Shown in pieces: positions 1 to 64,000 of a stretch of 64,000 nucleotides of DNA. The position numbers and the translations under genes are program-made. The stretch lies in contig NC_086106.1 in NCBI RefSeq assembly GCF_963921235.1, forward strand, positions 24,056,001 through 24,120,000. The letters run 5' to 3'. The number at the start of each line of letters is the position of its first letter. Within the stretch, counting starts at the first letter, position 1. This stretch comes from Mobula hypostoma (lineage: Eukaryota). Under the pieces are notes generated by a model. It did not search any database, was not told where the DNA came from, and worked only from the letters and a program-made list of their open reading frames with translations.

Positions 1-834
1 TTTGCCCAATTTTGCGCAGGAGACAATTTGACATTGCGCAATAAATATACTCACTCATTCTTCAGAATATGTTCAAGCAGAAATGAAGGGTTCGACACCT
101 GGTTAAAAGAAGACATATTAAATTGTCATTTACCTGTGTATTTTAGTAAAAATATCTATTGCTTTGTCTTAACAGCACTAACTCCTTCACTTGGTTCGAG
201 ATACGAGCTCTTCACGTGAACCCAGAACGTGATTTGATGTGAAAAGTTCACCGAATCAGGAACGAGGACTTTGCTTTGAAATTCTGAATCGCTGCTGATG
301 TTTCTGGTGGTCATCTTATGATGTACATTCTTACTCACTTATTTTCCGTGGTTCACTACATGGTGCTTTGAGATGTGCGTAACTGTTTTGCGGTAGGTCG
401 TGCCATACACATCTTTTCCCCTTAACGTATCAACTATTGCAATCTCCTCAAATCGTTTTATTCATCTGGTCTACAGAGGTTTACGTCTCAGAATCGACAG
501 AGTGCACTGTATCAAAAGTATACGTGCACATGAATTGATGATTATAATTTAAGAACTTGGCTAACTATTGTTAAATCACCTCAGATTAAAAGGCGGGTGG
601 AGAAAAAAGAATAAAATTCCATGGTTTTAGCTTTGTTCCTGCATTGAAACTAACCAGCTGTGCAGAAATACACCTGACACGCATTTAGAGTCCGCACTCG
701 TGCTTTATTGGTTGCTATTGCTCTAATTTACCTTTCTCGTTCTCTAAAATTCCGATGTTAGTGCTTGACCATGATTTAGTTCATGATAAAAATGATTGTC
801 GGAATCATAAGGGCCATTCATCATATCTCATGAG

Positions 835-1000
835 CTGTTGTCGTGGTCTCTCCTGCAACTACAGACAAACACTCTCTGCTTCCTTGCGTTCTGTTTCAAA
901 TCTCATCAACACGTTTATCTGCCACGTCATTCTAATTCCTGTTCTCACTGTCAGAGAGCTCAGGCCATAACTCTAAAATTATTGCTCTTGAGGTCCTGCT
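835..1000 (+). pseudogene. Possible highly decayed TCR V relic
   Basis: Scattered V-like motifs across frames: CCRG, LSCNY, RLSAT, LTVRE, and tattgctcttgaggtcc resembling the YCAL(R/S)P end of the intact V genes. About half the length of a V exon; no RSS or leader seen. Confidence 0.2.
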
Positions 1001-1029
1001 ATTCAGCTTCCATTCGAACTCTCTGTTTT

Positions 1030-2852
1030 TATCGCAAATAGAGGCGTTGGGGACAGAACCAAGTGCAAGACACAGACACTGAAGTACGAGAAACAGGACT
1101 TGACTAGAGCAGGGACGTCACAGGATACAGCCAAGGAGCACAGACAAGAACGCAGACTTTGGCTAGGACATGGACAAGACAGGGAACCCAGAAAGGAACT
1201 ATGCACTGGGAGCTTGAGCTTGGGCTCCGAACCAGATACTGGACAAGTCCCAGAACCTGGGTCTTGCCTCGGGCTCCTGCCCCAGAACCGGGCAAGAGCA
1301 CTACATGACTAAACGACTGGACGTGGCTGGAGTCCAGAAGCTTGGGGCTGCAGGCTGGTGTCTTGGTCTTGAGGTTTGAGGCTAGGGTCTTGGTCTTGAA
1401 GCTTGATGTCGGGATCTTGGTCCTGAATCTGTAGGCTGGGGTCTTGGTCTTGAGCTTTAGGCTTGGGTCTTCAGTCCTGGGGTTTGAGGCTGGGGTCTTG
1501 GTCTTGAGGTTGGAGGCTGAGGTCTTCCTCATGAGTATTGAGGCTGGTGTTTGGTCTTGAGGCTTGAGGCTGGGCTCTTGGTCTTGAGGCTTGACGCTGG
1601 GGTCTTGGTCTTGAGGCTTGAGGCTGGTGCCTTGGTGTTGATGCTTGAGGCTGGTGTCTTGTTCTTGAGTCTTGAGGCTGGCTCTTGGTCTTCAGGCTTG
1701 AGACTGGGGTCTTGGGCTTGAGGGTTGAGGCTTGCGTCTAGATCTTGAGGCTTGAGGCTGGTGTCCTGGTCTTCAGGCCTGAGGCTGGGGTCTTGGTCCT
1801 GAGGCTTGTAGACAGGATGGGGTCTTTGTCTTGAGGCGTGAGGCTGGGGTCTTGATCTTGAACCTTGGAGACATGCTGTGGTCCTGGTCTTGAGCTGGGA
1901 GACACGCTAGGGTCTTGGTCTTGAGCTGGGAGACAGGCTGGGGACCTGACTCTTGAGCTTGGAGACACGCTGGGGTTTGTGGTCTTGAGATTCGGAGGCT
2001 GATAACTCGGAGGCTGGAACTCGGAGATAGACTGGGAACTGTACATCAACATGGAACAGGGACGTATCCTTCGAAAAGCGCGATTCATCTTTAACACGAC
2101 ACCGATATGAGACTGGACAGCACATCCACATAGAGCCGCTACTTATACAAGCCGGGACTCAACTTCATCCCAACACCAGGGTGGAGCAGGTCCCTCTGTC
2201 GGGTAACGGCAGAACTGCCGGACATTCCCAACAGAGGCAAAGGCAAGACAAGACAAGACAGGATTCGCGCAGGAAAACGGCAGAACGGCCTGACTTACCC
2301 CACGGTGGCTGGACAAGACAGGATAAATTCCCCGCAGGGCAACGGCAGAACGATATGAATTATCCCATGCAGGCGAGGATAAGAGACAAACATCGAAGAA
2401 GGACAGACTGTTCTATCTCTGCTTCGGGGTTGCTCCGAGTCGCAGTTACGGCCAATGTTTCGGCTGGCTACGAAAACAGCCGTACCCTACCTGACTCGGA
2501 GTTGTTGACGGCCAAGCAGCTGGCCTGGGAAACGGCCGAATCTATACCGCAAAGACTGCTCCGACTGCCGACAGCAACGCTCCATGAAGCGATGGTTCTC
2601 CAATACGGTTTAAAGACGGCAAGTGACCGTTCTAAACTTCCACCGGCAGGTTGTTCCCAGGAAACCTTGACAAAACAAGCCAGCAGCTCACACTCAACCC
2701 CAAGGCTACTTATATTCCAAGTCTCAAGAGGGGAATCTGGTGCCTATGATTAACTCAACAAAAAAACAAGGCACAGCTGGAAGCCCCGGACTCCAAACTC
2801 TACAGACCGGACCGTGGATCGGAATGCGGACTTCACAGACTGGACCATGACA
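1030..2852 (-). mobile_element. Long Gypsy-type solo LTR (possibly two nested LTR units)
   Basis: Minus strand begins TGTCATGG at 2852. The other end is degenerate (TATCGC at 1030). Imperfect 5-bp flanks GTTTT/ATTTT. Two TATAAGTAGC TATA-like boxes on the minus strand; no gag/pol. Confidence 0.55.
1345..1990. repeat. Minisatellite of 21-27 bp units (consensus GAGGCTTGAGGCTGGGGTCTTGGTCTT) inside the solo LTR
   Basis: More than 20 adjacent degenerate copies visible; on the minus strand they read as (KTKTPASSL)n. Confidence 0.9.
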
Positions 2853-3099
2853 ATTTTCTTTTTTCAGGACCACCTCCTTGATTCTTCTATGCATTTGATA
2901 CCAATTTATACCCCCCCCCCCCCCCCGCTTCTGGCTGGCAAGCCTCCGTTTTCATTATATTGTGGACGTGGCTAGAAACACGGAAGCCCCTGGCACTCCT
3001 GACGCAAACTACCATCCACATTTTCTTTTTGCGTCCATAAATTCGTTCATCTGTCCGCCTGACTGTACTAACCGTTATTACTGCTGCTATCCTCTTCAG

Positions 3100-3480
3100 T
3101 TCCATATCCTTCTGTATCAGAGAGCCAAGGTCATTGCTAGAGGCACAACAGCTGTTGCCTTCCTCCAGTTAGTTCGTTCCCCAAAAATTGATTATTTATT
3201 GTCGATGAGGGCGGCCACATGTGTGCTAACGACTATCTGTTGTTTCCTGTTCCCTCTCCTGACAGTTACATAGTTATTTGTGTCCTGTAGAATTGGTGTG
3301 ATACTTCCATTTTGCTCCTGTATATAACTGTTTCACTTTCCCTAACAAACCGAAGATCATCGAACTACAACTCTACTTCCCTTATACGGTCTCTAACGAT
3401 CTGCTTTGCGATGCACCTGTGCAGATGTGGCCATCACAGCGCCGCTGGTGGTCTCCTGAAAATCCCGCATATGACACCCA
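3100..3480 (-). mobile_element. Old CR1 LINE ORF1-region remnant
   Basis: Resembles the reverse complement of CR1 ORF1 sequence (gcagatgtggccatc, ctatctg motifs); no intact ORF. Confidence 0.35.
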
Positions 3481-3579
3481 GAAGAGAAACCGGCTCTGTC
3501 GACATACCAGTATCTCAACAGCTAAATAAGAATTACCGAATTAAATGACATAGTCCCTCCCTAAATTCGAAGAGGCCTT

Positions 3580-4428
3580 TGTACATAGCTCATGGATATC
3601 TTCTGACTGTCTTCTGACCATGATGTAATTGAGTATCTGATGAGCATGATGTAATGGTCTTGGGCTGGTCACATGATGTAATTTTCCCGCCATGTGAGAT
3701 CACGTGATGGCATGTTATCACCAGGTATATAAAAGGAGACCCCCGGTGTGACGCATTTAGTATTTTTCCAGTTGAGTTATAAGTTTAGTTCGTTATGTAA
3801 TTCGTTAAATACTCCGTTATGCTACGTATTTGTCTTATGACGCAGTTTCGTTTTAAAGTAGATTTCTACTTTCTATTGTAAGTAGTATTGGAGAGTGAAG
3901 ACCTTACCAAAGTACAGGAACTTGCAGAATCGTGTAAAGCTGATATTGTTGCGCGGTATTGGAGAGGATCGACCCTTTATTGAATCATCCTTCAAGAAAT
4001 AGTGACCTGCATCTGAAATATCCTCTGCTAAAGCAGGAAGGATTGTGCAGTGTGTATTCTCCAGTGGAAAAGGTCAACTCCTTTGAACCTTTTTATTTCC
4101 GTCGTCGTCAATCCTGCGGACAAGGCAGGTTCCGGCTGATATCAGCAGTAAAGGCATTTCTCGAGGAATAATTTACTTCTGGACAGTCTCTCCTAATTGA
4201 CTGTATAAATATCTTGGACTTTCGAATTTACCAATTTAAGAACTGTTTTCCCATTTTCAATTTCAAGAACTGTTCCAGAGTTGCCGTAGAGCAGTTAACT
4301 TCCGGTTAAATTAGTCGTTTGAATATTATTCGCTACTGTTCATCAGAGTTTAATAAAGGTTTGGTTGTTCTTTTTTATATATAAAACTTGTCTTAATTGA
4401 TATACTCATTGTTTACCGTGACATGACA
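3580..4428 (+). repeat. 5' LTR of the Gmr1-type element
   Basis: TGTACATAG...CATGACA; TATAAAA at ~3729; repeated CATGATGTA motif; about 80-85% similar to 10110-10981. Confidence 0.92.
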
Positions 4429-4433
4429 TAACT

Positions 4434-4444
4434 TGGGGGCTCGT
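4434..4444 (+). promoter_or_regulatory. Primer-binding site (tRNA-Pro)
   Basis: TGGGGGCTCGT just after the 5' LTR, complementary to the tRNA-Pro 3' end. Confidence 0.85.
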
Positions 4445-4799
4445 AAGGATTATTCCGATTTTGAGCTTAAGTGCTTCTTTAATTATCAACCTGATTTGGA
4501 AAAGGGCAAATGCCCGGTTCTTTTGTTTGATTGGTCTGTTGGTGGTATTCGGCAGCAATGAACATTGACGATTATGGAATCGCCAGACCGGGAGTTTTTT
4601 TTCGAAGGCGAGAAAGGGTTATGTAACACATATTAATGTTTCCGGTGAACGCAGGTAGCATCTATGGGAAGAGGTAACGTCGACGTTACCCTCTTTTTAT
4701 AGATGCTGCCTGGCCTGCTGCGTTCACCCGCAACTTTTATGTGTGTGGTTTGAAATTCCAGCATCTGCAGATTTCCGCGTGTTTGCGTTTTTAAAAGGG

Positions 4800-6200
4800 T
4801 GATGTGTCCGAGATTGCTGAAGGGTTGGATCTTAAAGGAATTACGAAGGTTACAACAAAGCCCGTAAATCAGAGAAAAATCGCGGAGCATTATATAAATT
4901 TGGGATATTTTGATGGCGATATGTTAGGTATATTTCCAATGAGTAAACTGGAGAAGCGGTTAGAGCATTTTAAAGTGGAAGCAGCGGCTAAAACAACAAA
5001 TAAACAGAGGGAGTTTGAGCTAGCGATGGAGAAAATTAAGGATGGAAATCTGTGGTCTTGTTCTAGGAAACAGTTTGATCTGCTAGTCGAGAGGTTACAC
5101 TGGCTCGTCCATTTAATAAAACAGAAGTAGACATATATTTCCGACATTTTGCAACGTTGGCTTTGAGTTAAGTGTGGTAGAAAGAATAATGGCCAGTGAT
5201 GTTACAAAGTATAACTACAGGAAAGGCACATCAAGTTCATATAGCTTTAACTGCTAAGCAAGCACTTGTTTATGATATTCTGAAGCAGCATATATTGAAG
5301 GCGTTTGAACTGGCCCAGAAGCTTATAGAGAAAGATTAAAACATTTCGACAAATCTCTGAAAAAAAAAATTTCCGTGGAATTTGCCTATGAGAAATCTGT
5401 GTGTTTTGAGAGATCGTTTTCCTCTAAAAATGCAAATGGAGGGGAGGGGTGGATAATAACTTAAAAAGTTGCTTTTACTGGAGGAATTTAAAATGAACAT
5501 TGTTGTTGAACTGTGAACGTACTTAAATGGAATGGACACTGGCAGATAGCAGGAGTCTGCTTAATTAGTTGATCAGTGTGCTTTAATTCATAAGAGTAAA
5601 TTTTCTTCAGGTAGAACTTTTTAAAGGAACAATAGCACAGAGACTCAAGGTAAAGCAGAAATTAAATCTGAAGTTAATGAGAAAGGTAAGAATGCAGAGA
5701 GGCATGTGAAGGAAAGACATTTTAGCCCTATTTGTAATTATTGTAAGAAACCTGGACACATAATGGCTAACTGTTTTCGATTGAAAAAGAAAGAGAAGGA
5801 AGCAGTCCCAGATGCTTGTGTGCAGCATATTGAAACACTTGTAAATCCACAGAGTTCGATAAATACAAATGAAGTTTGTCAGAGTCTGACCAAGTTAAGA
5901 GGGAATATGAACATTTTATAACTGACGGATTTGTATCCTTGAAAGAGGGATCCACTCCTGTGCCAATGACAATCTTTAGCGGTACTGGAGCTTCTCAATC
6001 ACTAATGGTAGACAGTGTTCAAAAGTTTAGTGATGAGTCTGATATTGGTGAGGTAAAAAAAATATATAAGAGGAATTGGGAGTGCACTTCTGCCGGTACA
6101 TTTTCATAAAGTAAATTTAAGGTCCGGGTTAGTTACAGGGCCTGTTAAAGTTGGATTACATACTAGTTTACCCGTGAGTCATGTTTCTCTGTTGTTAGGG
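4800..6200 (+). pseudogene. Gmr1-type gag and protease, frameshifted
   Basis: CNYCKKPGHIMANC zinc knuckle in ORF 5706-5921; FSGTGASQSL in ORF 5876-6109 is a decayed D(T/S)GA protease motif. Confidence 0.8.
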
Positions 6201-6501
6201 AATGACTTGGCTAATGGGCAAGTTTTCTTTTTCCTGAAGTGCATTTGACAATAAAACCTACTTCTGAGGAACCAAAGATAGATACTAACACAGATTTTCC
6301 CTGAGTTCTAACCCGAGATATGGCTAAACATAGTGATGCGCGGGATGAGGTTGATACCCATGACTGTTCAACTATTGATTCAAATTTTGAGGATGTGTCA
6401 GAAACTTTCGTACCTACATTATTTGATCAAGATTATTGCAGTAAGTCTGACATGAAGATTTGATTTCTCTCGGAAGGAAATGACAGAAGAACAGAGTAGA
6501 G

Positions 6502-7684
6502 CAGCGGTCCCCAACCACCGGGCCGCCAAGCATGCGCTAACGGGCTGCCGGGAAGCTATATGATTTGGCGATATGAGTCAGCTGCACCGTCCCTCATTCC
6601 CTGTCATGGCCAATGTTGAGCTATTACGCATGCCAGGTCAATACCAGTGCGTCATCCATTTCAGCGCGGGAAGGAGATCAACTGCTCGAGCTTGCAAATG
6701 ACGGCGGGCTGGAAAGTATGTTTTACATAACATCTCTGACGGCATTCTGGATCAAAGTCAAGGCAAAAAATCCTGCGATAGACACGGAAGCACTGAAAGC
6801 GTTGCATTCATTTCCAACATATCTCTGCAATGAATGCAATGAAAATTAAATTGCGGAATAGACTGGACACAAGGAACCCCCTTCGAATATCGCTGTCTCC
6901 CATCACTCCTCGATAGTACGGTCTTGTTGCAGGGAAACAAGCCCAGGGCTCCCACTGATTCAGCGATATTGGTGTGTCGCAATGATTTTATATGTTCATA
7001 CGGGGAAAATATGCGCTGCGTGTTTAATATCCAAACGTTACTTAACATGTTATGATCTTATAACCATATAACAATTACAGCACGGAAACAGGCCATCTCG
7101 GCCCTTGTAGTCCGTGCCGAATGCTACTCTCACCTAGTCCCACCGACCTGCACTCAGCCCATAACTCTCCATTCCTTTCCTGTCCAGATACCGATCCAAT
7201 TTTTCTTTGAATGATAATATCGAACCTGCCTCTACCACTTCTACTGGAAGTTCGTTCAACACTTACTTCAAGCTCCCCTGATAATTGACATCACTATATC
7301 CACGCGAGGAAAATATGCGCTGTGTGCTTAATATTAAATTTGTTGGATAAACCCTTTTAGAAAGGAAATTGAGTTTATTAGCCACTTATAACCGATATAC
7401 CCGTCGTGATTAACACGACCCCCCACCACCCCCCTCCGAACAGAATCGCCAAAAACGATTTGTAGAAAAAAACACACGCATGCCAAATCACGCATGCACA
7501 CTGGAGCCCGCGCAAGTCTTCTTGGTCATTGTAGTCTTTCCCGGGGTAAACTTAGCGTGTTTGACTGCTACTCTTTCCGTTGGCAACCCTACCACCTCCC
7601 CCCCCCCCGCACCGATCGGCCGGTAGGCAAGAATATTCTCAATATGAAACCGGTCCGCAGTGCGAGAAAGTGTGGGGACCCCTG
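6502..7684 (+). mobile_element. Non-autonomous hAT (Charlie/Buster-like) DNA transposon nested in the Gmr1 element
   Basis: TIRs CAGCGGTCCCC / GGGGACCCCTG; 8-bp TSD GAGTAGAG / GAGTAGGG; transposase C-terminal relic LLELANDGGL..FWIKVKA..FPTYLC..KLRNRLD..KQAQGSH*. Confidence 0.9.
7055..7260 (-). mobile_element. CR1 LINE 3' end inserted in the hAT element
   Basis: Minus strand reads NELPVEVVEAGSILSFKEKLDRYLDRKGMESYG followed by a CR1-type 3' UTR and tail. Confidence 0.8.
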
Positions 7685-7689
7685 GAGTA

Positions 7690-8900
7690 GGGATTCTGAG
7701 ATTATCCTATTAAAGGAACAAATTCTTTCAGATAGTGAAATTGAGAAGGTGCCAGCAGGATATTATTTTGAAAAGGGACTATTAATTAGGAAGTGGGGAT
7801 CACCTATAATTCCTGCAAGTGAAGAATGGGAAGTTTATCACCAGGTATAGTTCATAAAGATTATCGAAATGAGATTTTAACTATGGGTCAGAGTAAACCT
7901 TCGGCTGGCCATCAAGGTGTAAAGAAAGCTATGAACAAGCTTTTTAAATATTTTTTACTGGCCTAGTTTAAGAAATGGTGTCGCGACTAATTGCAGGACG
8001 TGACATACTTTTCAAATTGTCGGTAAACCTAATCAAGTTACTCCAGTGGCCCCACTGCAAACTATTCCAGCATTTGGGGAGCGGTTCTGAAAAATCATTG
8101 TAGACTGTGTAGGGCCATTGCCAAAAACTAAAACTGGACATCAATATTTGTTGACCATCATGTGCACAGCGTCTAGGTTTCCAGAAGCAATATCCCTTAG
8201 GAATATAACAGCCAAATCTGTGACAAAGAATCTGATAAAATCCTTTACTTATTTTCGGTTGCCTAAGGAAATACAATCTGATCAATGTAGTAATTTTATG
8301 TCTGGATTGTATCAGCAGATCACCTCATCTGCATGTCATTCAGAATCGCAAGGAGCCAAGGAGAGATTCCATTCCTCCCCCAAAACTATGATTAGGACGT
8401 AGTGTGTGGAAAATGAAAATGACTTGGATGAAGGCGTACGTTTACTACTTTTTTTTTGCAGTTCGGGAGGCAGTGCAGGAATCATTAGGTTTCAGTCCTT
8501 TTAAACTTATGTGTGCACATAGAATTCGAGGACCTTTGACCTTGTTCAAAGAGCAGTTGATTAATAAATAGGTACACACTAATTTGCTTGGTTATTTTTT
8601 TTAATTTAAAGAAAGATGACATAAATCTTGTAGCTTAGCCAAGGAAAATTTAAAATCGGCTGAGGAGAAAATGAGGACTTGGTATGATAAGGAATATGGA
8701 ATGAGGTCATTTAAACCTGGAGATAAGGTCTTGGTTCTTTTCCCGGTGCTAACGAAACAGTTGCAAGTTAAATTTCATGGTCCTTATGAGATTAAATCTA
8801 AAGTACATGATGTGGATTATGTGATTTAAAAAAAATCGAAGAAACCCAACACAGTTGTGTCCTGTAAATATGATATAACCATTATATGTGAAATAGGCCG
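7690..8900 (+). pseudogene. Gmr1-type integrase, broken
   Basis: H-G..C..C zinc-binding relic; PKTKTGHQYLLTIMCTASRFPEAISLRNITAKSV and PKEIQSDQCSNFMS (D,D core). Confidence 0.88.
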
Positions 8901-9129
8901 CTACTATGACTGTTGTGGTCAATAATAAAGAGTTTGTTCCCACTGGGAACTTAATGGATGATGCATTTGAAACTCCTTTTAAACCAAACATTATTTCTGC
9001 CAAATTACCAAACTCAACAATTCTGGAAACCATGTATCAGAAATTAGCTCATTTACAGCCAGAGCAGAGAGAGCAGATGAAACAGTTATATATATATATT
9101 TTTTAATATAGGGATTAATTTGCAGACGT

Positions 9130-9918
9130 TCCTGGAACCACCGTATCTTCGCATGATGTAGATGTTGGAGATACCAAACATATAAAGCAACATCCATATC
9201 GGGTGAGCAGGGAAAATGTTAACTTGCTGAACATGGAATTAAGTATATGTTAAAGAATAATATTATTACATCTTCTGATTCGAAGTTTAGTGTACCGTGT
9301 GTTATGGCGCCTAAGCCACACACGCCTAAGCATTAGGTTTTGTACAGATTACAGGAAGGTGAATGCTGTGAGAAAAAAAAAAAGAAAAAATAGAGATACA
9401 TATCCAATCCCTATGGTAGATGATAGTTGCGATAAAGTTGGACAAGCAGAGTTACTTACAAAGATTGATTTGTTTAAAGTTTATTGGTGTGATCCTTTGA
9501 CGGATAGAGGTATAGAGATTTTCGCATTTGTCACACCATCGGGGTTATATAAATATAATGTTCTTCCATTTGGGATGAAAAATGCAGCAGATTATTTTCA
9601 ACGGATGATTCATAGTGTGATCTATGGGATAAAAGATACGTATGCCTATATTGATGATTTAGTTACTGGAAATGATACTTGGAAAACACATATTACTGCA
9701 GTGGAGGAACTATTTGAAAAACTTTCAAAAGCTAACTTAAATATTAACTTAGCTAAAAAAGATTTTTTTCATGCCACTGTGACTGTTAAGGCAAATGTTT
9801 AAGGAAATAAATCAAACTCTAATTTAGCAAGAAAGTTTGATATTACAGGAGTATACTACTTTGATAACTCATATTAAAGATAAAGGTAATGTGATCGCTG
9901 ACAGTCTATCTAGATATT
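9130..9918 (+). pseudogene. Gmr1-type reverse transcriptase plus RNase H C-terminal stub
   Basis: RFCTDYRKVN, LPFGMKNA, YAYIDD. Most of RNase H is deleted, leaving HIKDKGNVIADSLSRY*. Confidence 0.9.
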
Positions 9919-10109
9919 AAATGTACAATGTATTTTTTATGGAGTACTTTAACATTTTTAACACTACTACTGTATATTAGTTTGTAAGGTGCTGTATAAT
10001 AATAGTTTGCATATTGTATAAGTTATAAATTTTATATATTTGTATTTTTTAATAGTTAATTGTTAAAATTTTGCTCCTGAAATACCAAAACTTTATTTTT
10101 GGAGGGAGG

Positions 10110-10981
10110 TGTTCATACCTCATGGATATCTTGTGACTGTCTTATGACCATGATGTAGTTCAGTATCTGATTAGCATGATATAATGGTTTTGTTAAGGTC
10201 ACATGATGTAGCTTTCCCGCTGATGTGAGGTCACGTGATTGCATATTCTCACCAGGTATATAAAGGGTCAAGCAGGTGTGACGCAGTTAGTTTTCTTTTT
10301 CCTGTTGAGTTTTGTAATGTTATGTAATTAGTCAGTTACTCTGTTATGCTGCGTATTTGTCATATGACGCAGTTTAGCTTTAAATATGAGTTGTACTTTC
10401 TATTGTAAGTAGTATTGGAGAGTAAAGGCCTTACCAAATTATAGGAACCCACAGAGTCGAGTAAAGCTGATATTGTCCGGCGGTATTGGAGAGAAACGAT
10501 CTTGATGCAATCTTCGTTCAAGAAATAGTGACCTACATCTGAGATATCCTCTGCTGAAGCAGGAAGTATTGTGCTGTGTCTATTCTGCAGAGGAAATGGT
10601 CAGTTCCTTTAAACCGTTTTATTTCTGTCGTCGTGAATCCTGCGGACAAGGCAGTTTCCGGCTGGGATCAGCAGTAACGTCACGACTGGAGGAATTTTTT
10701 ACTTCTGCAAAGTATCTCCTAATTGACTCTCTTAATTAAATCTCTTGGACGTCTGAATTTACCATTCTAAGAATTGTTTTTTGAATTTACCACTTTAAGA
10801 AGTGTTTTCGCATTTACCCTTTTAAGAACTTTTCTAGAGTTGCCGTATAGCAGTTAACTTCCGGTTAAGTTTCTCGTTTGAATATTTTTCGCAATTATTC
10901 ATCAGAGTTTAATAAATGTTGGGTTGTTTTTTTATAAAACCTGACTCAATTGATATATGCATTGTTGCCGGTCACGTGACA
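10110..10981 (+). repeat. 3' LTR of the Gmr1-type element
   Basis: Preceded by PPT GGAGGGAGG (10101-10109); TGTTCATACC...CACGTGACA. Confidence 0.92.
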
Positions 10982-13062
10982 CCTTGTTGAGCCAAAGTCT
11001 TACTACTCTGCGTCAGGCTATCCCGACCATGACCACTTCTAAAGGCCGTTATCTGTCCTTTATAGACACTTCGTTCTCCGTCGAAAATCTTTGGCGACAT
11101 GAGCGGGAAAATTCGTATTAGGTCAGTGGAGTACTCCAGTCATCGACTCCAAACTATTTGTCCGCTCTGTGCGGAACCACGTCTGTTGCATCTGCTCAAT
11201 ACTCCAATGGACTGCATGAATTGATCTTCGTCGCCGGCCGACGTTATATTTCCGATCTGCTGAAGGATGTTAGCTCCCACCAATGAGATGAAGGTTTTAC
11301 GGATGAGAATATTCTGATTCATGAGATCATTTTAAAGACGAAACACTCTCCATCGTATGAAACAATTTCTTCAGCTCCTGTGTCAATGCTGAGGGGCAAT
11401 GTTCGGATGTTGTTAGGTACGATTCCGATACGTTTATAGTTTATTGTTCAGCATTGTTCGGAACAAGCGGCAATCTAATGTTTCAGTTCTACTTTGCTTT
11501 TCCAAAATGGCATCGGTAGGGATAATGATATTTGATTTTCCATTCTGATCAGGCGTCGCTTTATCTCTAAACCGTGCATACCAAAGATCCCGTTACAGTT
11601 TGAATGAGCTTCGTTGCATTGCGTTGAAATCGTTTCTGTCGTTGTCGCTTCCTGACACTACATGGTATGAAAGGATGAAATCAGCATTTATTCCTCGATG
11701 GGCCTTTTGATCGTCGTTAGAATTATGAACTCATGAAACAGCCTGTAGAATTCTGATATGTCCGGCCTCCTTACTATATCAGCTCTCAGCGAAACGCCCT
11801 TCTCAAACCGAGTTTGATGAATGTGAGATTATTAAGGGTATTCATGTTGATTACGGTAATTTCTATCATTAACTTTTGTTCGAATGGGGTAGCGCAGACT
11901 CATTGGCAAATTCAGACGTCTAATCTACGACAATACAATGACAAATGCACATTGACACCACTAGAACTCAGAGAACAGAACAATTTACGTATTTCAAATA
12001 TCCGTGGTTCGATTGCAAATAATCGAAATAAAGTTTTCATAACTCAATCATATGCAACGTTACAGCCACGCTGAACTTAAGAGCTACCGATACCTCCAAC
12101 AGTGATCGAGTTGTGGCAGGAAAAGATACCGTTGGTGGGTTCTGACTTGTCTCTGCAAAGATGGAGTCACAAGGTGGTAGTCTCGATTCGAAGATATCGG
12201 TGAAATATGACGATTGGGTCTACTTGCTTGAAACAATTGGAAGTGAAATGTAAACACACGGAGGTATATCAGATAAAAAGGCGCCATGTAAATGTCGTAT
12301 GAAATACATTTGCAAAACTTGCACATCCTTGACGGATACAGCAGAGGGTGCAGTCTTAAGTTGTGTTGAAGTAAGTTTAAAGGCAAATGGCAACATAGCA
12401 GTTGTTTTTTTTTCATCTGCAAAGAATATGGTTAATATCTCTAAATGGCAGTCAGAGAGGGTGATATATAGTGGTGTAACTTCTGCAGTTAAGTTCATTA
12501 GTTTGGCAAAGGAAAGAACATAGCAAGATGGAGTTGGGAGAGAATGACATAAATAAGTTTGTCTGATCGTGAGGGGCTGAAGTTACCATTTCTTTGCCGT
12601 AGTTTGCTTGGAGTCTCTAAGTATTATGAAATGTTGCCAAGTTAATTTTTGTACATTGAAAACTTGAATCAAACTGAACCGACGTGGAATGAACTGGAAG
12701 TTTAGAACTTTCTCCGTGCAGCTTGTCTTTTCCACATAGTCTGCAATGGCTGGTTTCCCTCCTAAAGCTGGTACCAGACACATAGCTTTGGGCTTTACAA
12801 ACAGAAAGGAAATCCACTCCGTTATTTAGTTTGAGATTATACGAATTAATTTCTGATCATACCGTCTTTTCCGTTCAGTCTTATATACAGCCCAATCGTT
12901 AGCTCTGAGGAAGTAACTTATGTGTAGTCTCGGGAAATCTGCTAACTTTCATTTGATTGGTTGTGTTGACGAATAAAGAAACAGGAGAGGATTGGAAGAA
13001 ATCAGGAAAGGAGTTGATTGGTGGATTCGAGAATCAAGAAGAGTCATATTAAGTGTATGAGA

Positions 13063-13169
13063 CCAATGGCCTCTTAACAAAACGGAGGGCACTCCTGACG
13101 AACCACAGATTAAACTTATTTGAGAATACCCTTGTTTCATTGCAAATTCGTAGTGAACGGATCACAGAT
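13063..13169 (+). promoter_or_regulatory. Putative V-gene promoter
   Basis: CCAAT (13063), RUNX-type AACCACA (13101), octamer-like TTGCAAAT (13140); all retained in the paralog at 32777-32861. Confidence 0.5.
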
Positions 13170-13215
13170 ATGCGGGTCCTATATTTGTTTCTTATTGCAG
13201 CAGCGCTTCTGATTG
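13170..13215 (+). CDS. TRAV: TCR alpha/delta V segment 1, leader exon
   Basis: ATG..MRVLYLFLIAAALLI-G; 46 nt, phase-1 GTAAG donor. Confidence 0.93.
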
Positions 13216-13678
13216 GTAAGTTTCTCGACATTTTGAAAACCATCGTTCTCACCACGTTGAACAGGTTAGTTTATCACTGAATAGCTGTAAAGCAACATTG
13301 GTCATGGCAGCAAAGAATTTAGGAGTACGATAGTAACATGGATCCAAATCTCATGCAACTGGCAATAGAATGTTTGATGAGTATATCCGGGCCAAGCACG
13401 GCCGAATCGGACTCAGTCGTTGGCGGGGAAGATGTGTCTTTGTATTCCTCCTGAGATGCAATGAACTCCTTGATGGAGGTGATTGGAAGTTTTCACAAAA
13501 GATAATTGAATTCAGTCTTTCTTGCCACTTCTGCTAATTTTAGTTGAGCGTTTAACTCAAGTTGAAACCCCCCTCTGATTGGGCAGTACTAAGGAACCAG
13601 GGTTTGCTTCGGAGATATGCGAGCAGAATATTGATATTTCTTGATTGAAATTTTAAAATTCTTTTTGGTCTATAACAG

Positions 13679-13985
13679 GACATTGCCGAGGCGACGCTGT
13701 TTATCAGTCACCTGCTGTCACCACAGTCCGGGAAGGGAAAGTTGCAGAGTTAAACTGTAACTATACCACTACAAGAACAAGCAACCCTGGACTAATCTGG
13801 TACCGTCAGTATCCCGGAGGTTCTCTGGAGTTTCTTTTGGTCCGTTCGAAATACGACAAACAACTAGAGAAAATTCCCGGACAACGGTTCACGGCGCAGC
13901 TGGATGATTCGAGCAGAACGGTCCCACTCACAGTATCAGAAACACTTCTAGGAGACACTGCCATCTATTACTGTGCTCTGAGCCC
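13679..13985 (+). CDS. TRAV: TCR alpha/delta V segment 1, V exon (open)
   Basis: AG acceptor; HCRGDAVYQSP..LNCNY..LIWYRQYPGG..RFTAQLD..DTAIYYCALSP; C23, W41 and C104 present; no stops. Confidence 0.95.
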
Positions 13986-14024
13986 CACAGTTGTACAGAA
14001 CTATTCTGAACCTGTACAATAACT
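13986..14024 (+). other. 23-RSS of V segment 1
   Basis: Heptamer CACAGTT, 23-nt spacer, nonamer ACAATAACT. Confidence 0.93.
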
Positions 14025-14521
14025 AGTTTATTTCTCTAGTGGCTGCTTAGAGTAACTGCTTCTTTCTGAGCGTCTGTAGCTCCTAGGTCGATCAGTATAT
14101 GTCCAAATTTCAATATATTCCCTGAGTTAATTATCCAATAGATTGAGTCGCCTTGAGCCCCTTACTCTTCAATCTGTTCCAATGCACACGCAGCCAACAA
14201 AATCCAATCTCTAGTCTTTCACAAGACAAAGGAAACCACGGCCTTCCATTGTTTCATTTTTCGCTCACCATTTCGAAGAAGAGCTTCTTTCCCTTGCATT
14301 GGGGTGAATGCGGATGCTGGAGTGAAATGTTCTTTATTCTCCAATATGCTACTGTGTTAAAATCTCACATTTTCCGCAAGTTTTGCAGTTTTTAACATGA
14401 AATCTTATTGTTTTATTTGTTTTATTTCTAGTTTTTTCTCAAAGTTATAGCGCAGCGCCCTCGTATGGTTTACTAAGTAACTGCAATTTAACATTGCAAA
14501 CGATCACAAAGAACAAGTAGC

Positions 14522-14913
14522 ACCTCCCCCTCGTACCCCATCTGTTACTCATTTTTATGCACACATTCTTTCTCTCACTCTCCTTTTTCTCCCTCTGTCC
14601 CTCTGAATATACCTCTTGCCCATCCTCTGAGTTACCCCCACCCCCTTGTCTTTCTTCCCGGACCTCCTGTCCCATGATCCTCTCGTATCCCCTTTTGCCT
14701 ATCACCTGTCCAGCTCTTGGCTCTATCCCTCCCCCTCCTGTCTTCTCCTATCATTTTGGATCTCCCCGTTCCCCTCCAACTTTCAAATCCCTTACTCAGT
14801 CTTCCTTCAGTTAGTCCTGACGAAGGGTCTCGGCCTGAAACGTTGACTGCACCTCTTCCTATAGATGCTACTTGGCCTGCTGCATTCACCAGCAACTTTG
14901 ATGTATGTTGTTG
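14522..14913 (+). mobile_element. Penelope-like element 3' end / pLTR
   Basis: Pyrimidine-rich PLE 3' sequence with CTGACGA..GAAAC motif; flanked by direct repeat GAACAAGTAGC (14511-14521 / 14914-14924); absent from the paralogous site near 33985. Confidence 0.85.
14813..14848 (+). ncRNA. Minimal hammerhead ribozyme motif
   Basis: AGTC-CTGACGA-AGG(gtctcgg)CCT-GAA-AC-GT-T-GACT: stem I AGTC/GACT, stem II AGG/CCT, loopless palindromic stem III ACGT, GUU cleavage triplet. Confidence 0.75.
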
Positions 14914-16174
14914 GAACAAGTAGCTGCGTGTTCTTGTACAGGACGAAATTGAATTTTAATTTACCGCTAACCCTCACTGAGCTAATCGTGGAAGATGTAG
15001 GTTACAGTGCAAGATTTACTTTTTTTCTTTCCACAGAATTGTACACTTAACAATTTTCGATTCTGCTCAATTTCACTGTTGTACACTGTGAAAACACCAT
15101 GTCTATTTTACCTACCTGTGCTCTTGAAACAATTACATTTGTCTATAGAGCCCTCTCTGGCAGCATATCAGAGATATGAAACACACACTGAACTAAGAAA
15201 AAATAAGAGCTATACTTCCGTTCTCTTTGAAGTATTCATCTTATCAGCTTAAACATAAGAAACTTATGCCCCAATGTGTTCAATAATTAGCAAGTATGCG
15301 ATAATATAGTTGTAGGCTCCAAATATCGCTGATATTTTGAAATATGTTTTGTCACTTTACCCTAGTGTTCCTGCAGCTTCAAATAAAAACAGGCTTAACA
15401 CATCGATTGTGACCCGGCCGTAAGTTCTCCTGATGAAAAGAACATTGCAGGCAGTCCAATTTTGCGTAAAAAAAAAAGACGACGGGGACAAATTACCGGA
15501 AGCAAAATACAGACTCCTGTGCAATGCCTTATGATTCAATGTTCAAAAACCCTTAAACTCTAAGGAATATCATAAAACGTTCCCGATAGAACAATCTGCG
15601 TGATATATCACAGGTGGATGGTTATACAGTACTCACCTAGTCTTTCTGAACTTGCTTACGATCACGTCTAATCTCTGCAGCGAGTTGAAGATGCCAATAC
15701 TCAAATGTTCAATGCGATTGTGGTGTGTACACAATCACAAAACCGGAGAAATAAGTCCCAGCTTATGATTTAGTAAAACAAAAAAAAAAACAGGTTATGT
15801 TAGTTCATAAACGCCAACATGGACGTCTCGATCTGCAGCTCTCATTGAAAACAAACAAAAAAAAAACATTAGATATTCTCTTTTCAGCATGCTCACAACG
15901 ATGTTTTTCCAAATCTGTTTTTCTCTTTTTCTTTTCAGACCTTTCTCTACTTGACTGAACTGAGTACGTTTTTCTATATTTATTTATTATATCCTGCATT
16001 GTAAGGCGGTCGTAGGTTTTAATAAGTGTTACGAAAGATGACGGTGATATTGAAACGGATTTTAATTGTGATTTTACCTGGTCTATTGGACATACTTAAT
16101 TTCTGTACAAGTGATTAAAAAAACACAAGTTTAACACTAGAAAGAAATATGGGGATTATAAAAGATGTATGATC

Positions 16175-16700
16175 ACCATAAGACCAATAGGATATAGGAG
16201 CAGAGCTAGGCCATTTGGCATATCGTGTGCTCTCCGCCATTTCATTATGGCTGATGCAATTATCCCCTTAGCCCCAACTTACCTACCGGATTTCCCCCTG
16301 TCCGTTTATACATTGACCAATCAACAGTCTATAAAACTCTGTAGTAAATGTACGAATAAACGTGTTCCACAGCTGTCTATGACAAACAATTCCACAGGCT
16401 CACTATTCTTTGGCAAAAAAATAAAATAAAATCATGCTCCCTTCTAAAACATCACCCCTCTATACTGAGTCTGTCCCTGTGGTGTTAGACTCTTCCACCA
16501 TAGGAAACATCATCTCCGCAATCAGTCTTTCAATGGCTTTCACGGCTTGATATGTTCCAATGAATTCTAATGAATAGAGAAATAAGTAATCTGACGCTTC
16601 TGTTACGTCAAGTCATACAACCCTCGAATCATTTCCCTGAACCTGTTTTAAACCTTCTACAGTCTCAGCATACCCTCGCCTCTCTTTTACACTTGATGCA
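16175..16700 (-). mobile_element. CR1 LINE 3' fragment (paralog at ~38140-38660)
   Basis: Reverse-complement CR1 3' end; the + strand ORF at 16169 is its antisense. Confidence 0.75.
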
Positions 16701-16919
16701 TTTGAAGAATCTTTAGTTGTCCGCTTTAATATTTTAAGCTATCTTATATTAGTTTTCCGTTATTGAGTTTTAATCACATCTTGTAGCCTTCAGTATTTAT
16801 TTCCAAGCCTCTAAGTTTGCACTAATCTTTCATCTATTATATGCCCTCTCTTTGGATTTTATGTTGGTCTTGACATCTCCTGTTCGCCATAGTGGTGTCA
16901 TCTTTCCTTCGGAATACTT

Positions 16920-19100
16920 GTTCGTCTTTGTTATATATATTGATAGGGTGGAAACATAGCTTGACGTAGCAGCATTTCAGTGGAGTAATGGAAATTACAG
17001 TAGTATGAGAGAGGAGATTGTCAAAGTAAATTGGAAGAAGATGCTGGCAGGGACAAACAGTCGCGTGAATTTCTGAGTAAAATGAGGAAAGCACAGGATA
17101 GATGGATTCCAAAACCTAAGAATTACTCAAACGGCAAACAGTACAACAGCCGCTGGCAGGGGAGATCAAACAGAATGTCAAGGCAAATCAAAGGATATGC
17201 AAAAACACATATTTGCAGGAAGATAGAGGATAACGTTACTTTAAATCACTGTAGAGGGCGACTGAAAAGTCGGTAGAAGCGAAAGGGTGAAATATGAAAT
17301 CAAGCTAGCAAACAATATGAACGTGGATAGTAAAAGTTTGAAGCGATGTAAATCATAGAACAGTGGTGAGTGTGGATATAGGACCGCGAGGAAATGAGAC
17401 CAAGAAATTAATCACGGGACCAAGGAGCTGGCAGATAAACCAAATGAGCCTTTTGCAGCCGTTACCAATCTGGAATGCACCAGCAGATGCTCAAGGATGT
17501 AAGAAAGAGAAGTAAGCGCAGAACGTGGTCAAAAAGCTGAACGACATAACAGTAGTTAAGTCACCTGAGCCAGATTAACTGCACCCCAGTGTTCAAACGG
17601 AGGTAGCGGTAGAGATTGTGGAGGCATTTGTAATAATATTTCACAAAAAAAAAATATATTTTGACGCTGGCATGATGTCAGAGGGCTGAACGATTGCAAA
17701 CGTTACTCCACACGTTAAGAATAGAGGAGGGCAGCGGAAAGGAAATTATATTAATTTAGCCTGACTCGAGTGTTTGGGAAGATATTAATAATGATGAGGT
17801 GCTCTTGGAGACACAGTACACGATCGGAAAACACAACATGGTTTCCTGAAGGGAAAGTCTTGCCTGCGGAACCTGGTAGGATTCTGTGAGGGGTGTACAC
17901 GTACGATTGATTTACGGGATGCATTGGACGTTCCAGTTTTGTACCTCCAGAAGGCATCTGACAAGGTGACACACGTGAGGCTGCTTAGCAGGTGTAGATC
18001 CCATGATGTTACAGGAAAGTTAATGGCACGGTTAGAGGATTGGCTGATTGGTAGCAGGCAGCAAGTGGGAATACAATTATTCCTATCTGGTTGTCTGTCA
18101 GTGACTAGGGTCTCTTCGCTGGGGTCGAATATTGGGAACATCTCTTTTCATGCTGTATGTCATTGATGGAATAGATGGTTTTGTTGCCAAGTTTGAAGAT
18201 AGTTGAAGGGCAGGTAGTGTTGTGGAATCAGGTAGGATGCTGACAGACAGGAAAAAAAAAACACGAAAATATGCAAGGGAGTGGCAAATAAAATACAAAG
18301 TTGGAAAGAGCGAAATTAATGTACAAGCGTTTGCATTTTTGTCCTGGTGCAGAATTTTGTTTTTTTTTTTTTTTTTGTTAACGGAAAGAAAAGCCAAAAT
18401 AGGAAATGCTAATTGATTTAGGCATCCTTGCGCAGAAGAGCTTAATGGTTACCTTGCATGTGTAGTCACTTGTGAGGAAAGCAAATTCAATATTTGCATT
18501 CATGTCAAGATGTCTATTACACAAGAGCAGAGATGTGGTGATTGGGTTTTATAATACATTGGCGACTCTTCTCCTAGACTGTTGTGAACACTATTGGGAT
18601 CGTCATCTCAGAAGCGATGCGTTGGTATTTGAGAGGTTTCACAGCAGTTTCACAAAGACGAATCCGGGAATAAAAGGCTTATCATCCGGCGTAGTTTGTT
18701 AGGTCTGGATCTGTACTAGCAGGAACTTACAAGGCCGGGGGATATCATTGGTAAGTTTCAAATGTTGAAATGCCTAGAGAGTTTTGAGGAGGAAAATGAT
18801 GCTTGCCAGGTTGGGGAAGTCTAGGACAAGAGGGCACAGCGTCAGAGAGAGGGCTGTCAATATAAAACAGAGAGGTGAAAAATTTCTACAGAAGAGATGG
18901 ATGAATGTGTGGAATTTATTTACACAGTGAGCTGTCTATGCCAGGTTGTTGGTGGTATTTGAGCCACAGCTAGCTTCGAGCGTTCTTGATTAAACACGGC
19001 ACCAAAGGTTACGGGGAGAGAGTCGCAAATCGGGGAAGAAAAAAGGGGATCATCCATGATTGACCCAATAGCTAAATTATGCTCCTGTGTCTTATGGTCC
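16920..19100 (+). mobile_element. Degraded CR1 LINE ORF2 and 3' end
   Basis: GNYSSMRE, QHGFLKGKSCL and RT-region relics; CR1 3' tail at ~19080-19100. Confidence 0.85.
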
Positions 19101-19139
19101 AATCAGTTTTGATTACTGGTAGGACATCAATCCAGAACA

Positions 19140-20260
19140 GCTGATCCTCCAGAGGAATCAACCGCGTGCTTTTCTAAAAAAATCGATCGCGCCAGGACTA
19201 GAAATACCCACTTCTGTAATCCAGTACCACCTGATTTTCCCAATCATTCTGCATATTAAAGTCCTGCAACACTATTGTAACATTGCCCTCTTGGCATCCA
19301 TTTTCCAACACCCGTTGTAGTTTGCAGGAAACATGTTTACTGAATACGTAATGATTCTAACGATTTGATTTTATTTTTGACGTACACTGCAAAGCCGCCC
19401 ATTCTGCATTCCTGTCTATCGTTTCGATACAATGCTTATACTTTGGACATTAGGCAACCACCTATAATTTTTCAGCCACGTCCCCTGATGGCCACTGCGT
19501 CATGACTACCAATTTGTCACTGTACTGGAAGTTCACATTCCTTACTTCATGTTCTGCGCACATTTAAACACGGCACCTTCAGTCTTTTAGTCACCCTTTT
19601 CGATCGTGTCGCACTATTCTCATACTTATGATTCCCAGAGTACTCTGTTGTCTTATTAACATCTTCCCACACACACTCTCTCCGAACTATTCTGGCACTC
19701 TGTTTCATATCACCCTGGAACACTAATTGGAAATCCACCGTGCAGTAGTTACAGACCTCCCTGCCAGGGCACCTGTCCCCATCCAGTTCAGATGCAAACC
19801 GACCCTTCTGTACGGGCCCAAAGTCCTTGAAAAAGACGAATGATTCAAAAATATTACGCCCCCTCTCCTACACCATAACCTATCATATGTTACGGTGTAT
19901 TATCTTGATGGCTCTGCACTCAGTAGCATGCGGCACAGGTAGCAGTCCTGAGATGACTAAGCTGGGGGTCATGCTATTTAATTGAGCACATAAATCACCA
20001 AACTCCCTATGGTTAAACGCAACACTGGTCTTGCCAATGTCATTTGTACCTGCAGGGCTCATTGTTTCTGTTTTTCCATTTTATTATTTTAGAATGCTGA
20101 GGCCTTCATCGGAGAATATCCCAGGCCGTGGCACCAGCCAGGCAACATATCACCCGTCAATCTTGTTTTCGCCCACAAAATCCCCTGTTTGGAAATTTTA
20201 CTGACGAATCCTCTATTACCATAGCAACCCTCTACTTCTCTCAGCCCGCTTTTATAAGCA
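19140..20260 (-). mobile_element. Old CR1 LINE: ORF1 esterase and start of ORF2 endonuclease
   Basis: Minus strand LKVPCLNVR (LN-ARS motif relic) and MLPGWCH (C-LPGA esterase relic). Confidence 0.6.
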
Positions 20261-20671
20261 TTCTTAACGAAATGAAGGTGTATACCAGAATTGCAGCCGA
20301 ATGAGCTGAAAGAAAAAAAAATGTTGAGGAAGGAACCTTTGTTCATATTTCTGCCATTTTTGCCCATTTCGAAGAAATCCAAATCTTTCTAATACTTATA
20401 CCGTTTTGCTCCGACCGGAAGTTATTTCCAATTGATGGATTCCGGACACCTGCAGAACGAAAGGACTCACGGAGTTTGTTTCGAAGTTTCTGAAACAAGG
20501 TTTACGCGCATTTCAATTTACTGCTAATAGGAATGGCTCTCTGTGTGCAGGTATATGCCAGCTATAGCTGATCATGTAGTGGCCGAATGAATGACGTATT
20601 GTGCTAAGTGTCTTGCTCACATCTGTTTCGTAATCATATTTCTTGGTCAGTCAGACACTTTTGTAATCTAG

Positions 20672-21340
20672 CTGTTTTGTTTTGTAAACGATGCGTTTTG
20701 CAAAGCTGTGTCTGCAGATAAAAAATATACTGCTCCTTGCAAATTTCATCAAAAACGATTCTTGTGGCCTACTATTATCTGAGCAATGCATATTTATTCG
20801 AAGAACAGATTTGTTGGGAAGAACTCGGATTAACGTCAGTGAAACAAATTCGTTCCACCTGATTGTGGTGAACATCCAATGGTATGGTCTTCTGAAAGGT
20901 GTCGGATGAGGGAATCTCTTAGGTTCTTCCTGCAGTTCAGGAGGAGTCCAGGGCTGTCGAGTAATCATGACTGAAGCACCGTCTGTGGCGAGTATTCTCT
21001 CTAAATGACTTGGAACAGAAAGGATTTCTGTGAATTCATAGATGCGTTGGAAGCTATGGTACAAACAATAGCGTTGTGCATTGTAGCATGTTCAGGTCTG
21101 CCTATGTACGAAGCATACAGACACAGACCCTAACTCCACCATAATGACACACCATTTTGAGTGTCTTTCTTGGGTTTTCAGATTCTGTGTATTCTATCTT
21201 GCTTATCATTGGCATAATTTGGAATCCACTGGTGATGCAAAGTAATAGGATCAGTTGAGTTCGATGGTGACATGAAACTTAGCTGAAGCTTATACTTTCC
21301 ACGTACACAAGCCAGGAAATTATTACAGTTTATGGCAGTG
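20672..21340 (-). pseudogene. Candidate inverted, decayed V segment with 23-RSS
   Basis: Minus strand: FLACVR-G|GAAAGT (mutated donor, 21300); 272-bp intron; CACAG acceptor (21028); 317-nt exon with LNC, HW, R....D.SR and AVYF relics in mixed frames; CACAGCT-23-ACAAAACAG (20710-20672). Confidence 0.4.
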
Positions 21341-21419
21341 TGTGCTACAGTTTTGAGATATCTGAAAGTATAGCTAAATGCTCTACTCTGGTTTTCTAAG
21401 ACCGCATCCATAACTCAGC

Positions 21420-21655
21420 TGAGCGTAATTCGCAATCTACAATAGAATATTGGGTTTTCTCAAGACTAGGACAGGCCCAGTATATATGGATAAGCGAAGA
21501 CTCAGCCCCTTTACACTTATCACAAACGGGACTAATGTCAGGAGAAAACCGAGATAAATTAGTTTTAGACATATCAGCACTCTGTACAACATAAACTGCA
21601 AAAGGCAGTGGCGAGCACATAAAGAGGTTAAGTAAACTGACTTGAGAATTGAATC
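21420..21655 (-). mobile_element. L1 ORF2 C-terminal fragment
   Basis: LSRFSPDISPVCDKCKGAESSLIHIYWACPSL zinc-knuckle region. Confidence 0.8.
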
Positions 21656-22099
21656 TCAATCCGCATCAGATAAGGAGATATTTAGATTATGTTTCCAGGC
21701 AGTTCGAATTTTATCGAAGGAGGCACGCCTCAAAATCACTGACTTATTCCGAAAAGCAGATATTAAACATTTACCAAACGGATTGACACAAATAAACAGA
21801 TCCAGAACATTTTTCCTCAGGCATCTCTGGCATCTCAGGAAAGTTTAATATGAAAGGGTTAATGAATTGTCTAATTTGAAGATATCTAAAGAAATGAATA
21901 TTTGGCAGGTTAAATTTTACAGAGAGTTGTTGAAAAGTTGCAAAATGACTATCTACGAAAAGATCTTCAGAGCGCCTAATAGTTTTATTTCTTTTTTTTT
22001 AAACTTACCTTATTTGCTGTATTTTTTCACGGTAACACATTGAAGCTGTACCTTCTCTAACATGCTGATGGAGAAAATTTTATATGGGTTTTCAGCGCT

Positions 22100-23060
22100 G
22101 GAAATAGTTACATTCGGACACGTCTCATTGGTGGGGCAACAATATGGTGGCATTGTTTATTCCACGGACAATCTGATTGTGCTTATGCCGGCCGGTTTAG
22201 CGAACAGAGCGGAGGACACCCCTTCTAAAATCTGGAGGAAAACACACAAAGGATGCAGAAGGTGATCAGAAAGGCAAGGGAAGAGGACCGGATCGAGACA
22301 ACAGAAACTTATGGAGAAGAGGAGCTAAAAGCCGTGCCGTCCCTCTCCATTATGGGCAAAATGAGATCGCTGGGTAATAAAATGGACGAGTTGACCGCGC
22401 TAGCCAGGAATCTGAGAACATTTCGGGAGTGCAGTGCTATGTATTTTACTGAAACGTGGCTGCACGAGGACATACCACACCAAAACTTTTCCATAAAGGG
22501 TTCGAGACAGTTCGGGCTGACCGGAAGTGTACTGAGAGCAGTAAGCGTAAAGGAGGGGGGCTTACTGTGCTGCTTAACAACAGATGGTGCAATCCTGGTC
22601 ATATTAGAATCACGGAACGTGTTTGTATCCCGGATATTGAACTTTTCGCTGTTGGACTCTCGGCCATATTATTTGCCAAGGGAAATTTCACATTCAATTG
22701 TGGTTGCTGTCTACAACCCTCACTCTGCCAACACGACGTCGGCGCGTAACATCATTTGCACCGTTGGGCACAGGAGGACATTCAGCCAATGACTCATTCC
22801 ACCGGGATGCAGCACTGATCGTCATTGGGAGTCATACCTGCCTGTGGCCATCAAACATTGCAGCTCTTCCCTTGGACGGTCTGTCTTCCTTAGCCAATGG
22901 GCTGGTCCTGGGCTTGTTTCCGTCTGGCATGGTTTACATATTATTATTTGATTGTTTGTGGTTCTGCATTGCTATGTTTGTACTCTGTTCTTGGTTGGTG
23001 CAACAGTAACGAAACCTCATTTCCCTCGGAATCAATAAAGTATGTCTGACTATCTAGCTA
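22100..23060 (+). mobile_element. Rex1/Babar LINE, internally deleted
   Basis: APE endonuclease RSLGNKMDEL..FTETWL..RADR..KGGGL..PYYLPRE; then a 3' end with CAATAAAG and (TATC)n tail. Confidence 0.82.
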
Positions 23061-23064
23061 TCTA

Positions 23065-24140
23065 TCTAATAACCTTTCTATACCAATCGTTTAATGTTGA
23101 ATCCCGCACAGAAGATAGGAAAAGGTGATTGTGTAAAATAGGGCTGGAGAGTGAAAATCCATGAACACCATTAAATTTTCTGAACTGAGCCCATATTTTC
23201 AGAGTATCTCTAATAAGAGGATTAACAATTAGTCTAGGCAAATGAAAAGGAAGTGCGGAACTGAGAAGAGCAGAAATGGAAAGATCCTTAATAGAGTTCA
23301 ACTCCATTGCTACCCATTTTGGGCAGCCTGACTGATTATAGAAGGAAGACCAAAAAATTAGGCAATAAATACTGGATGCCCAGTAATATAAACGAAAATT
23401 AGGGAAGGACATACCTGGAGAGAAATTCTGGAAAGACATTTATTCAACACTCTCTCATAGTCTTAATTGCCATTTAGAACGTAACCACCTGGTGCTCTTT
23501 TTGACACCTTAGGTGAAGTAGCTATGCACTTGAGTCCAACTAAGCGTCGAAAATTATCTTTTGGCTCTCTCTTGGCTAAACGGATAGTTCTTCTTATGTG
23601 GAAATTTGCTGCCCCACCCAATCACGCTCAATGGCTTAGTGATATTATGTCCTGTTTAACCTTGAAAAGAACCATTATTCACTTCGTAATTCGGACATAA
23701 AGTTTCATGAGCTATGGGAACCTTTCTTGAATATTTTCATAACTATCCTTTAGGTTAAGTTTAACCTTTTATTTTGCATGCTCCACTCCCTTACTTTCAG
23801 CTATTTTTCAGTAATTTTTTTACGTTTTTTGTTGTGAATTACATTATAGTTTTGGTAGTCGGCATTATACTTTCTTTTTTTTCTTATATATATTTACAGC
23901 TCTGTGGGGTTGAAAGCTCTGTTTTTTTTTTTTGCTTGCTTGTTTGTTTTTTGTTGCTTTTATACACAGAAATGGTTGGCCTGCTTTTTTCAGTGGGAGT
24001 TTGGGGTGGATAATAATCGTACATGATTTTATTTAGGGTGTGTTTTTTTAATTTGTTATGGATTATATATTGCTTGCTTTGCACTATATAAACTTCCATT
24101 TTGTTGTTTTTTTTATTCTGTAGCTCTATTGTAGAAATGC
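23065..24140. mobile_element. 5'-inverted L1 (paralog at ~39795-40880)
   Basis: 23065-23440 encodes FPNFRLYYWA..DWYRK on the minus strand; from ~23445 the + strand carries the L1 ORF2 C-terminus and 3' UTR. Confidence 0.75.
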
Positions 24141-24149
24141 AGAAAAATA

Positions 24150-24716
24150 TATTTTTTAAATACTTTGCCTAAATATTTCTGCTTATTTAAAGCCGCACCT
24201 GTCTCTATTACTAAATCCGTTTTCGACATTCAGATTCAATTATATCTTATTACTTATGGAGGAATAACCCCCCCCCCCCCCCGATTAAACAAAGTTCATC
24301 TTCAGAAAGCCAAAAACAAATGGAGGATTAGCCCTACCAAATTTTAGGTTTTACTACTGGGAAGTCAACATACGCTATCTTACGTATTCTATATGCTACA
24401 TTAATCGTGAAGGCTGCCCGGTTTGAGATTTTTAGAAGTTATTTCTGTTAATATTTTTTCTATTATTTCTCTTATTGGTTGTTCAATTATTTTATCCTTA
24501 AATAATTTAACTGATAATTTTGTAGTTAGTAAATATTCTTTGAGGATTTGGTTGCACTTTAGAAAATCCTTTGGGTTATTTGTTTTTCTTTCACTCTCCA
24601 GTCCCATTTTTTTCGGAATATTTTTGTTAAACCTTCTTTGACTGATATAGTTTATAAAGAGTAGAATAGACGAGGTATTAAATGTTTTCAGGATCTGTCT
24701 GTGGAAATAGTCTTTC
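24150..24716 (+). mobile_element. L1 ORF2 fragment interrupted by a sushi-like LTR element
   Basis: GLALPNFRFYYW relic; in copy 2 the same L1 (40890-41429) resumes at 46418-47525 after the LTR element. Confidence 0.75.
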
Positions 24717-26520
24717 TGTCAGGAATACTTTTGGCCCTTCCCCTTTAACGCTCCTTCCTCCCTGATTATGCCCTAATTTCATCCATTAGTTTTCCTATTG
24801 CTGTTAGTTTACTTAATTACAATATACCTGGTTTGTATCAGAAACTGTGAAATAAGTACGATGGCGTCAATACACAGGTTGCCAATTTGCTGGTCTATAG
24901 TTGTGTGATACTTTGTTCTCTTGTCCGCTGAGAACGTTAGTTCTAGTTTAGTTCCAAGTTCTGCACTAGTTTCAAGATAGTCCCTGTAGATCCAGTCTCC
25001 TTGTCAAGATTCCTCCGGTTTGCTGTTCTACATTCACGACTACGCCATCTTCCCCAACTCAGTCGACGTGCCGCTGTCCTGCACATGGGTTCTCCTCAGT
25101 CGCCACGTGCAATAGAACGAACTGGCTAGCACGAACACAGCGGACACGAATACTCTGCAACAAGCACTCGCCAGTCAGGGTTCTCTACTGGGCTTGCACG
25201 ATCTGCTGCTCCAGGAAGTCATGGAAACTCTCCGTTCCCGGTCAGTAGACGTAAGAAAGGTCAGTGAACAGGTCGACTGAGTATCCACACATATTACCCT
25301 GTCGACTCCAGGAATTCCGTCTGACCAGACCATACAGCCTGAAGCGTCCATGACACGTCCACTGAGAGAGCCGCACGTCCCTGAACCAGAATCCTACACT
25401 GGAGATCTTGGGAAGTGCCGGGCTTATCTGCTGTAATGCTCCTTGTTGTTCTAGCAGCAGCCATACATGTCCGCCACGGACAGATCTAACATAGCTTATA
25501 TTATGGGGTTGGTACAAGGAAATGGGTTAACGTGAGCCACCGCAATTTGGGATATTCAGACAGACACCTCCTTTTCCTTCCCCACCTTCGTCTCTGGAAT
25601 AAGGAATGTTTTTGACTATCCCGTCCGCGGTTAGGATGCCGCTAAGCGTCTACTCACCCTCCATCAAGGCTCGCGTAGTGTTGCAGAATGCCCTGTGGAG
25701 TTTCGGACACTACCGGCCGACTCGAGCTGGAATGATGAGGCTCTCCAGGAGGTGTTTCGGCAAGGCCTCTGTGATATGGTAAAGGACTAGTTGGCGGCTA
25801 GGGATGACAATAAGTACCTGGATTTATTGACCTCCCTAGCCTCCAGGCTAGACAGCCGACTCCGAGAACATCAGAGGGAGAGAACCGGTCATCCTACTCC
25901 TTTGGCCACCCCCACGGTATGCTTTACCATCTAATACCAGTCCCAACCTCTCTCCTCCTCCGTCTCTTAGAACAGAATCAGGCCCGGCCGTTTCCACCAC
26001 CACGGGAGAGGAACCAATGAAGCTGGGACGGAGCCCTCTTTCTCCCTCGGAGTGACTCCGGAGATTAAGAGCAGAATATTGTTTCTATTGCGGTCAGTCT
26101 GGCCATTTTCGTGCTACCTGTTCACAACGGCCAAAAGGCAGGGCTCACCAGTAGAAAGGGGGACCCTGGTGAGTCACATTACATTCCCTTTTGTCTCCCG
26201 GTCCCATTGCAAGTCCAGGCCACTGTAAGCTACAACCAACAGTCCCTGTCCTTGTCTGCCTTGATAGACTTCGGTGCTGATATGACTCTGTTGATTGAAA
26301 ACATAGCTTCTGAGGCCGGAAGTCCTCAGGAGCTGTTGAGTAACCCTCTGGAAGCCCGGGCTGTGGACGGAAAACCTCTGATCCGCGTCACTCACTGTAG
26401 CCCATCACTGTCTTTGGTTCTCTCTTGGAACCATCGGGAACAGTTACAATTTAACTTAGTTTCCTCTCCTCAAGCTCCTGTAGCTCTTGGTTACCCCTGG
26501 TTAAGCCGCCATAATCCTTA
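24717..26520 (+). mobile_element. Sushi-like chromovirus, copy 1, 3'-truncated (LTR 24717-25114, gag, protease)
   Basis: TGTCAGG..GTGCAATA LTR preceded by CTTTC; gag; ALIDFGA protease; colinear with 41430-43035; cut at 26520 by another Gypsy. Confidence 0.88.
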
Positions 26521-29500
26521 TGTACGGGGCTTTCTTTTTTTTATGTTAAATCTAAAATGTCTTCTTTGTTGTGTTATACTGGGGAATGCTTCTTTGTTAT
26601 GTTAAATGCTGAAAAAGTCTCTAGCTAGACAGTTGCTTGGGATAATACAAATAGCAGGGTGCTATTAGGCAACGGGTGGTCATGTATCGTTTTGTTTTCG
26701 GATAATGCTGTATCATATGACTGTGTACGGGGTTTTTGTCGGGGGCTGGGAGTCGGAGGAGAGCTGAGAAGGATGGCGGACGTGCGGAGAGGCTCCAGCC
26801 GATCATTCCGGGTGGTCCCGAGCCGTGAGTCGACAGGATTCAGGTGGTCGTCCGGAATCGATTGAGCTCCAACGGTTGCGCGCGAAGAACTTGGACTTTG
26901 ATAAGTCTTGGCGTTTTTTTTTTCATTACTTCCTTTTCCTTATTGAATTTATATTAATGCCATATAATTAGCAATATCTATAAAGTGTACTTGGTAAAAT
27001 GTACTGGGTGTGCTGGCAGAAGATTGATGTTTGGCATTGATTCGTGCGGCAACCAACTCCGTGGGAAACGTTGAGGCAGATGCTAGGTGGGATTTCCCCT
27101 AGACATATACATGCCAACATAACTGAGCATTACAGGTAGGGGCTACCGTCCGGATCTTGATTTCCGGTAAGGCTGTATAGTCGTCGCGTTAATCGTGCGA
27201 AGATGGATGGAAATAAGATTGTAAGTTGTTGTGAATTAGAGGATTTACCGCTGAATCATGCGTGCGTGCTAAGTAAGGTGGATTTTTGCATTTCGGCAGA
27301 TGTACAAGTGCGAGGGTTGAGTTTGATTAAAGGAATCGGGCAGGTAGAACTTATAGCTAGAAGGTGTGGGAAAGAACTGGAGTCAAACTGGATGTTGGCT
27401 CGGACAAGTGCCGACGTCATGACGTTGGAACTATCAGCGACAGTCCAAGTACATGGGGAGGCGGGGCCGTGCGGTCTCCACAACCTCCCGGAGGACGAAA
27501 GTGAGGAGGTGCCGGAGGAGGAGCTAGGTGAGGCCCCAGGGGAGGTGCCAGCAGCCAGGTGTGGAAGCGTGGAGTGGGAAGGCTTGGCCAAGCCCCGTCC
27601 CCCAGTTAGGCATGAGACCTCCGAGTAGCGGCTGCCATTACCTCCCGGGGGAGAAAGGTTGAGGGGCCCCGCCCGAATCTCAGAATTTTCTCAGGAGCCA
27701 GTCCCACCCCTGAAGGGGAAGACGAATATGAGGCATGGATTGAGAATACGTCCCAGTTGTTAGAGGTGTGGTCAGTTTCCAATGAGGAAAAGAGACAGCG
27801 ATTGGTGGAAAGCTTAAGGGGCGGCGCGGCCAGTGTAGTCCACGAGTTGAGAGCGGAACGCCCTTCGGCTTCCCTGTCGGAGTGTTCGGACGCTTTGGAG
27901 GAAGTGCTTGGACTGCCAGGAGAGCCCTGGCAACATTTAGCGGAATTACAACAAATGTGGCAGAGAAGAGGGGAAAAGCTCTCAGAATACATTTCCCGGC
28001 TGGAAGGGAAGCTTAAGGGGCTGCGGCACCGAGGGGTAGTAAAGGCGGACGAGGTGGCGAAGTTGAGGGTGAGCCAGGTATGCAGAGGTTCCCAGGAGGA
28101 TGACAGGGTGGCTTGGAGTATCCGACAGTCATATAAGAGGAGCCCCCCCCCCCCCCCCTCGATCATTCGGGCCGCTGATTAGAGAGTACGGGCGGAAGAG
28201 AGTACTTCGGGCAGAACAGAGGACTCGGGTCCTCGGGGACGGTCTTCAGCGGTTCAGGAGGTGGTGGCCGGGTTGAGATCAGAGAAATCCAAGGGGTCCC
28301 GGGGGTGGGGGCGTACCGGGAGGAGAGAGGCGGCGGGAAGCGGTGCTATAACTCTGGGAGGGAGGGGCATTTCCGGCGGTAATGTGAGTGGCCGGGGTTG
28401 TGCTGCAGCTGTGGGGAAGCGGGTCACTTGCGGAGGGATCATGAGAGACGAGATGCTCCGCGAGGGCGGGGGGAGCGGGGGGCGGGGGGTGGCGGGCCAC
28501 TAAGAAGGGAGAGGTGTCGGGAAACTTAGGAGAGGTTCAGTGCGGGAACGAACTGGAGACTCAGGAGGAATACGTTCACAGAAAGCAGCCATGGAACCCC
28601 AGAAAGGTCAAGCGCTTATTCCGGATGGACTGGTGGGACCCCGTTCCAGCGAGTCCCTACGGATAAAGGGAATCTTTCCGAAAGCCATCCTTGACAACGG
28701 ATCGCAGGTTACCTTACTGTACTGGTCGTTCTACAGCAAGTATCTGAAGCAATTGTCAGTAACCCCGTTTAATGCACTGGAGATTTGGGGCATAAGTGTC
28801 GGTGATTACCCGTACGATGGGTACCTGTTAGTGAGATTGGAATTTTCGGAGGGCGATGTGGGAGTGTCGGAAGACTTTGAGACGCTGGTTGTGGTTTGTC
28901 CGGACCCGGTGGAAACCGGTGGCGCTGCCCTGCTAGTGGGGACTAACTCCACTCTAGTGCGACGGCTCTTGGCAGCCTGTAAGAAGAAGGCGGGGGAGAA
29001 CTTTCTGGAGACCCTCTCGGTACACCCAGTGTTTCGAGAGGTGTACGAAGGAGTGGGTGACCCCCAGGGGCTCGATCCTGAGCGAAAACGAGGGAAGGTG
29101 TGGTGCACACAGACGAGGCCTAAGGTGATACGGCCATGGGAGGCGGCAATAGTGATGGGGACCCCCAGATTCCATGCAGTACCGGCGGGCGAGGTCCTGC
29201 TAGTAGATGCCCCGGACGACCTGGACGGGGATTCCCGTTTCCCGGCCGGGACGCTGGTGAGCCCTGAATGCAGAGGCCCTCAGCTGTACCGGCACGGAGG
29301 ACGGGGGTGATGGTAAGGAACCTAACGGAGCTGGAGATCACCTTTAAGCGCGGGATGCCCCTTGCGCACTTGCTCCCGGTGACGGTGATGTCTAGCGCCC
29401 CTCTTGAGGCCAACTGGAGGAAAACTATTGCAGAACTTTGGGCTGACCCAGGAGGCCTTTAATTTTGAAATCTCCTCGGTACCGCCGGAGTATAAGAGCA

Positions 29501-31320
29501 GGCTGGTGGAGAAGATGCTGAAGCTAGGGGACGTCTTTTCTCAGGGCGGGTTTGATTTGGGATGTTGCAAAAGCACTCGGCACACTGTCCGGGTGACAAC
29601 TGACACTCCATTTAGAGAAAGGTCGGGGCGGTTGGCCCGAGTAGATTTGTAAAATGTGCGGCAGCACTTGCGGCAGATGAAGGATGCAGGGATTATCGCG
29701 AAGTCCCGAAACCCCTATGCGTCCCCCATAGTGGCGACAAGGAAGAAAAATGGGAAGGTACGCATGTGCGTGGACGATAGGACCCTGAACCTGCGCACGG
29801 TTCCCGACGAGTATACGGTCCCCAGGGTGGAAGACGCATTGGCCTGATTAAGTGGGGCGCAGTGGTTTAGTGTATTGGATTTGTGGAGTGGGTATTAACA
29901 GATTCCGATGAGTGAGACTGTTAAAGAGAAAACGGCCTGTATCTGCCCCCTGGGATTTTCCCAGTTTGAACGAATGCCCCAAGGCATATCGGGGGCCCCA
30001 GGCACATTCCAGCGGCTCATGGAGAGGACAGTGGCACATAATCTTGCGAAATGGGGTGGCCACTGATCCGGCTAAGATAGCCACAGTAACCACCTGGCCG
30101 AGACCTCAGAAGGTGCGCGCCTTATGCTCGTTTTGGGGGTTTTGCGGATATTACCGGCGATTCGATAAAGGATACGCGAAAATTAGTCACCCATTGAACC
30201 AGCTGTTGTGAGGTTATCCACCTGTGGGGAGGAAAAGGAAGGTAGACCGAGGGTTGAAGGTCGAAGGATAATTGAACTCAGGGGAGCCTTTTGGATAGAG
30301 GTGGGATGCTCGATGTGAGGAGGCGTTTCAATCTCTAAAAAGGCCGCTAACACAGGCCCCACTGTTGGCTTTTGCTGATCCCTGGAAGCCGTATGTTCTA
30401 CACACTGATGCCAGTCGTGAGGGTCTGGGGGCTGTCCTGTACCAGGAACAGGGCAACGGACTGAGGCCGGTAGCGTTTGTCAGCCGGAGTTTGTCGCCAT
30501 ATGAGAGAAACTATCCCACTCACATGCTGGAGTTCTTAGCGTTGAAATGGGCGGTGGTGGACAAGTTGAGTGACGATCTATACGGGGCCCAGTTTCAGGT
30601 GAGAACTGAAAACAATCCCTTCACTTATATCCTGTCCTAGGCAAAGCTGGACGCTACTGGGCACCGGTGGTTAGCGGCCTTGTCTGCCTGTGAGTTCAGC
30701 CTGAGGTACCGCCCGGGGAGTCGGAACATCGCTGCAGATGCTCTATCTCGTCGGGCGCACAACGAGTAGGGCACGTCTAAGGAGTTGAAGAGTGTCCCTG
30801 CCCCGGGAGAACAGGCCATGTGTCAAGTTGGGAGTGACGGGGAAATAGAAGCCCCGATGGGAACGGATCGGGCAGTAGATCAACTGGGGGTGACGATGAC
30901 GCGATACTCACTGTTTACTGTAATGTGACTGCTCTGAGCAACAGGCAACTGCCGGAGTTGAGCCACCAGGAAGTGGGGGCGGCTCAGCGTGATGACCCGA
31001 GCATTGACACTATCTGCTACGCGGTTAGACAGGGTGATATGGACCAGGTGGAGAAGGCGAAGCCTCCCTCCATTCTCCTACTACTGAAGGAGTGGCCTCG
31101 GTTGAAGCAGAAGAACCACGTCTTGTACCGGGTCACGTCGTTCCCTTACCACCTCTGGCGCTGGCAGCTGGTCATGCCTGGGACGTATCGGAAAACGGTG
31201 CTCCAGGCACTACATGATGATTCCGGGCACTTAGGGGTAGAGAAGACGTATGGATTACTCAAGGACTGTTTTTACTGGCCCTGGATGAGGGCATAGGGGA
31301 GAAGTGGGGGAATACTGTAA
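26521..31320 (+). mobile_element. Gypsy element with PNMA-like gag, 3'-truncated inside integrase
   Basis: LTR 26521-27134 (TGTACGG..TTACA); degenerate Pro PBS; gag with FSGASPTPEGEDEYEAWIE..KRQRLVESLRG; CYNSGREGH knuckle; ILDNGSQ protease; RT; RNase H (LHTDASREGLGAVL); IN HDDSGHLG..YWP. Confidence 0.9.
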
Positions 31321-32884
31321 ACTGTATAATTATGGATGCAGGATGAGTGTGTATTTGCGTGCAACAGATCAGCTGGAATATTTCTTGAGCAAAGAAGACA
31401 ATGACAATCAGTACCACAGAGAAACGGGAATGTGTTGGGAACGAGAAAGAAACATACACGTGTTTCCCTGTGAGAACATCACGATGCATGCGAATAGATG
31501 GATGGTGGAACCGTTGCAGTATAGCACCATCAAATTATTCGGCTCTTTTTCCAGACCGGAGTGTCAACTGTGACGGATGTGCCGGTATACTGCTTGAAGT
31601 GTTCGTGATTGATAATTCTGGATTGCCACTATTTCTTGATCATTGTCTACGACAACACAACGGCAAAAGCACATTGGCACCATTAGATCTCAGAAAACAG
31701 AGCAATCTAAGTATTTCAAATATCCGTGGCTCGATTGCAAATAATCTAAATAAAGATTTCATAACACAATTATATGCAACGTTACAGCCAGGCTGAATTT
31801 AAGAACTACCGATACCTCCAACAGTGATCAAGTTGTGGCAGGAAAGAGGTACAGTTGGTGGTTTCTGACTTGTCTCTGCAAACATGGATTCACTAGTTGG
31901 TTGCCTCGATTCGAAGATTTCCGTGCAGTATGACGATTGGGTCTACTTGTTTGAAACGATTTTAAGTAAAGGGTAAACACACGGAAGTATATCAGATAAA
32001 AAGGCACAATCCAAACGTCGTGTTTGCATAACTTGAATATCCTTCACGGAAACAAAAGAGGGTGCGGTCTTAATTTGTCAGCAAATAAGTTTAAAGGCGA
32101 ATCGCACCGCGAGTTTTTTTTTCATCTGCAAAGAACATGGTTACTATCTCTAAATCGCAGTCAGAGAGGGTGATATAAAGTGGTCCAGCTTCTGTAGTTA
32201 AGGTAGTTAATTTGACAAAGGAAAGAGCATACGAAGATGGAGTCGGGAAAGAATGACATAAAAAAACAAGTTTGTCTGATCGTGAGGGGCTGAAACTACC
32301 GTTTCTTTGCTGTAGTTTGCTTGGAGTCTCTGAGTCTTATGAAATTTTGCCAAATTAATTTGTGTACAATGAAAACATGAATCAAGCTGAGCCGACATGG
32401 AATGAACTGGAACTCTAGAACTTCCTCCGTGCAGCTTGTCTCTTCAACATAGTCTGCAATGGTTGGTTTCCCTCCTAAAGACGGTACCAGACACATAGCT
32501 TTGGGTTTTACAAACAGAAAGAAAATCCACTCCGTTATTTAGTGCGAGATTATATGAAGGAATTTCTGATCATACCGTCTTTGCCGTTGAGTCTTACATA
32601 CAGCCCAATCGTTAGTTCTGAGGAAGTAACTTATGGGCGGTCTCGCCCAATCTGCCAACTTTCAGTTGATTGGCTGTGTTGAGGAACAAAGCATTAGTAC
32701 AGGATTGGAAGAGTTCATAAAAGGAGTTGATTGGTGGACTATGAGAAGCTAAGAGCGGCATATTAAGTTGATAAGACCAATGGCATCTTAACAAACGAGC
32801 GTGCACGCCGGTCGAACCACAGATTAAACTTGTTTGAGAATAACATTGTTTCGTTGCAAATTTATAGTGAACGGATACACTGAC

Positions 32885-32930
32885 ATGCGGGTCCAATATT
32901 TGTTTCTTTTTGCTGCAGCGCTTCTGATTG
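32885..32930 (+). CDS. TRAV: TCR alpha/delta V segment 2, leader exon
   Basis: MRVQYLFLFAAALLI-G; 46 nt; GTAAG donor. Confidence 0.93.
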
Positions 32931-33132
32931 GTAAGTTTCTCGACATATTGTAAACCGCCGTTCTCAACATGCTGAACAGAATAATCCATAATTGAATATC
33001 AGTAACACAACATTGATTATGGGATGAAATGATTTGGGAGCACGAAAGTAAAAGGTTACGATTTGGAGTTATGCGAGCAGAATATTTATATTTCTTGATT
33101 GAAATTTTAAAATTATTTTTGCACTATGACAG

Positions 33133-33439
33133 GACATTGCCGAGGCGACGCTGTTTATCAATCACCTGCTGTCATGAACGTTGCGGAAGGGGAAGTTGCA
33201 GTGTTAAACTGCAACTATACAGCTACAAGCACGAGCACCCCCGTATTAATCTGGTACCGTCAGTATCCTAGAGGTTCTCTGGAGTTGCTTTTGGTCCGTT
33301 CGAAATTCGACAACCTCCAAGACAATATTCCCCGACAACGGTTCACGGCACAGCTGAATGATTCGAGCAGAACCATCCCACTGACAGTATCAGAAACACA
33401 TCTAGGAGACACTGCCATGTATTACTGTGCTCTGAAGCC
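33133..33439 (+). CDS. TRAV: TCR alpha/delta V segment 2, V exon (open)
   Basis: HCRGDAVYQSP..LNCNY..LIWYRQYPRG..DTAMYYCALKP; conserved C, W and C; no stops. Confidence 0.95.
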
Positions 33440-33478
33440 CACAGGGGTACAGAACTAGTCTGAACCTGTACAATAACT
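33440..33478 (+). other. 23-RSS of V segment 2
   Basis: CACAGGG, 23-nt spacer, ACAATAACT. Confidence 0.92.
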
Positions 33479-34327
33479 AGTTTAATTCTCTAGTGGCTGC
33501 TCAGTGTAACTGCGTCTTTCTGAGCCTCCGTAGGTCCGAGGTCGATCAGTATATGTCCAAATTTCAATATATTTCCGGAGATTATTATCCAATGGATTGA
33601 GTCGTCTTCAGCCTATTACTCTTCTATCTGTTCCAGTGGAGGTGCAGCCAGCAAAATCCAATCTCTAGGCTTTCAAACGACAAAGGAAACGACGACCTTC
33701 CATTTTTTTTTCGCTCACCTATTTCGAAGTAGAGCCTTTTCCCCTTGCATTGAGGTGGATGAGGATTCTGGAGTGAAATGTCGTTTATTCTCCAATATAC
33801 TACTGTGTTAAAATATCACATTTCCCGCAAGTTATTACCACTTGCAGTTTTTAACATGCAAACCTATTGTTTTACTTGCTTTACTTCCATTATTTTTTTT
33901 CAAAGCTATACCACAGCGTCCTCGTATGGTTTACTAAGTAACTGCATTCTAACATTGCTGCGGTGTTCACAACAATTACAATGAACCCAAGGCGCTGGGT
34001 GCTTTTGTACAGGACGAAATTGAATTGTAATTTACCGCTCTTCCTCACTGAGCCAATCGAGGAAGATGTAGCTTACTGAGCGAGCTTTTTTTCATTCCAA
34101 AGAATTGCACAGCTAAGTTCTCTCGTTTCAGGAAATAACATTAACACCATTCATAACACCATACAAAAAAAAAAAATCTGTGTGATGAGTAACATAAATA
34201 CTGTGGACAATTTAACGAGGAATGGGTAACGTGAACACCGAACACTTTTCCATGAAAAGAAAATAGGTTAATGGCAAGGCTTGCCAAAGTGTCAGTGATA
34301 TGAGCAGTTGAAATCCATTGATATATA

Positions 34328-34640
34328 CAGTCAAGTCAAGTGAAATTTATTCATAACACACATTTAAAAAAAACATGTTGACAAAAGTGCTGTACAAACC
34401 ATAACACATAGGTAAAATCCAAAAATATAGCAAACACAGATATAAGCAACAAGGCACTCACCTTATAGGCACAAATTAAACCAAACAAGAGCCTAGGAAC
34501 AAGCCAAAACTGAGCCACATCAGGAAGCTTCAAAAGCTAGTGAATAAAGGTAAGTTTTGAGCCTGGACTTAAAGAGTCAATTCAGGGGGCAGATCTGATA
34601 GGAAGAGGAATGCTGTTCCAAAGTCTAGGGGCTCCAATAG
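34328..34640 (-). mobile_element. L2-like LINE 3' end
   Basis: (CAAGT)n tail on + and reverse-strand FKSRLKTY-type terminus. Confidence 0.6.
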
Positions 34641-37600
34641 CATATCATGCTGTAATGTTATGTGCAGACTTTGCGCTGAAATTATGATAAACATTATGTA
34701 CAAGAAGTTTTATCTTCTGATGATCATGTATGTTATGATGTGGACCTTGACAACTGCAAATTCGAAAGGGTGCTGCTTTGCTCTAAAAAATCGGTAAAAT
34801 TATCATCAACAACATCAACATGAAATTGTTGTGGGATTAGTGAAGCTATTTTGCCCCGTTAATTAGAGCCCAAAAAGTAAATTAATGAGCCTTGCGGGCC
34901 TTTGCACTATATTTGCGAGTTTTAGTCTTACCGGAAGTCATTATCCCTGCACATTATTTTTAAGAATGTCTTTTTTTTTAATTTTGACGAGCACAGGTTT
35001 CCACATTTTATGGTTAATTCAAGGCAAATGCTGATAAGCGCTGATTGCAAATCATTTTGTTTCGGAAATGATCAACTCCGATCGTTCCTCGGTCAAGCCA
35101 CTGGTGGTCTGTCGGAATGCCCTTTAAATAAACTGTTGCTTCTTTGGCTACATGTTGGTTCTCCGCACAAGGGTCCGTTATTTTTCAGCACATACTGGAA
35201 CTGTAAATTCGGAAATGTGACATGGATAAATATTTTTCGAGGTGTGATGATCTTATTTAAAGACAGTTTACCTCGTGGAATGTTGACTGCTGTAATCTCA
35301 ATTGTGGATGGAGTTAATATTTTATGACCCTTTTATGTCTCAACCATTGTCAACAGTTTAATAAAGGCAAGCTTGAGATAGATTTTTATTTGGTAACCAG
35401 AAAAATATATATTGTTACATTGTAATATGAAAATAAGATATGTACCAATGTTTCAGAGATTAGTTTAAACATGAACTTTGGTTTGAGGAACATTGCGTAC
35501 ACATGGCTGAACAATTAAGTTTAGAAGTACAAAATTAATAAATTTAATAAAGAAGTCACCTGTTTTAATTCATTATGGCTGGTGTAATTTCAACAAAGTA
35601 TAAGCAATGTGAGCATTATGAACGTTACAGTGACCGTGTCTGTACGAGGACGAACATAATCTAGTTAATTTATTTGAAGCCCGTAAGGTGAAATCTAAGT
35701 CCATGGAGTTCCGTGTAATGTGACAATTAATGAGTTGTAAATCCTACCAAAAATTCTGTATTTTAAAAGACTTTATAGGTAGTAGAATAATATGGAAAAA
35801 GGGTGGTGATAATGCAAATCGTGGAAAATACTTTGTCATCCCTACTTCAGGCGACGAACGTTCTTTAAAATATGTCCTAACATGGTTTAATAAGACTAGT
35901 TATTATATATCTGCCCACTGGGAAAAGAGCAACAGCGCCCAGTAGAAGCCTCGGGAATTTTAAGTGTGACGTAAACAGAGAAAATAAACATTATTTCTAA
36001 TAAGTAGGGACTGAGCCACCACCGAGGATAAAATGAAGAACATCCGTTTTACTTCACCCCATATGTCATGTCATCAAACCTCACTGGGTCATGTAACGAC
36101 GAAAAATGGAAGTGCTTTCGGAGATTCTTCGTTTTCAGCAGCCGACAATGTTCTCCTTGTTTTCCTAAGTCTCTCCAGGTCTCATAATACAGAATGACTT
36201 GCAAGTAAATTAATCATTAGTTAAGTTGAGTGTATTATGATTGGCACTCTGAACACATCTTCTGAGATGTAAATACATATGGCGAATCGCAATCGTCTCT
36301 CAACCCCAAAATAACCAAACCGTATACGTTTCTACTTCTTAGTAAATTGCAAAAAAAAAAAATCAACGAAAACCGCATTATGAAAAGGTTTGGAATACAG
36401 TGTTGTGAGCCAATACGAAGCTTCCATTTAATCAGACGTTGGAAGGAGTATGGAGCTTCATCTGAGACTGATCGTGTTTTGCTCACAACAACGCCACAAA
36501 AAAAAAAAAACTCTTTACTTCTCTGATTCCGCCAATCGGCTTTGTGTCTCGAATCTATCAATCCCTCACCGTTTCATTTTTCCACTATACAACCAATTAA
36601 CCTAAAGCTGTGAGATCGGATAAGGGCGGTTGTAAGTTACGTCTTCCGAGTTGACAATGATGCTGTATAAAAGAGACAAAGAGAAAGATAGAAGAGGGAG
36701 AATCAACCTGACAAAATGTCGTAGGAACAGTCTGAGCTCATGTTTCTTTTAGTGAATGTCAACATATAAGTTACCAATGCCCCATCTAAGTGATAAATCG
36801 ACTATTACGGACTTAGAGGAGGAAATAGTCTCACTAAGAGATTTTTGGATGTCGATTACACACCAATTGGCTGCAGAGTTTGCTTAACTAAATATTCAAT
36901 AATGAGATTGTCAAAAACTCATAAGTGTCAATAAGTATCAATAAGTATCATATAGTTAAAACGTATTATGGCAAAGAAACCGGAAATGCTGCCCACCACA
37001 ATCAGCTGCAACGTTTTTTTTTTATCGACCCTGCTCAATTTCACCGTTGTACATAATGAAAACACCATGTCTATTTTACCTACCAGTGCTCTTGAAACAT
37101 TTGTTTATATAGCCCTCCCTGGCAGCATGTCAGAGATATGAAACACACTCTGAACTAAGAAAAATAAGAGATACACTTCAGTTCTCTTTGAAATATTCAT
37201 CTTATCAGCTTAAAGATACGAAACATACGCCCCAATGTGTTCAACAATTAGCAAGCATGCGATGATATATTTTTACACTCCTGCTATCGCTGATATTTTG
37301 AAATATGATTTGTCACTTTACCCTAGTGTTCCTGCAGCTTCAAACAAAAAACAGGCTTAACACATCGATTGTGACTCGGCCCTAAGTTCTCCTGATGAAA
37401 AGAACATTGCAGGCAGTCCAATTTTACGTAAAACAAAAAAAGACGACGGGGGCAAATTACTGGAAGCAAAATACAGACTCCTGTGCAATGCCTTATGATT
37501 CAATGTTCAAAAACCCTTAAACTCTAAGGAATATCATAAACGTGTCCGATAGAACAATCTGCGTGATATATCACAGGTGGATGGTTATACAGTACTCACC

Positions 37601-38894
37601 TAGTCTTTCTGAACTTGCTTACGATCACGTCTAATCTCTGCAGCGAGTTGAAGATGCCAATACTCAAATGCTCAATGCGATTGTGGTGTGTACACAATCA
37701 CAAAACCGGAGAAATAAGTCCCAGCTTATGATTTAGTAAAACAAAAAAAAAAAAAAACAGGTTATGTTAGTTCATAAACGCCAACATGGACGTCTCGAGC
37801 TGCAGCTCTCATTGAAAACAAACAAACAAACAAAAAAGATATTCTCTTTTCAGCATGCTCACAACGATGTTTTTCCAAACCTGTTTTTCTCTTTTTCTTT
37901 TCAGACCTTTCTCTACTTGACTGAACTGAGTACGTTTTTCTATATTTATTTATTATATCCTGAATTGTAAGGCGGTCGTAGGTTTTAAGAAGTATTACGA
38001 AAGATGACGGTGATATTGAAACGGATTTTAATTGTGATTTTACCTTTCTATTGCACATACTTAATTTCTGTACAAGTGATTAAAAAAACACAAGTTTAAC
38101 ACTAGAAAGAAATATGGGGATTATAAAAGATGTATGATCACCATAAGACCAATAGGATATAGGAGCAGAGCTAGGCCATTTGGCATATCGTGTGCTCTCC
38201 GCCATTTCATTATGGCTGATGCAATTATTCCCTTAGCCCCAACTTACCTACCGGATTTCCCCCTGTCCGTTTATACATTGACCAATCAGCAGTCTATAAA
38301 ACTCGGTTGTAAATGTACGAATAAACGTGTTCCACAGCTGTCTATGACAAATAATTCCACAGGCTCACAATTCTTTGGCTTTAAAAAAATCATGCTCCCT
38401 TCTAAACCATCGCCCCTCTATACTGAGTCTGTTCCTGTGGTGTTCGACTCTTCCACCATAGGAAACATACTCTCCGCAATCAGTCTTTCAATGACTTTCA
38501 CGGCTTGATATGTTCCAATTAATTCTAATGTATAGACAAATAAATAATCTGGCGCCTCTGCTATGTCAAGTCATACAACCCTCGAATCATTTCCCTGAAT
38601 CTGTTTTGAACCTTCTCCAGTCTCAGCATACCCTCGCCTCTCTTTTACATTTTATGCATTTTAAGAAACTTTAGTTGTCCGCTATAATATTTTACGCTAT
38701 CGTACATTAGTTTTCCGTCATTGAGTTTTGTTCACATCTTGTAGCGTTCAGTATTTATTCCCAAGCCTCTAAGTTTGCGCTCATCTGTGATCTATTATAT
38801 GCCCTCTCTTTGGATTTTATGTTGGCCTTGACAGCTCCAGTTCGCTATTGTCGTGTCGTCTTTCCTTCAGAATACTTCTTCGTCTTTGTTATAT

Positions 38895-39786
38895 ATATAT
38901 TGATAGGGTGGAAGCAAAGCTTCGACGCAGCAGCATTTCAGTGCAGTAATGGGAATTACAGTAGTATGAGAGAGGAGTTGGCCAAAGTAAGTAGGAAGAA
39001 GATGCTGGCAGGGAACAACAGTCGCGTGGGTATCTGGGTATTATGAGGAAGGTACAGGATAGATGGATTCCAAAAAAGAGGACTTACTCAAACGACAAAC
39101 AGTACAACAGTGGCTGGCAAGGGAGGTCAAAACTAATGTCTAAGCAAAACAAAGCGCATGAAACAAAACAAATATTTTCAGGAAGATAGAGGATAACGTC
39201 ACTTTAAATCACTATAGAGAGCAACTAAAAAGTCGGTAGAAGCGAAAGGGTGAAATATGAAATCAAACGAGCAAGCAATATGATAGTAATAGTTTGAAAC
39301 TATGTAAATCATAGAACAGTGGTGAGTGTGGAAATAGGATCGCTAGGAAATGAGACCTGGAAATTAATAACGGTACTAAGGAGCTGGCAGATAAACAAAA
39401 TGAGCGTTTTGCAGCCGTTACTACTCTGGAATGCACAAGCAGATGCTCAGTGATGTAAGAAAGAGAAGTAAGTGCAGTTACTCTTATAAGGAAGAAGGTG
39501 CTCAAAAGGCTGAACGACATAACAGTAGTTAAGTCACCTTAACCAGATGAAGTGCACCCTAGTGTTCTAATGGAAGTAACCGTAGAGATTGTGGAGTCAT
39601 TTTAATAATACTTCGGAAAAAAAAAATATTGGACGCTGGTTTATGTCAGAGTGCTTGAAAATTGCAAATGTCATTCCCCACGTTAAGAAAGGAGCAGGGC
39701 CGTGGAAAGGAAGTTATATTAATTTAGTTTGACCTAGTGGTTGGGAAGATATTAATAATGATGAGGAGCCCTTGTAGACACAGTCT
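38895..39786 (+). mobile_element. CR1 ORF2 fragment, duplicated copy of 16920-17817
   Basis: Colinear with copy 1 until an abrupt junction at 39786. Confidence 0.8.
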
Positions 39787-41429
39787 AATATCTAACTATC
39801 TAATAATATTTCTATACCAATCGTTAAATGTGGAATTCCGCACAGAAAGTAGGAAAAGGTGATTGTGTAAATTAAGACTAGAGAGATAAAATCCATGAAG
39901 ACCATTAAATTTGCTGAACTGAGCCCATATTCTCAGAGTATCTCTAATAAGAGGATTAACAATCAGTCTAGACAAATGAAAAGGAAGTGCGGAACTGAGA
40001 GGTGCAGAAATGGAAAGATCCTTAGTCAAGTTCAACTCCATTGTTACCCATTTTGGGTAGCCAGACTGATTTTGGAAGAAAGACCAAAATAAGATAACTA
40101 ATATTGTATGTCCAGTGAAATAAACGAAAATTAGGGAAGGACATACCTGGAGAGAAATTCTGGAGAGACGTTTTTGTTTCAAACTTCTCTCATATTCTTA
40201 ATTGCCATTTAACACCTAACCCCCCTGTTGCTCTTTTTGACACCTTGTGTGAAGTAGATACGCACTTGAGTCCGACTAAAAGTCGAAGATTATCTTTTGC
40301 CTCACTCTTGGCTAGACGGATAGTTCTTCTTAGGTGGAAAGATGCTGCCCGACCCACTCACGCTTAATGGCTTAGTGATATTCTGACCTGTTTAACCTTG
40401 AAAAGATTCATTATTCACTTTTTAATTGGAACATAATGTTTCCTGAGGTGTGGTGACCTTTCTTGAATATTTTCATAACTGCTCGATAGGTGAAGTTTAT
40501 CCTTTTATTTTGTATGCTTCATTCCCTTACTTTCAGCTTCTTTTGTGTATTTTTTTTTCTTGTTTTTGTTGTGAATTGCATTGTAGTTTTGGTAGTCGGC
40601 ATTATACTTTTTCTTTATCATATATACATGTACAGTTCTGCGGGGTTGAATGCTCGCATTGTTTTTGCTTCTTTTTTTTTTGCTTTTGCGCACAGAAATG
40701 GTTGACCTGTTTTTTTTTCAGTGGGATGTTGAGGTGGATACTAATCTCAGATGATGCTATTTTGGGTGCTTTTTAAATGTATTATGAATTTGATATTGTT
40801 TGTTTTGCACTGTATCAACTTCCGTTTTGTTGATGATTGTCTTTATTCTGTAGCTCTATTGTAGAAATGTATAAACATATTTTTAAGAATGCTTTCCCGA
40901 AATACTACTACATATTTAAAGCCCTCCCTGTTTTTATCTCTAAATCCTTTGTTTGACGTTTAGATTCAATTATATCTTCTTACTTATGGAAGAATAAAAC
41001 ACCTCGATTAAACAAGGTTCATCGTCAGAAAGCTAAAAAAAAAAGGGGAATGCCCCAATCCTATTTTAGGTTTCCTGCTGAGCAGTCAAGATTTGCTACC
41101 TTACGTATCCTATATACTACATTAATCATGAACACTGTCCGGTTTGGGATTTTTCAGAAGTTAATTCTGTTAATAAATTTTCTATTATTTCTTTTCTTGG
41201 TTGTTCAATTATTTTATACTTAAATAATTTAACTGATAATTTTGTCTTTAAACATTCTTCGAGTATTTGGTTACAATTTAGAAAATTCTTTAGCTTATTT
41301 GTTTTTTCACTCACCAGTCCCATTTTTCTGAGTGTCTTTGTTAAAGCTTCTTTGACTGAGGTAGTTTATAAAGAGTAGAATAGGCTAGGTATTAAATGTT
41401 TTCAGGATCTGTTTGTGCAGGTGTATTTC

Positions 41430-44400
41430 TGTCATGTTTACGTTTGGCTATTCCTCTTTAACGTTCCTTTCTCCCTGATTATGCCCTAATTTCAACCATT
41501 AGATGCTAGTTTACTTAATTACAGTACACCTGGTTTGCATCAGAAATTGTGAAATTAGTACGATGGCGTCACTACACAGGTTGCCAGTTTGATGGTCTAT
41601 TCTTGTGTGATACTTCGTTCTCTCGTCCGCTTAGAACCGTTAGTTCTAAGTTTAGTTCCAAGTTCTACTCTAGTTTCAAGACAGTCCCTGTAGCTGCTGT
41701 CACCTTGTCAAGATCCCTCCTGTTTGCTGTTCTACGTTCACGTCTACGCCATCATTCCCAACTCAGGCGACGTGCCGGTGTCCTGCACATGGGTTCTCCT
41801 CAGTCGCCACGTGCAATAGCACAAGCTGGCCAACATGAACAGAGAATCTTCTGGAACAAGCACTCGCCAGCCAGGGTTTCCTATTGGCCTTCCACGATCG
41901 GCTGCTCCAGGGAGCCATGGAAACCCTCCGGTCCCTGTCAGTTGATGTAAGAAAGGTCAGTGAACAGGTCGACAGAGTATCCAGACATATTACAACGTCG
42001 ACTCCGAGAATTCCGTCTACCAGCCCAGACAGCCTGTGGTGGCAACTCCCAAGGCGTCAACAACACGTCCACTAAGAGACCCGCAGCCAGAGACTCTTCC
42101 TTCCCCACCTTCATCTCAGGAATAAGGAAGATTGTTGACCATCCCTTCCGCGGTAAAAATGTCGCTAAACGTCTACTCACCCTCTATCAAGGCTCACGTA
42201 GTGTTGCAGAATACTCCGTGGAGTTCCGGACATTAGCGACCGACTGGGGCTGGAATGATGAGGCACTCCAATAGGTATTTAGGCAAAGCCTCTGAGACAA
42301 GGTAAGGGACGAGTTGGCGGCTAGGGATGACACTAACCACCTGGATGTATTGACTCCCTAGCCACCAGGCTAGACAACCGACTCCGAGAACATCAGAGGG
42401 AGAGAACCGGTCGCCATACTCCTTTGGCCACCCCACGGCACGCTTTACCATGTACCACCAGTCCCAACCTCTCTCCTCCTCCAGCTCCTAGAATAGCATC
42501 CGTCCCGGCCGTTTCCACCACGATGGGGGAGGAACCAATGCAGCTGGGACGGAGCCGTCTTTCTCCCTCAGAGCGACTCCGGAGATTAAGAGCAGGGGAT
42601 GTTTCTATTACGGCAACTCTGGCCATTTCCGAGCTACCTGTTCCCAACGCCCAAAGGGGAGGGCTCACCAGTAGAAATGGGAACCCTGGTGAATCCGACT
42701 ACATTCTCTTGTGTCCCCCACTGCCGTTTGCAGATGCAATCTACCATATGCTACAACCGACAGAGCCTGTCGTTGTCTGCCCTGATAGACTCCGGTTTGA
42801 AGGGAATTTGTTGGATGAAAACATAGCTTCTCAGGTCTGAATTCCTCGGGAGCCGTTGACTGACCCTCTGGAAGTCCGGTCACTGGACGGAAGACTTCTG
42901 GCCCGAGTTACTCACTGTGCCCCACCACTGTCCTTGGTTCTGTCTGGGAACTATCCGAGAGCAGGTGCAATTTAACTTAATTTACACTCCTCAAGCTACT
43001 AGAGTTCTTGGGTACCCCTGGTTAAGCCGCCATAATCCTTACAGTGATTCGTCCACCTGGAAGATATCCAGCTGGAGTCAGTTCTGTCACGCCACTTGTC
43101 TACAGTCGGCCCTTTCCCCTGAAAAAACCACCACGACCTCACTAGCTGTTTAAACCCCTGACTTTTCCAGGGTTCCAGCAGAGTACCACAACCTGTGACA
43201 AGTGCTTAGTAAACAACGCGCTCTTTCCTTGCCTCCACATCGACCATACGATTGTGCTATCGACCTTCTCCCCGGAGATCCTCTACCCACCAGTCGGCCA
43301 TATAACTTGTTCCGGCAAGTGAGGGAAGCAATGAAGGGTTACGTCAGTGAATCTCTCGCGGCGGGCATCATCCGACCGTCATCCTCCCCGGTGAGGGCAG
43401 GGTACTTCTGTGTGGAGAAGAAGGATGGTTCACTACGTCCCTGCATCGACTGCCGAGGCCTAAATCATATAACCATAAAGAACAAGTACCCACTGTCTCT
43501 GATAAATTCTGCGTTCGAACCACTTCACGGAGCCACCATCTTCTCGAAGTTGGAACTACGAAGCGCCTACCATCTGGTCCGAATAAGGGAGAGGGACGAG
43601 TGGAAGACGACATTAAATACCCCTTTTAGGCTACTTCGAGTACTTGGTCCCGCCTTTTGGCCTCGCCAATGCCCCCGTTGTTTTTTTCAAGACTACATTA
43701 ACGATGTGCTAGGGCACTTTATTAACCGTTTTGTGTTTGTCTGTCGGGATGTCAGCTTAATCATTTTCAGCAATGCCAAGCAACAAGTTCATCATGTCCG
43801 CCAAGACCTGCAGAGGCTGCGGGAGAATAAATTATTCGTAATCCCGGAGAGGTGCGTATTCCACGTCCCCTCGGTCAGCTTCCTAGGTTATATCATCGAG
43901 AGCGGACAGGTGAGAGCTGATCCCGAGAAGAACGGGCTCTGACGGAGTGGCGCAAACACACGGTCCGCATGCAACTCCAACGGTTCCTGGGGTTTGCGAA
44001 CTTCTATCGCCGGTTCATCAGAAACTACAGTCAGGTGCCGGTTCCCCTGACCCGACTTACCTCCCCCGCCACACCTTTCCTTTGGAACTCCAAAGCGAAA
44101 TCAACATTCGCGGAACTAAAGAGACGCTTCACGTCTGCTCCCGTTTGATTCAACCGGAGCCGTCCTGTCAATTCAGTGTGGAAGTTGAATACTCCCTCTC
44201 CGGGGTGGGAGCGGTACTGTCCCAACGTTCGGGCCCGGGTCAGAAACTACATCGCTGTGCCTTCTTCTCTGGCTGACTGTCTCCGGATGAACAAAATTAC
44301 TACGTGGGGAACCGAAGCTAGTGGCGGTCAAACTGGTGTTGGAAGAATGGATAAACTGGTTGGAGTGGGCGGAACACCCGTTCATCGCCTGGACATACCA

Positions 44401-46417
44401 TAAGAACCTTGAATCTATCCAGACCGCCAAACGCCTGAATTCTCGGAAGGCCCGTTGGGCATTATGTTTTGACCGGTTCAGGTTTACCCTCACCTATCGT
44501 CCCGGGTACAAGAAAGGGAAGCCCGATGTACTCTCCCGTCAATACGTTTCCCAACCCCGACACCATCCTTCCATCAGCCTGTGTAGTGACTGCTCTCACC
44601 TGGGAGATCGAGTCTAGCGTCAAAGACGCCCAAAGGATTCAACCTGACCCAGGCATTGGACCTCCCAATCGCTTATTTGTACCGGATACTGTTCGATCGC
44701 TGGCTCTCCAGTGGAGGCACACTTCTCGTTTTTCCTGCCACCCCGCAATCAATCGGATTCTGACTATTCTGAAGAGACATTTCTGTTGGCCCACCATTGA
44801 CGTGGACACCCGTTTCTATGTGTCTGCATGTTCCGTCTGCGCCCGTCGGAAAGCCTCCCTTCGGCCACCTGCGAGATTGCGTCGTCCCCTGCCTGTCCCT
44901 GGTCGTCCCTGGTCACACATCGCTGTGGATTTCCTGATAGTTCTACCCTTTCACGTGGAAGCACTGCCGTCCTAACTGTGGTGGACCTTTTCTCCAACTC
45001 GGTGCATTTTGTAGCCCTCCCTAAACTCCCTTCCGTGCAGGAGACCGCAGACCTTCTCGTCACCCACGTTTTAAGACGTCACGGATTTCCTTCGGATATT
45101 GTCTCTGACCCGGGTCCTCAATTCATTTCGCAAGTCTGGAGATCCTTTTGTCGAGCCCTTTGTCCCTCAGTTAGCCTATCATCCGGTTTTCACCCATGGA
45201 CGAACGGACAAACGGAGCGGGTCAACCAAGAGTTTGGATGCGGCGTTACGTTGCATAACGGCCAACAACCTGTCTAGATGGAGCAAACATCTCGCATGGG
45301 TAGAATACGCCGACAACTCTCAGGTTCAACACAGAGATCGGAAAGTCTCTTTTTGAATGCTCTCTTGGTTATCAGCCCCCATGTTTCCCGTCCAGGAAGA
45401 AGGGATTGCGTTGCCGGCAGTCCAGGCCCATATACACAGGCGCCAAAAAAACCCGGGAAGATACACGCACGGCTCTGCCTCGCTCAACCAACCGTAACCG
45501 AAAATGTGCCGACCGACATCGTATCCCTGTTCCTGAGTATCGACCTGGGCAGATGGTGTGACTCTCGTATAGACACATTCCTCAGAAAAAAAACAGCCCA
45601 AGAAGCTTGCTCCCCGCTTCCTGGGATCTTTCAAGGTTGAGAACATTATCAACCCTGGGACAATCCTGCTCAAGCTACCTACGGCTTTGCGGATCCATCC
45701 TACATTTCACGTCTGCCAGTTAAAACCGGTTTCTGTCAGTCCCTCCTGCCCTGCGACCGAACCCCCTCCACCCACCTCTCTGCCCCTCTCCCCCGGATCA
45801 CCGACGACCACCCGGCTTACACTGTGCGGCGGTTATTGGATGTCTGCCGTCGGGGCAGGGGCCTCCAGTACCTGGTCAACTGAGAGGGGTACGGCCCGGA
45901 GTAACGTTCCTGGTTTCCCGCTCCTACATTCTCGACCCTTCTCTCATCCGAGATTTCCATCGGGACATGCCAGACAAGCCTGGGGGATCGCCATAGGCTC
46001 CCGTTGAGGGAGGGTAACTATCATGGTTCCGTTTGGTTGTTCCCCTTTAAACCTCCTTTATCCCTGATTATGCCATAATATCAGCCTTTAGATTTCCAGT
46101 TGCTGAGAGTTTACTTAGTTACAGTTCACGTGGTTTGCATCGCGACTGTGCAATAAGTACGCTGTCGTCACTATACAGGTTGCCAGTTTGTTGGTATATT
46201 CCTGTGTGATACTTCATTTTCTCGTCCGCCTAGGACCGTTAGTTTTAAGTTTAGTTCCAAGTTCTGCTCTAGTTTCAAGATAGTCCCCGTAGATACTGTC
46301 TCCTTTTCAAGATTCCTCCGGTTTGCTATTCTACGTTCACGTCTACTCAAGCATCCCCAACTCAGTCGATGTGTCGGTCTTCTGCACTTGGCTTCTCCTC
46401 AGCCGCCCCGTGTAACA
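41430..46417 (+). mobile_element. Full-length, degraded sushi-like chromovirus (Gypsy with chromodomain)
   Basis: LTRs 41430-41818 and 46019-46417; TSD ATTTC/CTTTC; PPT GAGGGAGGG; RT ([11 protein letters not shown]), RNase H, IN, and chromodomain [23 protein letters not shown]. Confidence 0.92.
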
Positions 46418-47525
46418 CTTTCCTGATTTGATCAAAGATCTATTTAATATAATCTTCGTAAATCTCACTTTTTTAGATCATTACAAATTAGAGACTTGCG
46501 TTCTCAACTTTATACATTTTCTAAATGCCCAGATAAGAATTTAATTGATATAATTTTTGCTTTGAAACCATTTCATAATGGTTCTATATCTAATATTTAT
46601 AGTACGTTGTTGGCATTGAGAAACATTCCGTTAGATAAAATTCAAAACCTCTGGGAACATGACCTACAGATTGTAATTTATGAGGATACTTGGAATGAAA
46701 TATTTAAACTTGTTCACACCTCTTTGTTATGTGCGTGTCACTCTCTGTTACAATTTAAAGTGGCCCATAGAGCCTATATGACTACAGATAAGCTCTCTCA
46801 TTTTTATTCAGAATTTTCTCCACGCGGAAATAGGTGTAGCGTCGAAGAGGCCTCTATAATTCATACGTTTTGGTCCTGCCAGCGGCTTGATAACTTTTGG
46901 AAAAAAGTATATCAAACTTTCTCAGAGCTTTCCAACGTAAACTTTAAACCCATCCTCTCACTGCCTTGTTTGGCTTAGTTGGAGGAAATTATTTTACTCT
47001 TAAGTCGAATGATTTGAATATTTTATCTTTTATTTCTCTTTCAGCCAGAAGAGTTTTGTTCCTTAAATGGAAAGATGCCGCTCCACCTACTCATCTTCAT
47101 TGGTTGATTGCTGTTATGCCATGTTTAAATCTAGAGAAGATGGGTTCTATTTCTATACCGAGACAAGTTTTTGTTTTTCACATTGTGGGGACCTTTCTGG
47201 AACTACTTTCGTTATTTTCGATTTCCTCAGCAATGATGATGGATATTATATGTTTGAATTTACGACTATATGTCTTTTTTTTTGTTTCTTTTCTTATAAC
47301 CAAGCAGCTTTTCTATTTTTTTCTGCTTTTTTCTCTCTTTTTTTCTATTTTGTTATGGAATTTTGTTTTTGCTTTAGAATAGATTAGATTATATCTTTTC
47401 AAAATGACGGTTAATTTATAATACATTGTTATGGGGAAATTTAATATAGTTTTTGTTTCGGTAATACCATAATGTATTTTCTATTCGGCTATTCAAATAA
47501 TTAATAAATATATTGGGATAAAAAA
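46418..47525 (+). mobile_element. L1 ORF2 C-terminus and 3' UTR
   Basis: HSLLQFKVAHRAY..RCS..SIIHTFWSC; AATAAA and A-tail at ~47505-47525. Confidence 0.82.
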
Positions 47526-49519
47526 ATGCGATATTCCCCAGTAGTCAAGCGCAATTCCCCTTCATTGACTGACCTAGGAGGTATCAATACATAAAATCCG
47601 GGATTGCAGGAGAGGCGGAATAAGATGTGTGTACAGAAAGGAGAGATAGCGATAGCGGGAACGAAACAATGTAGCACAAATGCCAGAAAGACCCAGTAAG
47701 TTTGACAAACGCATTAATGAATAAATACGTCCTGGAAAAAGTAACACTTCGGAATTTGGCCATAGACAGTCCAGTCCACGGCAGCGGAAGGAGTAGTGTA
47801 AGGCACGAGGCCAGAAGCGTCATTCCATTAAAAAAAATAAAACAGATAAGCTGAAATTCAACAAAAGCAACAAGTAGATCAGGGATACCAAGAGAATGGC
47901 TGCGCTGAAGGAGTAATTCAGGTTAGAGGATCCTGCCATGCTGCTGCCTATGCCCCGAAACGTAATGAGTTTAAGTAAATTAAAAGGTTAATTACGTACA
48001 ATATTTTAGATCCAATAAGTTGACTGTTTTTTTTTTAAATCTTACCCCAGATGCCGCGTTCCCTTTCTGATTTTATATCATTTTCACAATACATTAATTC
48101 TTCGCTCACCTGACTTTTCTTTCCCGAAAAATCAATTTGCGTAAATACCGAGAAAACATTACATCTTCCTCCCTTAACGACTCGAAAGTATTCCTTTTAA
48201 AGATCTTTTTTGAAAAAAAAAATGATAGTTATATTTGACAAGGCTCAGCATGGATCTTCGTGCTTGCCTGTTCACTTAGGAGTCACGGATTTGCTGTTGT
48301 CCATTCAACGTGTCATCAATGAATATCGTCCTGTCAAGAACGCAGAAACTGTATCAGTTTCTGCAGATGTTTATCAGACGGTTCTCCAATTCAAGAGCAT
48401 GAAATGCAAAAAATGCGTGTTCCAAATTTTAGATGCAGGAATAAAAGGAGGAGAGGTGAGTTTTGTTTAATCCATCCGGTAACTACCCATGCTCTACACA
48501 TTACAGAAAAAAATATGCCATCGATTTTCTCACCATTTCAATGTTATTCACCAAACGCATGGCAATTTTCAACAATACGTGTACTCATGGTTGAGATTTC
48601 TCCAAGGTATGGTTGTTTACTTCCCATTGACCAAATTCTGCTGTTTCAGATTTCTTCCCTCATCATTCTCAGCCACATTCTCTATTTTATTGCATCGTTG
48701 CCTCTGGTAAAGTTCCTTCACTCATTTGAAAGCCTGCACTATAGCGCATCTTTCAGGGTTTTAATTTACCTCTCAAGATATAAGCTATATAATTATGAAT
48801 GCAGGATGAGTGTGTGTTTGCGATCAACAGATCAGCTAGAATAAAGAAGACAATGACAAATAGCACCACAGAGAAACGGGAATGTGTTGGGAACGAGACA
48901 GAAACACACACATGTTTCCATGTGAGAACATCACGATGCATGCGAACAGATGGATGGTGGAACCGTTGCAGTATAGCACCATCAAATGATTCGGCTCTTT
49001 TTTTTTTCAGATCGGAGTGTCAACTGTGACTGCTGAACCGGTATACTGCATTGGGATGTTTGCGAATGACAATTCTGGGATGCCACTATTTCTTGATCAT
49101 TAGTTGAAAAATAACTTCGATCGTGCGTTGATCTCAACTTGGATTTTTGATTTGATGTTGCAGATAACACCCATGGAGATTCTAATGACTTTTGCTTCTC
49201 CCCCAGTTCAGATCAGAATTGCAGTTCCACGTTAAATTACCGTGATTGCATTGAGTTTATAGAGATATTCTTATTTCATAGACCGCCATTTGTCACTTCT
49301 TAACACCATTATATAGTCGAGGCGCAATAGATATTTGTGCATCGACCGTTCATTTGGTTGCAGTTTGGAGAACGAAAACAACAAGCATTGTGTGGAACAT
49401 GCTATACTACTCCTTCACATTATATAATTTCTCAGTCAGCGTATTTTTTTTCTTTTATTTTGTCATCCTGACAGCTGCCGAGACTGATGAAACGAGAGGA
49501 CAGAGAGCATTAAAGCTGA

Positions 49520-49945
49520 ATATGATAATTAGAAACTAGAAATATTGAAACATGGAATATCTACAGCACATTACAGTCCCTTCGACTAACAATATTAAAC
49601 TGACTATGGAAAGTAATCTGGAAGCTGCGCAGAATTTCGCGGCCGCATTGTCCTCTATTTCTCAAAGCTCCGTGTACCAATCCAAGAGCCTCTTAAAAGA
49701 CCCTACTGTATCTGCCTCTACCACCTTCGATAGCAGTGCCGTCCACGCACCCACGACTCTCTGTGTGTAGAGCTTAGCTCTGACATGCCCACTCTTCCAA
49801 GCTTTCTTAAACCTATGCCCCCTGTGTTAGCCATTTCAGCACAGGAAACGAGGCCTGTGGCGATCCTCACGATCAGTGCCTGTCATGATTTTATACATCT
49901 CTATTAGGTCACTTATCACCATCCGTCGCTACAAGGAGAAAATGC
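49520..49945 (-). mobile_element. Old CR1 3' fragment
   Basis: Reverse-complement CR1 terminus resembling those at 16175 and 54535. Confidence 0.6.
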
Positions 49946-49959
49946 AAGTTAAATCAACG

Positions 49960-52900
49960 AATTCTCTTTCTTTCTTTTCAAATCTTTTTATTGTATATAT
50001 AGAAAAAAAACAATATGAGTACATCGAAGTAACAACACTTACAATGCCTCAAAAAACATCATATTAAAGATTGAAAACAAAATTTTGTGATAACAAACAA
50101 AACAAGTTACTGAGCAAAAAGGTGAGGGGGAAAAAAAGAACCCATTTGGTGTACAACCCCGGAGCCGTGCGTCGGACAAAAAAGCTTTTAAAAATAAACA
50201 TCAAACTGCCAGCAAGAAAAGAAAATATACTAAAAAAATACAATTAGATCGTTGAAAAATTATATCAATTAAGTCAAATGATAATAACGAGCAAATGAGC
50301 CCCACCTTTTCTAAAAATCAAATGAATGTTCAAAGGTTCGACTTTTAATTTTCTCCAAACTAAGACATAGCATCAGTTTAGAGAACTATTGTGACAAAGT
50401 GGGAGCTGATGTATCTTTCCACTTCAACAAAATGGCCCTCCTAGCTATCAATTTAACAAATGCAATAACATGTTATCAGACACAGAAATACCATGAATAT
50501 TTTGAGGAACTATTCCAAACAGCACAGTTAATTTATCAGGTTGTAAATTAATTTTAAGTGCTTCAGAAATTGTTCAGAAAACCGACTTCCAGAACTGTTC
50601 CAATATAGAACAAGACCAAAACATATGTGTTAGTGTAGCTATCTCAGTTTTATATCTATCACAATGACTATCAACATTACGAAAGATTTTAGAAAGTCTC
50701 TCCTTTGTCAAATGATAACGATACACAATTTTAAATTAAATCAGTGAACGGCTAGCACAAATTGAAGAAGAGTTAAGCAACTTCAATATCCGCATCTAAT
50801 CCTCCGTCATAAAATTCAAATTAATTTCATTTTCCCAATCCTGTTTAATCTTAGACAACAGACGCTTGTCCCACTGTAATATGATATTATAAATTCTTCC
50901 AATAAAACCCTTAATCAAAGGATTCATACTCATAATAGTATCTAACAGGTCAGCCTCCAATATGTAAGGAAAATTACTTGAATATTTTTGTAAAATATTT
51001 GAACGTATTACAGTTGAACGTATTACAGGAAATGTGAGTATGAAAGAGAATATTTGTCACTTAATTGTTCAAAGGAAATCAATCTATCGTCGTTAAATAA
51101 ATCAAAACAAAATAATACCTTTATTTTTCCAAAGTAAAAATGTTGGATCACTCAAAGAAGGCTTTAAAAAGTAATTTCGGTAAATTAAACTACAAAGTTT
51201 AAATTTTTTAAGATTAAAAAAAAATGCGCAACTAGAGACAAATTTAAGGATTAGGATTTAATCACAGGATCTAGGTTTAAATTAACAACTTTACCTAATT
51301 GCATAGGTAAAGGACCCCGAAAGAACGAGGTTAAATAAAACTGCTTTACAACTTTTAGTTCCAGGTCTACCCAAATTGGCCGATCACTCTTATCAACCCA
51401 GTATAACCAAAAAAACATGTTTCGCAGATTAACAGCCCAATAATACATTTTTAACTTAGGCAAAGCAAGACCTCCATCCTTTTTCAATTTTTGTAAATGA
51501 CATTTACTAATTCTTGGTCTTTTATTATTCCAAATAAAAGAAAAGGTAATAGAATCAATCCGATTTAAAAAAAAACTTCCTAGTCAAAAAAAAGGAATAT
51601 TCTGAAATAAATATAAAAAAATCGGTAGAATCATCATTTTAACTATATGAATACGACCAACAAGTGAAAATGTAACTGTGCTCCATCTACTAAATAAACA
51701 CTTCATAGAGTCTACTAAGGGAACAAAAATTCGTTTTATAAAGATCCTTTTTTTTTAGTAATTATAATACCACAATATCTATAAGAGTCTGAAACTTTAA
51801 AAGGAGCATATCATATATAGAAACAGAATCATTTAAAGGAAACAATTCAATTTTACTAAAATTAATTTTATATCTTGAAAAACCTCCGAATTCATTAAAT
51901 AATTTTAGTAGGGCAGGAATGGATTCGTCAGGGTTTGATATATAAACCGATAAATCATCAGCATAAAGAGAGACCTTATGCATGGTCTCATTCACAAAGA
52001 TCCCATGGATGTTTTTTGCCTCACGAAGAGCAATAGCAAGGGGTTCTAATATTAGTTAAACAACAAAGGACTTAATGGACAGCCTTGCCTTGTCCCCCGG
52101 GAAAGCTGAAAAAAAGGAGATCTACAATTGTTCGTGACAACAGTAGCAATAGGGACTTTATATATCATTTTAATCCAATTATTAAAATTAACACCAAAGC
52201 CAAATTTCTCTAAAACATTGAATAAATATTTCCATTCAACTTGGCCGAATGCTTATTCAGCATCCAAAGATACAACACATTGTGGAATTTTAGAAGAGGA
52301 TGAATATATAATGATAAGTCGTCTCCGGACATTTGAAAATGAATGGCGACCGTTTATAAAGCCTGTTTGATCTTTACAAATAATTTTACCCAAAATATTC
52401 TCCAACTGATTTGCCATTATCTTTGACAAAATCTTAGCGTCAACATTCAATAATGAAATAGGTCTATATGCAGCACAGTCAGTAGGATCGTTATCTTTTT
52501 TTAAGAATTAAAGAAATAGGGACCTCATAAAAAGTAGAAGGTAAGTCACCTTTCATAAAAGAATCGTTAAACATTTCCAACATATACGGAGAGAACAACT
52601 TTCCAATGTTTTAATAAAATTTAACGGGATAGCATCAAGTCCTAAGGACTTACCAGATTACACTGGAAAAAAAAAAGATAGCCTTGTGAATTTCGGCTTC
52701 AGTAATTTGAGCATCGAGAACCTTTTGATCCTCAGCCGAGATTTCAGGAAAAACAATCTTTCGTAAAGAAAAAAGCATTCATTTTAGAGGAATCTAAGGG
52801 ACATTGAGATTTATATAACTCAGCATAAAAGTCTTGAAAAATCTTATTAATTTTCTCATATTCCTGAGCTAAGGTACCATCTATCCTACGAATTTTCATG

Positions 52901-53241
52901 ATTTGCCTTTTGGCTGCAACTATTTTTTTACAGAGATGCAAGTATTTTATTATTTTTATCTCCGGACATATAAATTTGGCTCTTTAACTTAAGCAAATAA
53001 CGTTCAATGGGATGAGTTAATAACAGGTTCTATTGTGATTGAAGTTCCACCCTGTGTTTAAATAAATCCGTATTGGGGGAAATTGCATAAATATTATCTA
53101 AATCTTTAATTTGTTTTGAAATTCTATCTAAATCTGCTTTAGTTAGTTGTTTTTTTTTTACGTTTAGCTGAATAAGAAATTATCTGACCACGTAAAAATG
53201 CTTCAAATGTATCCCATATAAGGAATTTAGACATTTCCATA
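49960..53241 (-). mobile_element. 5'-truncated L1 (Tx1/L1 fish type), degraded ORF2
   Basis: T-rich tail at ~49960; [31 protein letters not shown] motifs on the minus strand. Confidence 0.9.
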
Positions 53242-53949
53242 AGGCATGTTCTCCATTCCACGCGACATCCCTATCAATCTCCTCTGGGCTTTCGCTATAG
53301 CATTCACATCCTACCTGTAATGAGGTGACCAGAAGTGGAGAAAGTACTCAAGTGGGGCCTAACTAATGTCTTATTCTGTGCATTTTTGCGGCAATGAAAT
53401 AGAAAGAGCTCAGTGGGATTTCCTGACTTCCAATTTATGGGAGAAAAGGGAAGATATGTCAAATGACGTGAGTTAAAATCAGGCTATACTTTACCAACCT
53501 TGCCGTCGTAGCAGTAAACAGATTTAACAATTTCAAATATTGATGGCTGAATTAAATCTAAATTTGTATTTAATAAAAAAGTATTTTATGGTACTATGAG
53601 AGCTAGCAATACTCCCTGCTTTAGTAAATCGGTCATTTCCGACTTTGCAGTCAAGAGATAGTAAGAACTGCTCATGGTTTCGGAGATCTATGCATATCTG
53701 TATAACAGGATTCACATGAGTATTGACAAGATTGGACGTATTTAGTTGTCAGAAGGACTTAGATGACTTCAGCCTTCGTTCCTTCAAACGATTTGAACTA
53801 CAAAGTATGCCAACAGAAGAAGATCAGATTATCAGACATCTATAACGCAGAGCGTACTGTTCTCCGTGCTTGCCCGTTTATTACTCAATCACAAAGAGCT
53901 GAAGATAATTTGAGAGCATGAGTGGACACCTCAATGCTTAAAGGCCCCT

Positions 53950-54285
53950 ATAGAGCAGAAGTGGAGATGTTTCGTGTGGTGGAGGCGTCAAAGCAAGTGT
54001 GTAGAGCAGCAGTACAGAGGGAAGTCCTTTTATTAAAGAGATGAGAAGGAAATTAAATCGTCAAACAGTGGTGGATCTATGGAATTCATCACAACCGGCG
54101 GGTTTGGAGGCAAGTAATCACGTATATTTAAGGCAGAGTCCGATAAAGTTTTGAATAGTCCGGGAATGAAGGCAGATTTTTCGAACTGAGAGGTGAAATA
54201 GATGATCTATGATAAAATAAGGAGCAGATACGATGGGACAAGTGGCCGATTTGTGATCCTGTATATTATGTTGTTCTGGTCTTAT
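53950..54285 (+). mobile_element. Old CR1 3' fragment (paralog ~61060-61400)
   Basis: VVDLWNS relic and CR1-type 3' UTR. Confidence 0.6.
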
Positions 54286-54534
54286 CTTATTGTCGAATAA
54301 TATAAACGGAAAACCGCCTAAAATCAACTTCGGCTTAAATAAATATTTGGACATTTTTTTAGGTGCATTACTTCTTCTCCTGCGAATTAAATGGCCGGAT
54401 TCTCAGCTAAAACAGTATTTCCATCTTCTTCCTATTTTCTACTGAAATGAGACAAAATCAACTCAGTCTTTTCAAAGATCCAAAGATTCAGAGGTTCAAA
54501 AGTCCGGTTTAACGTCAGAAAACTGTATACAGAC

Positions 54535-55045
54535 AACATGAAATAATACAGCACAGTACAGGCCCTTCGGCGCACAATCTTGTACCGACCATTGAACCCT
54601 GCCTCCCATATAACCCTCACTTTAATTTCCTCCATATACCTGTCTAGTGGTCTCTTAAATTTCGCTAGTGTATCTGTCCCCACCAGTTACTTAGGCAGTG
54701 CCTTCTACGCACCAACCACTCTTTGGGTGAAAACGTTCCTCTAAAACCCCCCTTGAACTTCCCACCACTTATATTAAAGCCATGTTCTCTTGTATTCAGC
54801 GGTGGTGCCCTGGGAAAGAGGCGCTGACTGTCCACTCCACCTGTTCCTCTTAATATCTGCAGTACCTCTATCATGTCTCCTCTGAAGCTCATTCTCTCCA
54901 CAGAGTAAACCCCTATCTCTCTTAACGTCTGATCATAATGCATACTCTCTAAACCAGGCAGCATCCTGGTTTATCTCCTCTGTACCCTTTCCAATGCTTC
55001 TATATCCTTCTTATATTGAGGCGACCGGAGCTGGATACAGTATGC
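54535..55045 (-). mobile_element. CR1 3' fragment (partial paralog 61655-61893)
   Basis: MLPGLE..LYS.ERMSFRGDMIEV..GGKFKG on the minus strand. Confidence 0.8.
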
Positions 55046-55049
55046 ATCC

Positions 55050-55730
55050 TGTAATGCTATTTCATCGCTAACATCCACGAAAACAGAGGAGTGCCCCAAA
55101 GAATGAACGACAGTTAAACGCGAGAACCCCAAATTCCCCCCAGCTCACCCTCCCCCGTGTAAGTGGCCGCAAGTAACGATCCTTCCTCTCAACCCCGGCA
55201 GAAAAAAAACTCACCCATTACCGAGCAGAAGCATTAGCTTGGCGATAGGAAAGACACAGACTTGTAGTTACCCGAAAGACTTTCTTCTTTCATCGGGCAT
55301 TCGACAAACTAGAGGCTTTGTCTTTCTCTAATAAGGGAGAAGAAGATGTCTCCCATTTTCACAGCGAGCGGGAGACAGAACAACAACCCGTTGGGTTACA
55401 ATGTTCAATATTCCTTTTCGTCGCCGTTTACGAGCTCTGTGACTGAAGATCGCAGAGATCTAGGGTCTTCATGCCCACGGGGAAATATTTTGCTTCCTCC
55501 CCTACCACACACGAGGCTCCTGCCGTGACACCAACCGTCCATCCACCCGTCTCCAGACTCCTGAGATATTAGGTTTCCAAATACGACCCGGAATTTCAGG
55601 CATGCGAACAACAACGGCGGTCGAAAAACACCGAGACGGCTCCCATTCCCGAAAACAACCAAATTCTGCCTGTAACTCTAAGTCAGCGCCTACAAAATAA
55701 TCCAGAATGGTGAAGTAAAGATATTAAAGA
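55050..55730. repeat. Unclassified LTR-like or interspersed repeat
   Basis: Starts TGTAAT; CpG-rich, non-coding block unlike its flanks; termini not resolved. Confidence 0.25.
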
Positions 55731-56187
55731 TGGAAAAAAAAAAGCTGTTTCCGAAGATGCAACAAAGCAGACGCTATTTAGAGCCATCCCAACTACGCCC
55801 CCATCTTCAATTCCAATTTCCTGCATATTCTATAAGGACACAATTGAGTTTTCTCTCTTTACCATGGCCTCTTTTAAGCAATGTTATCATCTGCATGGCA
55901 GAAGTAATTTATGTACCCCTAAGCCCTGTTTACGGGCTTTCAAGACATCGTTTATATTGAGCAAAAAAAATCGTGAATTTATCGTTCCCAAGGTTTATTA
56001 ACCCAAGAAAATTGTAAGGTTGGTGATAAAATAAACGCTGTATTATCTAATAACCATATCACCAGTGAGGCGAGATTTAACACTACTTTCGAAATTCTGA
56101 TTAAATATGACTTCAAAGTAAGATTATTTGGGTTTATTTCACACAAAGTCTACTGCTAATACGCCGTCTCTTTATTTTTTTTTCTCT

Positions 56188-56770
56188 ATGTTTGATTTGT
56201 GTGTGTTTTTTCTTCTGTTTTTTTTTTCTGTTTTGCTTTATTCGTGTCCTGTAGCAGCAGCACCGCCATTTGGTAAGTCTTGGACGTTTCCAAAAAAGAA
56301 ACCAGTCTGTCACAAGTAAAGAGTAGGGTAATTTATCTGCTATAACCTGTATTACAATACTGACAATGACAAGAACATGTCCGTGGAACACGTCGTGAAC
56401 GTAGCCAGACCTTTAGTAAATTAGTGAAGGCTTTGATGACTGTATCCAGGTCCACCTGACACTTTGTCATATCCCACATGAGATAACATGTTAACAACTG
56501 CCGTGGGCGTTATTCGAAAATGTTAGATTATAATTCATTTTGAACTCGTTAGGGATATTTCAGAGGCGACGTTGTTTCTCAAACATCCGCTGAACGGAAT
56601 AATGCATTGCCGAATTGAGCGCCACAAGCATGAAAATTCCTGAACTAATCTGGTATTGTCAGTATCGAAGCAGAAATTTGGGTCTTCTGGTGCTCACGAA
56701 GATATTGGACTGCGACCGAAAGAACGTAGTCGTGTGTAAGCGAAGCATTGTGGACATCTGCTATTTCGGA
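56188..56770 (+). pseudogene. TRAV: TCR alpha/delta V pseudogene, same family as V1/V2
   Basis: Leader ending GCAGCAGCACCGCCATTTG|GTAAG; exon GATATTTCAGAGGCGACGTTGTTTCTCAA matches V1 start; IPELIWYCQY; deletions, TGA, truncated before YYC; no RSS. Confidence 0.8.
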
Positions 56771-57699
56771 CCGTTGTCTTTTTTTTCCCCCAAAACCCTG
56801 TACATTTCCTCAGAAAATTTCGGATTTTTAACAAATTGATCCATTCACCCTATGCAGATTTCTTCGGAATCTTTGCCAGTACGCATTCGGCCAGAGAATT
56901 GCTGCTCACAGATCTTCATGCAGCAAATTGCTGCACAGCAATCCCATTATTGTTTGTTTGTTTTTTTTTTCCACTTCTTAAACGACCCTGTCCTCTCGAG
57001 GGCGCAGTTCATTCTGTTCGAATAGTCTCCTCCGTCGTGCTGATTATTTCTTTTAAAATTTGCGATGTTTCCTAACTTATTGGCGGAACGGAGCCCATCT
57101 CCAGGTTCCTAATACCCTGGTGGTACATAACGTAGCACGTGCAGAGGTTCGCGATCTTTCTTACCTGCCACCTAAGCGGTCCGACCTCTGGCTGAATTAA
57201 CGCCCAGTCCTGAAGGACCACTCAGAAGGAGATTAAAGACATGGACGGACCCTCGATTGTTGTTCACTAAGTGTCCGTCTGTAGCATGCTTCTTTCATGG
57301 GTTTTATAAATCTGGGAGTTAAAGCAGAGAATCCATCAAATTCTAGAGAGACTGAATATACGGTGCCTTGGTGCTTGAGTATCTTAAGAGAATATTGATC
57401 AGCTGGATGACGATTCAGTATTTCGCCGTACGCTTCTTAAATAAATATCGCAAACACGTATTTCAAAATACGTGTCTCCTGTTTACATATTTGAACCTCA
57501 AAAGTGCTGTCCCATGTGACATTTAGCGGCGTCATGACAGGGTTCTGAAATTGAAAGAGAAGATAAGCATTTTTAGATGGTTAATTAAGAGAGAACACCA
57601 TTAGGTAAGGGAATACGAGCCTTGCGTGGATAGAGTATCGTGCGGCATTTGATAGCCTTGCTAACATAAAGTAAGCAAGCATGTAGATTGGTCAGGTCA

Positions 57700-58469
57700 G
57701 TTAGATTACACCGGGTTTGAAACCGGAAAACACATTATACCCATACGGAACAAGTTGAAAATATCCAGGAGAGAGGACAGTAGAGGGAAACGCTCAGTCT
57801 CTTCGTTAGTGGGCAATCATTACAGAATTAAACAACAGCAGTGATAATCCCCCATAGGATGTGGAATCTGCTATGATAAAGTATCTGGCTACTGCCGCGG
57901 CCACCTATTTGAAATGATTGGTGTTGCCATTAATTGGGTCGTCGCATATGTGTAGCGATATAATTGCTTCAAGTGTTGGAGTATGTAGACGGGGATACGC
58001 GCGTGGTCAAGTACGGAATGTAAATGAGTGGACGCTGGGTGCGGGATCTGGTGTGATCCGCGAGGAGATGTTTTTAACACTGCTTCGGCAGGGGTACAGA
58101 AAGAGAGGATCGATATCATTCCTACTTCTACCTTGCTTGAGATGTGGGAGGACATCTGCGAGGAGAGGCCAAGCAAGGGTAAAAGAGTGGGTGGCATCTT
58201 TTGACCCGTCCTCGGTCAGAAGTTCGTCTGATCCAGCGTGAGTTTCCCTGCCCCAACGTCCGGATTCCATATACCTCAAGTTGGAATCATTCCGAATGGC
58301 TGGAGCAAAGGTCCACCAATGTGGCCGTCTACATCTCTCATTCCCGTTGCTGTGCGGTCTATACTGACTCGGCAGTCGCAGAAGTCATCGTGGTATGGTT
58401 GTCTCAGTGGCACGGTAAAACAAAATGGAAACATACCTAGGAGACCTCTTTGGGGGAGCTCTTTTTGAG
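57700..58469 (+). mobile_element. Retrovirus-like (class III / ERV-L-like) pol relic: connection and RNase H
   Basis: HYTHTEQ (RY.PTEKQ-like, 57733); SEWLEQR..VYTDSAVAEVIVVWLSQW..KWK..PLWG resembles the ERV-L YTDSWAVANGL.W..W motif. Confidence 0.5.
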
Positions 58470-60355
58470 AACTTTTAGTTCCAGGTCTACCCAAATTGGC
58501 CTATCACTCTTATCAAACCAGTATAACCCAAAAGGCATATATCGCAAATTAACAGCCCAATAATACATTTTTAAATTAGGCAAAGCAAGACCTCCATCCT
58601 TTTTCAATTTGTGTAAATGACATTTACTAATTCTTGGTCTTTTATTATTCCAATTAAAAGATAAGAAAATAGAATCAATACGATCAAAAAAACTTCCTAA
58701 TCAAAAAAAAACAGGAATATTCTGAAATAAATATTTAAAAAATCGGTAGAATCATCATTTTAACTATATGAATACGACCAACAAGTGAAAATGTAAGTGT
58801 GCTCCATCTACTAAATAAACACTTCATAGAATCTGCTAAGCGAACAAAAATTCGCTTAATAAAGATCCTTATTCTTTTTAGTAATTATAAACCACAATAT
58901 CTATAAGAGTCTGCAACTTTAAAAGGAGTGTTATCATATATAGAAACAGAATCATTTAAAGGAAACGATTCACTTTTACAAAAATTAATTTTATATCCTG
59001 AAAAACCTCCGAATTTATTAAATAATTTTAGTAGGGCAGGAATGGATTCGTCAGGGTTTGATATATAAACCGATAAATCATCAGCATAAAGAGAGACCTT
59101 ATGCATGGTCTCATTCACAAAGATCCCATGGATATTTTTTGCCTCACGAAGAGCAATAGCAAGGGGTTCTAATATTAAATTAAACAACAAAGGACTTAAT
59201 GCACAGCCTTGCCTTGTCCCACGTGAAAGCTGAAAAAAAGGAGACCTACAATTGTTCGTAACAACAGTAGCAATAGGGACTTTATATATCATTTTAATCC
59301 AATTATTAAAATTAACACCAAAGCCAAATTTCTCTAAAACATTGAATAAATAATTCCATTCAACTTGGCCGAACGCTTATTCAGCATCCAAAGATACAAC
59401 ACATTGTGGAATTTTAGAAGAGGATGAATATATAATGTTAAGTAGTCTCCGGACATTTGAAAAGGAATGGCGACCATTTATAAAGCCTGTTTGATCTTTA
59501 CAAATAATTTTACCCAAAATATTCTCCAACCGATTTGCCATTATCTTTGACAAAATCTTAGCGTCAACATTCAATAATGAAATAGGTCTATATGAAGCAC
59601 CGTCAGTAGGATCTTTATCTTTGTTTTAAGAATTAAAGAAATAGAGACCTCATAAAAAGTAGAGAGTAAGTCACCTTTCATAAAAGAATCGTTAAATATT
59701 TCCAACATATACAGAGAGAACAACTTTCCAATATTTTAATAAAAGTTTACGGGATAGCATCAAGTCCTGGGGCTTACCAGATTACACTGAAAAAAAAAGA
59801 TAGGTTCATGAATTTCGGCTTCAGTAATTTGAACATCGAGAACCTTTTGATCCTCAGCCGAGATTTCAGGAAAAACAATCTTTCGTAAAAAAAAAACATT
59901 CAGTTTAGAGGAATCTAACGGACATTGATATTTATATAGCTCAGCATAAAAGTCTTGAAAAATCTTATTAATTTTCTCATATTCCTGAGCTAAGGTAACA
60001 TCTTTCCTACGAATTTTGATGATTTGCCTTTTGGCTGCAATCATTTTTTTACAGAGATGCAATCAGTTTATTATTTTTATCTCCGGACATATAAAATTGG
60101 CTCTTTATCTTAAGCAAATAACCTTCAATGCGATGAGTTAATAACCGGTTCTATTGTGATTGAAGTTCCACCCTTTGTTTAAATAAATCAGTATTGGGGG
60201 AAATTGCATCAATTTATCTAAATCTTTAATTTGTTTTGAAATTCTATCTAAATCTGCTTTATATTTTTATTTTTTTTATGTTTAGCTGAATAAGAAATAA
60301 TATGACCTCGGAAAAATGCTTCAAAAGTATCCCATATAACGAATTTAGACATTTC
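58470..60355 (-). mobile_element. Duplicated part of the L1 at 51350-53241
   Basis: Near-identical colinear sequence including the YADD region. Confidence 0.9.
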
Positions 60356-61895
60356 CTAAGGCATGTTCTCGAATCCACGCGACATCCTTATTAATCTCCT
60401 CTGCGCTTTTGCTATAGCATTCACATCCTACCTGTAATGAGGTGACCAGAAGTGGAGAAAATACTCAAGTGGGGCTTAACTAATGTCTTATTCTGTGCAT
60501 TTTTGCGGCAATGAAATAGAAAGAGCTCAGTGGGATTTCCTGACTTCCAATTTATGGGAGAAAAGGGAAGATATGTCAGATGACGTGAGTTAAAATCAGG
60601 CTATACTTAGCCAGCCTTGCCGTCGTAGCAGTAAACAGATTTAACAATTTCAAATATTTATGGCTGAATTAAACCTAAATTTGTATTTAATAAAAAAGTA
60701 TTTTATGGTACTATGAGAGCTAGCAATACTCCCTGCATTAGTAAATCGGTCATCTCCGACTTTGCAGTCAAGAGATAGTAAGAACTGCTCATGGTTTCGG
60801 AGATCTATGCATATCTGTATAACAGGATTCACATGAGTATTGACAATATTGGACGTATTTAGTTGTGAAAAGAACGTAGATGACTTCAGCCTTCGTTCCT
60901 TCAAACGACTTGAACTACAAAGTATGCCAACAGAAGAAGATCAGATTATCAGACATCTATAACGCAGAGCGTACTGTTCTCCGTGCTTGCCCTTTTATTA
61001 CTCAATCACAAAGTGGCTGAAGATAATTTGAGAGCATGAGTGGACACCTCAATGCTTAAAGGCCCCTATAGAGCAGAACTGGAGATGTTTTGTGTGGTGG
61101 AGGCGTCAAAGACCAGAGTGCAGAGCCGCAGTACAGAGGGAAGTCCTTTTATTAAAGAGATGAGAAGGAAATTAAATCGTCAAACAGTGGTGTATCTGTG
61201 TAATTCATCACCACCGGCGGGTTTGGAGGCAAGTAATTACGTATATTTAAGGCAGAGTCCGGTAAAGTTTTGAATAGTCAGGGAATGAAGGCAGATTTTT
61301 CGGACTGAGAGGTGAAATACATGATCTATGATAAAATAAGGAGCAGATACGATGGGACAAGTGGCCGATTTGAGATCCTGTATATGATGTTGTTCTAGTC
61401 TTATCTTATTGTCGAATAATATAAACGGAAAACCGTCTGAAATCAACCTCGGCTTAAATTAATATTTGGACATTTTTTAATGTGCATTACTTCTTCTCCT
61501 GCGAATTAAATGGCCGGATTCTCAGCTAAAACAGTATTTCCATCTTCTTCCTATTTTCTACTGAAATGAGACAAAATCAACTCCGTCTTTTCAAAGATCC
61601 AAAGATTCAGAGGTTGAAAATTCCGGTTTAACTTTAGAAAACTGTAAACAGACAACATGGAATAGTACAGTACAGTACAGGCCCTTCGGCGCACAATCTT
61701 GTACCGACCCTTGAACCCTGCCTCCCATATAACCCTCACTTTAATTTCCTCCATATACCTGTCTAGTGGTCTCTTAAATTTCGCTAGTGTATCTGTCCCC
61801 ACCAGTTACTTAGGCAGTGCATTCTACGCACTAACCACTCTTTGGGTAAAAACGTTCCTGTAAAACCTCCCTTGAACTTCCCACCACTTATATAA

Positions 61896-63345
61896 AACAC
61901 AGAAACATAGAAACATAGAAAATAGATGCAGGAGTAGGCCATTCGGCCCTTCGAGCCTGCACCGCAATTTATTATGATCATGGCTGATCCTCCAACTCAG
62001 AACCCCGCCCCAGCCTTCCCTCCATACCCCCTGACCCCCGTAGCCCCAAGGGCCATATCTAACTCCCTCTTAAATATAGCCAACTGTTTCCTGTGGCAGA
62101 GAATTCCACAGATTCACCACTCTCTGTGTGAAGAAGTTTTTCCTAATCTCGGTCCTAAAAGGCTTCCCCTCTATCCTCAAACTGTGGCTCCTCGTTCCGG
62201 TCTTCCCCAACATCGGGAACAATCTTCCTGCATCTAGCCTGTCTAATCCCTTTAGGATCTTATACGTTTCAATCAGATCCCCCCTCAATCTTCTAAATTC
62301 CAACGAGTACAAGCCCAGTTCATCCAGTCTTTCTTCATATGAAAGTCCTGCCATCCCAGGAATCAATCTGGTGAACCTTCTTTGTACTCACTCTATGGCA
62401 AGGATGTCTTTCCTCAGACTAGGGGACCAAAACTGCACACAATACTCCAGGTGTGGTCTCACCAAGGACTTGTACAACTGCAGTAGTACCTCCCTGCTCC
62501 TGTACTCGAATCCTCTCGCTATAAATACCAGCATACCGCTCGCCTTTTTCACCCCCTGCTGTACCTGCATGCCCACTTTCAATGACTGGTGTATAATGAC
62601 ACCCAGGTCTCGTTGCACCTCCCCTTTTCCTAATCGGCCACCATTAAGATAATAGTCTGTTTTCCTATTTTTGCCACCAAAGTGGATAACTTCACATTTA
62701 TCCAAATTAAATTGCATCTGCCATGAATTTGCCCACTCACCCAACCTATCCAACTCACCCTGCATTCTCTTAGCATCCTCCTCAGAGCTAACACTGCCAC
62801 CCAGCTTCGTGTCATCCGCAAACTTGGAGATGCTGCATTTAATTCCCTCATCCAACTCATTAATATATATTGTAAACAACTGGGGTCCCAGCACTGAACC
62901 TTGCGGTACTCCACTAGTCACCGCCTGCCATTCTGAAAAGGTCACGTTTATTCCCACTCTTTGCTTCCTGTCTCCTAACCAATTCTCCACCCACACCAAT
63001 ACCTTACCCCCAATACCGTGTGCTTTAAGTTTGCACACTAATCTCCTGTGTGGGACCTTGTCAAAAGCCTTTTGAAAATCCAAATATACCACATCCACTA
63101 GTTCTCCCCTATCCACTCTACTAGTTACATCATCAAAAAAATTCTATAGGATTCGTCAGACATGATTTTCCTTTCACAAATCCATGCTGACTTTGTCCGA
63201 TCATTTCACCGCTTTCCAAATGTGCTGTTATCACATCCTTGATAACCAACTCCAGCAGTTTCCCCACCACCGACGTTAGGCTAACCGGTCTATAATTCCC
63301 CGGTTTCTCTCTCCCTCCTTTTTTTTAAAAAGTGGAGTTACATTA
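61896..63345 (-). mobile_element. Young 5'-truncated CR1 LINE with a long open RT frame
   Basis: ORF 62388-63116 (YLDFQKAF, GVPQGSVLGP, FADDTK); (GAAACATA)n tail at ~61900-61925; absent from copy 1 at 54776. Confidence 0.93.
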
Positions 63346-64000
63346 TTCAAAATCATTTCCCGCACATCTGCTCTCACCCCACCCTCTCCCCCCCCCACTA
63401 GGAATGGGGTTCCCCTGGTCCTCACCTACCACCCCACCAGCCTCCGGTTCTAACATATTATTCTCCGTAACTTCCGCCACCTCCAACGGGATCCCACCAC
63501 TAAACACATCTTTCCCGCCGACCCACACCCCCCGCTTTCCGCAAGGATCGCTCCATTCGTCCCCCCCTGCCCACTCATCTCCCTCCTGGCACTTATCCTT
63601 CTAAGTGGAACAAGCACTACACATGCCTTATACTTCCTCCCTTACCACCATTCAGGGCCCCAGAAAATCCTTCCAGGTGAAGCAGCACCTCACCTGTTAG
63701 TCGGTTGGGGTGATATACTGCGTCCGGTGCTCCCGATATGGCCTTCTATTTACTGGTGAGACCTGATGCAGACTGGGAGATCGTTTTGCTGAACACCTAC
63801 GCTCTGTCCACCAGAGAAAGCAGGATCTCCGAGTGCCCACACATCTTACTTCCACATCCCATTCCCATTCTGATACGTCTATCCACGGCCTCCTCCACTG
63901 TAAAGATGAAGCCACACTCAGGTTGGAGGAACAATACCTTACATTCCGTCTTGGTAGCCTCCAACCTGATCGCATGAACATTGACTTCTCAAACTTCCGC
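63346..64000 (+). mobile_element. Penelope-like element, C-terminal linker and GIY-YIG endonuclease (decayed)
   Basis: GVIYCVRCSRYGLLFTGET*..RFAEHLRSV..RLEEQYLTFRLGSLQPDRMNIDFSNFR; runs off the window. Confidence 0.88.

Follow-up and report, generated by a model that had tools for sequence, protein, structure and literature searches.

The window, which is the whole 64-kb stretch of ray DNA that was analysed, contains part of a TCR V array in which one unit is present as two tandem copies, A and B. The source species is called organism A here, and organism B denotes a second species label. Self-BLAST of the window aligned the two copies in seven colinear blocks on the same strand, comprising 8,705 aligned columns with E values from 0 to 1e-93 and ungapped identities of 84-92%.

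11924..31644, +: copy A of the duplicated unit, present length 19,721 bp (colinear with copy B in blocks; left boundary alignment)
31646..49101, +: copy B of the duplicated unit, present length 17,456 bp (colinear with copy A in blocks; boundary alignments)
11924-13336/31646-33051, same strand: block 1, A/B (self-BLAST, as for blocks 2 to 7)
13576-14497/33030-33958, same strand: block 2
14917-15045/33988-34111, same strand: block 3
15054-17817/37022-39784, same strand: block 4
23055-25375/39789-42085, same strand: block 5
25571-26520/42094-43041, same strand: block 6
31318-31644/48781-49101, same strand: block 7
31318..31644, +: unique terminal block of the unit in copy A, with its B counterpart at 48781-49101 (BLAST; single-copy read depth)

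A sequence-only reading of this DNA had claimed that the sequence from 31646 onward matches that from 11924 onward, and that 31322-31644 matches 48785-49101; both matches were recovered within the seven blocks. Besides the V gene with its promoter side and RSS, the blocks take in unique low-depth sequence, and they align as colinear segments rather than as independent TE copies. When one tract (15325-16400) was left out, the K2P distance between A and B was 0.149 and uniform at ~0.15. No third copy of the unit was found within the 64 kb, flanks included, when the window was compared with itself.

V genes and their probable transcription

Each copy carries one V gene, designated V_A and V_B.

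13170..13215, +: V_A leader exon (ATG, 46 nt, GT donor at 13216; phase 1, in-frame join to the V exon)
13679..13985, +: V_A V exon, open (307 nt; Cys, Trp and YYC present; Pfam V-set E=7.9e-14)
13986..14024, +: V_A 23-RSS (CACAGTT, 23-nt spacer, ACAATAACT; RSS scan)
32885..32930, +: V_B leader exon (46 nt; RNA-like contig spliced into the V exon)
33133..33439, +: V_B V exon, open (307 nt; Pfam V-set E=2.8e-13; X5 contig 33156-33380, 0 differences)
33440..33478, +: V_B 23-RSS (CACAGGG, 23-nt spacer, ACAATAACT; RSS scan)

A leader, an intron, an open V-set exon and a 23-RSS were read in both genes; one open V gene with a 23-RSS had been claimed for each copy. The leader introns are of phase 1 with GT..AG borders, measuring 463 nt in V_A and 202 nt in V_B, and the V-set exons of both genes retain the conserved Cys, Trp and YYC. 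In each gene the RSS directly follows the V exon, with one mismatch in the heptamer and two in the nonamer. V_A and V_B are 87% identical with a dN/dS of 0.66, and their divergence lies mainly in CDR1 and CDR2, where the replacements are clustered. A homologous-protein search with the V_A exon gave a single match, 63% identical, and the matches from the protein atlas and the PDB sequence search were generic V-set/TCR and antibody V domains, by which the chain type is not separable.

The RNA nature of runs X5 and X18 is a guess, for which an intron-less joint argues. V_B appears to be transcribed and spliced: X5 yielded an exact contig over 33156-33380 of its exon (0 differences) together with an RNA-like contig over 32762-32931 that runs straight into the start of the V exon. 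V_A is probably transcribed and spliced too, given that 0.15 of its sampled 31-mers were present in X5, almost all of them private to V_A within the window. V_A-private 31-mers were also observed in an organism-B RNA-like run, and a few V_A words were present in organism C. A productive V-J join (CAHTASTGLLFG) was found in a D-less transcript from a close family member that is not assignable to V_A or V_B. The putative alpha/delta assignment of the chain draws in part on this D-less transcript. X5 contig 15 was considered as rearranged V_A and rejected, as two G>C changes expected of V_A were missing from the X5 change summary.

Junction and breakpoints

31645, +: junction base G, unit end (GATCATT) to unit start (TCTACGAC) (boundary alignment; contigs of organisms A and B)

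The claimed junction, GATCATT-G-TCTACGAC at 31644/31645/31646, was reproduced by boundary alignments. Because the bases at 11923 and 49102 are both A, base 31645 is either an inserted base or a mutated A, and either may hold; the position of the junction is thus known with an uncertainty of 1 base, and the microhomology amounts to 0-1 bp. No alignment was obtained between the 100 nt preceding 11924 and the 100 nt preceding 31646, and the sequences following 49101 and 31644 were unrelated to each other. These unrelated outer flanks indicate that the event was not repeat-mediated, and the earlier claim that no repeat sits at the junction agrees with the boundary alignments, in which the three boundary points share none. 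The junction itself is located in sequence of single-copy read depth. The proposal of a non-homologous or replicative event is thus supported by breakpoints without a repeat and by the joining of unit end to unit start. Neither the RSS scan nor the boundary alignments showed an RSS-like site, in the form of a CAC-heptamer/nonamer pair, at breakpoints 11924, 31645 and 49101.

Sequences spanning 31645, which the sequence-only reading had named as a check, exist in both species. The organism A contig covers 31218-31772 across the junction with 0 differences, and runs X1-X4 are probably from the assembled individual, so that independent support comes from organism B only. There, a gap-free contig covers 31464-31772 at 93.5% identity (20 differences in 309 nt), and in a second contig the match begins exactly at 31646, as the left boundary of copy A would give. 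Since an organism B contig crosses the junction, the duplication is older than the split between organisms A and B.

One further contig from organism A, contig 2 of run X1, has 31646 as its exact starting point and shows the letters of copy A at 31677 and 31791. Its differences from copy B number 13, against 19 for copy A of the window, so it was rejected as that copy, and there must be either a third paralogue or a divergent allele.

Transposable elements and remodelling of the copies

41429..46418, +: complete sushi-like Ty3/gypsy LTR element, copy B (Pfam, LTR alignment)
41429-41830 and 46018-46418, +: LTRs of this copy-B element (LTR alignment)
43199-46004, +: RT, RNase H, integrase and SH3 of this copy-B element (Pfam RVT_1, RT_RNaseH_2, Integrase_H2C2, rve, SH3_Tf2-1)
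24730..26520, +: sushi-like element of copy A, reduced to its 5' LTR and gag side and broken off at 26520 (aligned to B 41429-43041)
26521..31317, +: A-only second gypsy-like element, 3'-truncated, in place of the rest of the sushi-like element (Pfam; read depth)
27616-28179, 30299-30637 and 30838-31293, +: gag/PNMA, RNase H and integrase zinc domains of the A-only gypsy-like element (Pfam)
17818..23042, no strand assigned: composite TE insertion of 5.2 kb found only in A, carrying LINE RT fragments in both orientations (no counterpart in B at 39784-39789; tblastn)
34112..37021, no strand assigned: B-only 2.9-kb insertion (absent from A at 15045-15054; no Pfam match)
14498..14916, +: A-only 0.42-kb insertion with an 11-bp direct repeat (GAACAAGTAGC) on both sides (A/B comparison)
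13337..13575, +: A-only insertion of ~240 bp in the V_A leader intron (A/B comparison)

The two copies had been claimed to share the same nested CR1, inverted-L1 and sushi elements. The sushi-like part of this claim stood: according to Pfam and the alignment, the element is common to both copies and sits in the same place. The distance between the 5' LTRs of A and B was 0.11, against 0.17 between the two LTRs of B and 0.21 between the 5' LTR of A and the 3' LTR of B; as both distances to the 3' LTR exceed that between the 5' LTRs, the insertion preceded the duplication. The CR1 and L1 part did not stand. Pfam recognised nothing in 20 ORF pieces of the shared blocks, among them two terminal-block pieces at 11757-12071 and 12223-12582, and no reverse-transcriptase domain appeared in these blocks. 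A set of 28 pieces drawn from the shared blocks and from the private inserts of 5.2 kb (A) and 2.9 kb (B) was likewise without Pfam matches, so that the CR1/L1 labels were not confirmed. Similarly, in tblastn with the LINE ORFs of the window all matches fell in private insertions (A 17882-18148 and 21456-21914; B 46448-46975). This search worked at the ORF and protein level with no repeat library, and short non-coding LINE tails are beyond its reach.

Both copies are reshaped by private TE insertions plus a deletion. The A-only gypsy-like element shows very high read depth until ~31300 and has ~35% amino-acid identity to the copy-B pol. Regions A 26400-31400 and B 42900-48900 were considered as diverged copies of one element; this was rejected, as sensitive nucleotide and tblastx comparisons gave only distant pol similarity (~35% aa). 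Rfam at gathering thresholds gave 0 matches in the whole window, and hence no hammerhead family in the A-only 14498-14916 insertion; a CTCF core motif scan also gave 0 matches. The tandem duplication itself was upheld, but the cassette size of ~18-20 kb proposed for it was not: the present 19.7 kb (A) and 17.5 kb (B) are swollen by private insertions, and the ancestral unit would have measured ~9-15 kb, with the ancestral content from 26520/43041 to 31318/48781 not reconstructable from two copies.

A low-divergence tract behind the V genes

15325..16400, B ~37293-38368, no strand assigned: low-divergence tract, 1.07 kb (97.6% identity vs 86.5% elsewhere)

The tract lies 1.3-2.4 kb behind the RSS of each V gene. 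It contains 26 substitutions in 1,073 columns, compared with 13.5% elsewhere (binomial P=4e-37), and its K2P is 0.025. Its longest ORF had no usable protein-atlas match. On the strength of the alignment, gene conversion is the likely cause. A more tentative idea, which we consider unlikely, is that the tract is no chance conversion; it might be a V-associated non-coding element kept near-identical by selection, or one case of a recurrent ~1.2 kb conversion that homogenises V-flanking DNA across the ray TCR locus.

Discussion

The reading we favour, with a probability of about 0.88, is one tandem duplication of a TCR V-array segment that contained one V gene together with a sushi-like element inserted earlier, followed by a non-homologous join and by the retention of both V genes intact. 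In this reading, a segment of ~9-15 kb would have been duplicated once in tandem with its one V gene aboard, and the unit end would have been joined to the unit start non-homologously, with 0-1 bp of microhomology. The join could have arisen by template switching during replication, or from breaks on sister chromatids or homologues that were repaired by end-joining. Leader, splice sites, V-set frame and 23-RSS were all retained in both daughter V genes. The probable order of events begins with insertion of the sushi-like element (LTR K2P 0.17-0.21), followed by the duplication (K2P 0.149) and the split of organisms A and B (about 0.07). Private TE insertions, the loss of the 3' sushi-like part from copy A and homogenisation of the 1.07-kb tract (K2P 0.025) would have come last. 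Judged by divergence, the duplication is old and not a recent birth, with a K2P of ~0.15 being roughly twice the divergence from organism B.

The reads hint at further paralogues elsewhere, so the pair may represent one of several steps in a longer series. If the amplification was a larger, multi-step one, the unit, or copy A together with its left flank, would occur again outside the window, and the V gene would not have been born by a single event alone. The X1 contig that starts at 31646 with copy-A letters, yet has 13 differences rather than 19, is consistent with this, as are at least six distinct organism A contigs at >=90% identity on the V exon. However, only two copies exist within the 64 kb, with no third in the flanks, and the extra V-exon contigs may come from family members with unrelated flanks. 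We therefore consider this wider series possible but unlikely.

Unequal crossing-over between two repeat copies (NAHR) is very improbable. The region is TE-rich, but NAHR would leave a repeat at the outer ends and at the junction, whereas the three boundary points share none and the junction falls within sequence of single-copy depth. Even less can be said for RAG cutting at cryptic recombination signals as the source of the breakpoints. The locus is a RAG target in lymphocytes, and an RSS-like site, CACAGAG-24-ACAGAAACA, is located at 48867; however, this site is 234 bp off the breakpoint, 11924, 31645 and 49101 have no heptamer/nonamer pair, and RAG activity in the germline would be needed as well. 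That two haplotypes or a collapsed region were set side by side in assembly, a general risk in repeat-rich immune loci with nothing further in its favour, is hardly credible, since haplotypes are expected to be near-identical while these copies are ~15% different with at least five private insertions, and the junction is also present in contigs of organism B. Equally negligible is the idea that the same TEs inserted independently in both places and thereby produced the similar segments: the blocks are partly TE-derived (sushi-like LTR and gag region), but their order and orientation are preserved over all seven, they include the V gene, promoter side, RSS and unique low-depth sequence, and their divergence is uniform at ~0.15 except in one tract.

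Tandem duplication of V cassettes, the process favoured here, is a textbook one, long known from human VH and opossum TRB. Throughout the human IGH V region there are repeated V-bearing units of 4-24 kb, and a 48-kb region was read as a tandemly duplicated 24-kb unit, with events dated by spacer divergence (Matsuda et al. 1998, PMC2212390). The ray pair resembles that region in its V-bearing tandem units and in its divergence-based dating. In contrast to this mammalian antibody heavy-chain locus, it belongs to a TCR V array and has one V per unit, and its junction is read to the base and present in a second species. In opossum TRB, a 12.8-kb D-J-C cassette is tandemly duplicated, V segments evolve by duplication and deletion, and V subgroups are set at >=80% nucleotide identity (Parra et al. 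2008, PMC2275272). Growth of a TCR locus by cassette-sized tandem duplication is common to both animals, and V_A and V_B, at 87%, would fall into one subgroup under the opossum criterion. However, the opossum cassettes are near-identical and recent, whereas the ray pair is old (K2P 0.15) and heavily TE-remodelled.

The sequence-only reading had further described the locus as a directly readable case of birth-and-death expansion. Birth-and-death evolution of antigen-receptor V genes is a model reportedly due to Nei, Ota and colleagues. As in that model, the copies diverged after duplication with replacements concentrated in the CDRs. The birth by duplication was borne out, as an old rather than a recent one; the death half was not, as neither copy is dead.

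The accepted picture of V-array evolution is unchanged by the ray pair. The pair provides a clean, datable example of the growth of a cartilaginous-fish TCR V array, in which an LTR element serves as an internal clock. Annotation of the TCR locus in this ray can make use of it, as can estimates of how fast V genes turn over, TEs enter and gene conversion acts in the antigen-receptor loci of elasmobranchs.

Two colinear copies of a V-gene cassette

Self-comparison of the window revealed seven colinear, same-strand blocks that are common to two adjacent intervals, copy A (11924-31644) and copy B (31646-49101).

Blocks shared by copies A and B (self-comparison, all same strand)
Block 1: A 11924-13336, B 31646-33051
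Block 2: A 13576-14497, B 33030-33958
Block 3: A 14917-15045, B 33988-34111
Block 4: A 15054-17817, B 37022-39784
Block 5: A 23055-25375, B 39789-42085
Block 6: A 25571-26520, B 42094-43041
Block 7: A 31318-31644, B 48781-49101

Global re-alignment of the copies gave 8,705 aligned columns with 84-92% identity per block, and the matching coordinates proposed in the sequence-only reading were reproduced with offsets of at most 4 bases. The K2P divergence between the copies outside 15325-16400 was 0.149 (7,632 columns). Colinearity extends over unique sequence, which excludes the possibility that the blocks are independent copies of transposable elements. The proposed unit size of 18-20 kb fits the present-day copies, not the original event: the sequence common to A and B amounts to 8.7 kb, and private insertions have lengthened both copies. 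The ancestral unit would be about 14.5 kb if B 43041-48781 is ancestral.

Only two V-type exons were found in the 64 kb, one in each copy, and the T-cell-receptor V genes to which they belong are called V_A and V_B.

V genes of copies A and B
V_A leader exon: 13170-13215
V_A leader intron: 463 nt
V_A V exon: 13679-13985
V_A recombination signal sequence (RSS): CACAGTT, 23-nt spacer, ACAATAACT
V_B leader exon: 32885-32930
V_B leader intron: 202 nt
V_B V exon: 33133-33439
V_B RSS: CACAGGG, 23-nt spacer, ACAATAACT

Both genes show the usual phase-1 arrangement, in which the leader gives one codon base and the V exon the other two. The exons are open, contain the conserved Cys, Trp and YYC, and matched Pfam V-set (V_A, E=8e-14; V_B, E=3e-13), so that one open V gene with a 23-RSS is indeed present in each copy. 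Identity between the two exons is 87% at the DNA level and 77% at the protein level (dS 0.20, dN 0.13, dN/dS 0.66), with replacements mostly in the CDR1 and CDR2 stretches. An isolated RSS-like site at 55360-55388 (CACAGCG, 13-nt spacer, ACAACAACC) has no recognised V, D or J frame beside it and is probably due to chance.

Junction and breakpoints

Boundary alignments at three points showed that homology between the copies begins at TCTACGAC (11924, 31646), and boundary alignments placed its end after GATCATT (31644, 49101). The 100 nt to the left of 11924 did not align with the 100 nt to the left of 31646, nor did the sequence to the right of 49101 align with that to the right of 31644. Thus, the junction reads GATCATT-G-TCTACGAC, as had been claimed, and the breakpoints are free of repeats. 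Because bases 11923 and 49102 are both A, the G at 31645 may be either a mutated base from one of the two sides or a single inserted base. Microhomology at the junction was 0-1 bp.

Since the flanks are unrelated at the boundary points, repeat-mediated unequal crossing-over is excluded. Involvement of RAG in the breakpoints has no support, as recombination-signal-like sites were searched for at the breakpoints and none was found. The copies would have been joined via end-joining or a replicative template switch, and the microhomology of 0-1 bp fits neither exclusively. The repeat-free breakpoints support the non-homologous or replicative event of the sequence-only reading, the two mechanisms being inseparable at such a junction.

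Detection of the junction in sequencing reads

Read runs of organism A (the source species label) and organism B (a second species label), and a small, RNA-like run, X5 (its RNA status is a guess), were retrieved with 31000-33600 and compared on 30900-34300 at 90% likeness. Contigs of both organisms crossed 31645. The organism A contig, covering 31218-31772 without differences, bridges the junction by 427 + 127 nt; this sample is probably the assembled one and hence non-independent. A 309-nt organism B contig, which was present in both runs of the sample, aligned without gaps over 31464-31772 with 20 differences (93.5% identity), indicating that the same junction is present in the second species label. 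Read depth reached the thousands as far as about 31300, within a high-copy retroelement, and was at single-copy level across 31356-31700, which places the junction in unique DNA. The possibility of an assembly artefact is excluded, since the copies are 15% diverged, carry private insertions and are joined at the same junction in organism B.

The match of a second organism B contig starts exactly at 31646, with about 570 unmatched letters beyond, as would be expected at the left boundary of a copy A. Organism B contigs differed from the window by 5-9% (about 7%). As this is about half of the A-B paralogue distance, the age of the duplication is roughly double that of the split between the two organisms. 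A joint in organism B contigs, whose shorter side is only 28 nt, skips 199 nt at 32707-32907, a stretch that starts shortly before the V_B leader region and extends into it; this may be a paralogue or orthologue deletion, or a mis-join.

An organism A contig (run X1, contig 2) matching 31646-31821 begins exactly at the first base of the unit and carries the copy A base at both 31677 and 31791. Against copy B it shows 13 differences, where copy A of the window shows 19, which implies that a third paralogue, or a divergent copy-A allele, exists outside the window. The A/B pair may, on this ground, be one step of a longer duplication series.

Transcription of the V genes

One X5 contig matched 32762-32931 without differences and then ran on into ACATTGCCGAGGC, with which the V_B exon begins, indicating that the leader intron was removed. 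Another matched 33156-33380 of the V_B exon exactly, including letters 33269-33270, which are absent from every DNA contig there. These contigs show that V_B is transcribed and spliced in the RNA-like run. A third X5 contig covers 33343-33432 with 7 differences, followed by ATACAGCCAGCACGGGGTTACTCTTTGGAA, and reads in frame as C-A-H-T-A-S-T-G-L-L-F-G; it is a productive V-J join. The number of differences between V_A and V_B in this stretch is likewise 7. Assignment of the transcript to V_A was dropped because the X5 change summary lacks two G>C changes needed for V_A; thus, it is assigned only to a close family member. The TCR locus context and this D-less V-J transcript make an alpha/delta-type V likely, a chain type that sequence searches alone leave unsettled.

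Only 4 of the 921 31-mers of V_A occur elsewhere in the window. The fraction of sampled V_A words found was 0.15 in X5 and 0.15 in an RNA-like run of organism B, which suggests, short of proof, transcription of V_A or of a near-identical gene.

Transposable elements and private insertions

Self-comparison and LTR alignment identified the repeat triplet 24730-25112, 41429-41816 and 46018-46415 as LTRs of a sushi-like Ty3/gypsy element.

Elements and private insertions
B, 5' LTR from 41429, 3' LTR end near 46418: complete sushi-like Ty3/gypsy element
A only, 26521-31317: gypsy-like element with gag/PNMA, RNase H and integrase zinc domain, ending within integrase near 31300
A only, 13337-13575: about 240 bp, inside the V_A leader intron, splice sites intact
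A only, 14498-14916: 0.42 kb, flanked by an 11-bp target duplication / direct repeat (GAACAAGTAGC)
A only, 17818-23042: 5.2 kb, LINE RT pieces on both strands
A only, 25376-25570: about 190 bp
B only, 34112-37021: 2.9 kb

The sushi-like element of copy B encodes, in order, RT, RNase H, integrase zinc, integrase core and SH3 domains. Copy A retains the 5' LTR with the gag-side part within aligned blocks and departs into other DNA at 26520, partway through the motif encoding YPWLSRHNP. The A-only gypsy-like element is about 35% identical to the copy B sushi-like pol. The simplest account would be that another element inserted into the copy A sushi-like element, with a subsequent deletion to 31318. 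The A-only family is very high-copy in organisms A and B (word depth in the thousands), and pieces of it occur in X5.

LTR distances (K2P) were 0.11 for A5'-B5', 0.17 for B5'-B3' and 0.21 for A5'-B3'. Because each 5' LTR is closer to the other than to the 3' LTR, insertion of the sushi-like element predates the duplication. The sushi-like element is thus shared as proposed, whereas the shared CR1 and inverted L1 were not recovered, no LINE reverse-transcriptase remnant being found within the A/B-shared blocks. Beyond the sushi-like region, private insertions explain the length difference. Rfam at gathering thresholds identified no hammerhead and no other family in the whole window, insertion 14498-14916 included.

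Further repeats lie outside the copies. Segments 51350-54778 and 58470-61897, 7.1 kb apart and 94.7% identical over 3.4 kb, carry a minus-strand LINE-type reverse transcriptase (RVT_1) and no V gene; they represent two separate insertions from a single LINE family, or else a younger tandem duplication. Upstream of copy A, a direct repeat of about 0.87 kb (3580-4428 and 10110-10981; 80% identical, 6.5 kb apart) encloses a LINE-type RT ORF (9254-9799), and a minisatellite occupies 1341-1997 (27-bp unit, higher-order period of 134 bp, about 19 copies, 76% match).

A low-divergence tract and relation to known systems

The tract 15325-16400 of copy A is 97.6% identical to about 37293-38368 of copy B, compared to 86.5% elsewhere between the copies. 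It is 1.07 kb long, is located 1.3-2.4 kb downstream of the V-gene RSS in both copies, and is bordered on both sides by shoulders of intermediate divergence. Its K2P distance is 0.025 (26 substitutions in 1,073 columns; binomial P=4e-37), and it had no Pfam, Rfam, atlas or CTCF-motif match. Non-allelic gene conversion is most likely its cause; at 0.025, the tract distance is smaller than that between the species (about 0.07), so the conversion would be later than the split of organisms A and B. Selection on a non-coding element that keeps the tract alike is the alternative. This tract is the sole part of the case that might hold something more.

The original observation is confirmed, and its interpretation as a tandem V-cassette duplication in a TCR V array is supported, with corrections to the unit size and the shared elements. 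The human VH locus consists mostly of homology units of 4-24 kb, and a 48-kb region of it has been interpreted as a tandem duplication of a 24-kb unit whose spacer divergence was used for dating (PMC2212390). In opossum TRB, a 12.8-kb cassette was duplicated, and V segments are described as evolving via duplication and deletion (PMC2275272). The event in the ray TCR V array is of the same kind as these duplications. The ray pair is a well-resolved new example of a mechanism that is already known.
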